Shown here: piece after piece, positions 1 through 64,000 of the stretch
Layout: each line of letters opens with the position of its first letter
Numbering within the stretch: position 1 is the stretch's first letter
Assembly (NCBI GenBank): GCA_963768575.1
Contig: CAVYIJ010000001.1
Location: 273,214 to 337,213 of the forward strand
Reading direction: 5' to 3'
DNA length: 64,000 bases
From: an uncultured Halobacteria archaeon
Lineage (GTDB): Bacteria > Pseudomonadota > Gammaproteobacteria > UBA9214
Translations under genes and position numbers: made by a program
The notes under the pieces: generated by a model
What the model was told of the DNA's origin: nothing
The model's input: only the letters and a program-made list of their open reading frames with translations
Databases searched by the model: none

Positions 1-1176
1 ACCGCGTATTTCGGCCTCGTCTCGTACGCCACCCAGTGACATGCGGGTAAATTTGCGGCCGGTCGCACGCGCGATTGATCTGCCAAGCGATGTCTTGCCC
101 ACGCCAGGCGGTCCGACCAGGCACAGAATCGGGCCCTTCAGTTTCTTGACGCGCTGTTGCACGGCCAGGTACTCGAGGATACGCTCCTTGACCTTTTCCA
201 GGCCATAGTGGTCCTCTTCAAGGATGCTTTCAGCGGCGGCCAGATCATGCCGGATCTTGGTGCGCTTTTTCCAGGGCACATTCACCAGCCAGTCGACATA
301 GTTCCTGACGACTGTCGCCTCGGCCGACATCGGTGACATCATTTTCAGTTTGTTGAGCTCGGTCGTTGCCTTCTCTTTGGCCTCCTTGCTCATGCCCGCC
401 TTTTCAATTTTCTGTTCCAGCTCTTCCAGTTCGTTGGGCGTATCTTCCATGTCACCCAGCTCTTTCTGGATCGCCTTCATCTGTTCATTCAGGTAGTACT
501 CGCGCTGGCTCTTTTCCATCTGCTGCTTCACGCGGCCACGTATGCGCTTCTCGATCTGCATGATATCGATTTCGCCCTCGATCAGGACCATCAGGCGCTC
601 AAGCCGCTGGTGGCAGCTGTTGATTTCGAGGATTTTCTGTTTCTCGTCAAGCTTGAGCGACATGTGTGCAGCAATAGTGTCGGCCAGGCGCCCAGGCTCC
701 TCGATACCCGAGAGTGAAGTGAGAATCTCCGGCGGAACTTTCTTGTTCAGTTTTACGTACTGATCGAACATCGCCAGTAACGAGCGCGTCAGGATTTCCA
801 TCTCTTTTTCGTCTGCCGTGCTGTCCTGTTCAAGCAGTTCGATTCTGGCGGTAAAAAAGGAATCGGTGCTTTCGTAACCGGTAATCTTTACCCGTTCCGC
901 ACCCTCGACCAGCACCTTGACGGTGCCATCAGGCAATTTGAGTAACTGCAAAATTGTCGACAGCGTGCCGATCTCGTGAATATCGTCGATTGCCGGGTCG
1001 TCTATTTCGGCGTTTTTCTGCGCCACCAGCAGGATTTTCTTGTCATCCTGCATGGCTGTATCCAGCGCATTGATTGATTTCTCACGGCCAACGAACAGCG
1101 GAATTACCATATGCGGGTACACAACCACGTCCCTGAGAGGCAGTACTGGTATCGCTTGTTCCGTTTGCTCTGTCAT
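1..1176 (-). CDS. lon: ATP-dependent protease Lon, N-terminal ~390 aa (gene continues beyond window start)
   Basis: Reverse-strand translation from ATG at 1176 reads [31 protein letters not shown]..., the classic Lon N-terminus. Position downstream of clpX matches tig-clpP-clpX-lon synteny. Open frame runs off the window edge. Confidence 0.9.
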
Positions 1177-1314
1177 AGTTTTATCCATCCGTTCAGGTGT
1201 TGTAAGTAATGAGGGTCTGCATGTGGCAAAGCATCAACATACTTGCCCGGCAGTGACCACCCGGTACATACCCGCCGACGTAGCGCATGATCTGGTTGGC
1301 TGTCCCACATACCC

Positions 1315-1346
1315 AGAGATGGGGACAGATTATCGAACTTCAACCG
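1315..1346 (-). promoter_or_regulatory. sigma-32 (RpoH) type heat-shock promoter upstream of lon
   Basis: Minus strand reads TTGAAG (1343..1338), a 13-nt spacer, then CCCCATCT (1324..1317), matching consensus TTGAAA-N13/14-CCCCATNT. It lies ~140 nt upstream of the lon start and overlaps a dyad at 1301-1329. Confidence 0.45.
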
Positions 1347-1441
1347 AATTTTGACAGGTAACAACTATGCAGCAAGGAATATGCCAAGTAAGCATTCTCC
1401 GCGCCGCTATTTAATACCTTTGAATTTCATGTAGATATGAA

Positions 1442-2713
1442 TTATTCGGAGGCGGCAATGGGTTCAGGTGTGTCAAAAATCATGTACGGCTTGGAGCCGG
1501 TAACGATGACATTTTCATCGATGACCACTTTTCTGACGTTTTCCAGCGAGGGTAGATCATACATGGTATCGAGCAGGATCTGCTCGAGGATGGTGCGCAG
1601 ACCACGTGCGCCGGTTTTGCGCTCCATGGCCTTTTTGGCGACTGCACGCAAGGCATCTTCGCGAAACTCGATTTCACACCCTTCCATGTCAAACAATTTC
1701 TCATATTGCTTGGTCAGGGCATTTTTCGGCTCTGTCAATATCTTGACCAATGCATGCTCATCGAGTTCTTCGAGTGTAGCGACGACCGGCAGGCGGCCGA
1801 CAAATTCAGGAATCAGGCCATACTTGATCAAATCCTCGGGCTCAACCTCGTAGAGGATCTCGCCCAGGTCCTTCTCTTCATTCTTGCTTATGACAGGTGC
1901 CGAGAAACCGATACCGGTAGACTCTGAACGGCTGCGGATAATCTTGTCGAGACCGGCAAATGCGCCGCCGACGATAAACAGGATATTGGATGTATTGACC
2001 TGCAGGAATTCCTGCTGCGGATGCTTCCTGCCACCCTGGGGTGGTACCGAGGCGACCGTACCCTCGATCAGCTTGAGGAGGGCCTGCTGCACACCCTCGC
2101 CCGACACATCGCGGGTAATCGAAGGGTTATCGGATTTCCTGGAAATCTTGTCAATTTCGTCGATATAGACGATACCCGTCTGCGCCTTGTCGACATCATA
2201 ATCGCATTTCTGCAGGAGTTTCTGGATGATGTTTTCAACATCCTCGCCAACGTAACCGGCCTCTGTCAGCGTCGTCGCATCTGCAATCGTGAAAGGAACA
2301 TCGAGGAACCTGGCAAGTGTTTCGGCCAGCAGGGTCTTGCCCGACCCGGTCGGTCCGATCAGAAGGATGTTACTTTTGGATAGCTCGACATCATCCTTCG
2401 ATGCCTTGGCGTCAAGGCGCTTGTAATGGTTGTACACGGCAACCGAAAGCACCTTCTTGGCGCGGAGCTGACCAATAACATACTCATTGAGCACATCATT
2501 GATTTCCTGTGGCTTGGGAAGTTTCTCTTCACCCGCTGCCGTTTTCTCCTGCATTTCCTCTCGAATGATGTCATTACACAACTCAACACATTCATCACAG
2601 ACGAATACAGAAGGACCGGCAATCAGCTTGCGTACTTCGTGCTGACTTTTGCCACAGAAGGAACAGTAGAGCAGTTTGCCGTCTTCGCCCTTGCCGTTAC
2701 GATCGTTGCTCAT
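1442..2713 (-). CDS. clpX: ATP-dependent Clp protease ATP-binding subunit ClpX
   Basis: 423-aa ORF with N-terminal zinc-finger [27 protein letters not shown], Walker A GPTGSGKT and ClpX-typical length. Confidence 0.97.
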
Positions 2714-2896
2714 TTGACGCCCTCACGATTGGAACCAAAACCCCTTCCCTAACGGTTTTAACATTTATTGTAATTATGAATCAACTCCTGTGGACAACAG
2801 GACAGTAATTTTGCCGGCATTTACCTGTATTTTCCCGCCTGTCAGGGCCAAATGCCGGATTACCGCCAAACAACCCGCCTGCTGATAAGGTTGCGT

Positions 2897-3520
2897 TCAG
2901 GTAGCCTGCACGGGTCGCTGTTCGAGAATCTCGTCGATGAGTCCATATGCCTTGGCAGTATCCGCGCTCATAAAATTATCCCGGTCAGTATCTTTTTGAA
3001 TCGTTTCCAGAGACTGGCCCGTATGTTCAGCGAGTATTACATTCAACCTTTCCCGAATGTGCAGTATTTCCCGCGCATGGATGTCAATATCTGTCGCCTG
3101 GCCCTGAAAACCGCCCAGCGGCTGGTGAATCATCATTCGGGAATGCGGTAGACAGACGCGCTTGCCCTTTGCGCCGCCCGCCAGCAGCAATGCACCCATG
3201 CTGGCCGCCTGGCCGATACACATGGTACTCACATCGGATTTAATGAACTGCATGGTGTCATAAACCGCAAGTCCCGCAGTAACCGAACCACCCGGTGAGT
3301 TGATATACAGGTGTATGTCCTTATCCGGGTTCTCGGACTCGAGGAACAGTAACTGCGCAACGATGACATTGGCCATGTAATCCTCAACGGGGCCAACCAT
3401 GAATACCACCCGCTCCTTGAGGAGACGCGAATAGATGTCATAAGACCGTTCCCCGCGCGAAGTCTGTTCGACAACGATGGGAACGAGATTTAAAGCTCTG
3501 GTATCCAGTGCACTGTCCAT
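2897..3520 (-). CDS. clpP: ATP-dependent Clp protease proteolytic subunit ClpP
   Basis: 207-aa ORF; the catalytic Ser context GQAASMGA and the MIHQP motif are conserved; directly upstream of clpX. Confidence 0.97.
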
Positions 3521-3544
3521 AACTGATTTATCGGTCTCCGGAAC

Positions 3545-4838
3545 CTATCCTTGAGACTTCTTGGCCTCCTCCACGATCTCGCTAAATGTCATTTTCACGT
3601 TCTCGACCTGACCTCCGCCGTGCTCTACAACCCACTCAACGACCTGGTCCTCGAGCACTGCTGACTGAACGCCTGACAGCTGTGCCTGGTTTCCATAGTA
3701 CCACTGCACTACTTCTTCAGGTTTTTCATAAGAGGCGGCTATGGTCTCCACCCTGTCCCGAACAATATCCGGATCTACCTGGATCTGGTTCAAACGGGCA
3801 AGCTCGGAGACAATCAATCCCAGCTTGACTCTTTTTTCCGCCTCCGCTGTCAGCATCTCCGGGGAACGGCCCTGGAATTGCTCCAGTCCCAGCATTTCCT
3901 TCACCTCGTTCTCGATAAAGTTTTTTGGACTCTCGATCGGATTGTTTTGCAGCAGGCCGTCAAATACCTGGTTTTTCAGCTTCGAGCTGATCAGGCTTTT
4001 GAGTTCACGCTCCATGTTTTCGGTAACTGCGGTACGCAAGCCATTCACTCCGCCTTCAGGCACGCCAAAAGTGGTCGCAAATTCGTCATTCAGTTCAGGC
4101 ATTACCATCTCGGCGACAGAATTGACCCTGACCTTGAAACTGGCCAGCTTGCCGGCAACTTCAGCAGCTTGATAGTCCTCGGGGAATGTAACTTCCACGA
4201 CCTTGTCATCACCCGCCTGTGCGCCTTCCAGTTGTGCTTCGAAACCCGGGATCATACTGTTCGAACCAAGTACCAGCGGGATGTTATCCGCCTTGTTCCC
4301 GGTGAAGGCCGTGCCGTCGATCGTGCCCTCGAAACTGATGTTCAGCTGGTCATCCTGCCGGGCCGGACGGTCAACCTCGTCCCAGGTGGCGCGCTGGCTG
4401 CGCAGGTTATCGATCATGGCGTCAATATCTTCTTCCTGATTTCGACGTCGGACGGGACACGGTAAAGTTGTAATTGATATCGCTGCCAAGCTCGGGAAAT
4501 ACCTCAAATGTTGCGGTGTATTCCAGCGGCTCGCCGGGTTGCGGTACTTTCTGGTCGATATTCGGACTGCTTGCCGGACGAATACTTTCGAGTGTGAGCG
4601 CCTCCTGCAAGGTGGAATTTGCCACCTGGTTAACAACTTCGAGTCGCACCTGATGGCCAAACTTCTGTTCGATGACTTTCATCGGCACCTTGCCGGGACG
4701 AAAACCGTCAAGACGCACCGTCTGCGTCATGGACTTCAGCCTTGATCTCACCTCGTCGTCAATACGTTCCGCTGGCACCTGCACGGTCATTCGGCGCGCC
4801 AGCCCCCCGGTATTTTCCACTGAAACTTCCATTCTCAA
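3545..4838 (-). CDS. tig: Trigger factor, interrupted by an apparent 1-nt frameshift near 4450-4460
   Basis: The 138-aa ORF 4422..4838 (MRMEVSVENTGGLARRMTVQ...GFRPGKVPM) is the Tig N-terminus. The ORF 3545..4660 carries the Tig middle and C-terminal domains from EEDIDAMIDNLRSQRATWDEV onward. The two frames differ by 1 nt. Confidence 0.85.
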
Positions 4839-4926
4839 ACCTCTTGATATCTGCTGATTTTTATGCCTTGATCATGCTTTATCTTCGTGCAAGCCTGTCC
4901 GCTGCAAATCTGCATGCATGGCGGGC

Positions 4927-5011
<85 letters not shown>

Positions 5012-5168
5012 ATGGGTCTCCTGCTGTCTCTATCGAGGATGCCTGCTTGATGTTCTTGAATTATAACTACTTGGAAAGGGTTTGCGCACCCCAATAATCG
5101 GTAGAATTACTCCCATCCAGAACGGGCCATCAGCCCGGGCACATGAGGCCAGCGATGCTGGATTGATC

Positions 5169-5244
5169 TGGTGGGCCGTGAAGGAATCGAACCTTCAACC
5201 AATGGATTAAGAGTCCACTGCTCTGCCAATTGAGCTAACGGCCC
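5169..5244 (-). tRNA. tRNA-Lys (anticodon CTT)
   Basis: 76 nt; reverse complement is GGGCCGTTAGCTCAATTGGCAGAGCAGTGGACTCTTAATCCATTGGTTGAAGGTTCGATTCCTTCACGGCCCACCA; acceptor stem pairs; anticodon loop CTCTTAA. Confidence 0.75.
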
Positions 5245-5312
5245 GAAAGCGCGCTATTGGAGCATAGTCTGCAGGGTGGTTCAAGCAGCCCGCAGGCGGC
5301 CGGGCCGGGAAT

Positions 5313-5389
5313 TGGGGTGGACGATGGGACTCGAACCCACGACGACTGGAATCACAATCCAGGGCTCTACCAACTGAGCTACGCCCACC
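5313..5389 (-). tRNA. tRNA-His (anticodon GTG)
   Basis: Reverse complement is GGTGGGCGTAGCTCAGTTGGTAGAGCCCTGGATTGTGATTCCAG...CCATCGTCCACCA, including the His-specific extra 5' G; anticodon loop TTGTGAT. Confidence 0.9.
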
Positions 5390-5433
5390 ATAAAAAAGGC
5401 TTGCCTGCCGATCACCAATCAGCCCCTGCTGTT

Positions 5434-5510
5434 TGGCGCGCCCGGCAGGATTCGAACCTGCAACCGTCGGCTTAGAAGGCCGGTGCTCTATCCTGTTGAG
5501 CTACGGGCGC
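5434..5510 (-). tRNA. tRNA-Arg (anticodon TCT)
   Basis: Reverse complement is GCGCCCGTAGCTCAACAGGATAGAGCACCGGCCTTCTAAGCCGACGGTTGCAGGTTCGAATCCTGCCGGGCGCGCCA, closely resembling E. coli argU; anticodon loop CTTCTAA. Confidence 0.88.
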
Positions 5511-5528
5511 AGGTTACACCTCACCAAC

Positions 5529-5605
5529 TGGTCGGGGTAGAGAGATTCGAACTCCCGACATCCTGCTCCCAAAGCAGGCGCGCTACCAGGCTGCGCTATA
5601 CCCCG
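5529..5605 (-). tRNA. tRNA-Pro (anticodon TGG)
   Basis: Reverse complement is CGGGGTATAGCGCAGCCTGGTAGCGCGCCTGCTTTGGGAGCAGGATGTCGGGAGTTCGAATCTCTCTACCCCGACCA, proM-like; anticodon loop TTTGGGA. Confidence 0.9.
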
Positions 5606-5780
5606 TTAATACGACAACGACAATGGCCACGTCGCGAAACCCGATGATGATACGTCCTGCCCCGGGAGCGGTCAAATCGCGGCAATCGGAGCCCGGCAAC
5701 CGTGGCCGGCGAGCCTGTACAGATACCAGAGCCCGTGCGAGAATTCCGCCCCTCATTCGACACGGACGCATACCGGGCAC

Positions 5781-6635
5781 ATGACCGCAAAATTGATTGA
5801 CGGCAAAGCCATTGCCGAGGGCGTGAAACTGGCTGTGAAAGCCGGGATCGACGCCCGTCGCGCAAACAATCAGCGCATCCCCGGGCTGGCAGTCATCCTG
5901 ATCGGCAATGATCCAGCCTCGGAAATCTATGTCCGCAACAAGCGCAAGGCCTGCGAGCAGGCGGGTATCATTTCTCACTATTACGACCTGCCCGCAGCTA
6001 CCACCGAGCAGGCATTGCTCGACCATATCGACGAACTGAACGCGGACATGTCCATCGACGGAATACTGGTACAGTTTCCCTTGCCTGAGCACATCGATGC
6101 GGACAAGGTGACCGAGCGTATCCAGCCTGACAAGGATGTGGACGGGTTTCATCCCTACAACATCGGCCGCCTTGCACTGCGCCGTCCGTCACTACGATCC
6201 TGTACACCGCGCGGCATAATCACCTTGCTTGAGCATACCGGTGAACCATTTTACGGCCGACAGGCCGTGGTCGTCGGCGCATCGAATCACGTCGGTCGCC
6301 CGATGAACCTGGAACTGCTGCTCGCCGGCTGCACCGTGACCACCTGCCACCGCTTCACGCGGGACCTCGATGCACATGTCGCCACTGCCGACATCCTGGT
6401 CGTTGCTGTCGGCAAACCGGGCGTCGTGTCGGGTGAGTGGGTAAAACCCGGAGCAAGCGTCATCGATGTCGGCATCAACCGGCTGGAAGACGGCAGCCTT
6501 GCCGGCGACATCAGTGAATTTGATACCGCGCGGGACCGGGCCGCCTGGATTACACCCGTGCCCGGCGGGGTCGGCCCGATGACGGTTGCTACGCTACTTG
6601 AAAATACGCTGTACGCGGCAGAAGAGCTGCATTGA
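5781..6635 (+). CDS. folD: Bifunctional methylenetetrahydrofolate dehydrogenase/cyclohydrolase FolD
   Basis: 284-aa [17 protein letters not shown]...[28 protein letters not shown]...[10 protein letters not shown]...[17 protein letters not shown]; canonical FolD motifs and length. Confidence 0.95.
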
Positions 6636-6644
6636 CGGGCGGGT

Positions 6645-8084
6645 CTACTCGCGCCGCCAGCTCGTCCCCCCGGCACCGTCTTCCAGCACAATGCCCTGCG
6701 CCGCCAGCTCGTCGCGGATCCGGTCGGCTTCGGCCCAGTTCTTTTGCTCCCTCGCCTTTAGACGCTCTTCAATCATTTGTTCGATCTTTTCATCCAATAA
6801 CCCGATCGATAAATTTACCGAAGCACCAGTTAATTTAAATTCTCCAGGTTCAGCATAAAGTACGTGATGCCCATGGAGATATTCCTCTGGATCAGACTGC
6901 AACAATCCGAGAATGCCGCCAAGTTTTACCAGGCAGGCGGACAATGAAAGTGCCTTTCCGGAGTCTTCGATGCGGCTCCGGTTGATTTCCCGCGCCAGAT
7001 TAAACAGGACTGCAATCGCCTCGGGCGTATTGAAATCGTCGTTCATGGCATCGTGGAAGTCCTTTATGTAGGCTTCGCATGATGTATCCGCCTGTCTCGC
7101 GGGCGCGAGCCCACGCAGCGCGGTGTATAGCCGGTTCAGGGCCGCCTTGCTGTTGTCGAGGTTTTCCTGTGAATAGTTGAGTGGGCTGCGGTAATGGCTC
7201 GCAAGGATAAAGTAGCGGATTTCCTCGGCCCGGTAATTCTTCAGTATTTCCCTGACGGTGAAAAAATTACCCAGTGACTTGGACATTTTCTCATCATCGA
7301 CCCTGACGAAACCGTTGTGCATCCAGTAGTTCACAAAGGGCCGGCCGGTTGCGGCTTCCGACTGGGCAATTTCGTTTTCGTGATGCGGGAACTTGAGGTC
7401 CATCCCGCCTCCGTGAATGTCGAAGTGCTCGCCCAGCTGGCAAGTCGACATGGCCGAGCATTCGATATGCCAGCCGGGCCTGCCGGCACCCCAGGGAGAC
7501 TCCCAGCCAGGTTCACCCTGCCTGGCCGCCTTCCAGAGCACGAAATCCAGCGGGTCATCCTTCTGCTCATTGACCTCGATACGGGCGCCGGCCTGCAGGT
7601 CCTCGATTTTCTTTCCTGACAGTTTGCCGTAACCATCGAATTTGCTGACGTCATAGTAGACATCGCCATTGTCGCCCTGGTAGGCATAGCCCTTGTCTGT
7701 CAGTGCGCTGATCATGGCAATGATCTCGTCCATGGATTCGGTCGCGCGCGGCTCCAGGTCCGGCCGGGTGACGCCGAGTGCATCCGCGTCTTCATTCATG
7801 ATCTTGATAAAGCGTGACGTCAGCGCATGTATATCCTCGCCGTTTTCGCTGGCACGCTGGATGATCTTGTCGTCGATGTCGGTAATATTCCTGACATAGG
7901 TGACGTCGTATCCAAGCTCTCTCAGGTAACGGACCACCACATCGAATACCACCATCACCCGCGCATGCCCGAGATGACAGTAGTCATAGACCGTCATGCC
8001 GCAGACGTACATTCTCACCTTGCCCTCATCAATCGGGACGAAGGTATCCTTCTGATTAGTAAGGGTGTTATAGATCTTCAACAT
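6645..8084 (-). CDS. cysS: Cysteine--tRNA ligase
   Basis: 479-aa ORF with HIGH motif ([15 protein letters not shown]) and KMSKS (KMSKSLGN); class I aaRS, CysS-like throughout. Confidence 0.95.
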
Positions 8085-8256
8085 CTGGAAGACAGCACTC
8101 CTGCCAGGGTGCCCGACGGCACGGTACGTTTATCGAGCGTCATAGTAACGAAAACCTGCGGGTGCTACAAAACGCGTGGATCAAGCTGACATACTTGTAA
8201 AGACTGCCAGAGCTTATATCATTGCACCATCTTATTTCCCCACAGGAGTTGTCCCG

Positions 8257-8856
8257 ATGAGATATTTTACTGGCGTGTTGCTGGCCATTGGCATTGGCCT
8301 GCTGCCGGCAACCGCATTTACCCTGGAAGTCGAATCAAACACGAAAGGAACAGGTATGGTTACAATCAACATGGAAACAAGTGCTGGCATGATCAAACTG
8401 GAACTGGACGGAAACAAGGCGCCGGCGTCCGTCGAGAACTTCGTCGCCTATGCAAAAGCAGGTCACTATGACGGCACCGTGTTTCACCGCGTAATACCCG
8501 GGTTCATGATCCAGGGCGGCGGTTTTGATGCAGACATGCAACAGAAAACGACAAACTCGCCGGTCAAGAACGAGGCAGACAACGGCCTGAAGAACGATAA
8601 CGGCACCATCGCCATGGCGCGCACCAACGACCCGCATTCCGCTACCTCGCAGTTCTTTATCAATGTGAAAGACAATGACTTTCTGAACTACAAGTCCTCC
8701 ACACCGCAAGGCTGGGGCTATACGGTGTTCGGCAAGGTGGTCGACGGGATGGATGTGGTACGAAAAATCGAGCAGGTAAAAACAGACGTGCGCGACGGCC
8801 ACCGTGATGTACCGGTCGAAAACGTGCTTATTACCAGTGTTACCGTCGAGGAATAA
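8257..8856 (+). CDS. ppiA: Periplasmic peptidyl-prolyl cis-trans isomerase A (cyclophilin type)
   Basis: Signal peptide [20 protein letters not shown] followed by the cyclophilin core [15 protein letters not shown]...[21 protein letters not shown], closely matching E. coli PpiA. RBS AGGAG lies 8 nt upstream. Start chosen inside longer ORF 8176..8856. Confidence 0.9.
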
Positions 8857-8874
8857 GCAGGGCCGGCCAGCCGC

Positions 8875-9615
8875 ATGCAAAAAACCCTGTTTATCTCCGA
8901 CCTGCACCTGGATCCTGCACGGCCGGAAATAACAACGCTGTTCCTGGATTTCCTCGAGAACAGTGCGGCATACGCCGGGGCGCTCTACATTCTTGGTGAC
9001 CTGTTCGAGGCGTGGGTCGGTGATGACGACGAATCGCCGGACAACCTGATCGTGTGCGAAGGATTGCGACAGTGCGCCGCGAACGGTACTTCCATTTATA
9101 TCATGCGCGGTAATCGCGATTTTCTGCTCGGCGAGCGCTTCGCGCGTGACAGTGGTGCGGTATTACTCGATGATCCGACTGTTATCGATCTTTACGGTGT
9201 CCGGACGCTGTTAATGCACGGCGACCTGCTTTGCACTGATGACACCGGCTACATGTCATTTCGCAAGATGGTCCGCGACCCGGCCTGGCAGGCTGACATG
9301 CTGGCCAAATCACTGGCTGAGCGGCAGGCGATCGCCCACGAAATGCGTACTGCCAGCCGCGCGCAGACAGCCGGCAAGCCGGAAAGCATTATGGATGTGA
9401 ATCCCGGCACCGTAATTGACTTCATGACCAGGCATCAGACACCGCAGCTGATCCATGGCCATACGCACAGGCCGGCGTGCCATACGTTCGACCTGGCGGG
9501 TCAGCCGGCCCGACGATTCGTGCTCGGGGACTGGTACGAGCAGGGCAGCGCCCTTGAATGCAACACCAGCGGCTGCGAGCTGACGAGCTTGCCAGTCGGG
9601 CCTGGAACATCGTAG
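8875..9615 (+). CDS. lpxH: UDP-2,3-diacylglucosamine hydrolase LpxH
   Basis: 246-aa ORF starting MQKTLFISDLHLD with calcineurin-like metallophosphatase motifs (GDLFEAW, GNRD, HGHTH). The ppiA-lpxH adjacency matches E. coli (ppiB-lpxH). Confidence 0.92.
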   Translation: MQKTLFISDLHLDPARPEITTLFLDFLENSAAYAGALYILGDLFEAWVGDDDESPDNLIVCEGLRQCAANGTSIYIMRGNRDFLLGERFARDSGAVLLDDPTVIDLYGVRTLLMHGDLLCTDDTGYMSFRKMVRDPAWQADMLAKSLAERQAIAHEMRTASRAQTAGKPESIMDVNPGTVIDFMTRHQTPQLIHGHTHRPACHTFDLAGQPARRFVLGDWYEQGSALECNTSGCELTSLPVGPGTS

Positions 9616-9650
9616 CGTGCGCTTGCCCACCCTGTAATTCCTGCAACCTG

Positions 9651-10373
9651 CTAGTCAAGCCCGAATTCAGCGTAGCCGTCCGGCAGCCTGAACAATGCGG
9701 CTGCAACCCGCAGACTGGCTTTGAAATCCACCAGTGATCTGCGATACCCCGTCCAATCGTACTCCTGCAAGGGCAGACCGTGTTCCAGGTGACGTGCCGG
9801 TGCGTAGGCATATCTGGACAAGAAACAGGGTGTCTGCACGCTTTTCGGCACTGTCTCCATGCTGTGCAACTGGCGGGCAGCGAGTACCCGCTCATACTCG
9901 GCCAGCCCTGAAACCGCCGTGTCGAGGAGACCAGGGACCACAACCAGCTGCTGGCAAATCCCGCCGTTTGCCAGTAACCGGAAGTTGACCGGTCGCTTGC
10001 CCTGTATCGCGGGTGCGGCCGGATCGGTCGTTTGCTCCTGGGACAGTTCAAGGTCCGGAGGTAATTCTGCAGCAGCCGCGCGATAGTCGATCACCAGGAT
10101 ATTCCTTTCATCGTGATTGACGCTGGAGAGCCTTCGAGTGGCCCGCTCCAGCAATACGAAATCGCCACTGTCGTTACCATCATCGATGCGTACATGCCTG
10201 TCGTTTACCAGTACCCTGACCGGATAAACATCGGTCCCCGCCTCCTGCTCTTCGTACAGCAGCATGGCCACCTCAACACCGTCGCCGGCGGGTAAATCCG
10301 CACGTGCCAGTAGCGGCAACGCCAGGCAGATACCGGCCAGTACCATCAATCGGCAAACGCGGTAACCGGTCAT
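9651..10373 (-). CDS. Hypothetical secreted protein (signal peptide, no recognised domain)
   Basis: 240-aa ORF with N-terminal signal peptide MTGYRVCRLMVLAGICLALPLLARA. Codon usage is consistent with neighbours, and its start overlaps the stop of the upstream gene (ATGA at 10370-10373). Confidence 0.6.
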   Translation of the reverse strand: MTGYRVCRLMVLAGICLALPLLARADLPAGDGVEVAMLLYEEQEAGTDVYPVRVLVNDRHVRIDDGNDSGDFVLLERATRRLSSVNHDERNILVIDYRAAAAELPPDLELSQEQTTDPAAPAIQGKRPVNFRLLANGGICQQLVVVPGLLDTAVSGLAEYERVLAARQLHSMETVPKSVQTPCFLSRYAYAPARHLEHGLPLQEYDWTGYRRSLVDFKASLRVAAALFRLPDGYAEFGLD

Positions 10374-11283
10374 TGCAGCGGCCCTGCCGCCATTTCTTCC
10401 AGCATGCGAAGCTCATCCGGGTCGAACCCGGCCAGCGCACGGGCCGGTGCGTTCAACGGTTGCTTGAGCCTGTCCATCTTGTAATCGACCAGTAAAGACC
10501 TGAATGTCGCGGCCGGTTCCAGCCCCCGTTGCTTGCAGAGATACCGGAACCAGCGTGAACCGGTCTCCACGTGACCGATTTCATCGGCATAAATCCTTTC
10601 CAGGATGGCGGCAGTCCTGTCATCGCCGCCATGCTGCAGGCGCCGGATCATCGCCGGGTAACATCGAGACCACGGGCTTCCAGCACGCGCGGAACCAGCG
10701 CCATGCGGACCAGTACATCATCGGCCGTCTTGGCGGCCATCTCCCACAGACCATCATGCGCGGGGTATTCACCGTACTTGCTACCCAGTTCCTGCAAGCG
10801 TTCGTTCAGCAGGCAAAAATGCAGCGCCTCTTCCCCGGCAACCTTCACCCAGTCGGCATAATAAGCGTCAGGTAGACCCCGGAAACGCAGTACGGCATCC
10901 CAGGCAAGGTTGATGGCATTGAATTCGATATGCGCCAATGCATGTATGAAGGCAGTCCGCCCTGTCTCGCTGCCCAGCTTCCTGCGTGGTAATTCACAGT
11001 GGTGCACCAGTGGCGGCTTGTCCGGACGCCCGGGCGAAACGAGCGCCACCGCTGGTGTGTCCGCGTCCAGTCGGCACGACCCGTCCTGCATCAGGGCCGC
11101 TGCCGCCAGCGTCCGGGAAACCTTGTCGGTGGTATCGCATGCAGCCAGGCAGGCGTGCGCCAGTTCAAACAGGTCTGCCATCAGTGCACGGTCTCCGCGA
11201 ATTGAAGCACGATTACAATATCCATAACGTTGGTTCCGGTCGGGCCGGCATTCAGGTGCGGAGCGCCGCGAGGCCACGTTCAA
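10370..11283 (-). CDS. DUF455-family ferritin-like protein, interrupted by a 1-nt frameshift near 10650
   Basis: The 211-aa ORF 10648..11283 carries the DUF455 hallmark HALAHIEFNAINLAWDAVLRF. The 93-aa ORF 10370..10651 (MIRRLQHGGDDRTAAILERIYADEIGHV) is the C-terminal continuation in the +1 frame. The junction GTTACCCGGCGATG suggests a missing C in a C-run. The true start may be the internal Met at 11181. Confidence 0.7.
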
Positions 11284-12439
11284 GATCGTTCCGCAAGTCT
11301 GTAACCGACTCCAGGCCCACGGCCAGTCGAATCAGGCCATCCCCGATCCCCGCCCCGGTACGCTGCTCCGGGGTCAGGCGTCCATGAGTGGTCGTTGCCG
11401 GATGCGTGATCGTACTCTTGGTGTCGCCGAGATTGGCGGTAATTGAAAACACCTGCGTCGCATCTATCAACGTCCAGGCATCCTTCCGGCCGCCCTTCAG
11501 GTCAAACGAAACGATGCCGCCGTAACCGGTTTGCTGCCGGCCTGCCAGTTCGTGCTGCGGATGCGAAACAAGGCCGGGATAATAGACACGTGCGACAGCG
11601 GGCTGTTGCTCCAGCCACTGTGCCAGCACCTGCGCACTTTCACAATGTGCATGCATGCGCAACGCGAGCGTTTCAAGACCCTTGAGAAACACCCAGGCAT
11701 TGAACGGGCTCATGGTCGGGCCGGCTGTGCGCAGAAAGCCGTATACATCCTTGCCAACCCGTTCGGCATCACCCACCACGGCGCCACCGATACAGCGTCC
11801 CTGGCCATCCAGGTACTTGGTTGCGGAGTGAATTACAATATCCGCACCCAGCTTGAGCGGCTGTTGCAACGCAGGCGTACAAAAGCAATTATCGACCACG
11901 AGCAGGGCTTCATGCGCCCGCGCAAGTCCGGAGAGTGCCTGTATATCCACCAGTGCCGTCAGCGGGTTTGACGGTGTTTCGAGAAACAGCAGCCGCGTTT
12001 CCTGCCTGATGGCCGCCTCCCATCCCGCCAGGTCATCGAGTGCAACGAAGGTGGTCTCGACGCCAAACCGGGCGAGGTAATTGGTAAACAGTACCGAGGT
12101 CGTACCGAAGATACTGCGTGATGACACGATATGGTCGCCCGCTTTCAGCAATCCGGCACAGGTTGCAAGGATTGCTGCCATGCCCGACGAGGTCGCAACA
12201 CAGCTATCACCGCCCTCCAGCGATGCCAGCCGTTCCTCGAACGTACGCACCGTCGGATTGGTAAAGCGGGAATAGATATTGCCGGGCTCATCCCCGGAAA
12301 AACGCGCAGCCGCCTCGGCCGCACTCCCGAACACATAACTCGATGTCGGAAAGATAGCCTCCGAATGCTCACCCTCGGCAGTCCGCCGCTGGCCGCAACG
12401 CACCGCCCTGGTTTCGAATTCAAATTCATCATACGACAT
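11252..12439 (-). CDS. metZ: O-succinylhomoserine sulfhydrylase (MetZ) / Cys-Met-metabolism PLP enzyme
   Basis: Start MSYDEFEFETRAV with RBS AGGGGAA upstream; PLP-lysine region SATKYLDGQG; metZ-purF adjacency as in Pseudomonas. The track ORF extends further upstream (to 12616) without support. Confidence 0.85.
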   Translation of the reverse strand: MSYDEFEFETRAVRCGQRRTAEGEHSEAIFPTSSYVFGSAAEAAARFSGDEPGNIYSRFTNPTVRTFEERLASLEGGDSCVATSSGMAAILATCAGLLKAGDHIVSSRSIFGTTSVLFTNYLARFGVETTFVALDDLAGWEAAIRQETRLLFLETPSNPLTALVDIQALSGLARAHEALLVVDNCFCTPALQQPLKLGADIVIHSATKYLDGQGRCIGGAVVGDAERVGKDVYGFLRTAGPTMSPFNAWVFLKGLETLALRMHAHCESAQVLAQWLEQQPAVARVYYPGLVSHPQHELAGRQQTGYGGIVSFDLKGGRKDAWTLIDATQVFSITANLGDTKSTITHPATTTHGRLTPEQRTGAGIGDGLIRLAVGLESVTDLRNDLERGLAALRT

Positions 12440-12652
12440 GGTTGTTCCCCTTTCCGCTGCCCCGGGCCGGTTTGCGGGCACAAAAAAACCCGCTTCCAGA
12501 CAGGCGAAAGCAGGCGCTATCGCTTTAGCTGGATTTATCAGGCGCCCGCAAGCTGAATTCAAATCGGCGCAACTACTGCAATCAAGACTAGACGAGTGAT
12601 TATTGCCTGTCAACAAGTAGTCTTCATTGCAGCAGGGACTACCGGGATACTA

Positions 12653-14164
12653 TCAGGCAGTATTGTGCAAATCGATAGCTTCCCCTTCATCGTCACGTCT
12701 GTCATTCTTGGCGGCATCACTGCGCGTGGACTGGAGTGCATTCAGATAATCACTGCTTACATCACCGGTTATGTATTCGCCCGTAAACACAGATGCATCA
12801 AATTGCCTGATATCCTTGTTCCATTTTCCAACCGCCTTCACCAGATCATCCATCTCCTGGAAAATCAGCCAGTCAGCGCCGATTTCCTTGCCAACTTCTT
12901 CCTCGGTGCGTCCTGCGGCGATCAATTCCTTGCTGTTCGGCATATCGATGCCATAAACGTTCTGGTAGCGCACGGGCGGTGCGGCCGATGCGAAATATAC
13001 TTTCCTTGCCCCCGCTTCGCGCGCCATGTCTATTATCTGCATTGAGGTCGTGCCCCGTACGATAGAATCGTCAACCAGCAATACGTTCTTGTCCCTGAAC
13101 TCCAGCTCAATGGCATTCAGTTTCTGGCGAACAGACTTTTTGCGTTGCTGCTGACCGGGCATGATAAAAGTCCGGCCGATGTAACGGTTCTTGATGAAGC
13201 CCTCCCGGTATTTTACGCCGAGATTGTATGCCAGCTGTAACGCGGAGGTACGGCTTGTGTCCGGGATCGGTATCACTACATCGATATCGTGGTCCGGATG
13301 GGTCCTGTGAATTTTATCTGCAAGTTTCTCGCCCATCCTGAGACGTGCCTTGTAGACCGATATATTGTCGATGATCGAGTCCGGACGGGCCAGGTAAACG
13401 TATTCGAAAATGCAGGGTGACAAAGAGGTCCTTTCGGCACATTGTTTTTTGTGTATCTCGCCATCCAGCGTCACGAAGACCGCCTCACCAGGTGCCACAT
13501 CACCGATCAACTCGTAATTCAGAACATCCAGCGCAACACTTTCGGAGGCCATCATGTAATCCGTACCCTTCTCTGTCTCGCTCTTGCCATAAACAAGCGG
13601 ACGGATGCCGTACGGATCGCGGAAAGCGACTACGCCGTACCCGGTAATCATGGCAACTGCCGCGTAGGCACCGCGGCAACGCAGGTGTACACCGCTGATG
13701 GCACGGAACACATCATCGACTTCCATTCTCAGCTTGCCGTGTTGCTGCAGTTCATGGGCAAAAACATTCAGGAGTACTTCGGAATCGGAATCGGTGTTGA
13801 TCTGGCGCAGGTCTTCCTGGAACAGCTCCTGCTTCAGCTTGTTGGCGTTCGTCAGGTTACCGTTATGTGCCAGGCTGATACCGTAGGGAGAATTGACGTA
13901 GAAGGGCTGGGCCTCTGCCGAGCTCTCGCAGCCGGCAGTCGGGTAGCGCACATGCCCGATTCCCATGTTGCCTCGCAGGCGCAACATGTGACGTGTATGG
14001 AAAACATCCCGCACCAGGCCATTATTCTTGCGCAGGTGAAGCTGTTCTCCATCGCAGGTAATGATGCCCGCCGCATCCTGCCCGCGATGCTGCAACACAG
14101 TCAGTCCGTCATAGAGCGACTGGTTAACGGGACTGTGGGCAACGATGCCTATGATGCCGCACAT
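12653..14164 (-). CDS. purF: Amidophosphoribosyltransferase
   Basis: 503-aa ORF beginning MCGIIGIV (N-terminal nucleophile Cys) with PRTase motif [13 protein letters not shown]. Confidence 0.96.
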
Positions 14165-14194
14165 AATGACGTCTCTGGTTCGATAGCCGGATAT

Positions 14195-14713
14195 TCAGGC
14201 GTAGGTGATATTGTCCGCAATCTCGCCCGGGAGGAAATCACGCATCCACAGCGCAAACTCTTCGAAATAGCCGAGAAATTGCGAGTCCTGCCACCACGGA
14301 TCCTGCGGTAAAGGCGTGAGCCCGGCAAGCATGACCAGTATCGCAACGATAACACCGCCACGCGCCACCCCGAATACGATACCCAGCAGTTTGTCCGTGC
14401 CGGTGAGCCCGGTCCTGGAAACAAGTTTACCGGCCAGGTAATTGACTACCGCGCCGAGCAGCAACACGCAGACGAACAGGATTGCGAAGGCGGTAATTTT
14501 CTGGGCCGACACCAGGCTTATCCACTGCGCGAACCATTGTGCGAGGTCCTCGTAAAACGTCACCGCAACCCAGAGCGCGATCAGCCACGTTGCCAGTGCC
14601 ACGGCCTCCTTGACGAACCCGCGAAACAGGCTAAGTATCGCGGACAGCACTATCAGTGCCAGTATCACTATGTCTATCCAGGCAATCGCCATATCCACCT
14701 CGAATTCCGGCAA
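14195..14713 (-). CDS. cvpA: Colicin V production protein CvpA (membrane protein)
   Basis: 172-aa polytopic membrane ORF MPEFEVDMAIAWIDIVILALIVLSAILSLFRGF... directly downstream of purF as in E. coli and Pseudomonas. Confidence 0.85.
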   Translation of the reverse strand: MPEFEVDMAIAWIDIVILALIVLSAILSLFRGFVKEAVALATWLIALWVAVTFYEDLAQWFAQWISLVSAQKITAFAILFVCVLLLGAVVNYLAGKLVSRTGLTGTDKLLGIVFGVARGGVIVAILVMLAGLTPLPQDPWWQDSQFLGYFEEFALWMRDFLPGEIADNITYA

Positions 14714-14787
14714 GAGTCAGATGCGGCCGGTATTATCAAATAATTGTTTATTTTAGCAGATATCTTTCCCGTACCGCCACGCCCTTA

Positions 14788-15393
14788 TCAGCCGTCCGGG
14801 GCACTGATTTCGATTACGATTCCACCCAGTTTCTGGCCGGCGACCAGCTTGATCTGCAATTTCTCCGCTATTGAGCGCGTCTTTGACGGGCCGACCAGGA
14901 CCCGGTAACTCGCGCCCTTGTCTGCCTCGACCGTCTGCAAGTGCGCATCCAGCTCATCGGAGCGTAGCCGGTCACGAAGACTGCGGGCATTTTCCGGCTT
15001 GCTGAAACTGCCGACCTGTACGTACCAGCCAGATGCAATGGCCTGCTCCAGCCCGGGCGAGGCGACCGGCTTCGCCGCTGGCGGTATCGGCTTTGCCGGT
15101 TCGGCCTGCTCCTGTTCCGCTATCTCGGGCACCGGGAGCGGCACTTGCGTCCCGCCGGGCGCTGCTTCGACAGCAACGTTTTCGGCGGGTGGATCACGCG
15201 GCTTTTCATCCCGGGTAACCGGTTTCGGCAGGTCCGCGGGTGCGTGGTAGCCAAGGTCCGGCGGCTCGGGAATCGTATGGTCCCGCGGCGCCCACTCATC
15301 CTGGGGTCCCTCGAGGATGAACGGTATGAAAATGACTGCCAGTGACACAAGCACAATTGCTCCTGCCAGCCGTTGCTTGAGTTGTTGCTCCAT
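14788..15393 (-). CDS. dedD: SPOR-domain cell-division protein (DedD-like)
   Basis: 201-aa ORF with N-terminal TM helix, a Pro-rich linker, and a C-terminal SPOR-like segment (WYVQVGSFSKPENARSLRDRL...YRVLVGPSKTRSIAEKL). Sits between folC and cvpA. Confidence 0.75.
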   Translation of the reverse strand: MEQQLKQRLAGAIVLVSLAVIFIPFILEGPQDEWAPRDHTIPEPPDLGYHAPADLPKPVTRDEKPRDPPAENVAVEAAPGGTQVPLPVPEIAEQEQAEPAKPIPPAAKPVASPGLEQAIASGWYVQVGSFSKPENARSLRDRLRSDELDAHLQTVEADKGASYRVLVGPSKTRSIAEKLQIKLVAGQKLGGIVIEISAPDG

Positions 15394-15446
15394 TTACGCT
15401 CCGGTAGAGATACGATGTACATCCTGCTTCAAGCGAATGCCCGGCA

Positions 15447-16712
15447 CTATACCTGACATGCCAGTGCCGCCGCTACGGTCACGAACGAGCCTGTCACGAC
15501 AACCCTGTCACCGTTGTTCGCGTACCTGTTTACATGTAACAATGCTTCTGCAACGTCTTTAAAAGTCTGCACCTGCCGTGTGCGGCCAATCAATCGCCCG
15601 AGTTCCCGTGCAGACAGCCCGCGCTCGCCGGCAAGGTCGACGAGACACCACTGGTCGACACACGGCGCCAGAATATCCGCGAAAGCCGCCGCATCCTTGT
15701 CGGCCAACATGCCGAGCACCAGCCAGGTTTTTCCCGCTGCCGGATTATCATCGAGAAAGCCTGCAAGCTGTCGGCCGCTTTCGGGGTTATGCGCAACATC
15801 CAGGATGCGGGGAATGCTGCCCGGGACCACCTGGCAGCGTCCAGCCAGCGATACCGAACGCAGGCCATCGGCCAGTGACCCGGGCGACACCGGGCAAACG
15901 GCGCCCAGCACTTCAATGACCATCAGCACACCCGCCGCATTATCCAGCTGGTGTCTGCCGCCAATTGCCGGAATCGGCAATGCCGCATGCTTTCGACTGC
16001 CGGCCTGCCAGTCCCAGCCGTCGCCGCCGGCCCGATAGCGAAAGTGCTCACCCAGTGTTTTCCAGTCCGCGCCGATTGATTGCGCCACCTGCCGCAGGCT
16101 GTCGGGGGGACGCGGGTCCGAGCAGACCGCCGGACGGCCGCACCGGTAGATACCCGCCTTTTCCCTGCCGATAGCCTCCCGATCGGAACCGAGCCACTGC
16201 CGATGGTCATGACCGATTGCCGTCACCAGTGCCGCATCGGCATCGATGATATTGACTGCATCCAGTCGACCGCCCATGCCGACTTCAAGCAGCAGAATAT
16301 CGACGTCCATCCGGCTGAATATGTCGAGCGCCGCCAGGGTGCCGAATTCAAAATAGGTCAGCGAAATTCCGTCTCGCGCAGCGTCGATGCGCGCAAATGC
16401 GTCACACAGGGACGCATCATCGGCATGCCGGCCATCGATGCAAATCCGCTCGTTATACTCGAGCAGGTGCGGAGACGTGTAGACGCCGGTGCGGTAACCG
16501 GCTGCGCGGTAAACGGCATCCAGCATCGCCACACTGGAACCCTTGCCGTTGGTGCCGGCAACGGAAATGACGGGCACCTTTGGCGACAGCAGGTCCAGCC
16601 GCTTTGCGACCTCGCCCACGCGTTCCAGGCCGAGGTCGACCGGGTTCGGGTGCAGTGTTTCTTGCCAGTCGAGCCAGGCAGGTAAGTTATCAAAGCGCGC
16701 CATGGAACACAT
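15447..16712 (-). CDS. folC: Bifunctional folylpolyglutamate synthase / dihydrofolate synthase
   Basis: 421-aa ORF with the Mur-ligase P-loop VAGTNGKGS and FolC-typical length. Confidence 0.93.
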   Translation of the reverse strand: MCSMARFDNLPAWLDWQETLHPNPVDLGLERVGEVAKRLDLLSPKVPVISVAGTNGKGSSVAMLDAVYRAAGYRTGVYTSPHLLEYNERICIDGRHADDASLCDAFARIDAARDGISLTYFEFGTLAALDIFSRMDVDILLLEVGMGGRLDAVNIIDADAALVTAIGHDHRQWLGSDREAIGREKAGIYRCGRPAVCSDPRPPDSLRQVAQSIGADWKTLGEHFRYRAGGDGWDWQAGSRKHAALPIPAIGGRHQLDNAAGVLMVIEVLGAVCPVSPGSLADGLRSVSLAGRCQVVPGSIPRILDVAHNPESGRQLAGFLDDNPAAGKTWLVLGMLADKDAAAFADILAPCVDQWCLVDLAGERGLSARELGRLIGRTRQVQTFKDVAEALLHVNRYANNGDRVVVTGSFVTVAAALACQV

Positions 16713-16736
16713 GCACGTTGCACGCTGACGTCCGCA

Positions 16737-17603
16737 TCATGTTCCGGTGTCAACCTGCCCCGTCAGCATACCAAGGATATTGGATATCCGTTCGCTCATT
16801 TCACGCCGGTCGACGATCATGTCAATAGCGCCATGTTCGAGCAGAAATTCGCTGCGCTGAAATCCTTCCGGCAATGTTTCGCGCACCGTTTGCTCGATGA
16901 CACGCGGCCCGGCAAATCCGATCAACGCTTTTGGCTCGGCAATATTGATGTCGCCCAGCATGGCAAAGCTGGCAGAGACGCCACCCATTGTCGGGTCGGT
17001 CAGGACCGAAATAAACGGGATTCCGGCCGCGGACAATTTTGCCAGTACAGCACTGGTCTTGGCCATCTGCATCAGCGAGAACAATGCCTCCTGCATGCGT
17101 GCGCCACCGCTGGCGGAAAAACAGATCAATGGCTGTCGTTCCGCCAGGCACGCTTCCGCGGCGCGCACGAAACGCTCACCGACGACCGCACCCATGGAGC
17201 CACCCATGAACCTGAATTCAAACGCGACGGCAATCACCGGCATACCCTGCAGCGTACCGCGCATGGCAATCAGCGCATCTTTCTCCCCGGTTGCCTTTTG
17301 TGCAGCCGTCAGGCGGTCACGGTATTTCTTGCTGTCCTTGAACTTAAGGACATCAACCGATTCGAGATCCGCGGCGATTTCTTCGGTGGAGTCGTCATCC
17401 AGGAACATCTGCAGCCGCAGACGTGCGCCGATGCGCATATGGTGACTGCACTTGGGGCAGACATCGTAATTCCGCTCCAGCTCCGTGCGATACAGGACTG
17501 CACTGCAGCCGTCACACTTGACCCACAGACCCTCGGGCACGGTGCGCTTGTTGCCACCGACGGTTCGAATCTTCGAGGGAACGAGTTTACTGAACCAGCT
17601 CAT
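16737..17603 (-). CDS. accD: Acetyl-CoA carboxylase carboxyltransferase subunit beta
   Basis: 288-aa ORF with the N-terminal zinc ribbon [26 protein letters not shown] and a carboxyltransferase domain. Confidence 0.95.
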
Positions 17604-17654
17604 AATGTAATTTATACATGATATTAGTAAGTATTTGAAATATAGTTATTAGTA

Positions 17655-18464
17655 CTATCCTGATGCATCGATTGCCGCACGCATCCCGGCAATGGTCGCG
17701 GACAATGCCGGGGCAATTGTCTCCGGTCGGTCGACCCGCTCGGCAATGCCATTGACCAGGACACTGCCAACCACCACCGCATCGGCAATAGCGGCGATCT
17801 GTGCGGCCGATTGAGCATCGCGAATACCGAAGCCCACCGCGACCGGTAAGTCAGTGTATTTGCGGATTTCCGCGAGCTTTTCGCTAACCGATGCAATATC
17901 CAGCCGGTTGGCGCCGGTCACGCCCTTGAAGGATACATAATACAGAAAACCGCTGGCAGACTCGCTAACCAGCTGCATCCTGTCAGCACCACTGGTCGGC
18001 GCCAGCAGAAATATCGTATCCAGCCCCTGCTTCCGCAATGCGGCTGACAGTCCACCCGCTTCTTCCGGCGGCATATCCACGACCAGCACCCCGTCGATAC
18101 CGGCAGCGGCCGCGGTCTGTGCGAAGTCATCATATCCCCACACTTCGACCGGATTGAGATAACCCATCAGGATGACAGGCGTGGTGGTATCTTCACGACG
18201 AAATTCTTTTACCATGTCGACCACCCGGTGCAAGGTGGTATGGTGCGCCAGCGCACGCTCACAGGCCGCCTGGATAACGGGCCCGTCAGCCATGGGATCT
18301 GAAAACGGTACCCCGACCTCCAGCAGGTCGGCACCGGCCTCCACCAGGGCATGCAGCAAGGGCACTGTTATATCCGGCTGCGGATCACCCGCAGTAATAT
18401 AGGGAATCAGCGCCTTGCGCCCCTGCTTTTTCAGCGCCGAGAATCGTTCTTCGATACGGCTCAT
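17655..18464 (-). CDS. trpA: Tryptophan synthase alpha chain
   Basis: 269-aa [31 protein letters not shown]...[14 protein letters not shown]; canonical TrpA. Confidence 0.95.
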
Positions 18465-19687
18465 ACTTCAATTCCTTCCAGTTTGGCCACGGTATTCACA
18501 TCCTTGTCACCCCGCCCGGAGAGATTAACCACGATGGTCTGGTCACGGTCCATGCCGGCAGCGAGCTGCACCGCATAGGCCAGCGCATGGCTGGATTCCA
18601 GCGCGGGCAATATACCCTCGATGCGCGTCAGCTGGTGAAAGGCCTGTAACGCTTCCGTATCCGTCACCGCCGCGTAGGTCGCCCGACCGGTATCCTTGAG
18701 CCAGGCATGCTCCGGCCCGACCCCGGGATAATCCAGTCCCGCCGATACCGAGTGGGTCTCGATGATCTGGCCATCACTGTCTTCCATCAGGTAAGTACGA
18801 TTGCCATGCAACACACCGGGCTTGCCGGCGCATAGCGGTGCGGCATGCCGTCCGGTTTCGATACCGTCACCGGCAGCCTCGACGCCATGCAGCTGCACTT
18901 CGCTGTCGCCTATAAAGGGATGGAACAGGCCGATGGCATTGGATCCGCCGCCCACACAGGCGACCAGCGCATCCGGCAGCCGGCCGGTCATCTCCAGTAT
19001 TTGCTGTTTCGTTTCGCGGCCGATGATTGCCTGGAAATCACGCACCATGGCGGGATACGGGTGCGGCCCTGCAACCGTGCCGATAATGTAGAAGGTTGAG
19101 TCCACATTCGTCACCCAGTCACGCAGGGCCTCGTTGAGGGCATCCTTCAGTGTTTTCGAACCGGAACCCACCGCAACGACATCCGCTCCGAGCAGACGCA
19201 TTCGGTAAACATTGATCGCCTGGCGCCTGATATCCTCCTCGCCCATATAGACGACGCATTCCATACCCAGCCGGGCCGCAACGGTTGCGGACGCCACGCC
19301 GTGCTGGCCGGCACCGGTCTCTGCAATGATGCGCTGCTTGCCCATGCGCCTGGCGAGTAATCCCTGACCGATCGTGTTGTTGATCTTGTGCGCGCCCGTA
19401 TGGTTGAGGTCTTCGCGCTTCAGGAAAATACGCGCGCCGCCGGCCTGTTCGCTCAGGCGCTTCGCGAAATAAAGCGGCGATGGACGGCCGACATAATGCT
19501 TAAGGTCTGCATCCAGCTCGGCCAGGAACTCCGGGTCCTGCAGGTACTTCCTGTAGGCGGCGTTCAGCTCGTTCAGCGGCGGCATCAGCGTTTCAGCGAC
19601 GAACCGGCCACCGTAGATCCCGAAATGACCGGCTTCGTCCGGCAGCGCATCCACATCGATGTTGTCAGTCTTATACCTCTGTTCCAC
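18461..19687 (-). CDS. trpB: Tryptophan synthase beta chain
   Basis: 408-aa ORF with the PLP-lysine motif HTGAHKINN and GGGSNAIG; 4-nt overlap with trpA. Confidence 0.96.
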
Positions 19688-20300
19688 CTTTTTCCACTCC
19701 TGTTATGAATGCATCTATCTTGTCCGCCGACTTGATCCCCGGCGCGCTCTCCACGCCGCTGCTGACATCGACTGCATAAGGCCTGAGTAACCGGACAGCT
19801 TCCGTTACATTCCCGGGTGTCAGTCCGCCGGCGAGCACCAACGGACGCTCGACCCGTGACGGCACCCGTTTCCAGTCAAACGTCCGCCCGCCACCGCCAT
19901 GGGTCCGGGGTTGCCAGGCATCGAGCAGGAAACCGGCGGCATCCGGGTAGCGGTCCATCACGGCCTGCAGGTCGACGTCGGGCGTCATTGCGACCGACTT
20001 GATAAACGGCAGTCCCCACGCGCTGCACTCGGCATTGCCTTCGCTGCCGTGAAACTGCAACAGGCCCAGCGGTACGATCTCAAGCGTCGCCTCGATTGTA
20101 GCAGGGGCGGCATTGACAAACAGTCCGGTGACGGTGACGAACGGCGGCACAGCCTGTGCAATAAGGCGTGCGACCGGTGCCTCGAGATAGCGCGGACTGC
20201 CGGGATGGAACACCAGGCCGAGCGCATCAGCACCACAGGCGGACACGATAGCCGCATCTTCATTGCGGGTAATTCCACATATTTTAACGCGGGTACGCAT
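19671..20300 (-). CDS. trpF: N-(5'-phosphoribosyl)anthranilate isomerase
   Basis: 209-aa [19 protein letters not shown]...; typical PRAI; overlaps the trpB start. Confidence 0.9.
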
Positions 20301-20363
20301 GCGGGCGATAAACCTTTTACCGGGCAGATTGAATAATGTACCAGAATTGCGCCCCCGGGCGGG

Positions 20364-21143
20364 CTAACTGTAGACCGGCAGGGGTGGTTCAGCCGGCAGG
20401 CGGTATTCCGGGTCATAAAACACTGCTGCCAGGTACAGGCCGCCGGGCGGGGCATTGACGCCGCTCAGGGTCCGGTCGGCCGCCTGCAACACCGCGGCAG
20501 ACCATGTGACCGGCTGATCACCCCGGCCTATTGCCAGCAGGACACCGGCGATGCATCGAACCATGTGGTGCAGGAAGGCATTTGCCTCGACATCGATATA
20601 CACGCAATCCCCCGAGCGGGTGACATCCAGCCGGTAAATCTCCCGTCGCGGGCTTTTTGCCTGGCAGCCGGCGGCGCGAAACGATGTGAAGTCATGCTCG
20701 CCGATGAGCGCGTTGGCCGCTAACTGCATGCGTTCGTGATCAAGCGGCAGGTATTCGAGACAAACCAGCCGCCGGAGCACGGCGGTCGCGACCGGTCGAT
20801 TGAGGATAACGTAGCGGTAACGGCGCCGCCGGGCCGAAAAGCGCGCATGGAAGCTGTCATTGACACAGGCTGACCACTGCAGACGGATATCGGCTGGCAG
20901 ATTGGCATTGGCGCCACGCACCCAGCTATCGCCCTCGCGTACAGAATGCGTGTCAAAATGCACGACCTGGGCTGTTGCATGCACACCCGTATCCGTACGC
21001 CCGGCGCAGACAATACGGACCGCGTGATCGGCGACGATAGAAAGAGCCTGCTCTACGCTGGCCTGTACGGTGGGCCCCTCCGCCTGGCGCTGCCAGCCGT
21101 AATAACCGGACCCGTCGTATTCGATTCCGAGTGCGATTCTCAT
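20364..21143 (-). CDS. truA: tRNA pseudouridine(38-40) synthase TruA
   Basis: 259-aa ORF MRIALGIEYDGSGYYGWQRQ... with the catalytic Asp context (GRTDTGVHA). Confidence 0.93.
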   Translation of the reverse strand: MRIALGIEYDGSGYYGWQRQAEGPTVQASVEQALSIVADHAVRIVCAGRTDTGVHATAQVVHFDTHSVREGDSWVRGANANLPADIRLQWSACVNDSFHARFSARRRRYRYVILNRPVATAVLRRLVCLEYLPLDHERMQLAANALIGEHDFTSFRAAGCQAKSPRREIYRLDVTRSGDCVYIDVEANAFLHHMVRCIAGVLLAIGRGDQPVTWSAAVLQAADRTLSGVNAPPGGLYLAAVFYDPEYRLPAEPPLPVYS

Positions 21144-21268
21144 ACCGGCATACAGGTTAGGGAATTAACTGGTTGCACACCCGAAGGAGCGATTCAGGGG
21201 CCGGCACAGGCGCACACAAAAGAGAAACGAACCCATCGGCATAATTTCGCCGATTAACCGACGGACGA

Positions 21269-23413
21269 TCAGGCAAGCTGGGAAATAATGCTTTCCGCTT
21301 CCTCTTTTTGATCGGTATTACCCTGTTCGAGCACTTCATCGAGAATACTGCGTGCGCTGTCCTTGTCATCCATATCGATGTAAGCACGAGCAAGGTCCAG
21401 TTTGGTAGTCACCTCGTCATCAGTGTCCAACAGGCCTTCGCCCAAGTCTTCCTCATCACTGTCCAGCGTATCCAGGGTAAATTCGATGGTGTTCGTATCG
21501 ACCGGTTCGGCTGCGGCATCCGGCTGCGGCTTAACATCCTCCAGCCCGGAAAGATCCATATCGAATTCAGCGCCCTCTTCTGCGGCCGGGGCGCTACCGC
21601 CATACAGTGCGTTATGCGGCGACATCGCCAGACCCATGGTCGCAATTTTCTGCCAGCGCTCGTCAGTTTCGCCAAACATTTCATGGAAAGCGGCGGCTGA
21701 ATGGTCAAATGCAGCGGTATTGCCGCCCGTGTTATAAACCTCGAGTAATTTCAGGCGTGCATCGGCATTATCAGGCTTTGCCTGCAATGCCGCCAGCAAG
21801 ACATCTTCAGCCTGCTGAATACGCCCGTAAGCAAGGTAAACATCGGCCTCGGTCACGGGATCACCGTCAACATCGTCATCCATAACCGGGCTGGCATCGG
21901 CCGCCGGCATCTCTGTTTCACGGACTGACACATCCTGAACGGGGAAATCCGTTTCACGCCCACCGGTCTCGGCAAGCTGGCCTTGCATCGTCATACTGTC
22001 ATCAAGAAAACTGGATTCCGCCCTTGACCGTGTCGATGCCCACAGGAAACCACCCAGCAACATGGCGACGAGTACGCCCAGACCGGCCAGCAGCGGATTG
22101 TCCAGCAGGCGATTTACCAGCCCCGCCGCCTGGTCGGACAGCCCCAACTCGGCAGTGTCCTCTTCAGCAGGCATGACATCATCCGGTGTTTCCGCAGTTA
22201 CCCCGGCCGGCACTTTCGCATCGTCGGCAACCGGTGCCGCGGTCTGCTGTTCTTCGCTCGAGGTAATGGACTGCTGCAGCGACGCAAACTCGTTGTCCTT
22301 GAGTTCCAGCAACCGTTTCATGGTTGTGATCTGTTCTTCCAGCTCGCCGACCCGCGACTGCAATTCTTCAGACTGTGCACGACCGGCAGCGACTTCCTCG
22401 GTCGCCAGTGCCAACTGCTGCTGTAATTCCTGGTTCCCGGCTGCAGTGTCGCTGCTTGCAGGGTCGCCCGGTAATGCCGCGCCACTGACGGCATCGCTTT
22501 CAGGCGCCGTCAATTGCAGCCGCGACCCTGTATCCGCAGGCGAGACATCGGCCTCCTGTTCAGGCATGGCATCCGGCTGCTGCGTCACAGCGGCGACAGC
22601 TGGCTGCGACCTGTTTGTTTTCCACTGTTCGTACTGACGGCTCGTTTCCGCCCTCGCCTCACGCGCACTGACTGACAGGATCTCGTCCCTGCCCGGCACA
22701 TCGAGGGTAACGCCGGCCTTGAGCCGGTTGATATTGTTGTCTACAAATGCCCCCGGATTTGCGCGCTGCAGTGCCAGCATCATCTGCTGCATGGAAATAT
22801 CGGAACCCGGGCGCACTTGTTCGGCAATGTTCCACAGGGTCTCGCTGCGGCGAATAGGGCCATACTCGTCCGCTGCTGCGGGTCGCGGTGCAACGCTGAC
22901 CGTGGCTGGCGCCGTTACCGGGCGCTGAACCGGCCTGGGTGCCGGCGCACGGGCGACGGGTGCCGGGGTTGCCGGCCGGCTGACAGGTGTGGCCGGTATC
23001 GCCGGTGTCGCCGGTATGGTGACGGGGGGATCGACCAGGACGGTATATTGCCGCAACAGGCGGCCGCGCGGCCAGTCCAGTTCCAGCAGGAATTCCAGGT
23101 AGGGTTCCCGCACCAGTTCATCACTGCTGATGCGTATAATCGCGTTCCCGGCACGGTTTCTTTCAACAACCAGATTGAAATTCGACAGGATGGCGGCCCT
23201 GGACAAGCCGGCGCGCGAATGTTCCTCCAGCGTAGCCAGCGAAACCTCGATATCTTCCAGTTTTGTTCCGGCAGACGATGTCAGTTCTATGACTGCTTCC
23301 ATTGGCTGATTGAGGGCTGATCGCATATCGATCTCACCCAGCCCGAGTGCAAATGCCTGCTGGACTACCGAGAGAAGCAGCATTGCCGCTACGACAGCCG
23401 ATTTTCTAAACAT
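21269..23413 (-). CDS. fimV: FimV-like peptidoglycan-binding motility hub protein (LysM, Pro-rich linker, TM, acidic C-terminal TPR region)
   Basis: 714 aa with a signal peptide, a LysM-like segment, a Pro/Ala-rich tract (PATPAIPATPVSRPATPAPVARAPAPRP), a coiled-coil region, one TM helix and an acidic C-terminus ending ...ESIISQLA. Position between truA and asd matches Pseudomonas fimV. Confidence 0.8.
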   Translation of the reverse strand: MFRKSAVVAAMLLLSVVQQAFALGLGEIDMRSALNQPMEAVIELTSSAGTKLEDIEVSLATLEEHSRAGLSRAAILSNFNLVVERNRAGNAIIRISSDELVREPYLEFLLELDWPRGRLLRQYTVLVDPPVTIPATPAIPATPVSRPATPAPVARAPAPRPVQRPVTAPATVSVAPRPAAADEYGPIRRSETLWNIAEQVRPGSDISMQQMMLALQRANPGAFVDNNINRLKAGVTLDVPGRDEILSVSAREARAETSRQYEQWKTNRSQPAVAAVTQQPDAMPEQEADVSPADTGSRLQLTAPESDAVSGAALPGDPASSDTAAGNQELQQQLALATEEVAAGRAQSEELQSRVGELEEQITTMKRLLELKDNEFASLQQSITSSEEQQTAAPVADDAKVPAGVTAETPDDVMPAEEDTAELGLSDQAAGLVNRLLDNPLLAGLGVLVAMLLGGFLWASTRSRAESSFLDDSMTMQGQLAETGGRETDFPVQDVSVRETEMPAADASPVMDDDVDGDPVTEADVYLAYGRIQQAEDVLLAALQAKPDNADARLKLLEVYNTGGNTAAFDHSAAAFHEMFGETDERWQKIATMGLAMSPHNALYGGSAPAAEEGAEFDMDLSGLEDVKPQPDAAAEPVDTNTIEFTLDTLDSDEEDLGEGLLDTDDEVTTKLDLARAYIDMDDKDSARSILDEVLEQGNTDQKEEAESIISQLA

Positions 23414-23492
23414 TCCTTATATCCCCTTTCAATTCAGGTTAGCCCTTGATCCAGGTGCCAGGAAAGCCGCCAGCGTGGTTGCAGACTATAGC

Positions 23493-24515
23493 CTAGAAAT
23501 AGTTTTTCACCAATATTTCAGCAATCTGGATACTGTTCAGAGCGGCGCCCTTGCGCACGTTATCGGCGACTATCCACAGGTCTAAACCCCTCGGATGAGA
23601 GATATCGTCACGGATCCTGCCGACATAAACAGGGTCGTGCGACGCCCCCTCGGTAACTGCCGTCGGATAACCGCCGTCCTCATGCGCGTCAATGACCTCC
23701 ACCCCGGCGGCTTGTTCAAGCAGGGCGCGTGCGTCAGTCGCTGTAATCTTGTCGCGTGTCTCGATATGCACCGCTTCCGAGTGGCCATAGAAAACCGGCA
23801 CCCGCACGGCCGTCGGATTGACCTGGATGGATTCGTCACCCATGATCTTGCGTGTTTCCCACACCATTTTCATTTCTTCCTTGGTATACCCGTTCTCCAG
23901 GAAGACATCGATTTGCGGCAGTACATTGAAGGCAATCTGCTTCGAATAGACACTGGCAACCACCGGCCTGCCATTCAGTAATTCGGCGGTCTGGCTGGCC
24001 AGTTCGCTGATCGCCTCCTTGCCGGTGCCCGAGACGGCCTGGTAGGTGCAGACGTTGATACGCTCGATACCGGCTGCATCGTGGATCGGCTTCAGCGCCA
24101 CCAGCATCTGGATGGTTGAACAATTCGGGTTGGCGATAATGCCATGCCGCGTGTATTCGGCGATTGCCTGCGGGTTGACCTCGGGTACGACCAGCGGGAT
24201 TTCGTCGTCGTAACGAAATTGAGAGGTGTTGTCGATCACGACACAACCGGCTGCCGCGGCAAGCGGCGCATATTTTTCGGAAATCGATGCGCCGGCGGAG
24301 AACAGGCCGATCTTCACCTTGCTGAAATCAAATGTATCCAGGTCTTCGACAGTCAGGTGTGTTCCCCTGAAGGGGATTCTTTTACCGGCGGAACGGGCAC
24401 TGGCAAGCGGGTAGACCTTGCCGGCCGGGAAGTCCCGTTGCTCGAGAATTTCCAGCATGGTCTCGCCAACCGCTCCGGTTGCACCGACCACGGCAACATC
24501 GTATTTATCTGACAT
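23493..24515 (-). CDS. asd: Aspartate-semialdehyde dehydrogenase
   Basis: Start MSDKYDVAVVGATGAVGETMLEIL; active-site Cys context IIANPNCSTIQMLVAL; ~340 aa. Confidence 0.93.
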   Translation of the reverse strand: MSDKYDVAVVGATGAVGETMLEILEQRDFPAGKVYPLASARSAGKRIPFRGTHLTVEDLDTFDFSKVKIGLFSAGASISEKYAPLAAAAGCVVIDNTSQFRYDDEIPLVVPEVNPQAIAEYTRHGIIANPNCSTIQMLVALKPIHDAAGIERINVCTYQAVSGTGKEAISELASQTAELLNGRPVVASVYSKQIAFNVLPQIDVFLENGYTKEEMKMVWETRKIMGDESIQVNPTAVRVPVFYGHSEAVHIETRDKITATDARALLEQAAGVEVIDAHEDGGYPTAVTEGASHDPVYVGRIRDDISHPRGLDLWIVADNVRKGAALNSIQIAEILVKNYF

Positions 24516-24539
24516 CGTTTCCAGCACCTTTCCAGAATT

Positions 24540-25626
24540 TCAGTTCGTGGCGCGCAGCGCGGTCACGACGGCGTCACCCATGGTGACTGTATCGACAACC
24601 TGCATCCCTGCCGATGCAATATCCTGTGTTCGCAGCCCCTTGTCCAGCACGTGCCCGACGGCGGTCTCGATACGTTTCGCAAGAGCAGCCTCATCCAGAC
24701 TGTAGCGCAACATCATCGCCACCGACAGAATCGTGGCCAGCGGGTTGGCGGCACCCTGCCCGGCGATGTCGGGCGCAGACCCGTGAATGGGTTCATACAT
24801 GCCCTTGCCGTTACTGTCCAGCGATGCGGACGGCAACATGCCGATTGACCCGGTCAGCATGGCGGCAGCGTCGGAGAGAATATCACCAAACATGTTGGAC
24901 GTGACCATGACATCGAACTGCCTGGGTGCACGCACCAGCTGCATGGCCGCATTATCCACGTACATGTGGGACAGCTCCACATCCGTGTATTCCCCGGCCA
25001 CCCGGTTCATCACCTCGCGCCACAGTTCACTGCACTCCAGCACATTGGCCTTGTCCACGGAGCAAAGGCGACAGTCGCGCTTGCGGGCGATATCGAATGC
25101 CACTCGACCGATGCGCTCGATTTCCGCCTCACTGTAAACCAGTGTATTGAAACCTTCCCGCTGCCCGTCATCACGCGTGCGAATACCGCGTGGCTGGCCA
25201 AAGTAAATTCCGCCCGTGAGTTCACGCACGATCATCAGGTCAAGACCGCTGACAATTTCCGCCTTCAGGGTGGAGGCATCCACGAGTTGCGGATAAAGGA
25301 TGGCCGGCCGCAAGTTGGCGAAAAGTTCCAGCTCGGCGCGCAGGCGCAACAGGCCCTGCTCCGGACGCAAGTCGCGCTCCAGACTCGTCCCATTGCGGTC
25401 CGCCTACCGCGCCGAGGAGAATGGCATCGGCAGCGCGCACCACGGCCAGCGTGTCCTCGGGCAAAGGTTGCCCATGTGCATTACAGGCGGCACCCCCCAC
25501 ATCTGCATGCTCCAGTTCCGCGTCGAGACCGAATTCCGAACGCAGTTCCGCCAGCACTTTTTCAGCCTCGGCGACAATTTCCGGGCCAATGCCGTCGCCG
25601 GGAAGTATTGCTATTTTATATGTCAT
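24540..25626 (-). CDS. leuB: 3-isopropylmalate dehydrogenase, interrupted by a 1-nt frameshift near 25375-25385
   Basis: N-terminal ORF 25240..25626 ([18 protein letters not shown]...[11 protein letters not shown]) then becomes nonsense. C-terminal ORF 24540..25370 (..[28 protein letters not shown]...[15 protein letters not shown]...) lies in the +1 frame. Together they make a full-length LeuB. Confidence 0.88.
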
Positions 25627-25651
25627 ATCGGTTAGTTACGTGACTTTCCTG

Positions 25652-26296
25652 TTACTCGTTGTTAAATAGCCAGGGAGCTGCAATTCGGTACCGCCGCTCG
25701 AACTCCCGAATGGCTTCCGCGTGCTGCAATGTCAGGCCGATTTCGTCCAGTCCGTGCAACAGACAGTCCTTGCGGAATGCATCGATCCCGAATTCGATCA
25801 CACCCCCGTCCGGTGACACAATTTGCTGTGCCGGCAGGTCCACTGTCAACGTGTAACCCGGCGTCGCTTCGGTTGCCTTGAACAAATCATCGATCGTGGG
25901 TGCGGGCAAGGTAATTGGCAGCACTCCGTTCTTGAAACAATTGTTATAAAAAATATCCGCGAAGCCCGTCGCAATTACCACGCGAAATCCGTAATCCAGC
26001 AATGCCCATACCGCGTGTTCGCGCGAAGATCCGCAGCCGAAATTTTCACGGCCGAGCAGTATAACCGCATTCTCGTAACGGGGCTGGTTAAGGATGAAGT
26101 CGGGATTCAATGCCCGGGTACTGTTGTCCATCCCGGGTTCGCCATGATCGAGATAGCGCCATTCGTCAAACAGGTTTGGCCCGAAACCACTGCGCTTGAT
26201 CGACTTCAGAAACTGTTTCGGGATGATGGCATCCGTATCGACGTTCGGTCGATCAAGCGGCGCGACCAGCCCGGTGACCTTGTCAAAACTGTTCAT
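25652..26296 (-). CDS. leuD: 3-isopropylmalate dehydratase small subunit
   Basis: 214-aa [34 protein letters not shown]...; canonical LeuD. Confidence 0.95.
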
Positions 26297-26300
26297 CCCT

Positions 26301-27719
26301 TCAGCCCTGTTCCCGTGACACGTCGACGAAATGACCCGTTACGGCAGCGGCGGCCGCCATTGCCGGACTTACCAGGTGGGTACGCCCGCCCTGCCCCTGT
26401 CGTCCCTCGAAATTCCGGTTTGACGTCGACGCACAACGGTCACCCGGTGCCAGGCGGTCCGCATTCATGGCGAGACACATCGAACAGCCGGGTTCACGCC
26501 ATTCGAAACCGGCTGCAGTGAAAACGGTGTGCAGGCCTTCCGCCTCGGCCTGTTGCTTTACCAGCCCGGAACCGGGCACGACCAGTGCCTGCTTGATGCC
26601 GGGGGCGAGCTTGCGTCCGCGAATGGCCGATGCGGCCGCACGCAGGTCTTCTATGCGGGCATTGGTGCACGAACCGATGAAGACATGATCAGGCCGGATC
26701 GAGGTAATCGGCGTTCCCGGCTGCAGGTCCATGTAGGCCAGCGCCCTGCGCATGCCATCGCGCTTGACGCTGTCGGTTTCGTTATCCGGATCGGGCACCC
26801 TGCCGTCTATGGGTGCGACCATCTCCGGTGATGTACCCCAGCTAACCTGTGGCGCCAGCGCCGAGACATCCAGCGTGACCGTCTTGTCGAAGGCCGCATC
26901 GGCATCACTGTGCAGGGTGGACCAGCTCGTTACGGCCCGCTCCCACAGCTCGCCAACGGGCGCATACGGCCGCCCGGCGACATATTCGATCGTGGTGTCG
27001 TCCACTGCGATCATGCCGGCGCGCGCGCCTGCCTCGATCGCCATATTGCATACCGTCATACGCCCTTCCATGCTCAGGCGTTGCAGGGCATTACCACTGA
27101 ATTCTATTGAATAACCGGTACCGCCGGCGGTACCGATCCGCCCGATAATGGCGAGCACGATGTCCTTGGCAGAGACGCCGGACCGCAACCCGCCGTCGAC
27201 GCGTATTTGCAAATTTCCTGTCTTTTTCAGGACCAGGCATTGCGTCGCGAGTACATGCTCGACTTCCGAGGTGCCGATGCCGAAGGCCAGCGCGCCAAAG
27301 GCGCCGTGGGTGGATGTGTGCGAGTCACCGCATACCACCGTCATGCCCGGCAGGGTGGCGCCCTGCTCGGGGCCGATCACATGGACGATACCCTGCCTTG
27401 GATCCAGCATGGAAAACTCGGTGATGCCGTACTCGGCACAATTCCGGTCCAGCGTTTCGACCTGCAGGCGCGACACCGGGTCTGCAATGCCGGCTGAACG
27501 GCCGGTGGTCGGGACATTGTGGTCGGGCACAGCCAGTATGGAACGGGTGCGCCAGGGCTGCCGTCCGGCCATTCGCAGGCCTTCAAAGGCCTGTGGCGAG
27601 GTGACCTCGTGGACCAGGTGGCGATCGATATAGATCAGCGCCGTACCATCCGCGTCCTGGCGAACGAGGTGTAAATCCCAGAGCTTGTCGTACAGGGTCT
27701 TGCCTGACATCAGTAACAA
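26301..27719 (-). CDS. leuC: 3-isopropylmalate dehydratase large subunit
   Basis: 472-aa aconitase-family ORF with the cluster-ligand cysteines (GSCTNAR, CGPCLAMN-like: GCSMCLAMN). Confidence 0.95.
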
Positions 27720-27772
27720 CCGGTCGATTAGGCGTGGAAACGCTGAATTATATTAGGATATGCTGAATGAAG

Positions 27773-28924
27773 CTATCGAGGCTTGTCTGTTGCGGCGGCG
27801 GGATGGATGCCGACCCAGGTAACGACCAGCGCCAGCAGGCTGACCGCCGCTGCCATCAGGTACATGGCCTGCGGGCCGATGCCGGTCCACAGGTAGCCGC
27901 TGGCCAGGCTGCCGGCGGCGCCGCCCGCACCAAAACTCAAACTGCTGTAGAGCGCCTGCCCGCGACCCTGGTGGGCGCCGGTAAAGAGTTGGTGGATCAT
28001 GAAGATGGCAACGGCATGATAGAGTCCGAAGCTGGCGGCATGCAGCGTCTGGGCGATCACGACCAGGGCCGTCTGGTGAGCGAAACCTGCAATCAGCAAC
28101 CAGCGCAACACGGTCAGGCTCACGGCGGTCAGTAGCAGGCGGCGTACGCCGAAGCGCGGCAGCAGCAGCGGCATCATCAGGAAAACACCGATTTCGGCCA
28201 GCACGCCCAGGGCCCATAACTGGCCGATCAATGTGGTGGAGTAACCGGCATCTTCGAGGTAAAGCGTATAGAAGGCATAGTAGGGTCCATGACTGGCCTG
28301 CATCAGGAAACATACCGTCAACAGTGACAATACCAGTGGACGGCGCACCACCTTCAGCAACGGTTCCTGATCGAGCGGCAGGTGTCCGGCGGCCAGTTCG
28401 GGCACCGTGACACTGCTGATCCAGATCATGACAAACAGGGCAAAGACGATCAGGGGCAACAGGCCCGCCCCGTAGCTGTCAAGTAGCGGACCGAGCATTG
28501 CCACGGACAGGATAAAGCCGACTGATCCCCACAGCCGAATGCCACTGTAGCGGTGCGTCGCTTCGCCCAGGTGGTTCATGGTGGTGGCTTCGAACTGCGG
28601 CAGCGACGCATTCCAGAAAAAACTGAATATTGTCATTACAAGCGCCAGCCACCAGAAGCTGCTGTCGATAAATACACCGGCAAATGTGAATGCTGCCAGC
28701 AATGACGCCATCCGTACGATGGCCATGCGGTGACCGGTGTGGTCGGCAATCCAGCCCCAGAGGTTGGGCGCCACGATCTTGGTCGCCAGCAGGATGGCGA
28801 TCAGCTGACCTATTTCGGTGACATCGAATTCCAGGGACTTGAGATACAGGCCCCAGTACGGGACCAGCGCACCCAGCGAAGCAAAATAAAACAGGTAGAA
28901 ACCTGACAGGCGCCAGTAGATCAT
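27773..28924 (-). CDS. MFS transporter (HcaT/YcaD-like, 12 TM)
   Basis: 383-aa polytopic ORF. Hydropathy indicates ~12 TM helices, and MFS-like loop motifs are present. Substrate unknown. Confidence 0.7.
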   Translation of the reverse strand: MIYWRLSGFYLFYFASLGALVPYWGLYLKSLEFDVTEIGQLIAILLATKIVAPNLWGWIADHTGHRMAIVRMASLLAAFTFAGVFIDSSFWWLALVMTIFSFFWNASLPQFEATTMNHLGEATHRYSGIRLWGSVGFILSVAMLGPLLDSYGAGLLPLIVFALFVMIWISSVTVPELAAGHLPLDQEPLLKVVRRPLVLSLLTVCFLMQASHGPYYAFYTLYLEDAGYSTTLIGQLWALGVLAEIGVFLMMPLLLPRFGVRRLLLTAVSLTVLRWLLIAGFAHQTALVVIAQTLHAASFGLYHAVAIFMIHQLFTGAHQGRGQALYSSLSFGAGGAAGSLASGYLWTGIGPQAMYLMAAAVSLLALVVTWVGIHPAAATDKPR

Positions 28925-28960
28925 GGCATCGGCACGCGGGTGTTGCGTCAGGCGGGCGTA

Positions 28961-30064
28961 TCAGTCGACGGCACTGGGTGGCACCACCGGCGTCGCCGAT
29001 ACAACATCTATATTCTGTGCCCGCTGGCGCAAAATATGGTCCATCAGGACGATAGCCAGCATCGCTTCCGCGATCGGTGTGGCCCGAATGCCGACACAGG
29101 GATCATGCCGTCCGGTCGTCACCACCTCGACCGGCTTGCCCGCCAGGTCAATCGTCCGGCCCGGAATACGAATACTGGAGGTCGGCTTCAGCGCGATACT
29201 GGCAAGCAGGTCCTGGCCGCTGGATATGCCACCGAGAACGCCGCCGGCGTGATTGGCCAGAAAACCTTCGGGTGTTATTTCATCACGATGCTCGGTGCCT
29301 TTCTGGGCGACACACTCGAATCCCGCCCCGATCTCGACCCCCTTGACGGCATTGATGCTCATCAGGGCATGCGCGATCTCGGCATCCAGGCGATCGAAGA
29401 TCGGTTCCCCCAGGCCTGGCGGTATACCGCTGGCGACGACATTGATACGCGCGCCGATAGAATTGCCCTCCTTGCGCAATGCATCCATGTAGGATTCCAG
29501 CTCGGCAACTCGCTCCGGGTCCGGGCAAAAAAACGGGTTCTGCTCAACCGCAGACCAGTCCTTCAATTCCAGCCTGATCGGTCCCAGCTGCGCCAGGTAG
29601 CCGCGAATCTCTATCCCGTAGCGTTCCCCAAGGTATTTGCGGGCAATCGCACCGGCCGCCACCCGCATGGCGGTTTCACGCGCAGACGAGCGGCCACCGC
29701 CACGGTAATCGCGAAATCCGTATTTCTGCTGGTAGGTGTAGTCCGCGTGGCCGGGGCGAAACCGGTCCATGATTTTCGTGTAATCCTTCGATCGCTGGTC
29801 CGTGTTGTGGATGATCAAACCGATCGGTGCGCCGGTGGTCCTGCCCTCGAACACGCCGGACAGTATCTGCACTTCGTCGGCTTCGCGGCGCTGGGTAGTG
29901 TGTCTGGATTTGCCCGGTTTGCGGCGGTCCAGGTCGCCTTGCAGGTCCGCTGCGGACAATTCCAGGCCGGGCGGACAGCCGTCGACAATACAGCCAAGCG
30001 CCGGGCCATGGCTCTCGCCGAAGCCGGTTACCGTGAATAATTTACCGAAACTGTTACCTGACAT
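28961..30064 (-). CDS. aroC: Chorismate synthase
   Basis: Start [34 protein letters not shown]..., highly conserved AroC. The track ORF extends to 30253, but that upstream region has no AroC similarity. Confidence 0.95.
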
Positions 30065-30212
30065 CGGGACATTGTAACCACTCCGGCCCGAATGTTGCAC
30101 CAGTGCCTGTGAACAACGTCGCTTTTTGTGTCCCCGGCCGCTTTCTAAAGCCGCTGGGGTTATGACCGATAGGTTCTGTGTAACTGAAGAATCCCGACCC
30201 AGGAGATCAATC

Positions 30213-30413
30213 GTGTCACAATCGCTTGCAGCCAAACGGAACCAGATTGGCAATTACCTCGGGCACCCGATACCCGAAAAAATCACTACCCGCAACGGCA
30301 CCTATATTTTCGATCGTATCGCGGAACATATCGACGGTGAATACCCGCTTTATCAGCTGCAGAAGGGTGAATTGCTGATTCGCCCGGGCCTGATTTACAA
30401 GCCCGAGAAATAG
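30213..30413 (+). CDS. Small conserved hypothetical protein (~66 aa)
   Basis: GTG start preceded by AGGAG ([66 protein letters not shown]). No domain recognised. The longer 95-aa ATG-initiated version (30126) is possible. Confidence 0.4.
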
Positions 30414-30425
30414 CGGCCCCGGCCT

Positions 30426-30743
30426 TCAGCCGGCATCGATATCCAGGCCCTGACGGTGGGTCTGGTTGATATCATAGAACAACCTGATACAGGGTAACTC
30501 CTTGTCTGTATACTGTTTTACTATACGCATCAGCGGCAGGTCCCGGCGCCCGAACTGGTAACTGCCGTCCCGCATCGACGCGCGCATTGCCCGCAATTCC
30601 TTCTGCAGCACCTCCACAAACCCCAGGTTGGCATCGATTTCATCGATATCGAAACCCGTTGCCTCGACTATGTCTTCCAGTTCATGGATCGCCTGCTGCA
30701 CAAGTGCCGCATACTCTTTTGCTGTTTTCGCCCTGCCGCTCAT
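30426..30743 (-). CDS. Conserved hypothetical protein (105 aa)
   Basis: ORF MSGRAKTAKEYAALVQQAIHELEDIVEATGFDIDEIDANLGFVEVLQKELRAMRASMRDGSYQF... between aroC and prmB. Coding-like composition; function unknown. Confidence 0.5.
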   Translation of the reverse strand: MSGRAKTAKEYAALVQQAIHELEDIVEATGFDIDEIDANLGFVEVLQKELRAMRASMRDGSYQFGRRDLPLMRIVKQYTDKELPCIRLFYDINQTHRQGLDIDAG

Positions 30744-30764
30744 GCCGGGTATCGCCCCCTTCTC

Positions 30765-31698
30765 TCAGACACTGTTCGTACTGCGCCCGGTGGCAACCGC
30801 CTCGAACACAGGCCGGTACTCGATGAGCTGGTTGTAATCGAGCAGGAATACACCCTCGCCGCCATATTCAAAATCAAGCCACAAAAACGGTATTTCGGGA
30901 TACTGGTTGCTTAACATTTCCCCGCTATAGCCAACCTCGACCACGATTATACCGCCTGGCCGCAGATAATCAGGCGCGTCGCGGAGGATTTTCACGACGA
31001 TATCCAGTCCGTCATCGCCTGCTGCCAGCCCGATACCGGGCTCGTGCGCGAACTCCTCGCCGAGTTCGTTATATTCAGACAGCGGCACATAAGGCGGATT
31101 CGAGACGATGATGTCATAGCGTTCCGGGCCAAGACCGGTAAACAGGTCCGCCGCTTGCAGCCGTACCCGCTCTGCCCAGACCATGCAAACGCACATTCCT
31201 GCGCGCAACATCGAGGGCATCAGTCGAGATGTCGGTCGCCGTGACTCGTGCGTCCGGGAAGGCGTGGGCGCAGGCAATCCCGATACAGCCGCTCCCGGTA
31301 CAAAGGTCCAGTATGCTGCTGACCCGATCGGGATCGATCCAGGGCGTAAAGCGGGACTCGATCAGCTCCGCAATCGGCGAGCGCGGCACCAGTACGCGTT
31401 CGTCCACGTAAAACGGCATACCTGCAAACCATGCCTGATTGACGAGGTAGGCTGCCGGCTTGCGCGTCAGCACGCGTTGCTGCAACAGGTCCCTGGCACG
31501 CGTGCGATCGGTCTCCGCCGGGACGGTATCCAGCACACTGTCAGGTTGCTCGTAACCGATACCGAGCGCATGCAGGACCAGTGCAGCGGATTCATCCCGG
31601 GCGTTGTCGGTACCATGACGGTAGATGAGTCCATGCTCCTCGAACTGCCGGGCACCCCATTCAATCAGTTCCCGCACCGTCATGGCAGCTTCATGCAT
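30765..31698 (-). CDS. prmB: Ribosomal protein L3 glutamine methyltransferase PrmB, interrupted by a 1-nt frameshift near 31190-31200
   Basis: N-terminal ORF 31114..31698 (..ATDISTDALDVARRNVRLHGLG then nonsense). C-terminal ORF 30765..31277 lies in the +1 frame and holds ERVRLQAADLF...IVSNPPYV (NPPY methyltransferase motif). The aroC-prmB neighbourhood matches E. coli. The junction suggests one G missing from a G-run. Confidence 0.85.
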
Positions 31699-31757
31699 GA
31701 CCGTGTTTCCGCGTTTCAGGATGAATTGGTTGCTTCACTGTGGAATAATCGCCGCCC

Positions 31758-32405
31758 ATGCAATCGAAAAAGTCATTTATCCTGACCAGGCTCTTGCCCG
31801 GGGTAGTTATTGCCGCACTCGCTACAACTGCCGGCATCTGGTCCGCCAGGCAGGTAATCAAGCATCGCAACGAGTCCGATCCGCTTGCCGCCACCCGTTT
31901 TCCGGCAGCACGCCCGCTGCAGTCATTCAACCTGGCAGACCATCGAGGCGGCACGTTCGACAATCAATCACTGCTTGACCACTGGTCATTCCTGTTCTTC
32001 GGCTACACCCATTGCCCGGACGTCTGCCCGACAACCATGTCCGTGCTCAATAGTGTCGCCCGGCGACTGCAGGATAGCCATGACAATATCCGGTTTGTCA
32101 TGGTAACCGTCGATCCGGAACGTGACACCCCGGAAAAACTCGGGAAATTCGTCACCTACTTCAATGGCAATTTCCTGGGCGTTACCGGTAACGAACAATC
32201 CCTCGAGCAACTGACAAAACAACTGGGCATTATGTACATGCGCATCAACAAGGAAGACAGCCCCGACAGCTACCTGGTCGATCATACTGCCGGCGTCTTT
32301 TTGTTCGACCCGGACGGCCGTTATCATGCGGTTTTTACGCCGCCATTGACCGTCGATAAGATAACCGCCGACTTTAACAGGATGGCGGGGGAATTTCGGC
32401 AATGA
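31758..32405 (+). CDS. SCO1/SenC family copper chaperone (thioredoxin fold)
   Basis: 215 aa with an N-terminal TM anchor and the CPDVCP copper-binding motif. Confidence 0.88.
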   Translation: MQSKKSFILTRLLPGVVIAALATTAGIWSARQVIKHRNESDPLAATRFPAARPLQSFNLADHRGGTFDNQSLLDHWSFLFFGYTHCPDVCPTTMSVLNSVARRLQDSHDNIRFVMVTVDPERDTPEKLGKFVTYFNGNFLGVTGNEQSLEQLTKQLGIMYMRINKEDSPDSYLVDHTAGVFLFDPDGRYHAVFTPPLTVDKITADFNRMAGEFRQ

Positions 32406-32857
32406 TCCATCGGTGGCGCAGCCGGCTGGCGATACTGCTATTCCCGATGCTGCTCGCGGCGCCGGTTTCGGCAGAGGCAGAACTGCGAATCAGTGACGCG
32501 TGGATTCGCGAGGCACCGCCCGGCACATCGGTGCTTGCCGGGTATATGAACATTGCCAATACCGGCACTGTGGAGGTGTCGGTCACCGGCGTTTCCGGAC
32601 CGGATTTCAGCTCGGTTGAGATCCACAGGACTGTCGTAGAGAACGGTATCGCGCGCATGCTGTCTGCCGAACGACTGGCAATACCGGCCGGCGGCACGCT
32701 CGCCCTGGAGCCGGGCAGCTATCACCTGATGCTGTTTAATCCAGGCCGCGCGCTGGTCGCGGGCGACGTGGTCGACCTTCTCCTGCATACCAGTGACGAG
32801 CGGTGCATTGATGTCAGCGTCACGGTCATGCGCAAGACCGGCGACAAACAGCCGTGA
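32402..32857 (+). CDS. Periplasmic copper chaperone PCu(A)C (DUF461)
   Basis: 151 aa with a signal peptide and the PCuAC motif YHLMLF with flanking Met/His. Translationally coupled to the SCO1 gene (ATGA overlap). Confidence 0.8.
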   Translation: MIHRWRSRLAILLFPMLLAAPVSAEAELRISDAWIREAPPGTSVLAGYMNIANTGTVEVSVTGVSGPDFSSVEIHRTVVENGIARMLSAERLAIPAGGTLALEPGSYHLMLFNPGRALVAGDVVDLLLHTSDERCIDVSVTVMRKTGDKQP

Positions 32858-32884
32858 GTGCGGGCTGACCGATCATATATTTGC

Positions 32885-33781
32885 ATGTCCCGGACCGATA
32901 CAAGCCTGCTGGACTACCTGAAGTCCTGGCCACTCGCCCTGCTGCCACACCAGCTGCTATCCAGAATCGTGCGCAGGGCAACACGCTGGCAGGCCGGCTG
33001 GTGGAAAAATTTCCTGATTAACGCCTTTGTACGGTGGTTCGACGTCGACATGACGGAGGCGCAATTTCCGGCTGCCGTTGACTATCCCGACTTCAACAGC
33101 TTCTTTACCCGCGCCCTCAAGGACGATGCCCGTCCGCAACCGGACGATCCCCGGGCGGTTACCAGTCCGGTGGACGGTCACGTCAGCGCCTGCGGGCGCC
33201 TCGACGAGGACCGGATTTTGCAAGCCAAGGGGCATAATTACTCGCTGACGGCCCTGTTGGGCGGAGATAGCCAACGGGCAGCCCCGTTCCTCGATGGTCA
33301 CTTCGCCACCCTGTATCTCTCCCCGCGCGATTATCACCGCATTCACATGCCCTGCTCCGGACAGCTGATGGAAACCGTCTATATACCCGGGCGGCTCTAC
33401 AGCGTGGCCCCGCACACGACCCGTGCCATTGACGGGCTGTTCACCAGGAATGAACGCCTGGTTTCGGTGTTCGAAACCGCAGCGGGACCCATGGCCATGG
33501 TCATGGTTGGCGCCATCTTCGTCTCCTGTATGGAAACGGTCTGGGCAGGGGTCGTTAATCCGCGCATGGGCAAGTCGCTGCAGGCACGTGATTATTCGCT
33601 GCCGGGACAACAGCCCGCCACCCTGCAGCGCGGCAGCGAAATGGGCCGTTTCAACATGGGCTCGACCGTCATCCTGCTGTTTGGCACCGGCCAGGTACAG
33701 TGGTCCGGCACCCTGGGGCCCGAGCAGGCGATCAGCTTCGGCCGGCAAATCGGTCTTCTGCATCCCGGGAACAACGCCTGA
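32885..33781 (+). CDS. psd: Phosphatidylserine decarboxylase proenzyme
   Basis: Psd motifs YLSPRDYHRIHMP and the GSTVI self-cleavage site (LGST) present. Start chosen at MSRTDTSLLDYLK; a GTG start at 32858 is possible. Confidence 0.9.
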   Translation: MSRTDTSLLDYLKSWPLALLPHQLLSRIVRRATRWQAGWWKNFLINAFVRWFDVDMTEAQFPAAVDYPDFNSFFTRALKDDARPQPDDPRAVTSPVDGHVSACGRLDEDRILQAKGHNYSLTALLGGDSQRAAPFLDGHFATLYLSPRDYHRIHMPCSGQLMETVYIPGRLYSVAPHTTRAIDGLFTRNERLVSVFETAAGPMAMVMVGAIFVSCMETVWAGVVNPRMGKSLQARDYSLPGQQPATLQRGSEMGRFNMGSTVILLFGTGQVQWSGTLGPEQAISFGRQIGLLHPGNNA

Positions 33782-33845
33782 CACGTTAACCAAATCAGCC
33801 GCTCCGCGTTAGTTATATTCGAGACAACGAAATAGGAGCAGCAAA

Positions 33846-34343
33846 ATGAATATCCGTAACCTTGTAACACCGGCCTTGATGGCCCTTTGCCTGGGCACAG
33901 CCGGTACGGTCCAGGCAGATCGCGGCTATACCTCGGCGTTCCTGTACAGCAGCGATAACCATCGCCCGTATCACGACCATGACTATGGTTATTACTACAA
34001 GCACCGTGACCGCCGTCATCACGGTCACAAGCACTACGGGAAACATTTGCAGCGTCACCACAAACGGTACCGTCACGACACGCATGCGAGACATGACAGG
34101 CATCAAGATGACCGCCACGGCTCAAAGCGGCGCGATGGAGACAGGCATCACGATGGCCGCCACGGCTCAAAGCGGCGCGATGGAGACAGGCATCACGATG
34201 GCCGCCACGACTCAAAGCGGCACGATGGAGACAGGCATCACAATGACCGCCACGGATCGTATCAAAAGGATGGAGGCAGACATGACGGAAAGCGTCACAT
34301 TAGCCGGTCCCGGATCGGTATCGGTTATACTGGACGCCTGTAA
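33846..34343 (+). CDS. Secreted histidine-rich repeat protein (putative periplasmic metal-binding protein)
   Basis: Strong RBS AGGAG, then a signal peptide MNIRNLVTPALMALCLGTAGTVQA, followed by His/Asp/Arg-rich low complexity. It includes three tandem 15-aa repeats DGRHGSKRRDGDRHH encoded by 45-bp DNA repeats at ~34110-34250. Confidence 0.7.
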   Translation: MNIRNLVTPALMALCLGTAGTVQADRGYTSAFLYSSDNHRPYHDHDYGYYYKHRDRRHHGHKHYGKHLQRHHKRYRHDTHARHDRHQDDRHGSKRRDGDRHHDGRHGSKRRDGDRHHDGRHDSKRHDGDRHHNDRHGSYQKDGGRHDGKRHISRSRIGIGYTGRL

Positions 34344-34410
34344 TCGATTTAATTTGCAGCAGGGGCGGTGCTCGCGTGCCCGCTCCTGCCGCCCGTCAAC
34401 GGACGCAGCC

Positions 34411-35013
34411 TTGCAACCGGACCACAGTAACAACCAGGCGCTGGAAAAATTCTTTGTCGAGCACGAGGAAAAAGCGTTTTATGTGGCCTATGCTGCACTC
34501 TGGGACCGCGAGGCGGCCATGGATGCGGTACAGGACGGCATGGTGCGAATGGTCGAGTACTACCGCGACAAGCCCGCCAAGGAATGGCCTGCCCTGTTCC
34601 GCACCGTACTGAACAGCAAAATCAATGACATCAGGCGGCGGCGCATGATCGAGCAGGGAAAGTACAAGCTGGTTTCGTTGACCGGTTTGTTCAGGCAAAA
34701 AGGGGATGAAGACCGTGACACAATCGAATACGAACTGCCTGATGCGGAACGTACGGACGGGATCACTGCCCCCGAGGTGCAATATGTGGCAGAGGAAATC
34801 AGGGGAAAGGTGGCTGCCGCCATGCTTGCGCTCCCTGAACGGCAACGACAGGTCTTCGTACTGAGGGAATGGCGCGGGCTGAGCATCAAGGAAACCGCCC
34901 AGACGCTGGGATGTTCTGAAAACAGCATCAAGCAACATCATTTCAGGGCCATGAGGGGACTGCGAAAACAACTTGCAGAGGTATGGGATTATGCACAACC
35001 AACAACATCCTGA
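34411..35013 (+). CDS. ECF-family RNA polymerase sigma factor (sigma-70 region 2 and 4)
   Basis: Region-2-like FYVAYAALWDREAAMDAVQDGMVRMVEYY and region-4-like LPERQRQVFVLREWRGLSIKETAQTLGCSENSIKQHHFRAMRGLRK. A TTG start at 34411 gives ~200 aa; an alternative ATG at 34281 would overlap the His-rich gene. Confidence 0.75.
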   Translation: MQPDHSNNQALEKFFVEHEEKAFYVAYAALWDREAAMDAVQDGMVRMVEYYRDKPAKEWPALFRTVLNSKINDIRRRRMIEQGKYKLVSLTGLFRQKGDEDRDTIEYELPDAERTDGITAPEVQYVAEEIRGKVAAAMLALPERQRQVFVLREWRGLSIKETAQTLGCSENSIKQHHFRAMRGLRKQLAEVWDYAQPTTS

Positions 35014-35446
35014 TACGGAACTGCTGGACCAGCTGCGCGCCGGCCTGCTGGACGAGCAGCCCGAACAGAAATCCGCAATCGAGCAACACCTTGCCGTCTG
35101 CGATGCCTGTCGTACACGCACGGAAATCTGGAAACAGCTGGAACCGGAAAGCCTCGGTCCACGGGTTGATGCCGGCAAGGTCAGAACCTCCCTGCAGGCG
35201 GCACGTCGACACGCCCTGGCGAGCGAATCCCGGGGCCGCCAGCGAGTACTGGTGCCGGTAGCGACAGCGGCACTACTGGTGCTGGCCGTTACTGTCGGAA
35301 TCTGGACAACGCAGTCAGACATTGATACAACAAATACCATGGCAGATGCCGGACAGGCAGTGCCCGACATTTACGAGGATCTTGATTTCTACCTGTGGCT
35401 GGCCAACCAGAACGAGGCAGACGAGACTAACCCCAACAGCACGTGA
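34991..35446 (+). CDS. ZAS-type (zinc-binding) anti-sigma factor with one TM helix
   Basis: HX3CX2C motif (HLAVCDACR) near the N-terminus; TM segment VLVPVATAALLVLAVTVGIW; overlaps the sigma-factor stop by 23 nt (typical sigma/anti-sigma coupling). Confidence 0.7.
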   Translation: MHNQQHPDTELLDQLRAGLLDEQPEQKSAIEQHLAVCDACRTRTEIWKQLEPESLGPRVDAGKVRTSLQAARRHALASESRGRQRVLVPVATAALLVLAVTVGIWTTQSDIDTTNTMADAGQAVPDIYEDLDFYLWLANQNEADETNPNST

Positions 35447-35447
35447 T

Positions 35448-35765
35448 ATGAAATATCGGCATACAATTCCCGGCATCTTCCTGTGTTGCCTGCTCGGCAC
35501 CCTGTCGATGCCTGCACTGGCGGAAAATACTATCCCGTGGCAAAGCCTTAGCGACAACGAGCAGCAAGTTCTGCAAAAACACCGGCGCGAGTGGCCCACG
35601 CTTGACTACGGTCAACAATCCCGCCTCAGGCAAGGTGCGCGCAAATACCTGAGCCTGCCGCCCGAGAAGCGCCAGGCTGTCGAACGCAAACGCGACCAGT
35701 ACAGAAAAATGTCGCCCGAGGAACGCAAGCGGCTGCGCAAGCAATACATCCGCCAGAAGAAATAA
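35448..35765 (+). CDS. Secreted DUF3106-like basic coiled-coil protein
   Basis: Signal peptide MKYRHTIPGIFLCCLLGTLSMPALA then W/Q/R-rich repeats (WQSLSDNEQQVL..REWPTL..QQSRLRQ..). Starts 1 nt after the anti-sigma stop. Confidence 0.6.
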   Translation: MKYRHTIPGIFLCCLLGTLSMPALAENTIPWQSLSDNEQQVLQKHRREWPTLDYGQQSRLRQGARKYLSLPPEKRQAVERKRDQYRKMSPEERKRLRKQYIRQKK

Positions 35766-35870
35766 CCACCCGGCAGTTGCGCCCGGTGCACGACACGGAT
35801 ACCGGCTGCCGACCAACTCTGTTATGCTTTGCAGCCTTTATCTGACCGCCAGCTACCCGGATCCAACGCT

Positions 35871-36668
35871 ATGCATCCCATGTTGAATATTGCCGTACGT
35901 GCTGCCCGTACGGCCGGCAACGTCATCACCCGGAGCATGGCACGGCTTGACAGCATTTCGATAGAAGCGAAGGACCGCAATGATTTCGTTACGGAAGTCG
36001 ACCGGGAGGCGGAGAATGCGATCATCGGCATTTTACGCAAGGCATATCCTCGCCATGGCATTCTTGCTGAAGAGAGCGGACAGAGTGATGGCGACGATTA
36101 CCAGTGGATTATAGATCCACTGGACGGTACGACGAATTTCCTGCATGGCTTCCCGCAGTTCGCTGTATCGATCGCACTGCGCCACAAGGGTCGCCTGGAA
36201 CAGGCTGTTGTCTATGATCCGCTTTCCCAGGAACTTTTCACCGCTACCCGCGGAGATGGCGCCTACCTGAACGATCGACGCATTCGCGTCAGCAACCGCA
36301 AAGGCCTCGAAGGCGCGTTGCTGGGCACCGGTTTTCCATTCAAGGCCCAGCATCATCTGGAAACCTACCTGGATATGTTCCGCGCCCTGTTCCCGCAATC
36401 CGCCGGTATCAGGCGCGCGGGTTCCGCCGCCCTGGATCTTGCCTTCGTGGCGGCCGGACGGCTGGATGGATTCTGGGAGATCGGCCTGAGCACCTGGGAC
36501 ATGGCCGCGGGGGTCCTGCTTATCCAGGAAGCCGGTGGACTATCCAGCGACTTCAGCGGCGGCCACAAGCTTTCTTGAAAGTGGCAACCTGGTTGCCGGA
36601 AACCCGAAGGTCTTTGCTGAAATACTCAAAGCCATTCATCCCCACGTTACACCGCAACTCGCTGACTA
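35871..36668 (+). CDS. suhB: Inositol-1-monophosphatase SuhB, interrupted by a 1-nt frameshift near 36571-36575
   Basis: [17 protein letters not shown]... is nearly identical to the E. coli SuhB N-terminus. The frame ends ...DFSGGHKLS*, whereas the +1 frame continues [24 protein letters not shown] (SuhB C-terminus, GNIVAGNP in E. coli). A T-run sits at the junction. Confidence 0.88.
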
Positions 36669-36768
36669 GCCCCCGTTTTTACATCGGCGCCGCGGCTGCG
36701 TTCGGCGTCCTCTTCCTGTTCAAGGTATATAACCTCGTGTCGATACCATATCTGAAGCCCGCATCATT

Positions 36769-37017
36769 ATGGGGAGTGTCCGACACATGCAAAACAGAGC
36801 CAGTCAGCGTATTAACGGGGCCGCGCTGGAAATGATCATGCAGGACGTGCTTCACGGCATGCATGAATTTACCAGCGAAGTGTGCAGTGGCAGTGAAACC
36901 GCAACCATGGAAATAATTGCCGTGGAGAAAGCGGATCACAGCCAACCCGACACGGCATGCATCATCTCCTTTCCTGCCCCGGGCGGGAAAGGCTCCGGAC
37001 CCGACAGCCGGGGTTGA
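36769..37017 (+). CDS. Small hypothetical protein (82 aa) between suhB and secF
   Basis: ORF with coding-like GC3 (MGSVRHMQNRASQRINGAALEMIMQDVLHGMHEF...). A small hypothetical occupies this position in Pseudomonas. No domain recognised; a competing antisense ORF exists. Confidence 0.25.
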   Translation: MGSVRHMQNRASQRINGAALEMIMQDVLHGMHEFTSEVCSGSETATMEIIAVEKADHSQPDTACIISFPAPGGKGSGPDSRG

Positions 37018-37019
37018 AT

Positions 37020-37952
37020 TCAGACCTTCCCGGCCGCGTCATCCTGAAGCGGTGCCGGCATCAGGTCAGCCTTGCTGACGCCCAGCGCCAGTGCCGCTGT
37101 GCTGGCCACGAAAATCGAAGAGTAAGTACCTACCAATACCCCCACGATCAGTGCCAGCGAGAAGGCATGGATTACCTCGCCGCCAAACACGAACAGCGAG
37201 ACCAGCACCAGCAAGGTGGTGATTGACGTCATCAAGGTACGGGCAAGCGTCTGGTTGATAGAGAGATTCATGATGGCATACGCGGTACTCTTGCGCACTT
37301 TGCGGAAATTCTCGCGAATCCTGTCAAACACCACGATCGTATCGTTCAGCGAGTAACCGATCACGGCCAGCAAGGCAGCCAGCACGGTCAGATCGAAATT
37401 CAGCTGCAGGATCGAGAAGAAACCCATGGTAATGATGACATCGTGAACCAGTGCAAGTACCGCACCCGGCGCGAAGCGCCACTGGAAACGGACTACAATA
37501 TAGATGAGGATGCCAATCAGTGCGTAAATCATCGCGAGGCCGCCCTGCTCCGTCAGTTCTTCCCCCACCTGTGGTCCGACAAATTCAACGCGACGCATAT
37601 CAATACCGGCATCCTGTTGCGTCAAAGCCGCGAGCACCTCCTCGCTGAGTTGTGCGCTTTCCTTGCCTGCACGGGGCGCGATCCTTATCAACACATCGCT
37701 GGAAGTACCGAAGTGCTGTGCCTGTGCCTCTGCATAACCCGATGCGGCGAGCGCATCTCGCACACTGGCGAGCTCGACCGCTTGCGGATAACCGACCTCG
37801 ATCAGGGTGCCACCGGTGAAGTCAATTCCGAAATTGAGTCCGCGCATGACGATGGATGTGATCGAGACAATGATCAGGATCGTCGACAGGACGAGGGCAA
37901 AACGCCGCTTCCCCATAAAATCTATTGCCAGCTTGCCTTTGAATATTTGCAT
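37020..37952 (-). CDS. secF: Protein translocase subunit SecF
   Basis: 310-aa ORF MQIFKGKLAIDFMGKRRFALVLS... with 6 TM helices; SecF signature. Confidence 0.95.
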   Translation of the reverse strand: MQIFKGKLAIDFMGKRRFALVLSTILIIVSITSIVMRGLNFGIDFTGGTLIEVGYPQAVELASVRDALAASGYAEAQAQHFGTSSDVLIRIAPRAGKESAQLSEEVLAALTQQDAGIDMRRVEFVGPQVGEELTEQGGLAMIYALIGILIYIVVRFQWRFAPGAVLALVHDVIITMGFFSILQLNFDLTVLAALLAVIGYSLNDTIVVFDRIRENFRKVRKSTAYAIMNLSINQTLARTLMTSITTLLVLVSLFVFGGEVIHAFSLALIVGVLVGTYSSIFVASTAALALGVSKADLMPAPLQDDAAGKV

Positions 37953-37971
37953 GGTTCGGTTCCTTCGTCCG

Positions 37972-39828
37972 TCAGATCATCAGTCGCTTGACGCGCTTGC
38001 GTCCACCGTAAATCAGATTCACGATGGCGCGTGTCCCGAAGATCGCGGTAAACATGGATGTCAAAATACCGATCGACAGGGTCACTGCAAAACCCTTGAT
38101 AGGGCCGGTACCAAAACTGAGCAACACAACTGCCGCAATCAGCGTCGTTATATTGGCATCTGCAATGGTGGAAAATGCTTTCTCGTAACCGGAATGAATA
38201 CTGGCCTGCGGACTGTTGCCGTTACGGATTTCTTCACGGATACGCTCGAAAATCAGGACATTGGCGTCCACCGCCATACCGACAGTCAGCACGATACCGG
38301 CAATACCCGGCATGGTAAGGGTCGCCTGCAACATTGACAGGATGGCTATGATCAACACCAGATTAAGCGCCAGCGCCAGGTTGGCCACCAGGCCGAAAGC
38401 CCGATAATACAGGGCCATGAACACCAGCACGGCACAAAAGCCGATCATCACCGAATTGAATCCCTGGCGGATATTGTCCTTGCCGAGGCTCGGCCCTACA
38501 GTCCGCTCCTCGACAATTTCGATAGGCGCGGCCAGCGCGCCCGAGCGCAGGATCAGTGCCAGTTCCTGCGCTTCGCCCGGGCTGTCCAGCCCGGTGGTCT
38601 GAAAACGGCTGCTGAATACATCACGGATGGTCGCAACGCTGACGACTTCTTCGACCTTTACCTGCTGATTGACCGGTTTGCCGTCAACCATCCGGGTCTG
38701 GGTGCGGTTCTCGATAAACACCACGGCCATCGGCTTGCCTACATTCGCCTTGGTGAATTTGAGCATCGACCGCGCGCCTTTAGGGTCCAGGCTGACTGAC
38801 ACCATCGGTGAACCCGACTGGGAGTCGAAGCCCGAGCGCGCATTGATGATCTGGTTGCCGGTCGCAATGACGGATTTCTTGAGCAAGACATGTCCGCCAT
38901 TGCGCTGACGATATAACCGGGAGCCGGCCGGCACACTACCTGCAATAGCCCGCTCCAGGTCATGCTCGATGTCCACGGCGCGATACTCCAGCGTCGCCGT
39001 TGCGCCCAGTATTCGCTTGGCCTGGCCGGGGTCCTGTACGCCCGGCAGCTGGACAACGATGCGGTTCAGACCCTGCTGCTGAATAACCGGCTCGGCCACA
39101 CCCAGTTCGTTGACGCGATTTCGCAGAGTGAGAATGTTTTGCTGCAACGCAAATTGTTGTAACTCACGCGTTTCCTGCTCGCTGGGACGAACCAGCAGCC
39201 CGGGCTTGCCGGAAGTTTCTGCATCCTCCGTGACAAGCGTCGGGTAATTCCTGCGCAGTATCGAAACTGCCTTGTCGAGGTCCTCCGTAGCGCGGAAAAC
39301 GATCCGTACACTTTTCTGTTCAGCACGAATCATCGCGTAGCGAATTTTCTCGTCGCGCAACAAAGTGCGGATTTCATTGCTATAGCGTTCAATCGCCTGT
39401 TTCCCGGCCGCTTGCATATCCACTTCCATCAGGAAATGCACGCCCCCGCGCAGGTCCAGCCCGAGGTACATCGGCAAGGCGTTGAACGATCTCAGCCAGT
39501 CGGGTGTTGCCGGCGCCAGGTTGAACGCCACGACATAATTCACGCCCAGCGCAACCTTGATGTAATCAGCCGCCTTCAACTGGGTTTCGGTATCGGCAAA
39601 ACGGACCAGTATCCTGCTATCGTCACTTTCGATGCTCTTGACCCCGATACTCGCCTCGCCCAGCGCGCGTGTGATTGTCTCGGTAGTCGAGCTGTCAACC
39701 ACGGCCTGCCGGATGCCGGAAATCTGCAGCGCAGGATCTTCGCCATACAGGTTCGGCAACGCGTAAATGGCGCCGATGGCGACCACGAAAACCAACAGGA
39801 TGTATCTCCAGACTGCGTATCGGTTCAT
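37972..39828 (-). CDS. secD: Protein translocase subunit SecD
   Basis: 618-aa ORF with a large periplasmic domain and a C-terminal 6-TM bundle; secD-secF operon. Confidence 0.95.
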   Translation of the reverse strand: MNRYAVWRYILLVFVVAIGAIYALPNLYGEDPALQISGIRQAVVDSSTTETITRALGEASIGVKSIESDDSRILVRFADTETQLKAADYIKVALGVNYVVAFNLAPATPDWLRSFNALPMYLGLDLRGGVHFLMEVDMQAAGKQAIERYSNEIRTLLRDEKIRYAMIRAEQKSVRIVFRATEDLDKAVSILRRNYPTLVTEDAETSGKPGLLVRPSEQETRELQQFALQQNILTLRNRVNELGVAEPVIQQQGLNRIVVQLPGVQDPGQAKRILGATATLEYRAVDIEHDLERAIAGSVPAGSRLYRQRNGGHVLLKKSVIATGNQIINARSGFDSQSGSPMVSVSLDPKGARSMLKFTKANVGKPMAVVFIENRTQTRMVDGKPVNQQVKVEEVVSVATIRDVFSSRFQTTGLDSPGEAQELALILRSGALAAPIEIVEERTVGPSLGKDNIRQGFNSVMIGFCAVLVFMALYYRAFGLVANLALALNLVLIIAILSMLQATLTMPGIAGIVLTVGMAVDANVLIFERIREEIRNGNSPQASIHSGYEKAFSTIADANITTLIAAVVLLSFGTGPIKGFAVTLSIGILTSMFTAIFGTRAIVNLIYGGRKRVKRLMI

Positions 39829-39851
39829 TACTGGTTTATCCTTGACGGGGG

Positions 39852-40178
39852 CTACAGCCCCTTGATCGTACCTTTCGGCATAAGACTGGCGATAGCCTGT
39901 CGTTGTATCTTGACGCTCACGTTCTCGGCAATGTCGAGCTCGATGAAGTTGTCTCCCACTTTGCTTATCTTGCCCAGCATGCCGCCGTTGGTTACCACCT
40001 CGTCGCCCTTGGCCAGTGCCGCCACCATTTCGCGGTGTTCCTTCGCCTTTTTGCTCTGCGGCCGAATCAGCAGGAAATAGAACACGACAAAAATAACGAT
40101 AAGGGGCAAAAAACTCATCAGCGGATCACCCGCTGACTGCGGTGCTGCGGCCATAGCATCCGATATAAAGAAATCCAT
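39852..40178 (-). CDS. yajC: Preprotein translocase subunit YajC
   Basis: Start MDFFISDAMAAAPQ...PLIVIFVVFYFLLIRPQSKKAKEH matches YajC. The track ORF extends 21 codons upstream without support. Confidence 0.85.
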   Translation of the reverse strand: MDFFISDAMAAAPQSAGDPLMSFLPLIVIFVVFYFLLIRPQSKKAKEHREMVAALAKGDEVVTNGGMLGKISKVGDNFIELDIAENVSVKIQRQAIASLMPKGTIKGL

Positions 40179-40250
40179 AATTATTACCTCGATTACGCCT
40201 GCAATATACCTGCCGAGCCCCGCAGACCGGCGACAGCTCAAAGCGCGGTA

Positions 40251-42406
<2,156 letters not shown>

Positions 42407-42483
42407 AGCGACGGGATGTTAGCACAGCCGCGGCGTGTTCCGGCTTGCCCGCAGGGCCAACGGTCATTATCATGCTCGACTCG

Positions 42484-42570
42484 ACTGCCGAGGTGGTGAA
42501 ACTGGTAGACGCACTGGATTCAAAATCCAGCGGGGGCAACTCCATGCGGGTTCGATTCCCGCCCTCGGCA
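42484..42570 (+). tRNA. tRNA-Leu (anticodon CAA)
   Basis: 87 nt GCCGAGGTGGTGAAACTGGTAGACGCACTGGATTCAAAATCCAG...GGTTCGATTCCCGCCCTCGGCACCA with long variable arm; anticodon loop TTCAAAA. Confidence 0.88.
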
Positions 42571-42648
42571 CCATTCAGACGCAATTGCGGCACCGTGTAA
42601 AACAATTAACGGGCAGCCGCGCAGCATCGTTTATTGTTTCTCCAGGGA

Positions 42649-43137
42649 TTAACGGACAGCCGGTATAAACCAGGCAAACACCAGCACAGCCAGCGCCAGG
42701 GTCAACACCAGCATACCCAGTCTGTGTGGCCTTTTTTTCACGGGGCTGTTCGATTCATCCGCCCCGAAGGCAAAATGGGCAAGCGGCAAAATACTGTCTT
42801 CTACACGTCGTTCACTGCCTGAACGTCTGTCTGCATCCCGATTGCTGTCCTCGTCCGCAACTGTGTCACGACGGCCCTGCTTGCGTTCATCCGCCTGCAT
42901 TCGCGAGACGATCAGTTTCTGGTAGTCCCCCCAGCTCGACAGGCGCCAGATTTCCTCGGGCAGCAGGCTGGTCAGCGACTCCGCAGCCTGCCATGAAGAC
43001 TGGTCTTCACTGAGCTCGTCATTCAGCTTGATGCGCCCCAGTAGTATATAGCGACTGATAACAGCTGCCGGGAACGGTCCCCGAATAATGCCCTCCCGGC
43101 GTGTGTACCACAGTCTCTCGGTCTTTTCCTGTTCCAT
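42649..43137 (-). CDS. Hypothetical protein with N-terminal GYF-like (DUF4339-type) domain and C-terminal TM helix
   Basis: 162-aa ORF WYTRREGIIRGPFPAAVISRYILLGRIKLNDELSEDQSSWQ... plus a hydrophobic C-terminus LGMLVLTLALAVLVFAWFIPAV. Confidence 0.5.
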   Translation of the reverse strand: MEQEKTERLWYTRREGIIRGPFPAAVISRYILLGRIKLNDELSEDQSSWQAAESLTSLLPEEIWRLSSWGDYQKLIVSRMQADERKQGRRDTVADEDSNRDADRRSGSERRVEDSILPLAHFAFGADESNSPVKKRPHRLGMLVLTLALAVLVFAWFIPAVR

Positions 43138-43148
43138 CGGGCCGGATA

Positions 43149-43877
43149 TCAGTCAATCAGCCATTCGCCCATGCGTGCACGTAGCCGGATCAGTGCCTGC
43201 CCGTGTATCTGGCAAACCCGGGACTCGCTCACACCGAGTATTTCCCCGATTTCACGCAAATTGAGTTCCTCGTCATAGTAGAGAGCCATAACCAGGCGTT
43301 CGCGTTCCGGCAGACCCTTGATTTCATCAGCCAGGCCCTGCTTGAAATCACTCTTCTGCAAGGTCTCGAGCGGTTGGTTGGGTTGGCGATTGGCGGGTGG
43401 ATAGCCTTCGACAGAAAGCGTGCCGGGGTCCTCGAAACTGAAAATGCGGCAGCCGGTCGAGTCCTGCAGTATCTTGTGGTATTCCTCGAGCCCCAGTCCC
43501 ATCTCCTTTGCCACCTCGACATCACGTGCGTCACGACCGACCTCGTTTTCAATCTTGCGCACTGCCTCGGCTACTTCACGCGCCTTGCGATGAACAGACC
43601 TGGGAGTCCAGTCGGTTCTGCGAATTTCATCCAGCATTGCACCTCTAATTCTTATGCCTGCATAAGTTTCGAAACTGGCCCCCTGCTCCGGGTCAAACTT
43701 TCTGGATGCCTCGATCAGGCCAATCATGCCGGCCTGAATGAGATCGTCCGCCTGTACGCTGGCTGGCAATCGACTCATCAAGTGATAGGCAATTCGCTTT
43801 ACCAGGGGTTCATGCTGTACCACAAGCTCGTTGCTGGTAGCGAATTCAGCGCCCGATTTCACCGCATTGGATTTCAT
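43149..43877 (-). CDS. fliA: Flagellar RNA polymerase sigma-28 factor FliA
   Basis: 242-aa ORF with sigma-70 region 2 (LIQAGMIGLIEASRKFDPEQGASFETYA), region 3 and region 4 (LNLREIGEILGVSESRVCQIHGQAL). Confidence 0.93.
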   Translation of the reverse strand: MKSNAVKSGAEFATSNELVVQHEPLVKRIAYHLMSRLPASVQADDLIQAGMIGLIEASRKFDPEQGASFETYAGIRIRGAMLDEIRRTDWTPRSVHRKAREVAEAVRKIENEVGRDARDVEVAKEMGLGLEEYHKILQDSTGCRIFSFEDPGTLSVEGYPPANRQPNQPLETLQKSDFKQGLADEIKGLPERERLVMALYYDEELNLREIGEILGVSESRVCQIHGQALIRLRARMGEWLID

Positions 43878-44800
43878 AATGTTACCTCCGTTCCGCTGTT
43901 CTCATTCTGGATCATGCGCTCTACAAAAAATTCGACGTGCCCGCCTGCCTGTGCCGGATATGGCCATGACATCACCTGCCTGGCCAGATTGGTCAGCGCC
44001 ATGGCAGAACGGCTACAGGGAAAGGTACTGACGACCGATGCCCGCCCGGAGATGGCCTGTACCAGGTGCAAGTCGCGTGGAATAAAACCGGTGTAAGAAA
44101 GGGCCTGTCCATGGTTGTCGGCAAACTCATTCAGGAGTTTCCTGAATGTCGCTGCGCCCTCGCGCGCATTGCCCACCATGTTTGCCAGTATCCGGAACCT
44201 GTTGATTCCGTATTCAGTGGAAAGTATTTCTATCTGCGCGATACTTTCCGTTATCGACGCGGGTTCATTGCAGACAACGACAATAATTTCTGTGGCCGCA
44301 CGGCAGAAGCTTGCGATACATTCAGAAATCCCTGTTGCGGTATCGATGACCAGCGTATCCAGCGGCTTTTCCAGCCCGCTGAATGCCCGAACCAGCCCGA
44401 TACTTTCATGGCTACCCAGTTCCGCCAGTTGCCGTGCCCCGGACGCGGCTCGCACGACCATCAGGCCATCGGTTGTCGTCATAATGGTATCTACCAGCTG
44501 GCAATTCCCGTGGACCACATCGAACAGGGTCTGGCCGGGCTCAAGGCCCAGCAGAACATCGACATTTGCCATACCGAGGTCTGCATCCAGCAACATGGTC
44601 CTGCGGCCGGTACGAGCCAGCGCATGCGCAAGGTTCACGGAAATATTCGTCTTGCCCGCGCCGTCATTGCCGCCGGTAACAGCAACGACCTGTACCGGGC
44701 CGTGCTGGATATGCTGCGCCGCATCATCAGCCTGGCCCAGTTTCACTTCAGCCAGTTTCATGTTGCTCACTAAGGCATGCCCGCTGCGTCTGTTGTCCAT
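43874..44800 (-). CDS. fleN: Flagellar number regulator FleN/FlhG (MinD-type ATPase) with non-canonical Walker A
   Basis: Strong similarity to Pseudomonas FleN (VQVVAVTGG..GKTNISVNLA..LLDADLGMANVDVLLGL). 4-nt overlap with fliA. The start is uncertain (Met at 44800 or 44761). The deviant Walker A reads GGNDGAGKT in place of the usual GGKGGVGKT. Confidence 0.88.
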   Translation of the reverse strand: MDNRRSGHALVSNMKLAEVKLGQADDAAQHIQHGPVQVVAVTGGNDGAGKTNISVNLAHALARTGRRTMLLDADLGMANVDVLLGLEPGQTLFDVVHGNCQLVDTIMTTTDGLMVVRAASGARQLAELGSHESIGLVRAFSGLEKPLDTLVIDTATGISECIASFCRAATEIIVVVCNEPASITESIAQIEILSTEYGINRFRILANMVGNAREGAATFRKLLNEFADNHGQALSYTGFIPRDLHLVQAISGRASVVSTFPCSRSAMALTNLARQVMSWPYPAQAGGHVEFFVERMIQNENSGTEVTL

Positions 44801-45009
44801 CAATAGCTGTCCCGGATTGTCGGCAGGTGATTGCCTGCTAGACAAATTGCAACATGCATACCAAACCGCACAAATAACCGTGTAAGTGTCCCGAAGGATC
44901 ACAACTTATTGTTTTAACAGGGAGTTAACAGTGCATCGCGGGAGCGGCACACAAAAGGACTTACGTCACATTTTTGACAATTCGAACGAGCTGACGGGTA
45001 TTTGACAAG

Positions 45010-47274
45010 TTATGTGATGAATTTGTCGCCCGGAGTGTCTAGCAGGCAGGCGAAACGATCATCCGGGAGAGGTTCGCTGATATGGAATCCCTGTGCGCTG
45101 TCACAGCCGAGTTGATTGAGGATATTCAGCGCCATACTGTTTTCAACGCCCTCGGCAACAACCTTGTAACCCAGGTTATGGCCGAGATCGATTATCGATC
45201 GCACAATGGCGACATCCTGCTTGTCGAAGGCAACATCCGTAACGAATGACCGGTCAACTTTCAGGGTATGGATAGGAAGACGCTTCAGGTATGAAAGCGA
45301 CGAATACCCGGTACCGAAATCATCAATAGCGATAGTAACGCCGACATCACTGAGGCTGGCAAGTAATTCAGTGGCACGGCTGATATCCTGCATTAATGTA
45401 GCCTCGGTAATCTCAATCACCAGCTGATCACCATCAACCGAAGCTTCCTGCAATGCCAGCAGGATCTTGTCCAGCAAGCGCGGGTTCTGAAAGGAGCGCG
45501 CCGAAACATTAACAGAAACCGGAATCCTGTAGCCGCTGAACGACCATTGTCGACACTGTTTCAGCGCTGTTACCAGTACCCAGTCAGTTATACTTGTAAT
45601 CATCCCGAGCTGCTCCGCAACCGGGATGATGCGTTGCGGCATTACCAAACCTTCCAGCGGGTGCATCCAGCGTAACAGTGCCTCGGCACCGGTAATCATG
45701 GACGTTTCCAGATTGACCTGCGGCTGATAGTACAACTCGAATTCGTCATTTTCCAGCGCACTGCGGATCTGGCCCGAATAGCGCAATTGCTGCGCCTGAC
45801 TTACATCATTTGCAGGATCAAAATACTGATATGGCAGACCGTTGCGCTTGGCGCGATGCATGGCACTTTCCGCGTTGGCAAGCAATGATTCTTCATTGCT
45901 GCCATCTTCCGGGAACCGGGAGATGCCAAGCGTCAGGTTGACGCAAAGCTGCTTGTTCCGACACGCGAAGGGTATGTCGAACTTGTCGATTATTTCGGTA
46001 ATTATCCTTTCCGCAGCCTCTCGGGCATTATTTACCGGCTGCAACAGAATGCCAAACCTGTCCCCGCCGAGACGCGCAAGGGAATCCGATTCCCTGACAA
46101 TGGAGCGCAAGCGTGCAGCCACATCGCACAACAGCCTGTCGCCGATATCACGGCCCAGTGTGTCGTTGTACATTTTGAACTGGTTGATATTCAGTGAAAT
46201 CACCACAACCTGGGAGCCGGGGACACGTCTCGATGCGGCTAGCGCCATGTTTAGATGATCAGACCACAAAGCCCGGTTCGGCAGTCCGGTCAGCCTGTCG
46301 GCAGTCGACAAATGTTGCAACTGCTCCCGCTCGCATATCTGGTTCTGGATATCTTCCATCATGCAATGAATCATGGATGGTTTGCCGGGCTGCCCGGTTT
46401 CCGGGTATAACGACACCCGGTACCAGTGCATGTCGTCGTGTTCCAGCGACATCCTGACATCTGCCGTAGCAATGTGGCCACTAACCGCATCCTGCCAGGC
46501 AGACATTAACAGCTGCCGGTCTTCCTCGTGCGTGTCACCCATACAGGGCAGCGGTGATTCCATGCCGTTTTCATACCTCATTTGTAATCCATAATTGGCA
46601 TAGAGAATTCTGTTGGTATTGATGTCCACACTCCACATTATCTGCGGAATCCCTGCGAGCATATCCTCCGCACAACCCAGACGACTGGCGATATGGTCGA
46701 GCGTCAGGCGGTCATCTTCATGTACCTGCCGCCAGTATCCTTCCAGCATGATCCCCATCTCACGCAGCAGTAAACGGGTTAACAAGGTATCCAGGGCGGC
46801 CCTGTGAAGAGGATTGATTTCCAGAGCAGGTAGCGTGGTGTGTATATAGTTAATCAACAGGTTATACGCCCCAATCAACCATACGGGCCGGAAATTTCTC
46901 TGTAAATGCTGCCGACCGGCATTCAGAAGCGTCTCTTCGCGATGACAGGGATTTTCTGTAACGAGACTTTCCAGCAGGTTGCCAAGCTCGGCGCGCGCAA
47001 GCTGTCCGACATCACCGCCGTCCCGCTCGTAGGCATACAGCACATCAGCGATATCAGGATTGTCGAACAGGTAGTTGTAATAGATTTCGGCAAAGCCGGC
47101 GGTTCCCGCAGCCAGCTCGTCACGGTATTGATGCAACAGTTCCAGCTCATCGTCGGACAAACGCAGAACGTAAATATACTCGCGCGGGTGAAAGCGCAGG
47201 CCCGCGTGCGCACTGTTGCACTGCCTGGCCTCCATGCCGGTCGTTTGCCCCCTGGCTGTACTCTGTTCAGTCAT
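45010..47274 (-). CDS. Globin-coupled sensor / PAS / degenerate GGDEF (GGDRF) / EAL c-di-GMP phosphodiesterase
   Basis: 754 aa. The N-terminus has the globin-coupled-sensor proximal-His motif GRQHLQRNFRPVWLIGAYNLL. A PAS-like middle follows. The GGDEF-family domain has a GGDRF signature. The EAL domain is intact: EALLRW, DDFGTGYSSLSYL, EGVE. Confidence 0.85.
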   Translation of the reverse strand: MTEQSTARGQTTGMEARQCNSAHAGLRFHPREYIYVLRLSDDELELLHQYRDELAAGTAGFAEIYYNYLFDNPDIADVLYAYERDGGDVGQLARAELGNLLESLVTENPCHREETLLNAGRQHLQRNFRPVWLIGAYNLLINYIHTTLPALEINPLHRAALDTLLTRLLLREMGIMLEGYWRQVHEDDRLTLDHIASRLGCAEDMLAGIPQIMWSVDINTNRILYANYGLQMRYENGMESPLPCMGDTHEEDRQLLMSAWQDAVSGHIATADVRMSLEHDDMHWYRVSLYPETGQPGKPSMIHCMMEDIQNQICEREQLQHLSTADRLTGLPNRALWSDHLNMALAASRRVPGSQVVVISLNINQFKMYNDTLGRDIGDRLLCDVAARLRSIVRESDSLARLGGDRFGILLQPVNNAREAAERIITEIIDKFDIPFACRNKQLCVNLTLGISRFPEDGSNEESLLANAESAMHRAKRNGLPYQYFDPANDVSQAQQLRYSGQIRSALENDEFELYYQPQVNLETSMITGAEALLRWMHPLEGLVMPQRIIPVAEQLGMITSITDWVLVTALKQCRQWSFSGYRIPVSVNVSARSFQNPRLLDKILLALQEASVDGDQLVIEITEATLMQDISRATELLASLSDVGVTIAIDDFGTGYSSLSYLKRLPIHTLKVDRSFVTDVAFDKQDVAIVRSIIDLGHNLGYKVVAEGVENSMALNILNQLGCDSAQGFHISEPLPDDRFACLLDTPGDKFIT

Positions 47275-47565
47275 TATGTTGTTGCGCTTTTGTTTATTGA
47301 CCGGTGCAGGTAACGACTGTGCGCTTCTGCCCGATCTTTATGCTGCAAACAATAAAACAACCTGAAATTCCCGTCAGGGACATTCAGGTCAGACGAACAT
47401 TCACTGGTAACCGATAATTTGCCAGTATTTTCTTGTTTAATGTATTGTTCTAATGTGCGAAAACTATCACAGTCTGCCCGGCAAATAAAGCCGGCAAACA
47501 GCAAACGAGTAATAGTTTACGAATTAACGAAATTTGGAAGGGAATTGCCTGATAGTGTTTTAACG

Positions 47566-48987
47566 TCAGGGCTGACGCTGCATACCATATTTGCGCAGCT
47601 TCTCTACCAGGGTAGTACGCCGCATGCCAAGACGTTTGGCGGCATGGGCCACGACACCGCCTGAATCAGCAAGAGCCTGCTTGATATAGCTCACCTCAAG
47701 GCAACTCAAATGCTGCTTCAGATTCATGCCCGCACGTGGCAAGCGGGGGTCCAGATCATGTGATGTTACCGGTGAACCGACAAGTGCATCGACTGCCTGC
47801 TCCGTAACATCATCAGTATTCTGGCGAAATTTTTCCGGCAAATCACCGGCATCAACAACGCCGTACGGATGCAGAATCGCCATGCGCTCGATCAGGTTCG
47901 CCAGTTCCCTGACATTTCCCGGCCAGTTGTACTGACAGAGGGCATAAATGGCCCCCGGCGACAGGCGGACCGATCCACGTTTCTCATGCTCGATGCGGCG
48001 TACCAGCTCGTTGACCAGCAGCGGTATGTCTTCAACCCGCGCGGATAGCGACGGCATTTCTATGGGAAACACATTCAACCGATAGAAAAGGTCTTCGCGG
48101 AACTCGCCCTCCTCGATCGCCGCTTCGAGATTTTTGTGCGTGGCCGCAAGAATTCGTACATCAGATTTAATACTCTGGTTGGACCCGACCCGCTCAAAGG
48201 TGCGCTCCTGCAAAATACGCAATATTTTCACCTGCATCTGCAGGCTCATATCGCCTATTTCATCAAGAAATAACGTACCGCCTTCCGCCATCTCAAAGCG
48301 ACCCTGGCGATCATTGATCGCGCCCGTAAACGCCCCCTTCTGATGGCCAAACAATTCTGACTCCAGCAGATCAGCGGGAATCGCTCCGCAATTGACCGGA
48401 ACAAATGGCTTGTCGCGGCGGGATGAATAGTAATGCAGGTTTCTTGCAATGACTTCCTTACCGGTACCCGACTCGCCAAGTATCAGGACATTTGCATCGC
48501 TGTCAGCTACTTGCTGTATGAGTTTACGCACATCCTGAATAGCACGACTGCTGCCAACAAGGCTGCGGAACAGTTCTACCGGGCGCTGATCGGATGGTGT
48601 ACTCCGGTGGGATTGCGTATAGATTTCGGCCTGGTGCAATGCGTTGGTGAGATGCGTGTAATTCGGCGGTAATTCCAGACGCCCAAGGATGCATGATCCC
48701 GGGTCAATCGTAACTGTCGGCTCCTTGCCTTTTTTACTCAGCAGGTAAATCGGCAGGTGTTCGTCGAAGTTATGTATTTCGTTCAGGAGCGTAGCAAGTG
48801 AATGATCGGACTTGCATGAACCAAGCATGACAGCCTGTAGTTGCTCACCGTCTTCGATTACCTGCTGCCAACGTGTCGTATCGTCCACCAGCACCGGGTT
48901 GGAGCCGATAAACTTCAGAACGGATTGCAGCTCTTTTCCTGCAGCTGGATCAGCTTCTAGTACAAGTACCCTGGACTCTGTTTGCAT
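47566..48987 (-). CDS. fleQ: Sigma-54-dependent flagellar master regulator FleQ
   Basis: High identity to Pseudomonas FleQ across the AAA+ domain ([32 protein letters not shown]) and the C-terminal HTH. Start set at [13 protein letters not shown]. Confidence 0.92.
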
Positions 48988-49439
48988 TCGGCTTCCTGGA
49001 CGATTTATTACCCTGGCCCCTGCGGAGCCGTAAGGCATTGAAACGTTCTTGTTAATCCCCTAGATTTGAGACGGATATTAACCAGTCCGTCAAGGTAATG
49101 TCAAAACCATCTGTGACCTGCGTTGCAAAAACTTCCGGCGTCCTCCCGCAGAATTTTACCTGTTGTAATCAAAACGATTTTCTGTTGATAAAAACCTGCA
49201 GAGCCGGGCCCCTATCAGCACGCCCGGCGAAGACAGGCGGTCGACTACAGCCGATCACCGGTCAGCCACACGCCAGGTATCCCCCGCGACACCCGCAAGT
49301 GAGAGGCGCGTGGCGGACAGACTGTCATAATTTTGCCACTTTGTGCGCGAGACCTCAAAACCGGGTTAAATCCGGTGATTGAACAGACGATATCTTAAAT
49401 GAGCCCGGCACAGACCGGAGGTAACAATGCTCAGGAATA

Positions 49440-49625
49440 TTGACCGACATTGCACAGGCAGAAAAGACAATAATGCTGATACCCAACGAACTAAAACCCG
49501 AATGTGATACCTGTCGTATCGCTGCCATACGCAGCCAGCTGGATGAGGATCAGTATATCGTCGATCCACAGCAGATAGCCAACAAGTTCATAGACCTCGA
49601 AGTTGCAATCTATGGGCACAATTAG
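49440..49625 (+). CDS. Possible FlgM-like anti-sigma-28 fragment (61 aa, TTG start)
   Basis: The C-terminal half, IAAIRSQLDEDQYIVDPQQIANKFIDLE, resembles the sigma-28-binding C-terminus of FlgM (..AIRNGELKMDTGKIADALI..). It lies near fleQ/fleN/fliA. It is short, with a non-ATG start and no clear RBS. Confidence 0.3.
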   Translation: MTDIAQAEKTIMLIPNELKPECDTCRIAAIRSQLDEDQYIVDPQQIANKFIDLEVAIYGHN

Positions 49626-49767
49626 CTCGAAGTGACCAATCCGGGTCATATCCTCTCAACGAATATTTCCGCCTGTCTGCCCGACTCGTCAATGGTACAG
49701 ACACTGCCCCTGATGCTAGAATAAGGCCGTTTATTCAACAGGCAGTAAACTGCCCGGAACCAGACAC

Positions 49768-49843
<76 letters not shown>

Positions 49844-49857
49844 TTTAACACTGTATA

Positions 49858-49934
49858 GCCCCGGTAGCTCAGCTGGATAGAGCAAGCGCCTCCTAAGCGC
49901 TAGGTCGGACGTTCGAATCGTCTCCGGGGCACCA
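49858..49934 (+). tRNA. tRNA-Arg (anticodon CCT)
   Basis: 77 nt GCCCCGGTAGCTCAGCTGGATAGAGCAAGCGCCTCCTAAGCGCTAGGTCGGACGTTCGAATCGTCTCCGGGGCACCA; anticodon loop CTCCTAA. Confidence 0.88.
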
Positions 49935-50424
49935 ACTAATTCCCCCGACCGTACAGACGGTTCGAACGTCCGACGTTTCTATCAGCCCCGTTCGACAAGC
50001 GGCGTAAGCCGCGCAGAACGTCGTCGCGAAGCGACGGCGGCCCCGAAGGGGTGAGGCCCAAAGGGCCGAATAATCGTCTCCGGGGCACCAACTAATTCCC
50101 CCGACCGTACAGACGGTTCGAACGTCCGATGCGAGGCGCATGGCGATGCGCCGAGTAGAATCAGTCCCGTTCGACAAGCGGCTTGTCGTTCCCGCGCGTC
50201 CCTGTGCTCCACGACATAAGTACATCCCTGTACAAAAGCCGCGCACGACTGCAGGGATGCAGGAGGTAGAGCAACGCAGGGAACAGTTGCCGAGAACGTC
50301 GTCGCGAAGCGACGGCGGCCCCGAAAGGGCTCAGGGCATCATGCCCTGAGTAGTATCGAGCCCGAATAATCGTCTCCGGGGCACCAACTAATTCCCCCGA
50401 CCGTACAGACGGTCCGAACGTTTC
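49916..50424 (+). repeat. Three direct copies of a ~60-bp unit (last ~20 nt of tRNA-Arg plus ~40 nt downstream) with partly conserved hairpin-rich spacers (att-site-like scars)
   Basis: Copies at 49916-49975, 50067-50129 and 50363-50421 share CGAAT(A)ATCGTCTCCGGGGCACCAACTAATTCCCCCGACCGTACAGACGGTTCGAACGT. Spacers share GAACGTCGTCGCGAAGCGACGGCGGCCCCGAA(A)GGG and TCAG(C/T)CCCGTTCGACAAGCGGC. Confidence 0.8.
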
Positions 50425-50426
50425 AT

Positions 50427-52640
50427 TCAAGTATTGCGCCGCGCGCCGATGACATTCTGCAACTGCCCGATCCGGGTCAGCACCCGGCTTAACTGGCCGA
50501 TATCGGTAATCTCCAGCGTCAGGTTCATACGCGCTATCCCGTCACTGGCATCCGTCCTGGTATTGGCGCCGACCAGGTTGACCTTTTCGTTCGCCAGCAG
50601 TGCGGTAATGTCACGCAACAAACCGGACCGATCGTATGCTTCTACGATGATATCGACCTGGTAGCCCGCTTCATCGGGCAGCCCCCAGTCGACTGCTATC
50701 AGGCGATCGCGATCGTCACCCTGGAGTCGCAGAATATTGCCGCAGTCCTGCCTGTGGATCGACACGCCACGCCCGCGCGTGATGTAACCGATAATGGGAT
50801 CACTGGGCACCGGCCGGCAACAACGTGCGGTCGTCGTCATCAGGTTACCGACGCCCTGGATATCAAATTCACCCGCTCCGGTGTCCCTTGTCTTGCGTCT
50901 GGTCCGCGACTGTTGCGGTTTCAGGGTGTCCTCACGAGGGATCAGCTCACTCAGGGAACGCGTCAGCTGGCCGGTCGTGATTTCGCTGCTGCCCAATGCT
51001 GCGAGAAACTCGTCAACCTGCCTGCCCCTGAAACGTTCCGCAATCTTTTCAACCGGAATATCCGAAATACCCACACGCTGCAGTTCCTTGTCCAGAATTG
51101 CACGTCCCGCAGCCAGGTTGTGCTCATAATCCTGACGCTTGAACCAGGCACGCACCCGTGAGCGTGCCCTCGAGGTATGCAGGTAGCCTAGGTGACTATT
51201 AAGCCAGTCTCTGCTCGGCCTGCCCTGTTTCGAGGTCAGAATTTCCACCTGTTCGCCATTGTTCAATTGCCAGGTCAAGGGCACTATCCTCCCGTTGACT
51301 TTCGCGCCACGGCAACGATGGCCAACCTCGGTATGCACCGCATAGGCAAAATCCAGTGGTGTCGCCCCCTGCGGCAGGTCTATGATCCGTCCCTGTGGCG
51401 TCAACACATAGACGCGATCCTGGAATGCTTCAGATTTGAACCGGTCAACGAAGTCGGCGGCTGTGCGCTCCTCTTCCTTCCATTCCAGCAACTGGCGCAA
51501 CCAGGTAATTTTCTCCTCGTACCCCCTGTCGGGGCCACCGCCTTCCTTGTAGCGCCAGTGTGCCGCAACCCCCAGCTCTGCATGACGATGCATTTCATAT
51601 GTTCTGATCTGCACTTCAAGATTCAGGCCGTCCGGACCGACCACAGCGGTATGGAGCGAGCGATAGAGGTTTTCCTTGGGGTTGGCGATATAGTCGTCGA
51701 ACTCTTTCGGGATATGGCGCCACAGGCCGTGCACGAGCCCGAGCGCTGCGTAGCAGTCTTTTTCCTCGTCGACCAGTATCCGCACGGCGCGCGTATCGAA
51801 AACCTGGTCGAAACTGAGATGTTTGCGCTGCATCTTCCGCCAGATACTGTAAATATGCTTGGTGCGGCCGGTAACAGTCGCATTAATACCGGCAGCTGCA
51901 AGTTCCTGCTCGATTATTTCGATAACGCGCAATATATAGGCTTCAAGTGATTCACGGTCCCCCTCCAGCTGTTTCGCGATCGACTGGTAGGCCTCCGGCT
52001 CCAGGTAGCGCATCGACAGGTCTTCCAGCTCCCACTTGATCTGCCAGATGCCAAGGCGATTGGCGAGCGGCGCGTAAATATCCAGCGTCTCCTGCGCAAT
52101 TCGTTTGCGGCGATCCGCGTCCAGGTGGGCCAGGGTTCGCATGTTATGCAGCCTGTCCGCCAGCTTGATCAATACCACGCGCACATCTTCCGCCATTGCA
52201 AGCAGCAGCTTGCGCAGGCTCTCGGCCTGGTCCGCCTGGTTGCCGTCCACGGTGTCTTGCTGGCGAAACTCTCCAATGCGCTCCATCTTGGTCACGCCAT
52301 CAACCATTCGCGCAATGGTCGGTCCGAAATCGTTACCCAGGTCGGTCAGTGTTATGGACGTATCCTCGACTACGTCATGCAGCATGGCAGCGACGAGTGT
52401 CTCGTAGTCAAGTTTAAGTTCATGAAGAATTTCAGCGACTGCCAGCGCATGCAGATAGTAGGGTTCGCCGGACTTGCGAAGTTGCGCATGATGCGCAGTG
52501 CAGGCAACCTCGATCGCACGGCTTAATGCTTCGCCATGCTCGGCGCTGTGCCCGGCCAGCAGTGCATCGACCCGCAATTGTGCGGTCGCATCGATGCATC
52601 CTGCTCCTGAGCCACCCTGATTGCCGGTCACTTCCACCAA
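50427..52640 (-). CDS. relA: RelA/SpoT-family (p)ppGpp synthetase/hydrolase
   Basis: 737 aa. HD motif intact (MLHDVVEDT). The synthetase region is very close to RelA (KHIYSIWRKMQRK...AELGVAAHWRYKEGG). TGS and ACT regions present. No rpoZ upstream. Confidence 0.9.
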   Translation of the reverse strand: MVEVTGNQGGSGAGCIDATAQLRVDALLAGHSAEHGEALSRAIEVACTAHHAQLRKSGEPYYLHALAVAEILHELKLDYETLVAAMLHDVVEDTSITLTDLGNDFGPTIARMVDGVTKMERIGEFRQQDTVDGNQADQAESLRKLLLAMAEDVRVVLIKLADRLHNMRTLAHLDADRRKRIAQETLDIYAPLANRLGIWQIKWELEDLSMRYLEPEAYQSIAKQLEGDRESLEAYILRVIEIIEQELAAAGINATVTGRTKHIYSIWRKMQRKHLSFDQVFDTRAVRILVDEEKDCYAALGLVHGLWRHIPKEFDDYIANPKENLYRSLHTAVVGPDGLNLEVQIRTYEMHRHAELGVAAHWRYKEGGGPDRGYEEKITWLRQLLEWKEEERTAADFVDRFKSEAFQDRVYVLTPQGRIIDLPQGATPLDFAYAVHTEVGHRCRGAKVNGRIVPLTWQLNNGEQVEILTSKQGRPSRDWLNSHLGYLHTSRARSRVRAWFKRQDYEHNLAAGRAILDKELQRVGISDIPVEKIAERFRGRQVDEFLAALGSSEITTGQLTRSLSELIPREDTLKPQQSRTRRKTRDTGAGEFDIQGVGNLMTTTARCCRPVPSDPIIGYITRGRGVSIHRQDCGNILRLQGDDRDRLIAVDWGLPDEAGYQVDIIVEAYDRSGLLRDITALLANEKVNLVGANTRTDASDGIARMNLTLEITDIGQLSRVLTRIGQLQNVIGARRNT

Positions 52641-52988
52641 GCCACCACCTGTTAGCGCCCGCCTGCGGCGATAGTCTGCGCCCTGCCCGGCGACTTCGCT
52701 ATGCAGGACGTTTTAAGGATCTGTTTTAATTGAGAATAATCGAATAAGGCTGCAACGGCAACAGGGCCACTGGAAGAGTCGGTTCACAGTTGCCGCAACG
52801 GCTACCTGGCCATGTCCGGCGATGAGACGACTGCTGGCGTGATTTTGCAGGCAGACGACTTGCCGTCGATCGGTGCAGCGTGTCATCACGCAGGTTGCCA
52901 GGCCGTATCAGGACATGGCTGTCGGGGCATTATCGAAGCGCCCTCCGGTCAGCCGCGCGGCCTGCCTGCCCGCCGGGCCTCCTGGTGG

Positions 52989-54527
52989 TTAACCGGAGCT
53001 TGATTGCGACCGCGCATCATCCCGCTTGTCGCGCTCTGGCTTGACGACGGCGAGCGGCACTGCGGGTTGCTCTTGCGGGGTCAATTCTCCTGATGGGTCC
53101 GTAAAATTATTGTTCAGGATTTGCACATACTGATTGGCCTCGGCAATGACCTTGTGCAGGCGCTTGCGTGTACGTGCATTCCAGCCGAGTGGCAGGCGCC
53201 TGAATATGCTGATCCATGGCCGGGAATTGCGCATGAAGGCATTGCGCAGGCGACCGCGTTCAAGTCCCGGCGCAATCTGGTTGTCGATCTGCCGCAGCAT
53301 GCGGCCCGTCATCAGGCGCCGAATCCTGAAATGGACAAATGCCAGCAGGCAAAGAGCCGCAACGAATGCAATGGCAGTCCAGGCAATATTGTTGGTCGAA
53401 CCCTGCCACCAGGCTGGACTGCTCCAGTGCCAACCTTCCCGCATACCCAGCCAGCCCGCAGCGAACACGGCAATAATCGTAAAAACTCCCAACATGGCCG
53501 CGTCCGCCCAGAGTACACTGCGACGCCATTGCGCACGGTACCCGGTCAGCCTCGGGACCAGTTTTTCTTCGATGTGATAGGCCAGTTTTTCAAGCGTCCC
53601 GGTAATCCGGTAGGCGCGTTCCACGTCGACACCCTGTATACGATCGTGAATCGCGGAAAGATCATGATCACGCTTGGCTTCATAGCGGGAACGTAACGCT
53701 TCGTTCTCGATCGCGACGGCGACTTCCGGATTGTAGATACAATAAAACTTGCCGGCTGATAAACCTTCCTGCGCAAGCGCCCGCTGCCACGCGCCTACCA
53801 CTTCCTCCGGATTGTCATCCCTGGCAGTGGTATCCATCTGGTTCAGGACAAATACAAACTTTGTAGCGTCCGAACGGTGTATCGTGTCGCCAACGAGGTG
53901 TTTCAGGGTGTCACGCATGGCCCCCGGCTCCGGATGACGCGCATCGAAGAAAACCAGCACCAGGTCTGACAGGTCGATTATATGATCGGTCAGTCGCAAG
54001 GTGGCGTTGCGCTGCGAATCCGCGTCGAAACCAGGTGAATCGATGATGATACGACCGCGGAGTTTCTCGCTCGTGCTGGTTTTTAGTTGCAGGTATGAGT
54101 CGACACGACGGCCTTCTCCATTGGCTACTTTCTCAAGCTCATTGCTGATCTGGTAGAAAGGAAAGCGGGGATCGGCGTCGAGTGCCGTCCCGGGCAGTGC
54201 ATGCGCATGATGCTCGCTGCCGAAACAGATGACGGTGAATTTGTCGTCGACAGCCTGATTTCCGGTTTCTTGCAGTTTCTCGCCGAGGAAATGATTGATG
54301 AAGGTGGACTTGCCCGCAGAATAGGTCCCCAGCACCGATATCATCGGCCACCAGGATATCTGGGTCGCAAACGACTGTTCAGCATCCAGCAGTCCGAGTG
54401 AACGCCCGATTTCGTCCAGGTGGCGATAGCTTTGCACTACCGAAACCAGCACCGGACTTTCTTTCCTCAGGTGCGTCTCGAGGCTCTTGAGACGTTGCCG
54501 GATCGTTTTTCCTGCCCTGGACATCAT
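52989..54527 (-). CDS. Dynamin-family GTPase with two C-terminal TM helices (bacterial dynamin-like protein)
   Basis: 512 aa with G1 GTYSAGKSTFIN, G3 DSPGF and G4 NQMD, in dynamin-like order and spacing. Two hydrophobic helices near residues 360-420. Confidence 0.7.
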   Translation of the reverse strand: MMSRAGKTIRQRLKSLETHLRKESPVLVSVVQSYRHLDEIGRSLGLLDAEQSFATQISWWPMISVLGTYSAGKSTFINHFLGEKLQETGNQAVDDKFTVICFGSEHHAHALPGTALDADPRFPFYQISNELEKVANGEGRRVDSYLQLKTSTSEKLRGRIIIDSPGFDADSQRNATLRLTDHIIDLSDLVLVFFDARHPEPGAMRDTLKHLVGDTIHRSDATKFVFVLNQMDTTARDDNPEEVVGAWQRALAQEGLSAGKFYCIYNPEVAVAIENEALRSRYEAKRDHDLSAIHDRIQGVDVERAYRITGTLEKLAYHIEEKLVPRLTGYRAQWRRSVLWADAAMLGVFTIIAVFAAGWLGMREGWHWSSPAWWQGSTNNIAWTAIAFVAALCLLAFVHFRIRRLMTGRMLRQIDNQIAPGLERGRLRNAFMRNSRPWISIFRRLPLGWNARTRKRLHKVIAEANQYVQILNNNFTDPSGELTPQEQPAVPLAVVKPERDKRDDARSQSSSG

Positions 54528-54743
54528 GGTATTTCCCTGCCGGTTATCAAGACGCCCGAATTGTGTGCAAACGCGATCCGTGCAAGCGGAAAGTCAGCAT
54601 GTCACTCATCATCCAGTACGGGCCGGTCACATCCTGCACGATGTTGTTCGTGTCACTCTTGTCATTCCGTATCAGACGCATCGGTAGAGTCATGCGCCGG
54701 GCCCGGACTATAAACGTGGCCTTTTTCATTACTGGCTCAATAC

Positions 54744-55352
54744 CTAGAACGCACCTTCCGCGCCGCGTTTCATTATATCCAGTATCACGTCCTTCACCTC
54801 GTTTGCCTCGTCAAACAAATCCTGCGGCAATTTTTTACCACCATGAATCATCATGTCCATGTTGAGAGTGTAGATCCATAATTTTCCGCTCTTGTCCTCG
54901 ATCAACGATAACCTGCATGGCAGGTAGGCCGAGTAGGCATCCGAGTAGGCAACCATTTTTGCAGCTGTCAGTGGATTGCAGAACATGTAGATTTTAAGAA
55001 ATCTTTGAGGTTCACCGGTCATCGCCTCGACCTGTTCTGATAACGGTAGTTCACCGACATTCTTGATATTGTGTTCGTTGGCAACAAAACGCATTGTCTC
55101 TTCAACTTCTTCGGCGCTCAAACCATCAGCGACCGGGGTTTTCCAGACAGTCGCTTCTGCCCCGTTGCCGGTCGATATGAGCCCCTTGACCATATCGGCA
55201 TAAACCGTGGGTGCATCTTCGTCAAAGGACGACAGGTTGCCGAGGTCCTTGAAATTCTGCATTCCGAAGTCATAAGCGAAAACGATCCATATCAGCCCGG
55301 CTACAACCGCGAGCCCGACAAGCGCGAACAAATTCCAGAACAATTTGAACAT
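54744..55352 (-). CDS. Membrane-anchored DUF302-domain protein
   Basis: 202 aa with an N-terminal TM anchor (FKLFWNLFALVGLAVVAGLIWIVFA) and a C-terminal region with a DUF302-like motif (KIYMFCNPLTAAKMV...YLPCRLSLIEDKSGKLWIYTLN). Confidence 0.55.
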   Translation of the reverse strand: MFKLFWNLFALVGLAVVAGLIWIVFAYDFGMQNFKDLGNLSSFDEDAPTVYADMVKGLISTGNGAEATVWKTPVADGLSAEEVEETMRFVANEHNIKNVGELPLSEQVEAMTGEPQRFLKIYMFCNPLTAAKMVAYSDAYSAYLPCRLSLIEDKSGKLWIYTLNMDMMIHGGKKLPQDLFDEANEVKDVILDIMKRGAEGAF

Positions 55353-55378
55353 TTTTGACTCCTTTTCGGACTATGCGG

Positions 55379-56493
55379 TTACGGGTTTTCCGGGGACGTT
55401 TCCGTGATGTACTGTTCGAGCTCCTCGGAACGGGGACTTTGCAGCCCCCTGAGGACATCAACCAGCTGCCGCGCCTGATCGACGAGGCCCTCATCGGCAA
55501 GCCGCTTGCCTGCTTCAAAATACGACGCGGAAGCGAGCGTCCACTTGCCTTGCGAGAAATACATGTTGCCGAGCTCCCCGTAACCATCCGGATTATCCGG
55601 ATCAGAAGCTATCAGGGCCTGATAATTTTTCTCGGCATTTATATAGTCCCGCAACCAGTATGCCTCGCGTGCTGCGGCGAGCAACTGGTAAGGAGTTCCA
55701 GCCGGCTTGTCGGTGGCTGCTTTTGCCGGCCGCTTGATCACAGACGCATCCACATCGGGCGCGGGCTGCGTGGCGGCTGGCGCGGTACTTTCCGGGCGGG
55801 GCACTTCTGCCGTCATCGTGGTCCCCTCAAGTGCCGGTACAGCACTACTGCCAGCTGCTGCTGTCGCTTGCGCAACACTGGCAGCGGTGCTGCTTGCCGG
55901 TTTCGACCGGCTTCCGGCAACTGCGGGGAGATCCGGCGACCCGGCCATTTCGTTTTCACGGGTTTTAGTCACGGCAGCCGGATCCTCATCCGCGGAAACC
56001 TTGTCGACCGTCGTAATTGGTGGTGTAACTTTCACCGCATCGCCAATTTGTCGGGCAACCGGTTCAGGTATGCTGTCTGCAGCATCGGTATCTTCTGCAA
56101 CAGCCGCTTTATCATTCGTCGCCGGGGCCGTCGGTTCTGTAGCTGCCGTACTTGCCGCTGGCTGCACACTGGTTTTATCGTCCGCATCCGGTGCGGCGCC
56201 AGGCTGTGGCTCACCTGCGTCGACCGGCCGATTTCTGCAACCGGCGCCTCCCCTGCATCCATTTCCTGCGCCTGCATGGAGGACTGGACAGGCTGTTCGC
56301 CACTTGCCGCATCACTTGCCGTATCACTATCACTGTCTGTACTGCTTTCAAACACCAGGAATTCGGGCAGTTCCAGGTCAGGAAACAGATCGCCCCGATA
56401 GATCAAGCCAAGAGCCAGTATCGCAACCACGACCAGTGCAAAGCCATGACTTAGAATTCGTGCAAAAAGATTCATAACAAATACTCCTGCCAA
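55379..56493 (-). CDS. TM-anchored protein with acidic Ser/Asp-rich and Ala/Pro/Thr-rich disordered regions and C-terminal TPR repeats; apparent 1-nt frameshift near 56225-56235
   Basis: The N-terminal piece 56032..56493 (TM helix then ESSTDSDSDTASDAAS...) and the C-terminal piece 55379..56167 (low-complexity then TPR: AYWLRDYINAEKNYQALIASDPDNPDGYGELGNMYFSQGKW) are in frames offset by 1. The C-terminal frame stays open upstream to 56312 and reads plausible low-complexity sequence. Confidence 0.6.
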
Positions 56494-56495
56494 TA

Positions 56496-57158
56496 TTAGT
56501 TCTGATTACCGGCAACATGCGGGTAAAGCGTGGCCGCAAATTCCCCGAATTCTTCAGCCGCCTTGCCACTCGGCCACATCTCGAAAACTGCCAGGCCTTC
56601 GCTGAGCGAGCGCCTGAAACCGGTCCTCATACGTAACCGCTGCGACATCACAACATCGATGCCTTTCAGCATTTTCAAGGCCTCTTCAGTTTCTTTCGTT
56701 TCGCGAATTGATTTGTTGGTATCCGCGCGGTTTACAAATGCGATCGTGCGTTGCTTGCCATTGAGTTTAACAGCTTCCGTATCGGGACCTATGATATGCA
56801 GGAATCGCTGGGTTGCCCAGACATCTGCCTGGCTCGGTGGTACCGGCACCAGGACCCGGTCGGCGGATGTCAGGGCCTCTTTCATAGCGGCCATATTTGC
56901 CGCCCCGACATCGACCAGTACCTCGCAGTCAGTATGAGACAGCAGCTGGTCCCTGAGAACCGCACGAACGGAATGTATCTTCAGCTGCGGATTGTTACCG
57001 ATTTCCTTTCGCAACATGGCCAGGTCACTGAACGTGCACTGCGGATCAAGATCATACCCGACTACCCTGCAACCGTGTTTTTCAAGCCAGATCGCAAGAT
57101 TGAACGCGATTGTGCTCTTGCCGGAGCCGCCCTTCAGGTTTGCAATTACCGTAATCAT
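56496..57158 (-). CDS. Orphan ParA/MinD-family ATPase (deviant Walker A KGGSGKST)
   Basis: 220-aa ORF MITVIANLKGGSGKSTIAFNLAIWLEKHGCRVVGYDLDPQ... No parB-like partner or parS visible. Stop abuts the start of the TPR protein gene. Confidence 0.85.
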   Translation of the reverse strand: MITVIANLKGGSGKSTIAFNLAIWLEKHGCRVVGYDLDPQCTFSDLAMLRKEIGNNPQLKIHSVRAVLRDQLLSHTDCEVLVDVGAANMAAMKEALTSADRVLVPVPPSQADVWATQRFLHIIGPDTEAVKLNGKQRTIAFVNRADTNKSIRETKETEEALKMLKGIDVVMSQRLRMRTGFRRSLSEGLAVFEMWPSGKAAEEFGEFAATLYPHVAGNQN

Positions 57159-57246
57159 ATTACATCGCTCTGACTATCAAGGCTCTGATTCAATGATCGC
57201 ATGTACCAGAATTATTGTGGAACACCTGCCCGGGTGACTGGCCGGA

Positions 57247-57292
57247 AAAGTAAAAATGAGCCAGAACACATCTCTGTGCCTGGCTCATTGGT
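57247..57292 (-). terminator. Rho-independent terminator downstream of the Gly/Tyr-rich protein gene
   Basis: 10-bp stem AATGAGCCAG/CTGGCTCATT (57256-57290), followed on the minus strand by TTTTACTTTT. Confidence 0.55.
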
Positions 57293-57304
57293 AGGCAAAC
57301 CGGG

Positions 57305-57730
57305 TTACTGTGCGGCTGCCGGTGCTGCCGGTGCAACCGGTGCTGCCGGTGCATACCCGTAAGGTGCGCCGCCATAACCGGGATAGCCGCCATAGCCGCC
57401 ATAGCCGCCAGGATAGCCGCCATAGCCGCCAGGATAGCCGCCATAGCCGTACGGGCCGCCGTAGCCGCCGCCATAGTAGTCGCCATAACCACGACCATAG
57501 CCACGACCATAACCCCGGCCACGACCGCTGCCGCTACCGCTCATGTTGAAGCCGAAATCGCCGTCCATGAAGCCGTCGCCCCAGCCGTCGCCAATGCCAC
57601 TTCCATAGCCATCGTTGTAGCCACGGTTGCCCCAGGGGCCCCAGTTACCCCAAGCCTGGGCCGCAGAAAACGGCACTGCCATGAGTGTGGCCACAGCAGC
57701 GGCACAAAGTGATTTTTTGATAATACTCAT
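57305..57730 (-). CDS. Secreted glycine/tyrosine-rich low-complexity protein (sulfur-globule-protein-like)
   Basis: Signal peptide MSIIKKSLCAAAVATLMAVPFSAAQA. The rest of the 141-aa ORF is almost entirely GY/GW/GR repeats (AWGNWGPWGNRGYNDGYGSG...GRGYGRGYGRGYG...GGYPGGYGGYPGGYGGYGGYPGYGGAPYGY), encoded by 21-bp DNA repeats. Confidence 0.75.
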   Translation of the reverse strand: MSIIKKSLCAAAVATLMAVPFSAAQAWGNWGPWGNRGYNDGYGSGIGDGWGDGFMDGDFGFNMSGSGSGRGRGYGRGYGRGYGDYYGGGYGGPYGYGGYPGGYGGYPGGYGGYGGYPGYGGAPYGYAPAAPVAPAAPAAAQ

Positions 57731-57865
57731 TTCGATATCTCCTTATTGTTTAAGCAGAACTACAAATAGTTCCGCACATACTCCCCGAAACCTATTCCAA
57801 CCAACAATAACAGGGAGTGATTATTGTCGACCTAACAACCTGGCTAACAGGTCATTAAATTCATT

Positions 57866-58468
57866 TCACCAGCCAGGACCCGGAAAAATGCCAGGGACAC
57901 CCCAGCCAGGAGTGCCGTAACCGGGAGCATACCCCTGGTTAGCGTACCATTCCGGCTGTAACTGCCAGACTGGCTGCGACGGTTGCCGGCGTGACGGCCG
58001 ATTGCCGTTATCCATGGCTCCCCAGGGCCTGCGCGTCACTGGTTTCCCGGCCTTGCCCGGCTCTGCAGCGGCGTATTCCGGCGCCTGCTGAACTTGCCAG
58101 GGCGAGTACATCTGGCTCGGGGAGCTGGCTGGTTTACTTTCAATTTCTCGCTTGAAGGTTCCCGGTGTTTGAGTAGCGGCACTCCATGGACGACCCTGCT
58201 CTTCGGTCCGCTGCTGATTGAAGTTGTATAAATAATCTGGAGGAATTCCCGGCCTGCCGAAACCTGAAGTTTGCCCTGACTGTTTTGGCGTTGGATACCA
58301 CTCCTTGACCGTGACGGGTTTGGACACTGCGGGTATCCCGGTATTGACAGACGAATCCGCACCGGTCTCGTCTTTTGCACAAGCGCCGGCAGTCACCAAC
58401 ACAGTGACCAACAATAGTTTGAGGAACAATGAAATATCAACATGTACTGCATACGGCCTCATGATCAA
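57866..58468 (-). CDS. Secreted (possibly lipo-) Pro/Gly/Trp/Tyr-rich low-complexity protein
   Basis: 200-aa ORF. Hydrophobic N-terminus ending ..LVTAGACAKDE, a possible lipobox. Pro/Gln/Trp-rich body with a C-terminal YAPGYGTPGWGVPGIFPGPGW. Confidence 0.6.
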   Translation of the reverse strand: MIMRPYAVHVDISLFLKLLLVTVLVTAGACAKDETGADSSVNTGIPAVSKPVTVKEWYPTPKQSGQTSGFGRPGIPPDYLYNFNQQRTEEQGRPWSAATQTPGTFKREIESKPASSPSQMYSPWQVQQAPEYAAAEPGKAGKPVTRRPWGAMDNGNRPSRRQPSQPVWQLQPEWYANQGYAPGYGTPGWGVPGIFPGPGW

Positions 58469-58497
58469 CTTGATGCCTGCATTTCCTCCCTGACGAA

Positions 58498-60051
58498 TCA
58501 GGGCGCCGGATACGCGCCACGGCCATAAGGTGATTGCTCCTCGTAGGCGGGTGACGGTACTTCTTCTTCCGGTCTGTTTGCGGGGCCGCGATAATATCCA
58601 AACGGCGGCATGTTCATGTAGCCCGGCGTCCCGGGTTGCCTTGACTGCCAGGCAGGCCCCGGGTAATTAAACCCGGCGGCCGGTGGCATCATTCGATCGT
58701 ACTGACCGGGCACCGGTGGCTGCATCGCAGGCGGTGGTGCGGGCCGGCGATCGTCCGTACCGGCGGCCGGGGGCATCATGCGATCGTACTGACCGGGCGC
58801 CGGTGGTTGCATGGCAGTCGGTGGCGCGGGCCGGCGATCGTCCGTACCGGCGGCCGGGGGCATCATGCGATCGTACTGACCGGGCGCCGGTGGCTGCATG
58901 GCAGGCGGTGGTTCAGGCCGGCGATCGTCTGCTATGCCGGCTGCGGGGGGCATCATGCGATCGTACTGACCGGGCGCCGGTGGCTGCATCGCAGGCGGTG
59001 GTTCAGGCCGGCGATCGTCTGCTATGCCGGCTGCGGGGGGCATCATGCGATCGTACTGGCCGGGCACCGGTGGCTGCATGGCAGGCGGTGGTTCAGGCCG
59101 GCGATCGTCTGCTATGCCGGCTGCGGGGGGCATCATGCGATCGTACTGACCGGGCGCCGGTGGTTGCATGGCAGGCGGTGGTTCAGGCCGGCGATCGTCT
59201 GTTATGCCAGCTGCGGGGGGCATCATGCGATCGTACTGACCGGGCACCGGTGGCTGCATGGCAGTCGGTGGCGCGGGCCGGCGATCGTCTGTACCGGCGG
59301 CCGGGGGCATCATTTTGTCAAAGTGCCCCGGACCAGCGGGCGGCTGCCCGGTAGCCGTGATTGCAGGTGGCGAGACAGTGCCGGTTACTGTCTGTTCGCC
59401 GGCTGACATTTGGTCGATCATAGGTTTGGCGCTGTCCGGTTGCGATGCTTCTACCGTGGTAACGGCTGATAATGGCTGTTCCTTTACGGCCGCGTCAGCC
59501 GGCAGCCCGCTTTCCACACCCGCCACCGGCGAGGCAGGTATTTCGTCTGCGGCGAGGTCTTTCGCCTGCTGCTGCCCATCTTCAGTGCCGGACAGCCGTG
59601 CTTCATCCGCCATGGAATCCACAGCAATGTCAGACTTCGCGCCCGCCACCGGCGGTGCAGACAAATTGTCTGCGGCGAGGTCTTCTCCCTCTTGCGGCAC
59701 ATCTTCAGCGCCGGACAGCCGCGTTTCATCCGCCCTGGTATCCACAGCAATGTCAGCCTCTGCGTCCGCTACCGACGGTGTGTCATGCACTTGTTCAGTG
59801 GCGTCGGGATCCTGCTGTGTTTCCGCATCAACAACGTTGGTAATCGGTGGTGTAACCCCCTGTCCCGGCACACGCGGATCGATATGCACAGGCTGGTAGG
59901 GGCCGGACGGTGGCGGCGCAGACACTACGGACCATTCTTTTGAATAGGAATAACCCGGCCCTGATTCAGCAACAAGACTGCATGGCAGCGCCGCAGTCAT
60001 CACTACCAGCAAGAAATTACCAATTGACATTATTGGAGACTGAATGGTCAT
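58498..60051 (-). CDS. Secreted acidic protein with ~8 tandem 30-aa Pro/Met-rich repeats (PGQYDRMMPPAAGIADDRRPEPPPAMQPPA)
   Basis: 517-aa ORF: a signal peptide (MSIGNFLLVVMTAALPCSLVAES), an acidic Asp/Ala/Glu-rich region, then near-identical 30-aa repeats encoded by 90-bp DNA repeats at ~58680-59340, and a Tyr/Gly/Pro-rich C-terminus. Confidence 0.75.
   Translation of the reverse strand: MTIQSPIMSIGNFLLVVMTAALPCSLVAESGPGYSYSKEWSVVSAPPPSGPYQPVHIDPRVPGQGVTPPITNVVDAETQQDPDATEQVHDTPSVADAEADIAVDTRADETRLSGAEDVPQEGEDLAADNLSAPPVAGAKSDIAVDSMADEARLSGTEDGQQQAKDLAADEIPASPVAGVESGLPADAAVKEQPLSAVTTVEASQPDSAKPMIDQMSAGEQTVTGTVSPPAITATGQPPAGPGHFDKMMPPAAGTDDRRPAPPTAMQPPVPGQYDRMMPPAAGITDDRRPEPPPAMQPPAPGQYDRMMPPAAGIADDRRPEPPPAMQPPVPGQYDRMMPPAAGIADDRRPEPPPAMQPPAPGQYDRMMPPAAGIADDRRPEPPPAMQPPAPGQYDRMMPPAAGTDDRRPAPPTAMQPPAPGQYDRMMPPAAGTDDRRPAPPPAMQPPVPGQYDRMMPPAAGFNYPGPAWQSRQPGTPGYMNMPPFGYYRGPANRPEEEVPSPAYEEQSPYGRGAYPAP
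58680..59340. repeat. Tandem 90-bp coding repeats (about 7 copies)
   Basis: CATCATGCGATCGTACTG recurs at 58771, 58861, 58951, 59041, 59131 and 59221 (period 90), with degenerate flanking copies at ~58686 and ~59306. Confidence 0.85.
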
Positions 60052-60098
60052 AGTTTATTCTTCCCGAATATGTTGTGCCTGGAGACAGGCCACTGCAG

Positions 60099-63000
60099 CT
60101 AGGTCAGATCCTGTTTCAGGCGAATTCCGCGTCGCTTTCTGCCGACTATATCAGTCGCATCATCAACGCTTTCATCACTGTCTTGCGTTTCCGTTTCTAT
60201 AACATCCATTTCCTCGACCGGGGTCGGCGCCATGTCCGGCGTCGGGGACGATGCACTGGTGGAGTCCATTGCCACCTGCTGTGGCGTTGATGACTCCTTG
60301 TCGTTGCCAGTCTTCGCTACTTCCCTCGGCGGGGGCGTGCCGCCTTTAGTGGCTGTCGCCGGTGTTTCCCTTGGCGGGGGCGTGCCGCCTTTAGTGGCTG
60401 TCGCCGGTGTTTCCCTTGGCGGAGGCGTGCCGCCGTGCTGGCGGGTCCTCGCGGTGGCTGTCGCCGGTGTTTCCCTTGGCGGGGGCGTGCCTCCTGCGGT
60501 GGCTGTTGCAGGCACTTCCCTCGGCGGGGGCGTACCCCCGGACGGTGGCTTCTCTCTTGGCGGCGGCGGAGTGCCCCCGGACGGTGGCTTCTCCCTTGGC
60601 GGCGGCGGAGTACCGCCACCACGTGGCGGGGGTGGCGTACCACCACCCGGCGCTGGCGCTCTCGGTGGCGGCGGAGTACCACCACCACCGCCGAACTTGC
60701 CGGCGATCCCCTTGAAGCCCATGCCAATCAGGGTAAATACCGCCTTGATCACGATGAAGATCCAGCTGAAGAAAGTAAATATCCCGCCCCAGAGTCGCAT
60801 CAGCAGCGGCGTGCCCGGTGCGCCGGGGGCAGCGTCAGGCTCAGGCTCAATATGTTCAATCCTCTGGTAGGCGGAGCTGATTGAAACGGTACCGTCATCA
60901 GAAGTTTCCACGTAAAACTGTTTCTTCGCACTGATACAGCCCAGTGGAATAATCAGCAGTGCCATGACAGTCGCCACACCGGTGCCGAACATCAGGCTTA
61001 TTGCCATGCCGTTGAAAATGGGATCCTGGATAATGGCAAAGGCGCCCGCCATCAGGGTAAGCGAGGTAATGAAAATCGGGCGCATACGCAGTTCCGCACC
61101 CCTGACAGCGGCCTCGGTGACCTCGTGGCCTTGCGCGACCTCGAGTTTCACGAACTCGACAATCAGGATCGACTGTCGAACGATAATGCCGCCCAGCGCG
61201 ATCATGCCGATCATGGAGGTTGCGGTGAACTCTGCACCCATGATCCAGTGACCCGGAATGATCCCCATCATGGTGACTGGAATCGGTGACATGATCAGAC
61301 CGGCCAATGCAAAATTCTTGAACTCCCAGACGATCAGGCCGTAGATCAGCACCAGCGCGGCCATGAAGGCGCCGCCCATATCACGGAACGTTTCGTAGGT
61401 AACGGTCCACTCGCCGGTCCACTCGTAGCCAGAACTGGTCGAGTCGGCACGGGTGCCGATGAATGTCCATTCGCCGGGTTTGCCCAGGATCGTCTTGGGC
61501 ATGGTTTCCAATTTCACGCCATCCGGGGCCGTGTATTCCTCCACCAGGTCCTCGATATGGAGCATGCCGTATATCGGCGCACCCAGGCGGCCTTCCATTT
61601 CACCGACCACATATTCGATATCGCGCAGGTCCTTGGTATAGAGGACTGGCTCCACATACCCTTTCTTGAATTGGCCGAGTTCAGACAGCGGAATGGTCCT
61701 GCCATCCGCGGTCGGAATCGGCAGGTCACCCAGCCGCGAAATCTGTGAACGCACCGCCAGCGGGATCTGCATGACGATGTAGGTCGGCTCAAGCACCGTT
61801 CCCCGCTTGATATCACCCAGTTTAAAACTACCCATGGCCATGGCCAGGCTGCCGTTGACCGTATCCACCGAGATTCCGCGACGCACCGCTTTTTCGGTAT
61901 CAACCTCGAACCGCCAGAACTCATAAGGGTCTGCCATGTATGTGTCGACATCGACCACATTCTCGACCTGTTCGAACATGGCCATCAAATCACCAGCCAC
62001 CTGGCGACGCGTTTCCGCATCGGGACCATACACTTCTGCGACAAGCGTCTGCAGCACCGGTGGTCCGGGCGGCATCTCGACCACGGCAATGCGGGCACCC
62101 ATGCTGTCAGCGATTGGCTTGAGAAGATGCCGGGCAACAACAGCAATTTCATGGCTGCCGCGGTCACGGTCGTTCTTGTCAGTCAGCATGACAAGCAGGT
62201 CACCTTCCCACGGCCGCTGTCGCAGGTAGTAATGCCTGACCATTCCATTGAAGTTGAACGGCTGGGCGGTACCGGCATAGGTGGTCACCGCAGTCACTTC
62301 GGGAATCTGGCGTACGGCCTCAGCCAGCGCCAGGGTGACATTCGCGGTATCCGGCATCGCCGTGCCTTCCGGCATGTTGACGATAACCGTGAATTCCGGC
62401 TTGTTGTCGAACGGCAGCATCTTGACCGGCACGTGCTGGGTATAGAATGTCACGCACAGCAGCGCCGTCATACCGATGATACCGAACAGGAACAGCAGGC
62501 CCAGCTTGCGGTTCTCGACCAGCGGCATGATGATCGGTCGATACATGCGACTGATGCGCGCGTGAATTTTCTTTTCTTTCTCTTCCGCTTTCTTCAATGC
62601 CGCGAAACGCGGCGCGACCTTTACTGCAAACCAGGGCGTAAACACGAACGCTGCAATCAGCGAGAAGAACATCGCCGAGGAACCCAGCACCGGGATCGGC
62701 CGCATGTACGGTCCCATGAGACCGCTGACCCAGCCCATCGGCAGGAGTGCGGCGATAATCGTAAAGGTCGCCAGGATGGTCGGGTTACCCACCTCGCGGA
62801 CCGCATCGATGGCCACCGCGACACTGGTCTTGCCCTTCATTAACCAGTGCCTGAAGATATTCTCCACCACCACGGTCGCGTCATCGACCAGGATACCGAT
62901 GGAGAAAATGAGCGCGAACAGGCTGACGCGGTCGATGGTGTAATCCACCATCATGGCCCACCAGATGGTCAGCAGGATCACGACCGGGATAACCGTGATA

Positions 63001-64000
63001 ACCACGAAGGCGGCACGCAAGCCGAGACCGACCAGGCAGAGAAGCGACACGATCACCGCCGCCTCCATCATGGCGCCGAGCAGCTCATTCACCTTGTCGT
63101 TGGCGGTCTTGCCGTAATCACGGGTCACCGTCACGTTGACATTGGCCGGTATCAGGCCGGCTCTCCCTTTCAGGTCTTCGACCTTGGCCAGTATCGCCTT
63201 GGCCACTTCGACACCGTTGGTGCCTTCCTTTTTGGCGATGGCAACGGTAACAGCGGATTCCCCCTCGGCCTTTCCGGTGTCACCGGTGTAGGCGGGCCCG
63301 GTGAAAAACGTGACCAGTTGATGCGGCTCGGCGGATTCCTGCGATACCTTTGCCACGTCACGGACATAGACCGGCGCATCGTTGCGGATGCCGATGACCA
63401 GGCGCCCGATTTCCTTGGCGGTTGTCAGGAAAGACCCGGTCCTGACCGAGAAAGACGTGCCGCTGGATTCGACATCACCCGCTGATTTTTCGGCATTCGC
63501 GGTCTGGATGGTCTGTGCGACCTGCTGCATGCTGATGCCATACCCGGACAGGCGTTCGGGCATGACCTCGACCTTGACCTGGTCTTCCCGGCCACCGACG
63601 ATGAAGCCCTTGCCGACATTTTTCACCCCGCCCAGACGTTGCAGCAGGTCGAGCGCAAGCATGCGCAGCGAGCCGTCATCGACATCCGGGGACCAGAGCG
63701 TGAGCGTCACCACGGGGACATCATCGACGCCAACCGGTTTTACCAGCGGCTGCGAGACATTCGGCGGAATCTTGTCCATGTTGGACTGGAGCTTGTCATG
63801 CACCTTGACAAGGGATTCACCCATGTCTTCGCCAACCACGAAGCGTACAGTCACCATTGCCTTGCCGCGTTCTGTCGCTGTATATGTATGGCGGACACCG
63901 GGAATTTCGAGCAGCAGGCGCTCCAGCGGCTCGGTCACCAGGCTGGAAACCTGTTCAGCCGAAGCACCCTCGTAGCTGGACGAATACGTCGATCATCGGC
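60099..64000 (-). CDS. RND-superfamily efflux transporter (AcrB-like 12-TM core, 5' end beyond window) with an extra C-terminal TM helix and ~200-aa Pro-rich repeat tail
   Basis: RND motifs (ILVDDATVVVENIFRH; IVRQSILIVEFVKLEVAQG) and two large periplasmic loops. After TM12 comes a further hydrophobic segment LLMRLWGGIFTFFSWIFIVIKAVFTLIGMGF, then ~10 GGTPPPPR(E)/TPATATKGGTPPPRE repeats and an acidic tail. The N-terminus is off-window; the first in-window residues align to roughly AcrB residue ~60. Confidence 0.85.
60290..60720. repeat. Tandem ~42-bp coding repeats in the RND C-terminal tail
   Basis: Reiterated GGCTGTCGCCGGTGTTTCCCTTGGCGGGGGCGTGCCGCCTTTAGT and variants on the plus strand, encoding the GGTPPPPRE.. 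repeats. Confidence 0.8.

Follow-up and report, generated by a model that had tools for sequence, protein, structure and literature searches.

Interrupted genes in the window

The window, by which the whole analysed stretch of 64,000 nucleotides is meant, belongs to a deposited contig of 428,483 bp. In these 64 kb, seven housekeeping genes are broken by eight single-base indels, four insertions and four deletions, each of which breaks the reading frame of a conserved gene:

3545–4832, minus strand: tig (trigger factor), in two pieces: an N-terminal fragment of 136 aa (4422–4832) and a C-terminal open reading frame (3545–4660)
4447–4448, minus strand: putative first lesion of tig, one base missing, with the remnant AC between CCG (Pro) and GTC GAA ATC (Val-Glu-Ile)
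4436–4437, minus strand: putative second lesion of tig, one base missing, with the remnant AG between ATC (Ile) and GAA GAA GAT (EED)
10370–11181, minus strand: DUF455 gene, split into products of 177 aa and 93 aa; one base missing between 10657 and 10658
24540–25626, minus strand: leuB (3-isopropylmalate dehydrogenase), split; extra base at 25387
30765–31698, minus strand: prmB (L3 glutamine methyltransferase), split; a T inserted at 31173 (plus strand CCGCTC[T]GCCC), outside any homopolymer
35871–36666, plus strand: suhB (inositol monophosphatase family), final 32 codons shifted; extra C at 36570
55379–56475, minus strand: gene of a TPR membrane protein, split; CC at 56224–56225 should be CCC (minus strand GGCC[G]GG)
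60099–64000, minus strand: RND (AcrB-family) efflux permease, N-terminus beyond the window; putative extra base at 63975 (minus strand CAG[C]TAC)

An earlier note on this DNA had described the tig, DUF455, leuB, prmB, suhB and TPR genes as two open reading frames (ORFs) each, in frames offset by one, and Pfam models, codon-usage Viterbi analysis and tblastn agree. In five of these genes both halves match consecutive stretches of one Pfam model: Trigger_N 1–117 on one ORF with FKBP_C and Trigger_C on the other (tig), positions 3–164 and 166–246 (DUF455), Iso_dh 1–85 and 82–348 (leuB), MTS 32–81 and 82–112 (prmB), and Inositol_P 2–242 followed by a short tail (suhB). Codon usage switches frame in mid-gene on the same strand at approximately 4440, 10655, 25400, 31173 and 56225 and nowhere else, while tblastn with the ORFs of relatives adds the break in suhB at 36568. 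The junctions had been placed 3–22 nt off the true sites at 4437/4448, 10657, 25387, 31173, 36570 and 56225. Upon repair, the products reach 429 aa (tig), 270 aa (DUF455), 361 aa (leuB), 310 aa (prmB), 265 aa (suhB) and 365 aa (TPR), and the intact proteins of relatives have 429, 270, 361–364, 310–312, 265 and 365 aa, respectively. Consecutive model coverage together with a homolog-like repaired length identifies tig, DUF455, leuB, prmB and suhB as single genes. The fragments are called as proteins on the deposited contig.

Elsewhere in the window, end-to-end matches to NCBIfam equivalog models are seen for about 20 conserved genes, leuC, leuD and the remaining neighbourhood are intact, and GC content and GC skew show nothing unusual. 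Single-nucleotide indels are the sole type of lesion in the window; in-frame stops, large deletions and IS elements are all absent. Two further candidate breaks were dismissed: the region 49893–50430 contains tRNA-Ala and tRNA-Arg together with a 60-nt repeat, present three times, that stems from the 3' end of tRNA-Arg, and the Viterbi segment 54581–54744 is a separate gene of 60 aa, which is also called in JGI and Logan contigs. Equally, the tandem-repeat genes, which had been singled out as especially suspect, have unbroken reading frames and differ from a short contig by entire repeat units that preserve the frame.

Intact alleles in independent assemblies

Near-identical contigs for comparison were available in JGI 3300045962 as well as in the Logan assemblies of SRR35386096, SRR28061007 and ERR12040029; together they cover 32 kb of the window at 98.8–99.9% identity; a literature search on the run and metagenome accessions of these data gave no match. 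Five frame-breaking gaps of 1 nt are found in the comparisons, each of them exactly at the junction of a split gene, and every time the gene is intact in the other contig. The indel is thus absent from independent assemblies at five of the eight sites, those in DUF455, leuB, prmB, suhB and the TPR gene.

In the DUF455 gene, the missing base, T in the minus-strand and A in the plus-strand reading, lies outside a homopolymer, the intact minus strand being GTTAC[T]CCGG, and a contig of SRR28061007 (L088; 99.57% identity over 3.2 kb) has its single gap here and an intact gene of 270 aa. The extra base in leuB, G on the plus and C on the minus strand (minus strand GGGA[C]GAG, equally not a homopolymer), is the single gap against a JGI contig (L082; 99.3% over 1.29 kb) that reads through in frame. 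For prmB, the single gap against another JGI contig (L087; 99.47% over 5.4 kb) coincides with the junction and the gene is intact with 312 aa; furthermore, intact versions of 310–312 aa occur within the same 90% cluster. The extra C in suhB (AAG[C]TTT) adjoins a TTT run without belonging to it and is the single gap against a third JGI contig (L090; 99.06% over 2.3 kb), relatives read a stretch beginning GGH without interruption, and the cluster holds an intact version of 265 aa. The TPR gene is covered by two samples, as JGI contig L085 and the SRR35386096 contig L086 both show the same single gap and an intact gene of 365 aa. As the comparison contigs differ from the window by 0.1–1.2% in substitutions, they represent other members of the population rather than the same DNA molecules, and real strain-specific frameshifts keep a small formal probability.

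Lesions located by homologs: tig and the RND permease

For tig, no near-identical contig was found; the best protein match has 70% identity, and scanning JGI metagenome contigs twice with exact patterns gave no hit. Homologs, which have 429 aa in 107 of 119 cases, share a motif RP-v-VEI-gq-DDID, and the window reads successive parts of this motif in three frames. Repair by restoring one base, as had been proposed, fails here because two bases are needed: the interruption, with its fragments present in the deposit as P0068 and P0178, is best explained by two separate 1-nt deletions, 11 nt apart, a model that scores 745.6 bits in the HMM comparison and outscores both a single 2-nt deletion (738.5 bits) and a single 1-nt insertion (733.4 bits), which were consequently rejected. 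The two deletions leave the frame unrestored. By our own arithmetic, a pair this close among eight random events in 64 kb has a probability of approximately 0.01, which points to a local consensus failure.

The break in the RND permease at 63975 lies outside the range covered by the earlier note and adds a seventh gene to its list. PMIDVFVQ is read in one frame (63999–63976) and YEGASAEQVSSLVTEPLE in the next, and ACR_tran begins at model position 62, corresponding to residue 2 of the ORF, whereas 13 homologs, the best of them 90% identical, read ...PMIDVFVQY[PE]GASAEQV... unbroken. A frameshift in the middle of this gene was considered and rejected, as ACR_tran can be followed in the same frame up to model position 1015, beyond which lies a repeat-rich tail. 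With a near-identical contig for neither gene, the lesions in tig and the RND permease are placed by homologs of 70–90% identity only and should be read as probable.

Context and spectrum of the indels

The lesions had been ascribed mostly to short homopolymers with a loss of one base throughout, a picture which exact comparison does not uphold. Only one event in eight, the TPR lesion with a 3-mer shortened from GGG to GG, falls within a run, and in leuB, prmB and suhB one base has been inserted outside any homopolymer, such that the deletion-only signature is lost as well. Equally, over the 26 kb in which run lengths were cross-checked, all 242 runs of 4–7 nt have the same length in both assemblies. 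Exact alignment and the census of run lengths thus rule out homopolymers as the origin, and homopolymer-compression errors as known from 454, Ion Torrent and Nanopore R9 are discarded on the balanced insertions and deletions, the rarity of events in runs and the concordant run lengths. With the classic homopolymer-deletion signature of nanopore, 454 and Ion Torrent sequencing missing, the sequence does not reveal the platform. No shared motif, such as one for methylation, is evident around the eight lesions.

Substitutions between the window and the comparison contigs behave differently from the indels. With 74 synonymous, 45 non-synonymous and 20 non-coding changes, distributed 29/14/76 over the codon positions (64% at third positions), they look as would be expected of real variation under purifying selection, whereas the indels show no filtering by selection. 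In the downstream, supposedly dead fragments, 15 synonymous stand against 7 non-synonymous differences, few as these counts are, and codon bias is normal.

Split genes in related loci

As a control, the same 18 genes were searched in 80 related loci, of which 14 have long-read-style names (MFD*.bin or LOGT 'contig_N', and 'Consensus0' of Thiohalobacter Hrh1) and 66 short-read-style names, the sorting being based on record names and not on metadata. Twelve split-gene events were found in 6 of the 14 long-read-named loci (47,632 codons) and none in the 66 short-read-named loci (134,348 codons; Fisher p = 1e-5), and the genes hit differ from locus to locus among the long-read-named relatives. With 12.5 indels per 100 kb, the window is comparable to the long-read-named loci, which have 8.4 per 100 kb. 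The defect therefore appears to track the sequencing and assembly method across related genomes. Long-read consensus indels have been described to cause frameshifted gene calls in a coverage-dependent manner (PMC9262707), and for the MFD long-read MAGs, Nanopore reads alone were assembled with Flye and polished once with Medaka (PMC12313526).

Origin of the frameshifts

Eight single-base differences between the deposited assembly and related sequences make the seven genes appear broken, and the fact that five of them are intact in independent assemblies of the same bacterium makes a problem of data quality, not of biology, the most likely cause. The eight indels are very probably consensus errors of the deposited contig, stemming from a noisy long-read metagenome assembly. 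The organism itself, a sulfur-oxidising gammaproteobacterium near Thiohalobacter and Thiogranum, would have intact tig, DUF455, leuB, prmB, suhB, TPR and RND genes; its presumed long-read assembly may have suffered from modest depth or mixed strains at the affected spots, and each error shifts the reading frame, such that gene callers emit two fragments. The platform and the contribution of depth or strain mixture are our inference. The earlier preference for an artefact over independent pseudogenisation is borne out by intact alleles at all five junctions that can be cross-checked, by the absence of selection filtering and by the restriction of the defect to long-read-named relatives. Long-read (Nanopore or PacBio CLR) consensus indels, a problem that the IDEEL test quantifies (Sereika et al., 2022, PMC9262707), share with the window single-nucleotide indels that split conserved genes into adjacent ORFs and are absent from independent assemblies, a rate of approximately 10 per 100 kb and the occurrence of the same defect in Nanopore-only MAG relatives. 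Unlike classical long-read errors, however, the indels of the window show neither homopolymer bias nor an excess of deletions, a pattern that more closely resembles the random residual errors of newer chemistries at low coverage than the classical signature.

An improbable alternative is that the frameshifts are genuine and specific to the strain, the lineage being in the process of losing genes by early genome decay or as a mutator clone, with leucine auxotrophy and no trigger factor as a result. The lesions are truly in the deposited sequence, the comparison contigs could derive from sister strains, and the fraction of broken genes, approximately 12%, is of the order seen in decaying genomes such as those of Mycobacterium leprae and Sodalis. 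The interruption of housekeeping genes, about one gene in nine, is indeed reminiscent of the frameshift pseudogenes of Mycobacterium leprae, Sodalis and Shigella. However, decay would be expected to leave a mixed spectrum of lesions, and the window has 1-nt indels only and lacks nonsense mutations, larger deletions and IS insertions alike; leuC and leuD are retained; no lesion is shared with another dataset or within the population; and the downstream fragments keep their codon bias and, in small counts, mostly synonymous differences. Natural indels and those of mismatch-repair-deficient strains cluster in runs, which fits poorly with seven of eight events outside runs. Moreover, an identical pattern recurs in unrelated MAGs with long-read-style names, and those with short-read-style names are free of it. 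That single-base indels outside runs should have deprived a free-living, recently degraded or mutator strain of its trigger factor, of LeuB, PrmB and SuhB and of an RND pump, all of which its 99%-identical sisters keep, is very improbable.

A sub-type of artefact would be the consensus chimera, in which indels arise not by read noise or low depth but where co-assembled strains differ. The population carries sequence variation, with SNPs at 171 positions of 26 kb, the surroundings of the TPR site are locally variable (four mismatches in 15 nt), and microdiversity is reported to affect the recovery of MAGs (PMC12313526), but the junctions in leuB, prmB, suhB and DUF455 have no SNPs within 20 nt, which makes chimerism an unlikely general cause, though one to be reckoned with. 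On the other hand, restoration of full-length proteins by programmed ribosomal frameshifting or transcriptional slippage has practically no probability left. Programmed frameshifting operates in prfB (+1), dnaX (-1) and IS3 transposases, where, as in the window, one protein is encoded in two overlapping frames one step apart; in contrast to these systems, the sites of the window are unconserved and come without a stimulatory element, seven of the eight lack a slippery heptamer or run, and tig would require two successive shifts. We know of no recoding in the broken gene families. Orthologs from the same population and all of the 80 related loci are without a frameshift at these positions, and the intact orthologous alleles already effectively refute recoding.

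Consequences for annotation

With consensus errors as the most probable origin, the value of these observations is practical rather than biological: the artefact is an ordinary one, but matters for annotation. At approximately 12 indels per 100 kb, about 50 errors are to be expected in the 428-kb contig and several hundred in a whole genome. Polishing or checks focused on homopolymers would miss seven of the eight errors in the window, and their repair requires polishing with short reads or frameshift correction guided by homology. Protein databases would be seeded with truncated fragments, and fragments from the deposited contig already serve as cluster representatives. For the organism, automatic annotation would result in false pseudogenes, false auxotrophies, for example for leucine, and an underestimated genome completeness.

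Genomic context

The window has a G+C content of 57% and carries, with genes mostly on the minus strand, lon-clpX-clpP-tig, then tRNAs, folD and cysS, and onward purF, trpFBA, fimV, asd, leuBDC, aroC, prmB, suhB, secDF, tgt, queA, fliA, relA and a sulfur-globule protein gene. Its proteins were located by exact-sequence matching on a single 428,483-bp NCBI/ENA contig, and the closest GTDB genomes are uncultured gammaproteobacteria near Thiohalobacter, Thiogranum and Ectothiorhodospiraceae (60-83% amino-acid identity for the MFS transporter). Two related public loci titled 'Halobacteria archaeon', L001 (JABDRC010000256.1) and L003 (CAWKAE010000001.1), have the leuBDC-MFS-aroC-prmB-suhB gene order of gammaproteobacteria, with proteins 80-90% identical in amino acids to those of the window, and these taxonomic labels look wrong. 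Directly upstream of tig, a minus-strand cluster of five tRNA genes at 4927-5605 (Leu-TAG, Lys-CTT, His-GTG, Arg-TCT, Pro-TGG) is intact according to ARAGORN and Rfam.

Split genes and their lesions

That six genes (tig, a DUF455 gene, leuB, prmB, suhB and a TPR membrane protein gene) each appear as two ORFs, as the earlier note described, is real, with Pfam mapping both ORFs of each pair to consecutive parts of one model. The only same-strand mid-gene frame switches in a codon-usage Viterbi analysis fell at about 4440, 10655, 25400, 31173 and 56225; a tblastn search using the ORFs of 80 related loci added the short shifted tail of suhB at 36568 and revealed no other consistent breaks in 17.7-39 kb. 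Because the fragments are called proteins of the deposited contig, the lesions belong to the public record and are not an extraction artefact. With a seventh gene, an RND permease, the count comes to eight indels (four each of insertions and deletions), and seven of about 60 genes are hit. About 20 further conserved genes match NCBIfam equivalog models over their full length, and lon has an intact N-terminus.

Protein matches led to independent assemblies of this population (JGI metagenome 3300045962 and Logan assemblies of SRR35386096, SRR28061007 and ERR12040029), from which twelve comparison contigs, 97.8-99.9% identical to the window, together span 32 kb of it. Where these cross five of the junctions, each alignment has one 1-nt gap exactly at the junction, and the gene is intact in the other assembly.

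Lesions pinned by independent assemblies (affected base in brackets)
DUF455 gene, between 10657 and 10658, minus strand: T missing from the window, GTTAC[T]CCGG; intact at 270 aa
leuB, 25387, minus strand: extra C, GGGA[C]GAG; 361 aa after repair, the JGI contig stopping inside leuB
prmB, 31173, plus strand: extra T, CCGCTC[T]GCCC; intact at 312 aa
suhB, 36570, plus strand: extra C, AAG[C]TTT; intact at 265 aa
TPR gene, 56224-56225, minus strand: one G of GGG missing, GGCC[G]GG; intact at 365 aa in two independent samples

The remaining lesions were derived from homologs. No near-identical copy of tig was found by protein search or by exact-pattern scans of JGI metagenome contigs. Its homologs are exactly 429 aa long in 107 of 119 cases, and the conserved motif RP-v-VEI-gq-DDID is spread in the window over three successive frames (VSRP, VEI, EEDIDAM). 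Two separate 1-nt deletions, with remnant codons at 4447-4448 and 4436-4437, gave an HMM score of 745.6 bits, above a single 2-nt deletion (738.5) or a single 1-nt insertion (733.4). The AcrB-family permease is a 1,279-aa ORF at 60099-63938, whose Pfam match begins at model position 62. At 25 bases from the window end, the reading passes from PMIDVFVQ in one frame to YEGASAEQVSSLVTEPLE in the following frame, while homologs have PMIDVFVQY[PE]GASAEQV unbroken, which implies an extra base at 63975. The same ORF continues for about 280 aa past the end of the ACR_tran model (60099-60940); this C-terminal extension is in frame with the transporter domain and abounds in tandem repeats of 45 nt and 39 nt (60321-60627).

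Artefact or biology

The eight indels are better explained as an artefact than as a biological feature on four lines of evidence, the last of them a control in relatives described further below. Every independent data set covering a site has the intact allele, and none of these assemblies has a lesion in common with the window. In the comparison alignments the substitutions resemble genuine variation filtered by selection (74 synonymous and 45 non-synonymous, 76 of 119 at the third codon position), whereas every indel destroys a conserved reading frame; the downstream 'dead' fragments keep their codon bias and, on small counts, differ mostly synonymously. The lesion spectrum holds a single lesion type, with no nonsense codons, larger deletions or IS elements. 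Only 11 nt separate the two tig deletions, which together leave the gene out of frame, a proximity with an arithmetic chance of about 0.01 for eight random events in 64 kb and typical of local consensus failure. The comparison contigs diverge by 0.1-1.2% from the window and so leave room for real strain-specific decay, which we nevertheless regard as very improbable. Programmed recoding is excluded, since the orthologous alleles are intact and slippery sites are lacking. Within the artefact reading, consensus chimeras from a strain mixture are a possible sub-mechanism, given the variable patch around the TPR site, although the other four cross-checked sites are outside such patches. A strongly divergent patch at 6795-6815, in the minus-strand 3' part of cysS, differs from the Logan contig L091 by gaps of +3, -1, -1 and -1 (net zero), with 11 non-synonymous and 7 synonymous differences in cysS, and suggests a C-terminal segment that has recombined or is hypervariable, not an error.

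The earlier note was right in kind, in taking the split genes for an artefact, and wrong in the signature it gave, deletions in homopolymers: half of the eight events are insertions, just the TPR event falls in a homopolymer, a 3-mer, and all 242 homopolymers of 4-7 nt compared over the first 26 kb have the same length in both assemblies. Several lesions adjoin or create a short run (the lost T makes CCC in the DUF455 gene, the inserted C abuts TTT in suhB), which probably misled a reader working by eye. Homopolymers of up to about 10 nt are reported to be read well by newer pores (PMC9262707), which would fit the lack of a homopolymer signature in the deposited contig if, as may be the case, it comes from such a platform.

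Repeat regions

The earlier note also held the tandem-repeat genes suspect; their ORFs, however, are uninterrupted, and every difference from the JGI contig is a matter of complete repeat units that keep the frame. A 517-aa ORF (58498-60051) with no Pfam match contains 7.2 copies of a 90-nt (30-aa) unit at 58673-59313, with 87- and 90-nt variants whose register differs from the JGI contig, and a G/Y-rich 200-aa ORF (57866-58468) differs by a single 15-nt unit, in frame, at 57913. As to the number of copies, a short contig is less likely to be correct than the long one. Both ORFs adjoin the sulfur globule protein gene (57305-57730, PF17228) and may encode further sulfur-globule envelope proteins. 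A 344-aa ORF at 33979-35013 contains 3.6 copies of a 45-nt tandem repeat (34095-34287, 93% matches). At 49768-50421, tRNA-Ala(CGC) and tRNA-Arg(CCT) precede a 60-nt repeat that is present three times (49910, 50066 and 50362; 92-100% identical), its first copy consisting of the tRNA-Arg 3' end plus downstream sequence, with a second, 37-nt repeat pair interleaved. The copies resemble a stack of att-site remnants from elements that had inserted in the tRNA gene, and no island is left between them.

Related assemblies and implications

For the control that forms the fourth line of evidence, the 18 window proteins from 17.6-39.8 kb were searched against the 80 related loci, sorted by record-name style into long-read (MFD*.bin or LOGT 'contig_N', and 'Consensus0' of Thiohalobacter thiocyanaticus Hrh1) and short-read (k141_, k127_, NODE_, scaffold_). 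Split genes were confined to long-read-named loci, with 12 events in 6 of 14 loci (47,632 codons) versus none in 66 short-read-named loci (134,348 codons; Fisher p = 1e-5). The broken genes vary among loci (leuC, trpA, trpB, asd, aroC, leuB, suhB), and the rate of 8.4 events per 100 kb is near the 12.5 per 100 kb of the window. The affected loci (L003, L012, L015, L033, L046 and L038) belong to MFD03551.bin.2.47, MFD03551.bin.2.59, LOGT_bin.0252, MFD00032.bin.2.60, MFD09730.bin.1.81 and the Thiohalobacter thiocyanaticus Hrh1 isolate assembly, some of them GTDB species representatives. The MFD long-read MAGs are Nanopore-only Flye assemblies with one round of Medaka polishing (PMC12313526), and coverage-dependent residual consensus indels that fragment gene calls are documented (PMC9262707). 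Since six related public genomes have split genes of their own, the problem is general to such assemblies, and the worth of the finding lies in a caution for annotation and polishing rather than in biology itself.

Follow-up and report, generated by a model that had tools for sequence, protein, structure and literature searches.

A real four-gene unit for stress response, conserved and distantly related to the copper-responsive SigAb system of Acinetobacter baumannii, is located at positions 33846-35765 (+) of the window, the 64-kb stretch of DNA that was analysed. The four co-oriented genes encode a secreted histidine-rich protein (hrp), an ECF sigma factor, an anti-sigma factor and a secreted DUF3106 protein, and all four were found where a preliminary description of this DNA had placed them. 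We lean slightly towards reading the unit as an autoregulated ECF module of the SigAb/AabA/AabB type carrying one extra gene, hrp, with Hrp as the effector. The gene order hrp-sigma-anti-sigma-DUF3106 was kept in about 67 of 80 informative loci whatever the neighbouring genes, and these loci span several orders of Gammaproteobacteria. CP070821.1 and OZ244194.1 are examples of complete genomes with the module. Reading frames of the sigma factor, anti-sigma factor and DUF3106 genes overlap or abut, including a 23-nt overlap between the sigma and anti-sigma genes, which suggests translational coupling. A scan of 33600-35900 against Rfam returned no known RNA element at E <= 1, and a literature search for the combination of a histidine-rich protein, an ECF sigma factor and an anti-sigma factor gave no relevant paper.

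A cluster identified by Pfam lies upstream of the module (31758..33781, +) and was treated as context, including SCO1 (31758-32405, +) with its CPDVCP motif, PCuAC (32402-32857, +) and a 307-aa phosphatidylserine decarboxylase, psd (32858-33781, +; PF02666, 3.8e-59). The module had been described as lying just after the copper chaperones; SCO1 and PCuAC are indeed upstream on the same strand, but psd sits between PCuAC and hrp so that the module does not follow them directly. The synteny of SCO1, PCuAC and psd was retained in loci L001-L054 and was not found in more distant loci, where an SDR gene and a DUF1015 gene adjoin the module instead. The adjacency to SCO1 and PCuAC is lineage-specific synteny, and the functional link that had been drawn to these chaperones was not supported.

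Relationship to SigAb and the promoter upstream of hrp

The ECF sigma factor (34411..35013, +; 200 aa, TTG start) belongs to a SigAb/PRK09047-like lineage. Family matches included Sigma70_r4_2 (3.2e-16) and sigma70-ECF (TIGR02937, 3.9e-24), and the best family was NF006550, on which the protein scored 163.3 bits, just below the cut-off of 173, with the next family about 78 bits lower at 85. SigAb itself scored 236.7 bits on this model and the Ralstonia sigma factor 288.6 bits, and by these scores the window protein appears to be a divergent sister or a borderline member of NF006550 (PRK09047). Its alignment with A. baumannii SigAb covered 159 aa at 36% identity (E 3e-27). Relatives were numerous in uncultured Gammaproteobacteria with 436 at E <= 1e-10, and the 120 of these 436 that were listed were 67-100% identical. 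The preliminary description had left room for a FecI-type sigma factor; the protein is not of that type, the best family being NF006550/PRK09047, as for SigAb, and no FecR or TonB-receptor families were found in the neighbourhood.

The SigAb-AabA-AabB system has been described in A. baumannii (Bacon et al., mBio 2025; PMC12153292), where SigAb was induced by copper, and by copper only among the conditions tested, and was needed for copper and nickel tolerance. AabA and AabB had anti-sigma activity with AabB predicted to wrap the AabA tail, a CnrY-like binding mode was noted for AabA, and the metal phenotype was mostly indirect through the sRNA SabS (PMC12153292). The two systems share a sigma factor, a small single-pass anti-sigma factor and a periplasmic DUF3106 protein in overlapping reading frames, and the acidic-hydrophobic tails of the anti-sigma factors resemble one another (YEDLDFYLWL in the window, VEDLEMLMVL in AabA). 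They differ in that Acinetobacter has no hrp gene and that AabA, at 106 aa and free of cysteine, is without the ZAS-type N-terminus carried by the window anti-sigma factor. The copper response and the SabS/relA regulon were demonstrated for Acinetobacter only. With a sigma factor 36% identical to SigAb and a DUF3106 protein matching AabB, the module would be a divergent system of the SigAb/AabA/AabB type, and the behaviour of SigAb towards copper and nickel lends a metal-stress reading indirect support through homology.

A predicted SigAb-type ECF promoter was located at 33785..33811 (+), about 35 nt 5' of the hrp start codon, with a -35 element GTTAAC(C), a 16-nt spacer and a -10 element CGTT(A), which can also be written GTTAACC-N15-CGTTA. 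This site was the sole exact copy within the 64-kb window. The pattern GT(T/C)A(A/C)CC-N15-CGTTA recurred 5' of the unit in 72 related loci, at an expectation of about 0.006 chance matches per locus; the gap was 15 nt in 68 of the 72, the flanks were unconserved and uninformative, and the -35 element was GTCAAC in distant clades. Mutagenesis in A. baumannii has defined the SigAb promoter as -35 GTCAAC, -10 CGTT and N17 (PMC12153292), and this motif was located at position 2768 of locus L084. The core of the window site matches it (-35 GT(C/T)AAC, -10 CGTT, 16-17-nt spacer). Both the ECF-type promoter originally noted as TTAAC-N16-CGTTA (33786-33811) and the proposal of a single four-gene unit behind it were thereby borne out. 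From the shared motif, the window sigma factor probably recognises this promoter, which would drive hrp and, via read-through, the sigma operon. When further copies were sought in the 64-kb window as regulon members, matches with two mismatches occurred at chance level only. One of these, at 51012, falls within an oppositely oriented ORF of 737 aa.

The anti-sigma factor (34991..35446, +; 151 aa, ATG start) is a single-pass protein with a TM span at about residues 86-108; its short periplasmic tail contains PDIYEDLDFYLWLA at about residues 124-139. Its N-terminus carries the motif LDxLRAGLLD together with H6 and H33xxxC37xxC40 (HLAVCDAC), the pattern of class I ZAS (zinc-binding) anti-sigma factors, in which a His or Cys ligand precedes HxxxCxxC by about 25 residues. 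Its match to zf-HC2 (PF13490) reached 18.7 bits where the cut-off is 22.2. A database entry with the identical sequence bears the name 'anti-sigma factor RsiW'. HxxxCxxC was present in 68 of 75 orthologues. The periplasmic motif was found in its strict form in 55 of the 75, and the other 20 kept a recognisable DFY/DLY..W core, so that this short motif appears to be the universally conserved sensor-like element of the protein. No match to AabA was obtained by BLASTP, and hhalign aligned the tail motif alone (E 0.12, not significant).

The secreted DUF3106 protein (35448..35765, +; 105 aa, ATG start) matched PF11304 at 1.6e-13 with 51.4 bits against a cut-off of 24.3, and AabB also matches this Pfam family. 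Identity to the A. baumannii AabB/DUF3106 protein was 29% (E 4e-7). Judged by position and family, the protein is the counterpart of AabB, and by analogy it probably binds the periplasmic tail of the anti-sigma factor. An AlphaFold2 model was helical with a pLDDT of 83, and the comparison with solved periplasmic helical sensors and chaperones of the CpxP, Spy or CnrX kind did not yield fold similarity. A word-indexed search with the DUF3106 protein gave only 7 close matches, and literature searches for DUF3106, DUF3619 and PRK09047 gave nothing relevant.

SigAb has been described as Acinetobacter-specific (PMC12153292), yet relatives were found here and in Ralstonia. A PRK09047 sigma-DUF3619-DUF3106-RDD cluster of Burkholderiales (Ralstonia solanacearum MolK2) shares the sigma family, at 36% identity to the window sigma factor by tblastn, and the placement of a single-pass protein and then a DUF3106 protein after the sigma gene; a juxtamembrane L..L..ARR.AL stretch aligned weakly with the window anti-sigma factor (hhalign E 0.008). 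It differs in having DUF3619, without a ZAS motif, in the anti-sigma position, a DUF3106 protein of 281 aa and an RDD gene next. The region upstream of this Ralstonia cluster yielded no hrp gene and no SigAb-type promoter, and the searched literature gave no characterisation of such a cluster.

More distant systems were also compared. RpoE-RseA-RseB of E. coli likewise combines an ECF sigma factor, a single-pass anti-sigma factor, a periplasmic protein acting on the periplasmic part of the latter and autoregulation. Unlike that system, the window sigma factor is distant (40.6 bits against a cut-off of 236 for the RpoE family, 28 bits to 1or7), the promoter differs, the periplasmic part of the anti-sigma factor is only about 45 residues, and neither the anti-sigma factor nor the DUF3106 protein matched the RseA or RseB/MucB families. 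CnrYXH, the metal-responsive Ni/Co ECF system of Cupriavidus, resembles the module in pairing a short anti-sigma factor with a periplasmic partner. Metal-binding proteins of the SilE/PcoE type are, like Hrp, small, Sec-exported, disordered, His-rich, periplasmic and stress-controlled. Hrp differs from these in having no sequence relationship (no Pfam match) and almost no Met, and in its control by an ECF sigma factor where theirs is by a two-component system.

The hrp gene and its junction with the sigma operon

The hrp gene (33846..34343, +) encodes a secreted, His/Arg/Asp/Lys/Tyr-rich protein of 165 aa, with AGGAG 8 nt before the ATG and a signal-peptide-like N-terminus with a cleavage site between VQA and D, which leaves residues 25-165 as the predicted mature protein. 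Tandem Repeats Finder identified a 45-nt (15-aa) repeat at 34095..34255 (+) in 3.6 copies (93% matches, score 280), made up of DGRHGSKRRDGDRHH units. The first reading of this DNA had made its proposal depend on conservation of the histidine-rich frame, and such conservation was found, with hrp syntenic in the same share of loci as the whole unit. Indels between pairs of orthologues were multiples of 3 in 44 of 44 cases and pN/pS was 0.30-0.74; because all indels were in phase and pN/pS was below 1, hrp is considered a genuine coding gene. The signal peptide, RBS and start codon were kept in 64 distinct orthologues, and a motif right after the cleavage site (hydrophobic-S-hydrophobic-x-hydrophobic) was conserved across hrp clades.

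Beyond these elements Hrp is fast-evolving and predicted to be intrinsically disordered, with an AlphaFold2 model at a pLDDT of 46 in which the signal helix was the only folded part. Histidine made up 21% of the window protein, in dense HH/HxH runs, and about 20% in its clade, a composition by which Hrp may bind metal. Among orthologues the histidine content ranged from 3.5 to 27.7%, and His-based metal binding therefore cannot be a family-wide property. R/Y/G/H richness with net positive charge was found in 59 of 64 orthologues (Met 0.2%), and Arenicellales-like variants were mostly G/Y/R-rich. The C-termini of Hrp were considered as OMP-like YxF signals for a DegS-type protease and rejected as inconsistent between clades. 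A likeness of the G/Y-rich variants to sulfur-globule proteins was entertained and set aside.

Few Hrp homologues were retrieved from protein collections, with one match in a word-indexed search of 5.8 billion and five when 1.84 billion proteins were searched exhaustively with a profile, and Pfam gave no match. The public collection of proteins that was queried for the source genome contained no exact copy of the hrp sequence. Public annotation of that genome reports the sigma factor as a 243-aa protein (P0003) reaching upstream into hrp. No ATG start is available in the sigma gene; the TTG at 34411 was conserved together with an RBS-like purine run, the JGI call for the identical protein (P0002) uses the same TTG, and the N-terminal extensions of annotated sigma proteins were not conserved.

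At least 10 loci lacked hrp (L017, L028-L030, L033, L055, L057, L058, L060 and L073). These kept the promoter, the sigma factor and the anti-sigma motif, and nine of ten kept the DUF3106 gene, which was not detected in L058. That hrp is absent where the other three genes persist makes Hrp more likely an output than a sensor, and this evidence weakens the suggestion that the histidine-rich protein could be a sensor ligand.

The junction between hrp and the sigma gene contains TATACT (34326..34331, +), a candidate sigma-70-type -10 box that may provide the sigma operon with a second, basal promoter and overlaps the codons for the C-terminal GIGYTG of Hrp. The hexamer was invariant in the DNA wherever it lay, within the 3' end of hrp, past the end of the gene or in loci that lack hrp (L017, L028-L030, L033), with TATAAT replacing it in L018 and L019. 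A scan for a consensus -35 element found none. GIGYTG was considered as a functional peptide and rejected, as the invariance of TATACT beyond the hrp ORF and its replacement by TATAAT in two loci are better explained by an overlapping DNA element. A GC-rich stem-loop without a T-run follows in the hrp-sigma spacer or sigma leader (34356..34392, +). The fold of 34332-34415 was not significant alone (single-sequence z = -0.42), and hairpins of 10-16 bp and unrelated sequence occurred 3' of TATACT in most close-clade loci (z < -1.64 in 17 of 42). A role as intrinsic terminator was rejected since the hairpin lacks a T-run and no terminator was predicted on the plus strand; persistence of the hairpin in hrp-less loci assigns it to the sigma leader.

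Proposed mechanism and alternative explanations

In the resting state the membrane anti-sigma factor would hold the sigma factor, and the periplasmic DUF3106 protein would cap the acidic-aromatic tail (PDxYEDLDFYLWL) of the anti-sigma factor in the way suggested for AabB and the AabA tail. A signal from the envelope, by analogy with SigAb most likely excess copper or nickel, would free the sigma factor to transcribe from the promoter 5' of hrp, yielding mainly Hrp together with the sigma factor, anti-sigma factor and DUF3106 protein, the additional amounts of which would provide positive and negative feedback. Hrp would be exported by Sec, remain disordered in the periplasm and serve as the direct effector, most plausibly as a cation- or metal-buffering polycationic protein. 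The candidate TATACT promoter, the leader hairpin and the TTG start may keep basal expression of the sigma and anti-sigma genes low. It is further conceivable, though less likely than not, that Hrp represents an unrecognised class of ECF-driven, Sec-exported, disordered, polycationic and His/Arg/Tyr-rich periplasmic proteins that are largely invisible to gene callers, and that a SigAb-family sigma factor has in Hrp its sole direct effector, in the form of a copper/nickel 'sponge' or a metal-crosslinked protective envelope condensate.

There is an appreciable, if minority, chance that the module responds to general envelope, charge or pH stress rather than to metal, with Hrp protecting or remodelling the envelope through attachment to anionic polymers (LPS, polyphosphate, EPS), by pH buffering through histidine or as a condensate or matrix. 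The trait common to the family is R/Y/G/H richness with positive charge and not histidine alone, as the glycine-, tyrosine- and arginine-rich Arenicellales-like variants illustrate, and the genes next to the distant loci have no connection with metals. Many host MAGs carry the name Thiohalobacter, Thiogranum, Sulfurifustaceae or Acidiferrobacterales; these are lineages of sulfur oxidisers, which would also suit such a role. Against this stand the induction of SigAb, the closest characterised relative, by copper only among the tested conditions and the dense histidine runs of the window Hrp.

A regulatory function was judged unlikely, in which Hrp as a periplasmic ligand or co-sensor would contact either the DUF3106 protein or the acidic tail of the anti-sigma factor and adjust the release of the sigma factor. 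Electrostatically, the basic Hrp complements the acidic tail (PDIYEDLDFYLWLA...EADE), and the conserved post-cleavage motif could serve as a docking strand, but the hrp-less loci retain the promoter, sigma factor and anti-sigma motif, the trio works without hrp in both A. baumannii and Ralstonia, and rapid sequence turnover with repeat expansion is atypical of a specific ligand.

The ZAS motif of the anti-sigma factor, labelled zinc/redox-sensing in the preliminary description, is improbable as the input, whether as an RsrA-like cytoplasmic sensor of thiol/redox state or as one of zinc. The spacing of H6 and H33xxxC37xxC40 is ChrR/RsrA-like and is shared by the large majority of orthologues, but seven have lost HxxxCxxC and the upstream HPD histidine together and retain LDxLRAGLLD, the TM span and the periplasmic motif, and this loss in a subclade argues that the ZAS motif is not the conserved input. 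The zf-HC2 match falls under the cut-off and AabA has no cysteines. In most membrane-bound ZAS anti-sigma factors (RsiW, RslA) the zinc is structural and does not act as a redox switch.

That the histidine-rich ORF is untranslated, as a long leader or as a true N-terminal extension of the 243-aa sigma factor, is hardly credible. The low-complexity stretch leaves several frames open, and the P0003 call and the missing hrp record fit such a reading, but the in-phase indels, the pN/pS below 1, the conserved signal peptide, RBS and start, the unconserved sigma extensions and the conserved TTG with its purine run all speak against it.

Significance for the SigAb family

The cluster described here is uncharacterised and widespread in uncultured Gammaproteobacteria, and is tied to the sole experimentally studied member of the family, SigAb. 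Given these relatives the family looks much broader than Acinetobacter, with DUF3106 as its AabB component, and hrp is a conserved coding gene that annotation pipelines may mask. The small and well-defined promoter together with a known cognate sigma/anti-sigma pair makes the module testable in E. coli with the published SigAb reporter design. If Hrp binds metals, the SigAb-type sigma factor would control a direct effector, unlike the indirect phenotype in Acinetobacter. Should the sponge or condensate reading be true, the module would supply the direct link from sigma factor to metal defence that is missing in Acinetobacter, in a family that is widespread.

Gene content and neighbourhood

The four co-oriented genes that the preliminary description had placed at 33846-35765 (+) were borne out by the ORF list, the sequence and Pfam/NCBIfam scans. 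The first, hrp (33846-34343, +), encodes a secreted His-rich protein (Hrp) of 165 aa with a signal-peptide-like N-terminus (…GTVQA|DRGY…), an AGGAG 8 nt 5' of the ATG, and a body of ~21% His in which Asp, Arg and Lys are also abundant. Hrp had no match in the Pfam scan, and Tandem Repeats Finder identified 3.6 copies of a 45-nt unit within the gene (34095-34255, +). The ECF sigma gene lacks an ATG start and begins at a conserved TTG (34411, +) preceded by a purine-rich stretch, giving a 200-aa product identical to P0002, a sigma protein as called by JGI. The anti-sigma gene (ATG at 34991, +) overlaps the sigma gene by 23 nt and encodes H6 and the motif H33xxxC37xxC40 typical of zinc-binding (ZAS) anti-sigma factors, one hydrophobic span, and ~45 residues of periplasmic tail, while the DUF3106 gene (PF11304, 1.6e-13) starts at 35448 (+), 2 nt past the anti-sigma stop codon.

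Sigma relatives numbered 436 at E <= 1e-10, mostly from uncultured Gammaproteobacteria, with 67-100% identity among the 120 matches listed. A pattern scan using one genome per species gave 80 loci (44-88% identity), all from metagenome-assembled genomes labelled Thiohalobacter, Thiogranum, Ectothiorhodospiraceae, Acidiferrobacterales, Sulfurifustaceae, Arenicellales or unclassified Gammaproteobacteria, and their ORFs were searched with the window proteins to establish synteny. The closer half (L001-L054) keeps aroC, a 105-aa hypothetical gene, SCO1, PCuAC, phosphatidylserine decarboxylase (PSD), a gap, sigma, anti-sigma, DUF3106, suhB, secF and secD. The more distant loci keep only the trio of sigma, anti-sigma and DUF3106, flanked by a short-chain dehydrogenase and a DUF1015 gene. 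The copper-chaperone genes thus belong to lineage-specific synteny and not to the unit, and the proposed link of SCO1 and PCuAC to the module was not upheld. Their co-orientation with it stands, although they are not directly adjacent as had been described, the PSD gene (32858-33781) lying between PCuAC and hrp.

Within 32402-33781 the SCO1 gene runs 4 nt into the PCuAC gene, and psd begins (GTG) immediately after the PCuAC stop. This suggests one SCO1-PCuAC-psd operon that could read through into hrp, because no terminator was predicted from 33600 to the hrp start. Further upstream, a 105-aa ORF without a Pfam match (hyp105, 30426-30743, -) adjoins aroC in most closer loci and recurred in the synteny scan in many other loci reaching far enough upstream. 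A frameshift near 31250-31280 divides a prmB-like N5-glutamine methyltransferase gene (30765-31698, -) into two overlapping ORFs (31114-31698 and 30765-31277), reflecting either a pseudogene or an indel in the assembly; L003, L005 and L006 have the gene intact. The contigs of L003 (JABDRC010000256.1) and L005 (CAWKAE010000001.1), deposited as 'Halobacteria archaeon' MAGs, carry the full gammaproteobacterial synteny from aroC to secD with sigma identities of 81-85% and are probably mis-binned or mislabelled.

Relationship to SigAb-AabA-AabB and promoter conservation

When annotated plasmid and chromid records were searched by tblastn, sigma factors 36% identical to that of the window emerged in two organisms. 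In Acinetobacter baumannii the next genes encode a hypothetical protein of 106 aa and a 'DUF3106 domain-containing protein', and in Ralstonia solanacearum they are DUF3619, DUF3106 and RDD genes (Pfam). The Acinetobacter operon is sigAb-aabA-aabB (PMC12153292). SigAb activity increases 2.5-3.5-fold with copper only, cells become more sensitive to Cu and Ni when it is knocked down, and both AabA (membrane) and AabB (periplasmic) have anti-SigAb activity (PMC12153292); the paper makes no mention of relatives outside Acinetobacter. In pairwise comparison the window sigma factor matched SigAb (36% identity, E 3e-27) and the DUF3106 protein matched AabB (29%, E 4e-7). The anti-sigma factor had no BLASTP match to AabA, and hhalign aligned only VPDIYEDLDFYLWLAN with SPQMVEDLEMLMVLGE (E 0.12). 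At 236.7 and 288.6 bits, SigAb and the Ralstonia sigma factor exceed the NF006550 cut-off of 173; the window sigma factor falls short of it at 163.3 bits, although this is by far its best family. The module was therefore filed as a divergent relative working like SigAb-AabA-AabB, not a certified member.

The SigAb promoter consists of a -35 GTCAAC and a -10 CGTT with a 17-nt spacer, a 16-nt spacer being almost equally good (PMC12153292), and was found at position 2768 of the A. baumannii locus. The window has a single exact copy of GTTAACC-N15-CGTTA, at 33785-33811 (+). A relaxed form, GT[TC]A[ACT]C[CGT]-N14-16-CGTT[AG], scanned up to 900 nt upstream of sigma, was present in 72 loci, with a 15-nt gap in 68 of these and uninformative flanks; most hrp-carrying loci have it 55-60 nt upstream of the hrp ATG. 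Chance expectation was calculated at ~0.006 per locus, and ~13 matches elsewhere in the 1.7 Mb scanned, counting both strands of the loci, fit the background rate. The motif also occurs in the hrp-less L017, L028-L030, L033, L055, L057, L058 and L073, which retain sigma and anti-sigma, with DUF3106 detected in all except L058. The earlier call of an ECF-type promoter with autoregulation is well supported. No SigAb-type promoter was found upstream of the Ralstonia sigma cluster (L083, strain MolK2, NZ_CP115947.1 526489-533028), which encodes a 281-aa DUF3106 protein and adjoins an acetolactate-synthase-like gene.

A second element, the hexamer TATACT (34326-34331, +), encodes Y-T of the C-terminal GIGYTG motif of Hrp. 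In the closer clades its DNA is invariant inside hrp, 3' of shorter hrp genes and in hrp-less loci alike, apart from TATAAT in two loci, and this invariance points to a candidate -10 box of a second, basal promoter, for which no -35 consensus was found. A GC-rich hairpin follows (34356-34392, +); it lacks a T-run and matches nothing in Rfam. Most close-clade loci also have a hairpin at this position, with unrelated sequences (z < -1.64 in 17/42).

Coding status and variation of hrp

About 67 of 80 informative loci carry an ORF of 90-210 aa directly 5' of sigma that encodes a signal peptide and a low-complexity body. All 44 indels in nucleotide alignments of 23 hrp orthologue pairs were multiples of three and pN/pS was 0.30-0.74; hrp is a real, conserved, fast-evolving protein-coding gene. 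Sequence similarity is low: a word-indexed search gave one match, and exhaustive profile searching of 1.84 billion representatives gave five. The clades share a post-cleavage motif (hydrophobic-S-hydrophobic-x-hydrophobic, then S/G-G). Mature composition over 64 distinct orthologues was H 17.6, R 15.8, G 11.8, Y 11.2 and D 8.5%, with His ranging from 3.5 to 27.7% and a positive net charge in 59. AlphaFold2 folded the signal helix alone (mean pLDDT 46), a result that, given the shallow alignment, is no more than compatible with disorder.

The public protein collection has no entry with the exact Hrp sequence, and the sigma record of the source genome (P0003, 243 aa) runs from an upstream ATG and overlaps hrp (window 33979-35013, +). 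Many sigma homologues have annotated lengths of 240-330 aa, and their N-termini, non-conserved and rich in Thr/Ile/Ala, look like out-of-frame translation of hrp-like genes; if so, this is a systematic annotation artefact able to hide hrp. Gene decay appears to be in progress in L029 (5655-5968) and L030 (5652-5968), where a truncated remnant, a 43-aa ORF ending GIGYTGQQ without a signal peptide and frameshifted in L029, sits beside an intact promoter, TATACT box and hairpin. The clade of L055, L057, L060, L073 and L081 lacks hrp, and its sigma factor has a conserved N-terminal extension of ~55 aa, with MSDMFLD.L as its first residues, in the region ~150-200 nt upstream of the conserved sigma core. 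A low-His, G/Y/R/P-rich hrp subtype upstream of sigma in L068, L070, L074, L077 and L078 ends in a cysteine-pair motif (e.g. C-I-Y-R-Y-G-Y-L-Y-C-R), which the His-rich clade lacks.

Proposed function

HxxxCxxC was present in 68 of 75 distinct anti-sigma orthologues. In the other seven, which are all Arenicellales-like, the HPD histidine further upstream is missing as well, and this joint loss fits a single, dispensable zinc site and counts against the suggested redox sensing through the ZAS motif. Nearly invariant segments were the N-terminal LDxLRAGLLD, the juxtamembrane L…RR.AL and the periplasmic D(F/L)Y.W core of PDxYEDLDFYLWL, and thus the conserved input surface is predicted to be periplasmic.

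Gene content and order and the SigAb-type promoter are conserved, and the sigma factor and DUF3106 protein are homologous to SigAb and AabB. The anti-sigma factor and DUF3106 protein would retain the sigma factor at the membrane until a periplasmic signal released it to transcribe hrp and, via read-through, its own operon. By analogy with SigAb, which lends indirect support to a metal role, this signal is putatively copper or nickel. Hrp would be the direct effector in the periplasm; since several lineages keep the trio but do without hrp, a role as output is more likely than one as sensor. For the ~20%-His proteins of the window's clade, buffering of metals is a plausible role; judged by composition, it cannot be a family-wide property because some orthologues have <10% His, and what is conserved is a polycationic, aromatic-rich chain predicted to be disordered. 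The module is a variant SigAb-type ECF system, distinguished by a ZAS-type anti-sigma factor and by the extra, apparently unannotated gene hrp for the putative effector.

Follow-up and report, generated by a model that had tools for sequence, protein, structure and literature searches.

Why should a phosphodiesterase (PDE) gene lie among flagellar regulatory genes at a locus that lacks flagellar structural genes, and what might its product do for those regulators? Within the window (the whole 64-kb stretch of DNA analysed), the gene for a 754-amino-acid cytoplasmic protein is placed between fleQ and fleN-fliA, and the domains of this protein follow the order globin, PAS, GGDEF and EAL. A sequence-only reading of this DNA had described both the wedged position of the gene and the domain architecture. 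The former is borne out by ORF calls and domain searches, and the latter holds in Pfam searches, in orthologues, in profile searches of the PDB and in AlphaFold models. Globin-coupled enzymes that metabolise the bacterial signal c-di-GMP are well known, as is the switch that FleQ and FleN form with c-di-GMP. We know of no earlier description of a flagellar cluster that includes a sensor enzyme as one of its members throughout a bacterial order. With a probability of about 0.7, we regard the protein as a c-di-GMP-specific phosphodiesterase that belongs to the globin-coupled sensors, is soluble and probably dimeric, and sets c-di-GMP levels for FleQ. The features of the locus are as follows.

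42649-43137, minus strand: conserved 162-amino-acid ORF (orf162) of unassigned function (ORF and clade comparison)
43149-43877, minus strand: fliA (sigma-28), translationally coupled to fleN (NCBIfam)
43874-44800, minus strand: fleN (flhG), MinD/ParA-type ATPase antagonising FleQ (ORF, domain searches)
44848-44863, minus strand: sigma-54 -24/-12 promoter TGGTATGCATGTTGCA before fleN (consensus match, clade conservation)
44965-44978, no strand assigned: palindrome GTCAAAAATGTGAC (GTCA-N6-TGAC), candidate FleQ upstream activating site (scan, clade conservation)
45010-47274, minus strand: PDE gene, 754 amino acids, sensor globin/PAS/degenerate GGDEF/EAL (ORF list; Pfam EAL and GGDEF)
45040-45798, minus strand: EAL domain, residues 493-745, full catalytic set (Pfam, motifs, structure matches)
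45823-46305, minus strand: degenerate GGDEF domain, residues 324-484 (Pfam and motifs)
46345-46647, minus strand: PAS domain, residues ~210-310 (profile match, Pfam matches of homologues, AlphaFold2 segment)
46654-47187, minus strand: sensor globin (residues ~30-155) and long linker helix (155-207) (Pfam matches of homologues, profile, AlphaFold2 matches)
47361-47378, minus strand: terminator-like hairpin with a T-run behind it, in the fleQ-PDE intergenic region (consensus scan)
47566-49038, probable start 48987, minus strand: fleQ, sigma-54 enhancer-binding master regulator (Pfam, 8p53 match)
49075-49104, minus strand: sigma-70-like promoter TTGACA-18-TAATAT upstream of fleQ (consensus scan only)

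The regulatory genes and their ancestral cluster

The product of fleQ matches the Pfam models FleQ, Sigma54_activat and HTH_8 and aligns over its full length with Pseudomonas aeruginosa FleQ (8p53; E=1e-164). The end coordinate given earlier, 48987, corresponds to an internal ‘MQTESRV’ start within this ORF. The LFRS, ARN and NELxxR (ExxxR) motifs are conserved, and the protein retains all P. aeruginosa FleQ residues that contact c-di-GMP, which we take from structures of that protein to be R144, R185, N186, E330 and R334. The fleN ORF spans 43874-44902 on the minus strand, with its true start likely at the ATG at 44800 or 44761. Its product carries an unusual, degenerate Walker A motif (GGNDGAGKT) from which the signature lysine of the deviant Walker A has been lost. 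The fliA gene overlaps the fleN stop codon by 4 nt, and the encoded protein scores 311.7 bits against the NCBIfam FliA model (cut-off 201). In reduced loci, orf162 always comes after fliA. As had been remarked from the sequence, neither flhF/flhA nor fleSR is found beside fleN or fleQ in the window, and flagellar structural genes are absent from all 64 kb of it.

A comparison of 80 orthologous loci accounts for this arrangement. In Thiogranum and Thiohalobacter, the PDE gene resides between fliK and fliL, ~9.4 kb downstream of fleQ and inside a single fleQ-to-motB supercluster with the order fleR-fliEFGHI(J)K-PDE-fliLMNOPQR-flhBA-flhF-fleN-fliA-cheYZAB-motAB. In the clade to which the window belongs (~30 loci), the gene is adjacent to fleQ in the order fleQ-PDE-fleN-fliA. 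The earlier reading had staked itself on linkage to fleQ in related genomes, and this linkage is present in every related locus that is long enough to tell. Three blocks (fleS-fliK, fliL-flhF and cheY-motB) are gone from the locus in the window's clade, such that fleQ, the PDE gene and fleN-fliA-orf162 remain in their ancestral order; no flagellar genes other than these regulators were found within ±10 kb in any of 32 loci. Thus, the PDE gene is accompanied only by genes for FleQ, FleN and FliA because ~20 surrounding flagellar structural genes are missing there, and removal of these blocks explains the unusual gene order. The notion that the regulators had been parted from their operon partners is correct in that the partners are absent, but comparison with relatives rules out a shuffling of the regulators as the cause. 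Gene order across these loci identifies the PDE gene as an old, order-wide member of the polar-flagellum cluster of Thiohalobacterales, with its ancestral slot between fliK and fliL.

A second reduction of the locus occurred independently of the window's clade. The locus L069, which is nested inside the Thiogranum-like group, has likewise been reduced to fleQ-PDE-fleN-fliA. Identity to L054, L056 and L057 is 82% for its PDE, and identity to Thiogranum longum is 88% for its FliA. Its fleN is truncated to 135 amino acids and lacks Walker A.

These losses bring forward an alternative that we place only a little below even odds, in which the flagellum itself has been lost and fleQ-PDE-fleN-fliA now controls non-flagellar genes, such as those for adhesins, exopolysaccharide or pili. 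The PDE would then set the state of FleQ for surface behaviour rather than for flagellar genes. The retention of regulators in ancestral order while each of the three flanking blocks of structural and chemotaxis genes is missing is consistent with this arrangement, as are the independent reduction in L069, the defects in FleN of that locus and of the window, and the decay of the cyclase site and heme ligand only, or mostly, in reduced loci. In addition, FleQ of Pseudomonas putida is known to act with FleN and c-di-GMP to regulate adhesin and cellulose genes (PMC6424431). However, FliA remains 79-93% identical across the clade and most clade members keep a canonical Walker A in FleN, a pattern that a genome with its flagellar genes at some other site would be just as likely to show. 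The FlhA search matches listed are dominated by Thiogranum, and the evidence for loss is at the level of the locus; moreover, the relative Thiolapillus brandeum is non-motile and carries a full flagellar cluster (PMC4136832). The proposal that the PDE acts on flagellar gene expression is nevertheless doubtful, since the structural and chemotaxis blocks have been removed from the locus. We put forward slightly more tentatively a longer scenario, in which the module outlived the flagellum twice. The window's clade and L069 would each have lost all structural, export, chemotaxis and motor genes of the supercluster and kept FleQ, sigma-28 and the PDE; a bifunctional heme-gated enzyme would have become a PDE only, with no heme ligand left in half of the lineages, and a flagellum-independent, c-di-GMP-controlled sigma-54/sigma-28 cascade would have resulted.

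The sensor and catalytic domains

Both the globin and the PAS assignments required indirect proof, because the window protein scores only 19.2 bits against Pfam Protoglobin (PF11563, residues 35-183; cut-off 25 bits) and is matched by no PAS model in Pfam. Orthologues, a profile search of the PDB and an AlphaFold model settle the two assignments. Protoglobin is matched by 42 of 45 homologues, with scores of 42.8 and 62.9 bits for two orthologues, and PAS_4 or PAS_3 is matched in 21 and 17 homologues, respectively. Family profiles match GsGCS (2w31; E=3e-5) and the PAS structure 3eeh (E=1.7e-5). When the AlphaFold2 model of the N-terminal part (pLDDT 90.2) is compared with the PDB using Foldseek, sensor globins make up the whole of the top 22 matches, with HemAT first (TM 0.80, rmsd 2.4 Å), and residues 212-308 of the modelled protein form a PAS-like, five-strand alpha/beta segment. 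The full-length model (mean pLDDT 91.2) has its best fold matches in MorA, PA0575, RbdA and DosP.

In an hmmsearch alignment with HemAT (1or4), H123 of the window protein falls on the F8 residue His123, which agrees with the proximal histidine named earlier, and Y66 falls on Tyr70 (B10). Within the window's clade, 15 of 32 members have the F8 histidine, and the other 17 carry Leu, Arg, Tyr or Asn in its place; among the near relatives of the window, L002, L004 and L007 carry tyrosine, and the residue is also lost in L069. The suggestion that the protein senses gases through heme accords with the residues of the window copy and is weakened by those of its clade. Heme binding and gas sensing are plausible but not secure for the window copy, and the pattern at F8 indicates that they are not a conserved property of the clade.

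The loss of this histidine in so many members, including near relatives, means that the globin may act without heme. Its fold would then have been kept as a scaffold for dimerisation or signal relay, and control of the PDE would fall to the PAS domain or to a nucleotide held by the inactive GGDEF domain, either GTP in the A-site or c-di-GMP in RxxD. RsbR, a non-heme globin sensor domain, and PdeA (CC3396), a GTP-activated GGDEF-EAL enzyme, provide precedents. The globin domain is otherwise highly conserved despite the loss of F8, including a YNYLFDNPDIADVLY..ER.GG block that is invariant in the globin family of this PDE; RxxD is conserved in nearly all orthologues, and the sub-threshold Protoglobin score of the window protein points in the same direction. 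However, we consider a non-heme globin the less likely case, as the window copy keeps H123 and Y66 and its model superposes on heme-bound sensor globins with an rmsd of 2.4-2.9 Å. Given these two residues, gating of the EAL domain by O2, NO or CO on heme would be the most likely input in the window copy.

The GGDEF fold is present (PF00990, residues 324-479, 138 bits), and the degenerate motif reported from the sequence was verified as GGDRF at residues 403-407, where GG(D/E)EF is needed and the metal-binding catalytic glutamate has been replaced by arginine. The I-site RxxD is intact (RESD, residues 394-397, five residues before GGDRF). This domain is therefore predicted to be catalytically dead while keeping its c-di-GMP site. 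At the fourth position of the motif, each of the 33 reduced loci has Q, R or H (GGD[Q/R/H]F, with GADQF in L069), and the 49 others have E, or D in two cases. Orthologues in Thiogranum and Thiohalobacter, which occupy the ancestral slot, retain the catalytic glutamate, mostly as GGDEF and sometimes as GSDEF or DGDEF. Consequently, the ancestral enzyme was plausibly bifunctional in the manner of DcpG.

The EAL domain (PF00563, residues 502-735, 256 bits) is intact, as had been claimed. Every catalytic residue was found (EALLR 531, N589, EITE 621, DDFGTG 651, KVD 672, EGVE 708 and QGF 728), and these are kept in all full-length orthologues (80), bar a few single conservative substitutions. EAL domains of MorA, MucR and BifA superpose on the model with TM 0.92-0.96 at 42-46% identity. 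It is very improbable that the protein is a bifunctional enzyme like DcpG, whose domain order it shares, or a silent c-di-GMP receptor like FimX and LapD, the latter of which its tandem GGDEF-EAL fold also matches, because the change from glutamate to arginine argues against cyclase activity and because FimX and LapD lack the EAL catalytic residues that are conserved here.

The two lineages thus offer a natural experiment, in that structural genes have left the locus independently, the cyclase site has died and EAL has remained intact in both, and the heme ligand has disappeared from L069 and from many members of the window's clade, with others keeping it. The shared death of the cyclase site and retention of EAL would show which activity matters to FleQ after the locus has been reduced.

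Promoters and a proposed circuit

All 28 clade loci compared have the sigma-54 promoter before fleN, with 9-11 of the 12 consensus positions matched. The palindrome lies 115 bp upstream of its -24 element and is one of only three GTCA-N6-TGAC palindromes within the window; a spacing of 114-127 bp (mostly 114-117) is conserved in 19 of the 28 loci. Neither element occurs in the fleQ-PDE intergenic region, which served as a control. The outer half-sites of the palindrome are identical to those of the FleQ box proposed for P. aeruginosa, GTCaNTAAAtTGAC (PMC6120874). Because GTCA-N6-TGAC is absent from the flagellar promoters of the Thiogranum and Thiohalobacter loci, we infer rather than assert that FleQ is the protein bound. 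For the PDE gene, a consensus scan and intergenic conservation identified no promoter, and the fleQ-PDE intergenic region holds no sigma-54/FleQ-type promoter of its own. L001 and L002 share part of the sequence blocks around the terminator-like hairpin in this region.

These elements suggest a circuit in which the PDE would lower c-di-GMP and thereby relieve inhibition of FleQ, whose c-di-GMP contact residues are kept. FleQ would then activate the sigma-54 promoter, with its upstream palindrome just past the PDE stop codon, to drive expression of fleN-fliA-orf162, and FleN would feed back on FleQ. This feedback arm may be weaker in the window, given the loss of the signature lysine. The four-gene island, with its mapped sigma-54 promoter and candidate enhancer, is compact, testable material for studying the roles of FleQ and sigma-28 away from flagellar genes and the capacity of a globin domain to signal in a heme-free state.

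Comparison with known systems

The Pseudomonas scheme is recognizable in the FleQ orthologue with its c-di-GMP contact residues, and in a sigma-54 promoter and FleQ-box-like site before fleN-fliA, which recall PflhA and PflhF of P. putida, where promoters activated by FleQ and sigma-N and repressed by FleN precede flhF-fleN-fliA (PMC6424431). The window locus differs in that flhA and flhF are absent, the promoter lies directly before fleN, and the gene between fleQ and fleN encodes a dedicated PDE.

Among structures of GGDEF-EAL proteins, P. aeruginosa MorA (4rnh) is the top match, and P. aeruginosa BifA (8arv) is 45% identical. BifA carries GGDQF, has PDE activity alone and influences how the flagellum behaves. 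However, BifA and MorA are membrane-anchored and lack a globin, and neither is encoded in the flagellar cluster.

The sensor globins HemAT, AfGcHK, GsGCS and BpeGReg share the fold of the window globin (TM 0.72-0.83), with the F8 histidine and B10 tyrosine aligned, at an identity of only 15-19%. Their outputs are an MCP, a kinase or a cyclase, whereas that of the window protein is an EAL PDE; the PDE family also has its own invariant block and tolerates loss of F8. In Escherichia coli, DosP (PdeO) and DosC (DgcO) are likewise heme-based O2 sensors that control c-di-GMP, and the PAS-GGDEF-EAL body of DosP and the globin of DosC both match the window model structurally. There the functions are divided between two proteins, with sensing by a heme-PAS domain in DosP and a globin cyclase in DosC, neither of which is encoded near flagellar genes, whereas here the globin is fused to the PDE.

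The nearest parallel in architecture is DcpG of Paenibacillus dendritiformis, a bifunctional globin-GGDEF-EAL enzyme in which the output is chosen by gas ligands bound to the heme (PMC10882959). In both proteins, a single chain starts with a sensor globin and goes on to GGDEF and EAL. DcpG has both activities, whereas the dual competence considered for the window protein fails at the degenerate GGDEF, though EAL is intact; the window protein also has a PAS domain between globin and GGDEF, and it is encoded within a flagellar cluster. Closer functional analogues are the orthologues from Thiogranum and Thiohalobacter, which keep the catalytic glutamate and may be bifunctional enzymes of the DcpG type. 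Judged from its motifs and genomic setting, the window protein is most likely a PDE-only relative of DcpG that adjusts c-di-GMP for FleQ.

Domain composition of the 754-aa protein

The protein encoded at 45010-47274 (minus strand), hereafter called PDE, carries EAL (256 bits) and GGDEF (138 bits) domains that are unambiguous in Pfam searches. The Protoglobin model reaches 19.2 bits on this protein, which is under the 25-bit cut-off. This model is matched by 42 of the 45 homologues recovered in two database searches (best E-value 1e-39), with orthologues from Thiohalobacter and Thiogranum scoring 42.8 and 62.9 bits, respectively. When compared with the PDB, a globin-only profile of the family finds the sensor globins 2w31 (E=3e-5) and 8h17 (E=1e-4). 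A shallow profile restricted to the window's clade matches a globin at only E=0.57, and a broader alignment was contaminated by EAL-containing rows; it was the clean globin-only alignment that gave the PDB globin matches. In a profile alignment to HemAT (1or4), Y66 of the window protein falls on HemAT Tyr70 (the distal Tyr, B10) and H123 on HemAT His123 (the proximal His, F8), in agreement with the proximal His that the sequence-only reading had placed in the motif GRQH. An AlphaFold model of residues 1-207 (pLDDT 90.2) has sensor globins as all of its 22 best PDB matches, including HemAT (TM 0.80, rmsd 2.4 Å), AfGcHK, GsGCS, Tlr1989, BpeGReg and DosC. The globin domain proposed earlier is thus settled by four lines of evidence: homologues, family profile, HemAT alignment and structural model.

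No Pfam PAS model matches the window protein directly, and the assignment of this domain therefore rests on homologues and structure. A profile match to 3eeh (E=1.7e-5), PAS_4 or PAS_3 matches in 21 and 17 homologues, and the full-length model (pLDDT 91.2), in which residues 212-308 form an alpha/beta segment, bear out its presence. The GGDEF-EAL body superposes best on MorA, PA0575, RbdA and DosP. Residues 403-407 read GGDRF, with Arg in place of the catalytic Glu, and RESD at 394-397 represents the I-site (RxxD) at the canonical five-residue distance. The catalytic set of the EAL domain is complete (EALLR 531, N589, EITE 621, DDFGTG 651, KVD 672, EGVE 708 and QGF 728). Both the degenerate GGDEF and the intact EAL domain had been recognized correctly from the sequence. 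The protein has no predicted transmembrane segment, and the full-length model shows disorder over residues 1-24. PDE is a soluble protein composed of a sensor globin, a PAS domain, a dead GGDEF domain and an EAL domain with a complete phosphodiesterase active site. All functional statements on the proteins of this island are predictions from sequence.

Gene order of the island and its origin

Features of the island and its surroundings (window coordinates)
50427-52640, minus strand: spoT/relA (ORF list)
49768-49934, plus strand: two tRNAs, between spoT/relA and fleQ
47566-49038, minus strand: FleQ-type regulator (ORF list; Pfam FleQ, Sigma54_activat and HTH_8)
47361-47378: terminator-like hairpin after fleQ
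45010-47274, minus strand: 754-aa PDE ORF (ORF list)
44965-44978: palindrome GTCAAAAATGTGAC in the PDE-fleN spacer
43874-44902 as listed, minus strand: fleN, MinD/ParA-type (ParA/MinD ATPase match, Pfam/NCBIfam)
44848-44863, minus strand: sigma-54 -24/-12 element TGGTATGCATGTTGCA in the PDE-fleN spacer
43149-43877, minus strand: fliA (NCBIfam/Pfam, 311.7 bits against a cut-off of 201)
42649-43137, minus strand: 162-aa ORF (orf162; ORF list)

The true start of fleN is most likely the ATG at 44800 or 44761, and the start of fliA overlaps the fleN stop by 4 nt. After orf162, the next genes in transcription order are queA, tgt, yajC and secDF. The large ORFs of the 64-kb window were all scanned with Pfam; they include housekeeping genes and FimV, but none for flagellar structure, chemotaxis or the motor. 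The gene order described by the sequence-only reading is accurate, as is its remark that flhF/flhA and fleSR are missing beside fleN and fleQ.

The N-terminal module of PDE is rare, with only 83 representatives among 1.84 billion at E<=1e-3, and the best match of the window protein in the protein collection is 52% identical. A scan of species-representative genomes yielded 80 orthologous loci (designated L001, L002 and so on; coordinates after such a handle belong to that locus), all from Thiohalobacterales-like Gammaproteobacteria. On synteny mapping these loci fall into two context groups. The first, the window's clade, comprises about 30 loci whose PDE proteins are 60-80% identical to the window protein and monophyletic in a gene tree built from the PDE proteins by quick neighbour joining, as opposed to a species tree. 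L021 of this clade lies on the complete chromosome CP070821.1, and L013 on the 1.05-Mb contig CAVVHS010000006.1. Every locus of this clade that is long enough to show it has the order fleQ-PDE-fleN-fliA-orf162, with no flagellar structural genes within ±10 kb.

The second group includes Thiogranum and Thiohalobacter, in which PDE is 44-51% identical to the window protein and its gene has fliK on one side and fliL on the other. The order is fleR-fliE-F-G-H-I-(J)-K-PDE in T. thiocyanaticus and PDE-fliL-M-N-O-P-Q-R-flhB-flhA in a Thiogranum MAG, and in the cultured T. longum it goes on with flhA-flhF-fleN-fliA-cheY-cheZ-cheA-cheB-motA-motB. Overall, 46 loci have fliK upstream of the PDE gene, and 30-33 have fliL/M/N downstream of it. 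PDE is an ancestral flagellar-cluster component, linked to fleQ in every locus long enough to show this, and we infer that its original position was inside a Pseudomonas-type flagellar supercluster. The arrangement in the window would then be the remainder after removal of three blocks (fleS-fliK, fliL-flhF, and cheY onwards), which would explain the missing flhF/flhA and fleSR. With Thiogranum FlhA as the query, the 120 matches listed are all Thiogranum-type proteins of at least 83% identity. Thiolapillus brandeum, a non-motile organism of 56.3% G+C with its flagellar genes in one region (PMC4136832), was considered as a model for the window and set aside, as nothing ties it to this DNA.

Several loci show individual peculiarities. 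A third arrangement is present in L083 (1203-6800), where fleQ is followed by a FliG-like ORF (3267-4028; 46% identical to T. thiocyanaticus FliG) and then by the PDE gene; this locus may represent an intermediate stage or a rearrangement of another kind. The T. longum locus (L084), whose PDE retains the catalytic Glu of the GGDEF motif, carries a 470-aa ORF without a Pfam match (2571-3983) between the PDE gene and fliL. In L002 (1653-3936; MAG GCA_947259895.1), the PDE gene is frameshifted within the globin domain to give overlapping ORFs of 195 aa and 602 aa, so that this copy is a pseudogene unless the assembly is in error here. The gammaproteobacterial fleQ-PDE-fleN-fliA-queA-tgt locus also occurs in two MAGs with the title 'Halobacteria archaeon', represented by L004 (JABDRC010000256.1, 34 kb) and L006 (CAWKAE010000001.1, 230 kb), and these bins are probably mislabelled or contaminated.

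The ORF designated orf162 follows fliA in every reduced locus (those with fleQ-PDE-fleN-fliA and no flagellar structural or chemotaxis blocks), shows 43-55% identity among clade members, and is matched by no Pfam or NCBIfam model. By eye, its N-terminus looks GYF-like (WYxxxxGxxxGP) and a hydrophobic helix is seen at its C-terminus. It was not found beside fliA in T. longum, where cheY takes this place. At the other end of the island, positions 49910-50421 hold three copies of a 60-nt unit (92-100% identical), the first of which begins within tRNA-Arg(CCT), at its 3' end. Interleaved with this unit are two more repeat families, all of them in the 500 bp that separate the tRNAs from the spoT stop. 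The pattern resembles scars left when elements repeatedly integrate or excise at the tRNA.

Protein changes that accompany locus reduction

Aside from a few single conservative substitutions, every orthologue keeps the EAL catalytic residues, and the B10 Tyr and the YNYLFDNPDIADVLY..ER.GG block are essentially invariant. The fourth residue of the GGDEF motif is Q, R or H in 33/33 reduced loci; in non-reduced loci it is E (47/49) or D (2/49). The proximal His is present in 43/49 non-reduced loci versus only 15/32 reduced loci, in which Leu (8), Arg (5), Tyr (3) or Asn (1) takes its place. The loci with Tyr (L002, L004 and L007) are near relatives of the window.

One reduced locus, L069, lies outside the window's clade and nests within the Thiogranum-like group in the PDE gene tree. 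Its PDE is 82% identical to those of the Thiogranum-like loci L054, L056 and L057, and its FliA shares 88% identity with that of T. longum. Positions 5249-11882 of this locus nevertheless have a fleQ-PDE-fleN-fliA-orf162-like order, and its PDE has GADQF and Asn at F8. Its fleN is cut to a 135-aa remnant that is missing the whole Walker A core. In L069, reduction has occurred a second time, independently, and its molecular consequences are the same.

The window's own FleN reads GGNDGAGKT at 44650-44680 (codons ~41-50), where other FleN orthologues of the clade have GGKGG(T/V/I)GK(T/S), except those of L026 and L027, which are also deviant. The deviant Walker A signature Lys (the MinD K11 equivalent) is lost and one Gly is replaced by Asp, changes that may impair ATP-dependent dimerisation and FleQ antagonism.

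Promoters, proposed regulation and known systems

Matches to the sigma-54 consensus are no commoner across the window than expected by chance, and the fleN promoter is singled out by its position and conservation. It retains 9-11 of 12 consensus positions in 28/28 clade loci, and the palindrome is found in 19/28, where its distance upstream is nearly constant (mostly 114-117 bp). As a control, the fleQ-PDE spacer of similar length holds nothing comparable. The outer half-sites of the palindrome are identical to the FleQ box GTCaNTAAAtTGAC proposed for P. aeruginosa (PMC6120874). In P. putida, sigma-N promoters before flhA and flhF are FleQ-activated and FleN-repressed and drive fleN-fliA (PMC6424431). 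From these half-sites and this precedent we infer that fleN-fliA-orf162 would be under FleQ/sigma-54 control. However, the flagellar promoters in the Thiogranum and Thiohalobacter loci do not carry the GTCA-N6-TGAC palindrome, and FleQ is therefore a candidate for the binding protein.

Flagellated relatives have sigma-54 promoters before fliK and fliL, and the PDE gene probably rides on their fliK transcript. Like the fleN promoter of the reduced loci, the fliL promoter is of the sigma-54 type and lies just after the PDE gene, but sequence and spacing differ and give no support to the fleN promoter being a retained fliL promoter. A sigma-70-like promoter precedes fleQ, and no sigma-54 promoter is present upstream of the PDE gene in 30 clade loci. 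The fleQ-PDE spacer contains a CRP/Vfr-like site TGTGATAGTTTTCGCACA (~47463-47480, minus strand); this block shows partial conservation in L001 and L002, and the exact pattern was not found in other clade loci. A sigma-28 consensus scan gave 21 weak matches in the window against 10.6 expected (3 mismatches), none convincing near the island. One sigma-28-like element (23560-23586, minus strand), whose -10 (GCCGATAA) is perfect and whose -35 (TTTAG) is partial, is located ~150 nt upstream of a FimV/HubP-like gene (21269-23413).

Along its entire length, the window FleQ can be aligned with P. aeruginosa FleQ (8p53, E=1e-164), and it keeps the LFRS, ARN and NELxxR positions, which are the c-di-GMP contacts R144, R185, N186, E330 and R334. 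In the proposed mechanism, a signal would pass from the globin through the helix at residues 155-207 and the PAS domain to the GGDEF-EAL pair, where the dead GGDEF domain, whose RxxD is intact, may serve as an allosteric binding site for GTP or c-di-GMP, by analogy with PdeA/CC3396 and BifA. Hydrolysis of c-di-GMP by PDE would lower its level and favour FleQ-dependent sigma-54 activation of fleN-fliA-orf162, and FleN would feed back on FleQ. A heme-free role of the globin domain must be taken seriously because F8 loss is frequent in sister lineages. In the window protein the F8 His and B10 Tyr are both present, and its input is therefore most likely a gas sensed through heme.

Control of FleQ by c-di-GMP together with FleN is established, and characterized globin-coupled enzymes include the cyclases DosC, BpeGReg and HemDGC and one globin HD-GYP phosphodiesterase. 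A globin-GGDEF-EAL architecture has been described for DcpG, an enzyme that is bifunctional and gas-selective (PMC10882959). The new elements are a globin-coupled EAL enzyme with an intervening PAS domain that is predicted to act only as a phosphodiesterase, the order-wide residence of a globin-EAL gene between fliK and fliL, a regulator-only island that has arisen twice through loss of all surrounding flagellar genes, and a decay of the cyclase site and heme ligand that is correlated with locus reduction.

Follow-up and report, generated by a model that had tools for sequence, protein, structure and literature searches.

A probable tandem array of tRNA-linked repeats (TLRs) behind the tRNA-Ala/tRNA-Arg(CCT) operon of an uncultured gammaproteobacterium

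The 3′ ends of tRNA genes are classic att sites, and direct copies of such an end beside its gene raise the question of whether integrated elements left them there. In the window, the 64-kb stretch of DNA analysed here, the 3′ end of a tRNA-Arg(CCT) gene recurs between that gene and relA, and an earlier note on this DNA had considered nested or tandem att scars, a preferred landing pad or a small family of non-autonomous repeats in which the tRNA end is copied. The present analysis suggests that the locus is very probably a tandem array of tRNA-linked repeats (TLRs), located 3′ of a tRNA-Ala/tRNA-Arg(CCT) operon and composed of two full units followed by a truncated one (Table 1). As structured RNA elements of tRNA and rRNA operons in Escherichia coli, TLRs have been known since 1978, and they have received little study. 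They are defined by their location in a tRNA or rRNA operon and by a 3′ end identical to the upstream RNA gene (PMC8144298; Rudd, 1999; Stenum, 2021), and they occur as one to five tandem units per locus (Rudd, 1999; Stenum, 2021).

Layout of the repeats and their surroundings

A 53-nt block, ATCGTCTCCGGGGCACCAACTAATTCCCCCGACCGTACAGACGGTTCGAACGT, consisting of the last 18 nt of tRNA-Arg(CCT) and 35 nt of trailer, was found in three direct copies, all on the forward strand, at 49917–49969 and 50073–50125 (0 mismatches) and at 50369–50421 (1 mismatch), so that the triplication described in the earlier note was borne out. No fourth copy was detected within the 64-kb window, and the chance expectation in 100 shuffles was 0 matches. 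The copies start 156 and 296 nt apart, leaving intervals of 103 and 243 nt between them, and the shared blocks previously seen in these spacers were identified as 37 nt at 50015/50293 and 23 nt at 49981/50160. The sequence common to the tRNA and the units is exactly 19 nt long (AATCGTCTCCGGGGCACCA; 49916–49934, 50072–50090 and 50368–50386); it begins at A58 in the T-loop of tRNA-Arg(CCT) and runs through the encoded CCA, and each unit closes with a copy of it. The array occupies the entire 492 nt from the tRNA to the stop codon (50427–50429) of relA, which encodes GTP diphosphokinase and is convergent on the array.

Table 1. Positions of the features of the tRNA operon and the adjoining array in the window
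Feature	Position	Strand	Basis or remark
Promoter-like element of tRNA operon	49693–49722	+	TGGTAC, 18-nt spacer, extended −10 TGcTAGAAT; activity putative
tRNA-Ala(CGC)	49768–49843	+	First gene of operon; ARAGORN; Rfam tRNA 59 bits
tRNA-Arg(CCT)	49858–49934	+	ARAGORN; Rfam tRNA 65 bits
Inverted repeat, 20-nt arms (given on + strand)	49904–49923 / 49955–49974		tRNA T-arm / unit 1 anti-T-arm; 95% complementary
Probable TLR unit 1 (156 nt)	49935–50090	+	Fold, profile match, compensatory changes in helices
Unit 1, AU-rich/C-rich leader	49935–49953	+	
Unit 1, anti-T-arm segment	49954–49974	+	AGACGGTT at 49955–49962 is the predicted 5′ strand of the closing helix
Unit 1, GTTCGAC box and hairpin	49989–50012	+	Hairpin GCGGC-GTAA-GCCGC
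Unit 1, hairpin P1	50019–50039	+	
Unit 1, hairpin P2	50040–50052	+	
Unit 1, hairpin P3	50055–50067	+	
Unit 1, tRNA-identical 19 nt	50072–50090	+	3′ end, preceded by GAATAATC junction
Probable TLR unit 2 (296 nt)	50091–50386	+	Repeat analysis; nhmmer matches to both halves
Unit 2, leader and anti-T-arm	50091–50129	+	As in unit 1; predicted closing-helix 5′ strand 50111–50118
Unit 2, extra hairpin	50135–50152	+	
Unit 2, GTTCGAC box	50168–50182	+	
Unit 2, expansion (about 110 nt)	50183–50292	+	In loop of first hairpin
Unit 2, hairpin P1	50297–50317	+	
Unit 2, hairpin P2	50318–50330	+	
Unit 2, hairpin P3	50330–50350	+	Longer than in unit 1
Unit 2, tRNA-identical 19 nt	50368–50386	+	
Terminal truncated unit (probable TLR)	50387–50421	+	Leader and anti-T-arm, one T-to-C change; ends 5 nt before convergent relA stop

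The mis-assembly of a single trailer as three copies could be envisaged for an assembly from an uncultured organism, tandem repeats being error-prone in short-read assemblies. However, the units differ in length and content (156 vs 296 nt), a usual read is longer than either of the exact repeats (53 and 37 nt), and the same architecture occurs in at least 10 contigs from different samples and projects. We thus regard an assembly artefact as exceedingly unlikely.

The array is neighboured by a sigma-54 activator, a flgM-like ORF and relA; in agreement with the earlier note, no integrase, integrase remnant or foreign cargo was found beside or between the repeats among the neighbours of the locus. 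The att-scar explanation holds that tyrosine-integrase elements entering and leaving the tRNA-Arg 3′ end left attL/attR cores or, in a variant, that tiny non-autonomous elements were mobilised in trans. The layout X-core-X-core-X, in which X carries the tRNA 3′ end, is indeed the pattern of tandem integration, and IMG/VR includes one contig whose terminal part is a tRNA-Lys 3′ end with three such units after it. Direct repeats with a tRNA 3′ end are likewise found at attL/attR duplications and CIME-like remnants in tRNA genes, but the window has no integrase, cargo or attP match, and the repeat runs 35 nt beyond the tRNA into sequence belonging to the unit itself. Furthermore, the junction between tRNA end and trailer gave 0 matches in IMG/VR, blastn of 49900–50430 against 50,697 phage records gave none, and the gene order is the same in relatives. 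The nature of the DNA between the cores, considered below, bears further on this explanation.

Folding and covariation of the units

Unit 1 shares its strand with tRNA-Arg(CCT) and begins at 49935, the base that directly follows the CCA of this tRNA, and the general order of a unit is an A/U-rich leader, a T-arm-complementary segment, the GC hairpins P1–P3, a GARTAATC junction and the 19-nt tRNA 3′ end including CCA. The GC-rich hairpins already remarked in the spacers form part of folds more stable than those of shuffled sequence, with a minimum free energy of −68.1 kcal/mol (z = −3.35) for unit 1 and −125.4 kcal/mol (z = −4.2) for unit 2. Over 14 units drawn from E. coli and the present lineage, 92.2% of cells were paired, compared with 26–47% when the partners were slid, and 12 pairs were changed on both sides, compared with 2–3 with partners slid. 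RNAalifold applied to this lineage's units agreed with the helices.

Comparison of the units shows a fold in which the RNA is predicted to close on itself, AGACGGUU pairing with the tRNA-derived AAUCGUCU so that the T-stem would be recreated and the acceptor-strand-ACCA tail would remain free. The 5′ strand of this closing helix varies along with the identity of the tRNA (Tyr, Arg-ACG, Lys and Arg-CCT), and this covariation suggests that selection acts on the RNA. A local T-arm-like hairpin, GACG-GUUCGAA-CGUC, was seen as an alternative to the closing helix. The inverted repeat of the tRNA T-arm, previously described as 14 nt long, is real and extends to 20 nt; a second copy of its anti-T-arm arm lies at 50111–50129, and the T-arm/anti-T-arm pairing is invariant in all 10 of the distinct related units. 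Of the two roles formerly suggested for it, that of a terminator was not upheld, the repeat being without the U-run typical of intrinsic terminators, and a role as integrase arm sites is a poorer explanation than one as the 5′ strand of the putative closing helix or as a T-arm-like hairpin.

Neither ARAGORN nor the Rfam tRNA model recognised the units as tRNA-like, which argues against their being decayed tRNA copies. An acceptor-like stem in which CCCCCG of the C-rich leader pairs with CCGGGG was dropped as a family feature, being confined to the window's lineage and absent in relatives. The hairpin loops of unit 1 (GUAA, GAA, GAA and AAA) contain no GGA motif, and the idea that unit 1 acts as a CsrA sponge was thus rejected.

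Relationship to the TLRs of E. coli

The members of the TLR/RtT family in E. coli include RtT RNA/rttR (Rfam RF00391) and units of the lysT and argV operons, and the 178-bp repeats of tyrT-tyrV were described as 'repeated 3.14 times' (Egan & Landy, 1978). Like the window array, E. coli TLRs directly follow a tRNA gene on the same strand, end in a tRNA-matched 3′ end including CCA and form tandem arrays with a fractional last unit. Measured alike, the 3′ identity to the upstream tRNA was 19 nt in both window units and 18–19 nt in the E. coli tyrT, argV and lysT units.

A lineage profile was built from 10 units, namely window unit 1 and nine from relatives. In nhmmer searches, it matched all four TLRs of the E. 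coli tyrT locus (E = 6e-8 to 7e-6) and two TLRs of the argV operon, each on the tRNA strand, with E = 6e-8 to 1e-4 over all E. coli TLR matches. Unit 1, itself among the ten profile members, scored E = 7e-34, and the two halves of unit 2 were matched at 50094–50183 (E = 2.5e-7) and 50289–50386 (E = 2.4e-7). Conversely, a profile made from E. coli units only matched units of the syntenic relatives L004 (3.5e-10), L018 (8e-8) and L009 (5.5e-6); it gave no match in the window at E ≤ 10, and a blastn search of 28 Gb of E. coli genomes with unit 1 as the query gave none either. The L004 unit and the E. coli tyrT-tyrV TLR are identical at 48 of 54 positions (89%) without gaps, and blastn of the same unit against 7.3 Gb of plasmid-collection records returned only Escherichia, Klebsiella and Salmonella (83–87% over 54 nt, E down to 3e-8). 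The diverged window units having no direct match to E. coli, their assignment rests on these bridging relatives; their homology to E. coli TLRs would be transitive, and the assignment combines synteny, a common architecture and strong similarity to the relatives' units with the homology that links those units to E. coli.

The Rfam RtT model (RF00391) aligned to 49939–50090 of the window over model positions 1–130 of 130, spanning unit 1 end to end including the terminal CACCA, with 20.5 bits, below the gathering score of 45; it gave 23.8 bits on L018. A second model, RF02902, scored 19.6 bits on the window, below its gathering score of 39.8, and reached 40.9 bits at 236–331 of L018 and 37.9 bits on L009 and L010. 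The consensus of this model (AaHKsRNA22, Aggregatibacter sRNA 22) has the same core, GAACGuUGGC..GCCAaCGgCcCcaaAgGgGcGAg-hairpin-GAgua. At these sub-threshold scores, the window units are placed in the wider TLR family and are not filed as curated RF00391 members. This region is left blank by standard pipelines because neither matching model reaches its gathering score on the window units.

The core common to E. coli TLRs and this lineage comprises AACGUUGCC-loop-GGCAACG, GCCCGAAGGGY and GAG-hairpin-GARUAAUC; E. coli TLRs also have the closing helix with the T-stem 3′ strand, and their long forms contain the GUUCGAC box and the T-arm-complementary segment, as do the window units. The window array thus shows the position and strand, the 19-nt 3′ identity, the tandem arrangement of two full and one truncated units and the shared structure of TLRs, and core homology was found for the lineage and, indirectly, for the window's own units. 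In contrast to E. coli TLRs, it belongs to a distant, uncultured Ectothiorhodospiraceae-like gammaproteobacterium and follows tRNA-Arg(CCT). Furthermore, its P1 hairpin is rebuilt (CGUCGUCGC/GCGACGGCG), unit 2 carries the expansion of about 110 nt and the extra hairpin, the repeat takes in 35–40 nt of trailer, and a tpr-like ORF is absent, with no ATG at the corresponding place.

In E. coli, the same core lies behind tRNA-Tyr, tRNA-Arg(ACG), tRNA-Lys and 5S rRNA, its 3′ end matched every time, and no single integrase att site can thus explain the repeats. Neither the preferred landing pad proposed for this locus nor nested or tandem att scars were upheld, the 103- and 243-nt intervals being conserved structured RNA with a core homologous to that of E. 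coli TLRs and with a closing-helix 5′ strand that co-varies with the tRNA. Considering these results together with the lack of integrase and cargo, an origin as att scars, in either variant, is very unlikely. The third proposal, that of a small family of non-autonomous repeats copying the tRNA end, was essentially right, and the family is already named TLR (RtT).

The TLRs that follow 5S rRNA in E. coli rrnA, rrnB and rrnD, called RrA, RrB and RrF (Stenum et al., 2021; PMC8144298), belong to the same family by their authors' definition, arise by read-through transcription and have their 3′ end just after the copied 18 nt, for which the authors suggest RNase E recognition like that of the 5S end (PMC8144298). 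These RNAs bind Hfq and CsrA via GGA motifs, which sets them apart from tRNA-operon TLRs (PMC8144298) and from the GGA-free loops of window unit 1. By-products of tRNA precursors such as 3′ETS-leuZ are also released by tRNA processing from an operon transcript (PMC8144298); however, they have no sequence relation to the units, and there is no evidence here for a sponge role.

Copy number, possible expression and significance

A metagenome scan with a 19-nt anti-T-arm pattern yielded 17 loci, and 10 chance matches inside coding DNA were discarded. The order flgM-like/tRNA-Ala/tRNA-Arg/units/relA was kept in L001, L004, L009, L010, L012, L013, L016, L018, L021 and L022, and the related host loci are from uncultured, Ectothiorhodospiraceae-like gammaproteobacteria. 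The assembled related arrays contain one or two full units, or at least three in L018, where the contig ends within the array, and all those read through to relA terminate in a similar truncated unit. Copy number differed even among contigs whose relA flanks were identical (150/150), though these differences were read from metagenomes assembled from short reads, a procedure in which tandem repeats can be collapsed. In a relative at 74% RelA identity, both tRNAs lie next to relA and no unit is present, and the element is thus dispensable at this locus. In addition, some units of L018 have decayed 3′ ends, and L020 carries one orphan degenerate unit away from any tRNA.

The orphan unit in L020 would suit a genome-wide REP/MITE-like dispersed element that lies beside tRNA-Arg by chance. 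However, no unit was found outside the tRNA-Arg site in the 64-kb window or in about 190 kb of related loci, none of the window's other seven tRNA genes is followed by a TLR (4927–5605, including the 157-nt Lys-Leu spacer, and 42487–42573), and the 3′ end of the units matches the adjacent tRNA exactly; on the DNA covered, this explanation is considered very unlikely. A functionless product of local tandem duplication, or of decaying tRNA-Arg copies, shaped by slippage and bearing incidental hairpins, is somewhat less remote. The variable copy number, the relative without units, the decayed ends in L018 and the L020 orphan all accord with it, and no function has been established even for the tRNA-operon TLRs of E. 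coli (PMC8144298). Nevertheless, the core is 83–89% identical between Enterobacterales and this distant lineage, and the helices are retained through compensatory changes, neither of which would be expected of neutral sequence; we thus consider lack of function improbable.

Upstream of the operon, the promoter-like element in the form TGGTAY-18 nt-TGnTAGAAT was kept 45–50 nt 5′ of tRNA-Ala in the window and in L001, L004, L009, L010, L012, L016, L021 and L022, while the sequence flanking it diverges between the window and the relatives; the related locus L023 has TGTTAGAAT at this place. A consensus promoter scan did not pick up the element at 49693–49722, and no promoter was predicted inside the array and no intrinsic terminator inside or after it.

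By analogy with the E. coli systems, we propose the following scenario for the array read as TLRs. The units would be read through from the tRNA promoter and co-transcribed with tRNA-Ala and tRNA-Arg, and the enzymes of tRNA 3′-end maturation, which in E. coli are RNase E plus exonucleases, would cleave the precursor behind each CCA, within the A/U-rich stretch. The cuts may release stable RNAs, about 150 and 300 nt long, whose ends resemble those of tRNA. Transcription may stop within the array, as in the Rho-dependent tyrT case, and the array would separate the presumably highly transcribed tRNA operon from convergent relA. Through the direct repeats of at least 53 nt, unequal recombination or slippage may add units to the array and remove them from it.

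For annotation, the TLR assignment removes a false lead, there being neither an island nor a hotspot of integration at this tRNA, and very probably gives the correct label to a region otherwise unlabelled. The recurrence of the core, the 19-nt copy of the tRNA end and the tRNA-covarying closing helix in an Ectothiorhodospiraceae-like lineage far from Enterobacterales argues that the RNA is under selection, and the units of this lineage supply sequence diversity for a broader covariance model and for experiments on tRNA-end mimicry.

A wider and distinctly speculative idea, which we think unlikely though less so than the explanations rejected above, is that TLRs constitute an ancient, Gammaproteobacteria-wide class of structured RNA, its core conserved roughly as tRNA is and its closing helix and free NCCA tail retailored to mimic the T-stem and acceptor end of the upstream tRNA. 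If so, a conserved trans-acting or cis-processing role would be implied; for example, the units might serve as a decoy or competitor for readers of uncharged-tRNA 3′ ends (3′ exonucleases, the CCA-adding enzyme and possibly RelA) or, alternatively, might pair in antisense with the tRNA T-arm via the 20-nt anti-T-arm segment. As a separate observation, the gene that abuts the array at this locus is relA.

Repeat array between tRNA-Arg(CCT) and relA

The earlier note had described a triplication of the 3′ end of tRNA-Arg(CCT), and this description was correct in the positions and in the tRNA genes named (Table). A 53-nt string whose first 18 nt are the end of tRNA-Arg occurred as direct copies at 49917, 50073 and 50369, with 0, 0 and 1 mismatches, respectively; no further copy was found in the rest of the window, the chance expectation being none, and a genome-wide REP-like element is thus not supported within these 64 kb. 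The stretch common to the repeat and tRNA-Arg itself is exactly 19 nt (AATCGTCTCCGGGGCACCA), and the last 19 nt of both full units repeat the tRNA-Arg 3′ end without change. The hairpin-rich spacers with common blocks were also recovered, as the inter-repeat intervals share blocks of 37 nt and 23 nt and their folds are more stable than those of shuffled sequence (z = −3.35 and −4.2). Likewise, the inverted repeat of the T-arm is present (20 nt, 95% complementary), and no integrase occurs among the neighbouring genes, relA lying next to the array. An assembly artefact is unlikely, because the two units differ in length (156 versus 296 nt) and the same architecture is found in many independent assemblies.

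Table. Features of the tRNA-Arg(CCT) region in window coordinates
Feature	Position	Strand	Remark
Sigma-54-dependent activator	47566-49038		Upstream of tRNA operon; FleQ-like in relatives
Small flgM-like ORF	49440-49625		Upstream of tRNA operon; weak TIGR03824 match
tRNA-Ala(CGC)	49768-49843	+	ARAGORN
tRNA-Arg(CCT)	49858-49934	+	ARAGORN
Unit 1	49935-50090		Full unit
Unit 2	50091-50386		Full unit
Terminal unit	50387-50421		Truncated
relA	50427-52640	-	Converges on array; stop codon 5 nt past last repeat

Assignment to tRNA-linked repeats

tRNA-linked repeats (TLRs) are sequences located in tRNA or rRNA operons; their hallmark is a terminal stretch of 18-19 bp that exactly copies the 3′ end of whichever tRNA or rRNA lies upstream (Stenum et al., PMC8144298). 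Escherichia coli K-12 has 22 TLRs at ten loci, one to five each, of which the 178-bp tyrT repeats, encoding RtT RNA, are the founding members; no TLR function is known save Hfq and CsrA binding by three 5S-linked members (PMC8144298). The TLRs of the E. coli K-12 operons compared here (tyrT, lysT and argV) all have the layout AACGTTGC(C)-loop-(G)GCAACG, GCCCGAAGGGC, GAG-hairpin-GAGTMATC and tRNA end, and units from relatives carry the same string. The unit of L004, a locus from a related uncultured gammaproteobacterium, was identical to the tyrT-tyrV TLR at 48 of 54 positions without gaps. A lineage-only profile, built from window unit 1 and nine units of relatives, matched all four TLRs of the tyrT locus (E = 6e-8 to 7e-6) and two units of the argV operon (E about 1e-4), and an E. 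coli-only profile matched the related loci L004 (3.5e-10), L018 (8e-8), L009 (5.5e-6) and L001 (7e-4). In blastn against a 7.3-Gb plasmid collection, the L004 unit matched solely Escherichia, Klebsiella and Salmonella (83-87% over 54 nt; E to 3e-8). Furthermore, RF02902 (Aggregatibacter sRNA 22), whose consensus includes the same core, scored 40.9 bits on one relative's unit against a gathering score of 39.8.

The window units are more diverged than those of the relatives, with the P1 hairpin rebuilt in comparison with E. coli TLRs, and neither the E. coli-only profile nor blastn matched them directly to E. coli. They are nevertheless assigned to the TLRs because they are syntenic, share the architecture and, in the case of unit 1, match the lineage profile (E = 7e-34, unit 1 itself being among the profile's ten sequences). 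In an Rfam scan at a permissive threshold, 49939-50090 aligned weakly and end-to-end with RF00391, the RtT RNA (20.5 bits, model 1-130 of 130), including the terminal CACCA and the GARUAAUC junction. Membership of the window units in RF00391 or RF02902 was rejected; since their scores fall below the gathering thresholds, they lie outside both families as curated. The tyrT, argV and lysT units, measured in the same way as the window units, showed 18-19 nt of tRNA identity, comparable to the 19 nt in the window. The window array belongs, by every testable defining feature, with the long tyrT-type TLR arrays and is a further member of an already known family; one of the earlier note's suggestions, a small non-autonomous repeat family copying the tRNA end, matches this family. 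Compared with E. coli TLRs, the array has another host lineage and another tRNA identity, a 110-nt expansion and an extra hairpin in unit 2, and a longer repeated trailer, and it lacks a tpr-like ORF. The value of the array is comparative: it shows that conservation of the TLR core, and of its mimicry of the tRNA end, reaches well beyond Enterobacterales, which argues for an RNA function under selection.

In a five-tRNA cluster elsewhere in the window, the 157-nt spacer between tRNA-Lys(CTT) and tRNA-Leu(TAG) (5012-5168, minus strand) contained neither the TLR core nor a tRNA-Lys 3′-end copy when searched, so that not every long tRNA spacer in this genome is a TLR. The viral-classed contig L028 (IMG/VR UViG_2836850911_000005; 12220-12712, minus strand) ends with a tRNA-Lys 3′ end and, after it, three TLR units, with a copy of the same intrinsic terminator ahead of each unit; this region probably belongs to the host and borders a prophage near tRNA-Lys.

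RNA structure and proposed expression

In the RNAalifold prediction for ten distinct lineage units, AGACGGUUCG/CGA..AAUCGUCU forms a closing helix, accompanied by hairpins that show compensatory changes. Pairs were counted in an alignment of five lineage and nine E. coli units, with the long-form insert spliced out for closing-strand register. Standard pairs occupied 92.2% of cells, 12 pairs were changed on both sides and the covariation score was 0.282, compared with 26-47%, 2-3 and ≤0.115, respectively, when partners were slid by 1-3 columns. In the closing helix, the tRNA-derived copy of the T-stem 3′ strand forms the 3′ side, and the 5′ partner of this strand differs by tRNA: GGGGAAGGAU for Tyr, GGGAGGAU for Arg-ACG, GUGAAGGAU for Lys and AGACGGU for Arg-CCT in the window. 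The 5′ strand is the inverted repeat of the T-arm seen in the earlier note. This covariation at the RNA level contradicts another of the note's readings of the repeats, as att scars of repeated integration at tRNA-Arg, as do the same core 3′ of four different tRNAs with matched ends and the absence of an integrase, cargo or attP match; the integration reading should be dropped. Neutral duplication of the tRNA end is contradicted by core identity of 83-89% across very distant hosts.

In long-form TLR units, the 5′ strand is extended to a full anti-T-arm, complementary to the T-arm of the upstream tRNA, and the same extension occurs in E. coli, both in the tyrT units and in the one that follows lysQ. 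These E. coli units (L019, tyrT locus; L024 3154-3310, downstream of lysQ) carry a near-complete reverse complement of their own tRNA's T-arm (Tyr GGAAGGATGAGAAGCTTCG versus the perfect complement GGAAGGATTCGAACCTTCG; Lys GATTCGAACCTGC). To our knowledge, the anti-T-arm has not been described in E. coli TLRs; within the precursor, it could base-pair with the T-arm of the tRNA.

The insertion of about 110 nt in unit 2 (50183-50292) lies exactly in the loop of the hairpin reading GCGGC-GTAA-GCCGC in unit 1. Its fold is a long, imperfect stem (GTTCCCGCG...CGCAGGGAAC), and it resembles either an expansion segment or a small element that was inserted. The hairpin GGCGCATG-NN-GATGCGCC, followed by GAGTA, stands directly after the anti-T-arm of unit 2 (50135-50152) and takes the place of core hairpins P2/P3 near the 3′ end in type-B units of L009, L012, L013 and L018; it appears to be a movable sub-module inside TLR units. 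In the window's lineage only, the leader TCCCCCG (49941-49947, 50097-50103, 50393-50399) and an internal GCCCCG (49985-49990) show complementarity to the acceptor 3′ strand CCGGGGC, which is lacking in the relatives, so that the window units could form an acceptor-like stem.

The anatomy, conservation and compensatory pairing of the array are established, and we propose the following scenario for its expression. Transcription would start upstream of tRNA-Ala at TGGTAY-18 nt-TGnTAGAAT (extended −10; 49693-49722), the likely operon promoter, which is present in all related loci while adjacent bases diverge and was overlooked by a simple consensus scan; neither an internal promoter nor an intrinsic terminator was predicted in the array. 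The tRNA 3′-end maturation enzymes may cleave in the A/U-rich leader 3′ of every CCA (ACUAAUU in the window; AAUACAU, AAUCAUUA and AUUAUUA in relatives), as proposed for RrB, whose 3′ end lies 3 nt past the copied sequence (Stenum et al., PMC8144298). The products would be GC-rich RNAs, about 156 and 296 nt long, in which the acceptor-strand-ACCA tail is free. Lying between the tRNA operon and convergent relA, the array may be the end point of the tRNA transcript. The tyrT terminator is Rho-dependent and inside the repeats.

Copy number and gene context in relatives

The same locus was found in one GTDB genome (L001, a MAG of an uncultured Ectothiorhodospiraceae bacterium), in seven metagenome contigs by pattern scan and in two contigs via RelA homologues. 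The gene order flgM-like ORF, tRNA-Ala(CGC), tRNA-Arg(CCT), units and convergent relA is common to relatives, and the order of the flgM-like ORF and sigma-54 activator is also kept. Assembled arrays have one or two full units, counts to be read with the caveat that short-read assemblers can collapse tandem arrays; L018, whose contig begins within the array, has at least three. A truncated unit, comprising leader and anti-T-arm, terminates every array read through to relA. Contigs with a 150/150 identical relA flank carry one type-A unit, one type-B unit or A + B, consistent with gain and loss via inter-repeat recombination, which would act between direct repeats of at least 53 nt.

In L018 (25-469), the tRNA-end copies are decayed in two of three full units (AATCCTCTCTTGGGCACCA and AATCATCTCTTTGGCACCA), and the GTTCGAC hairpin is missing from one unit, suggesting that TLR units can degenerate. 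In L020, a relative at 85% RelA identity, tRNA-Ala/tRNA-Arg have been lost next to relA. An orphan unit, degenerate in sequence, lies at another place on its contig (reverse complement 1464-1607, 3′ end CATCGTCTACGGGGCGCCA) and adjoins an MtrB/PioB-family gene, and the 4.8 kb of sequence examined contains no tRNA gene. A relative at 74% RelA identity retains the tRNAs without any unit.

The array abuts relA convergently in every relative possessing it. An effect of RtT RNA on the E. coli stringent response was once claimed and later reattributed to a neighbouring ORF (PMC8144298). In L023, tRNA-relA synteny is retained without TLRs, and the adjacency of array and relA is thus probably coincidental.
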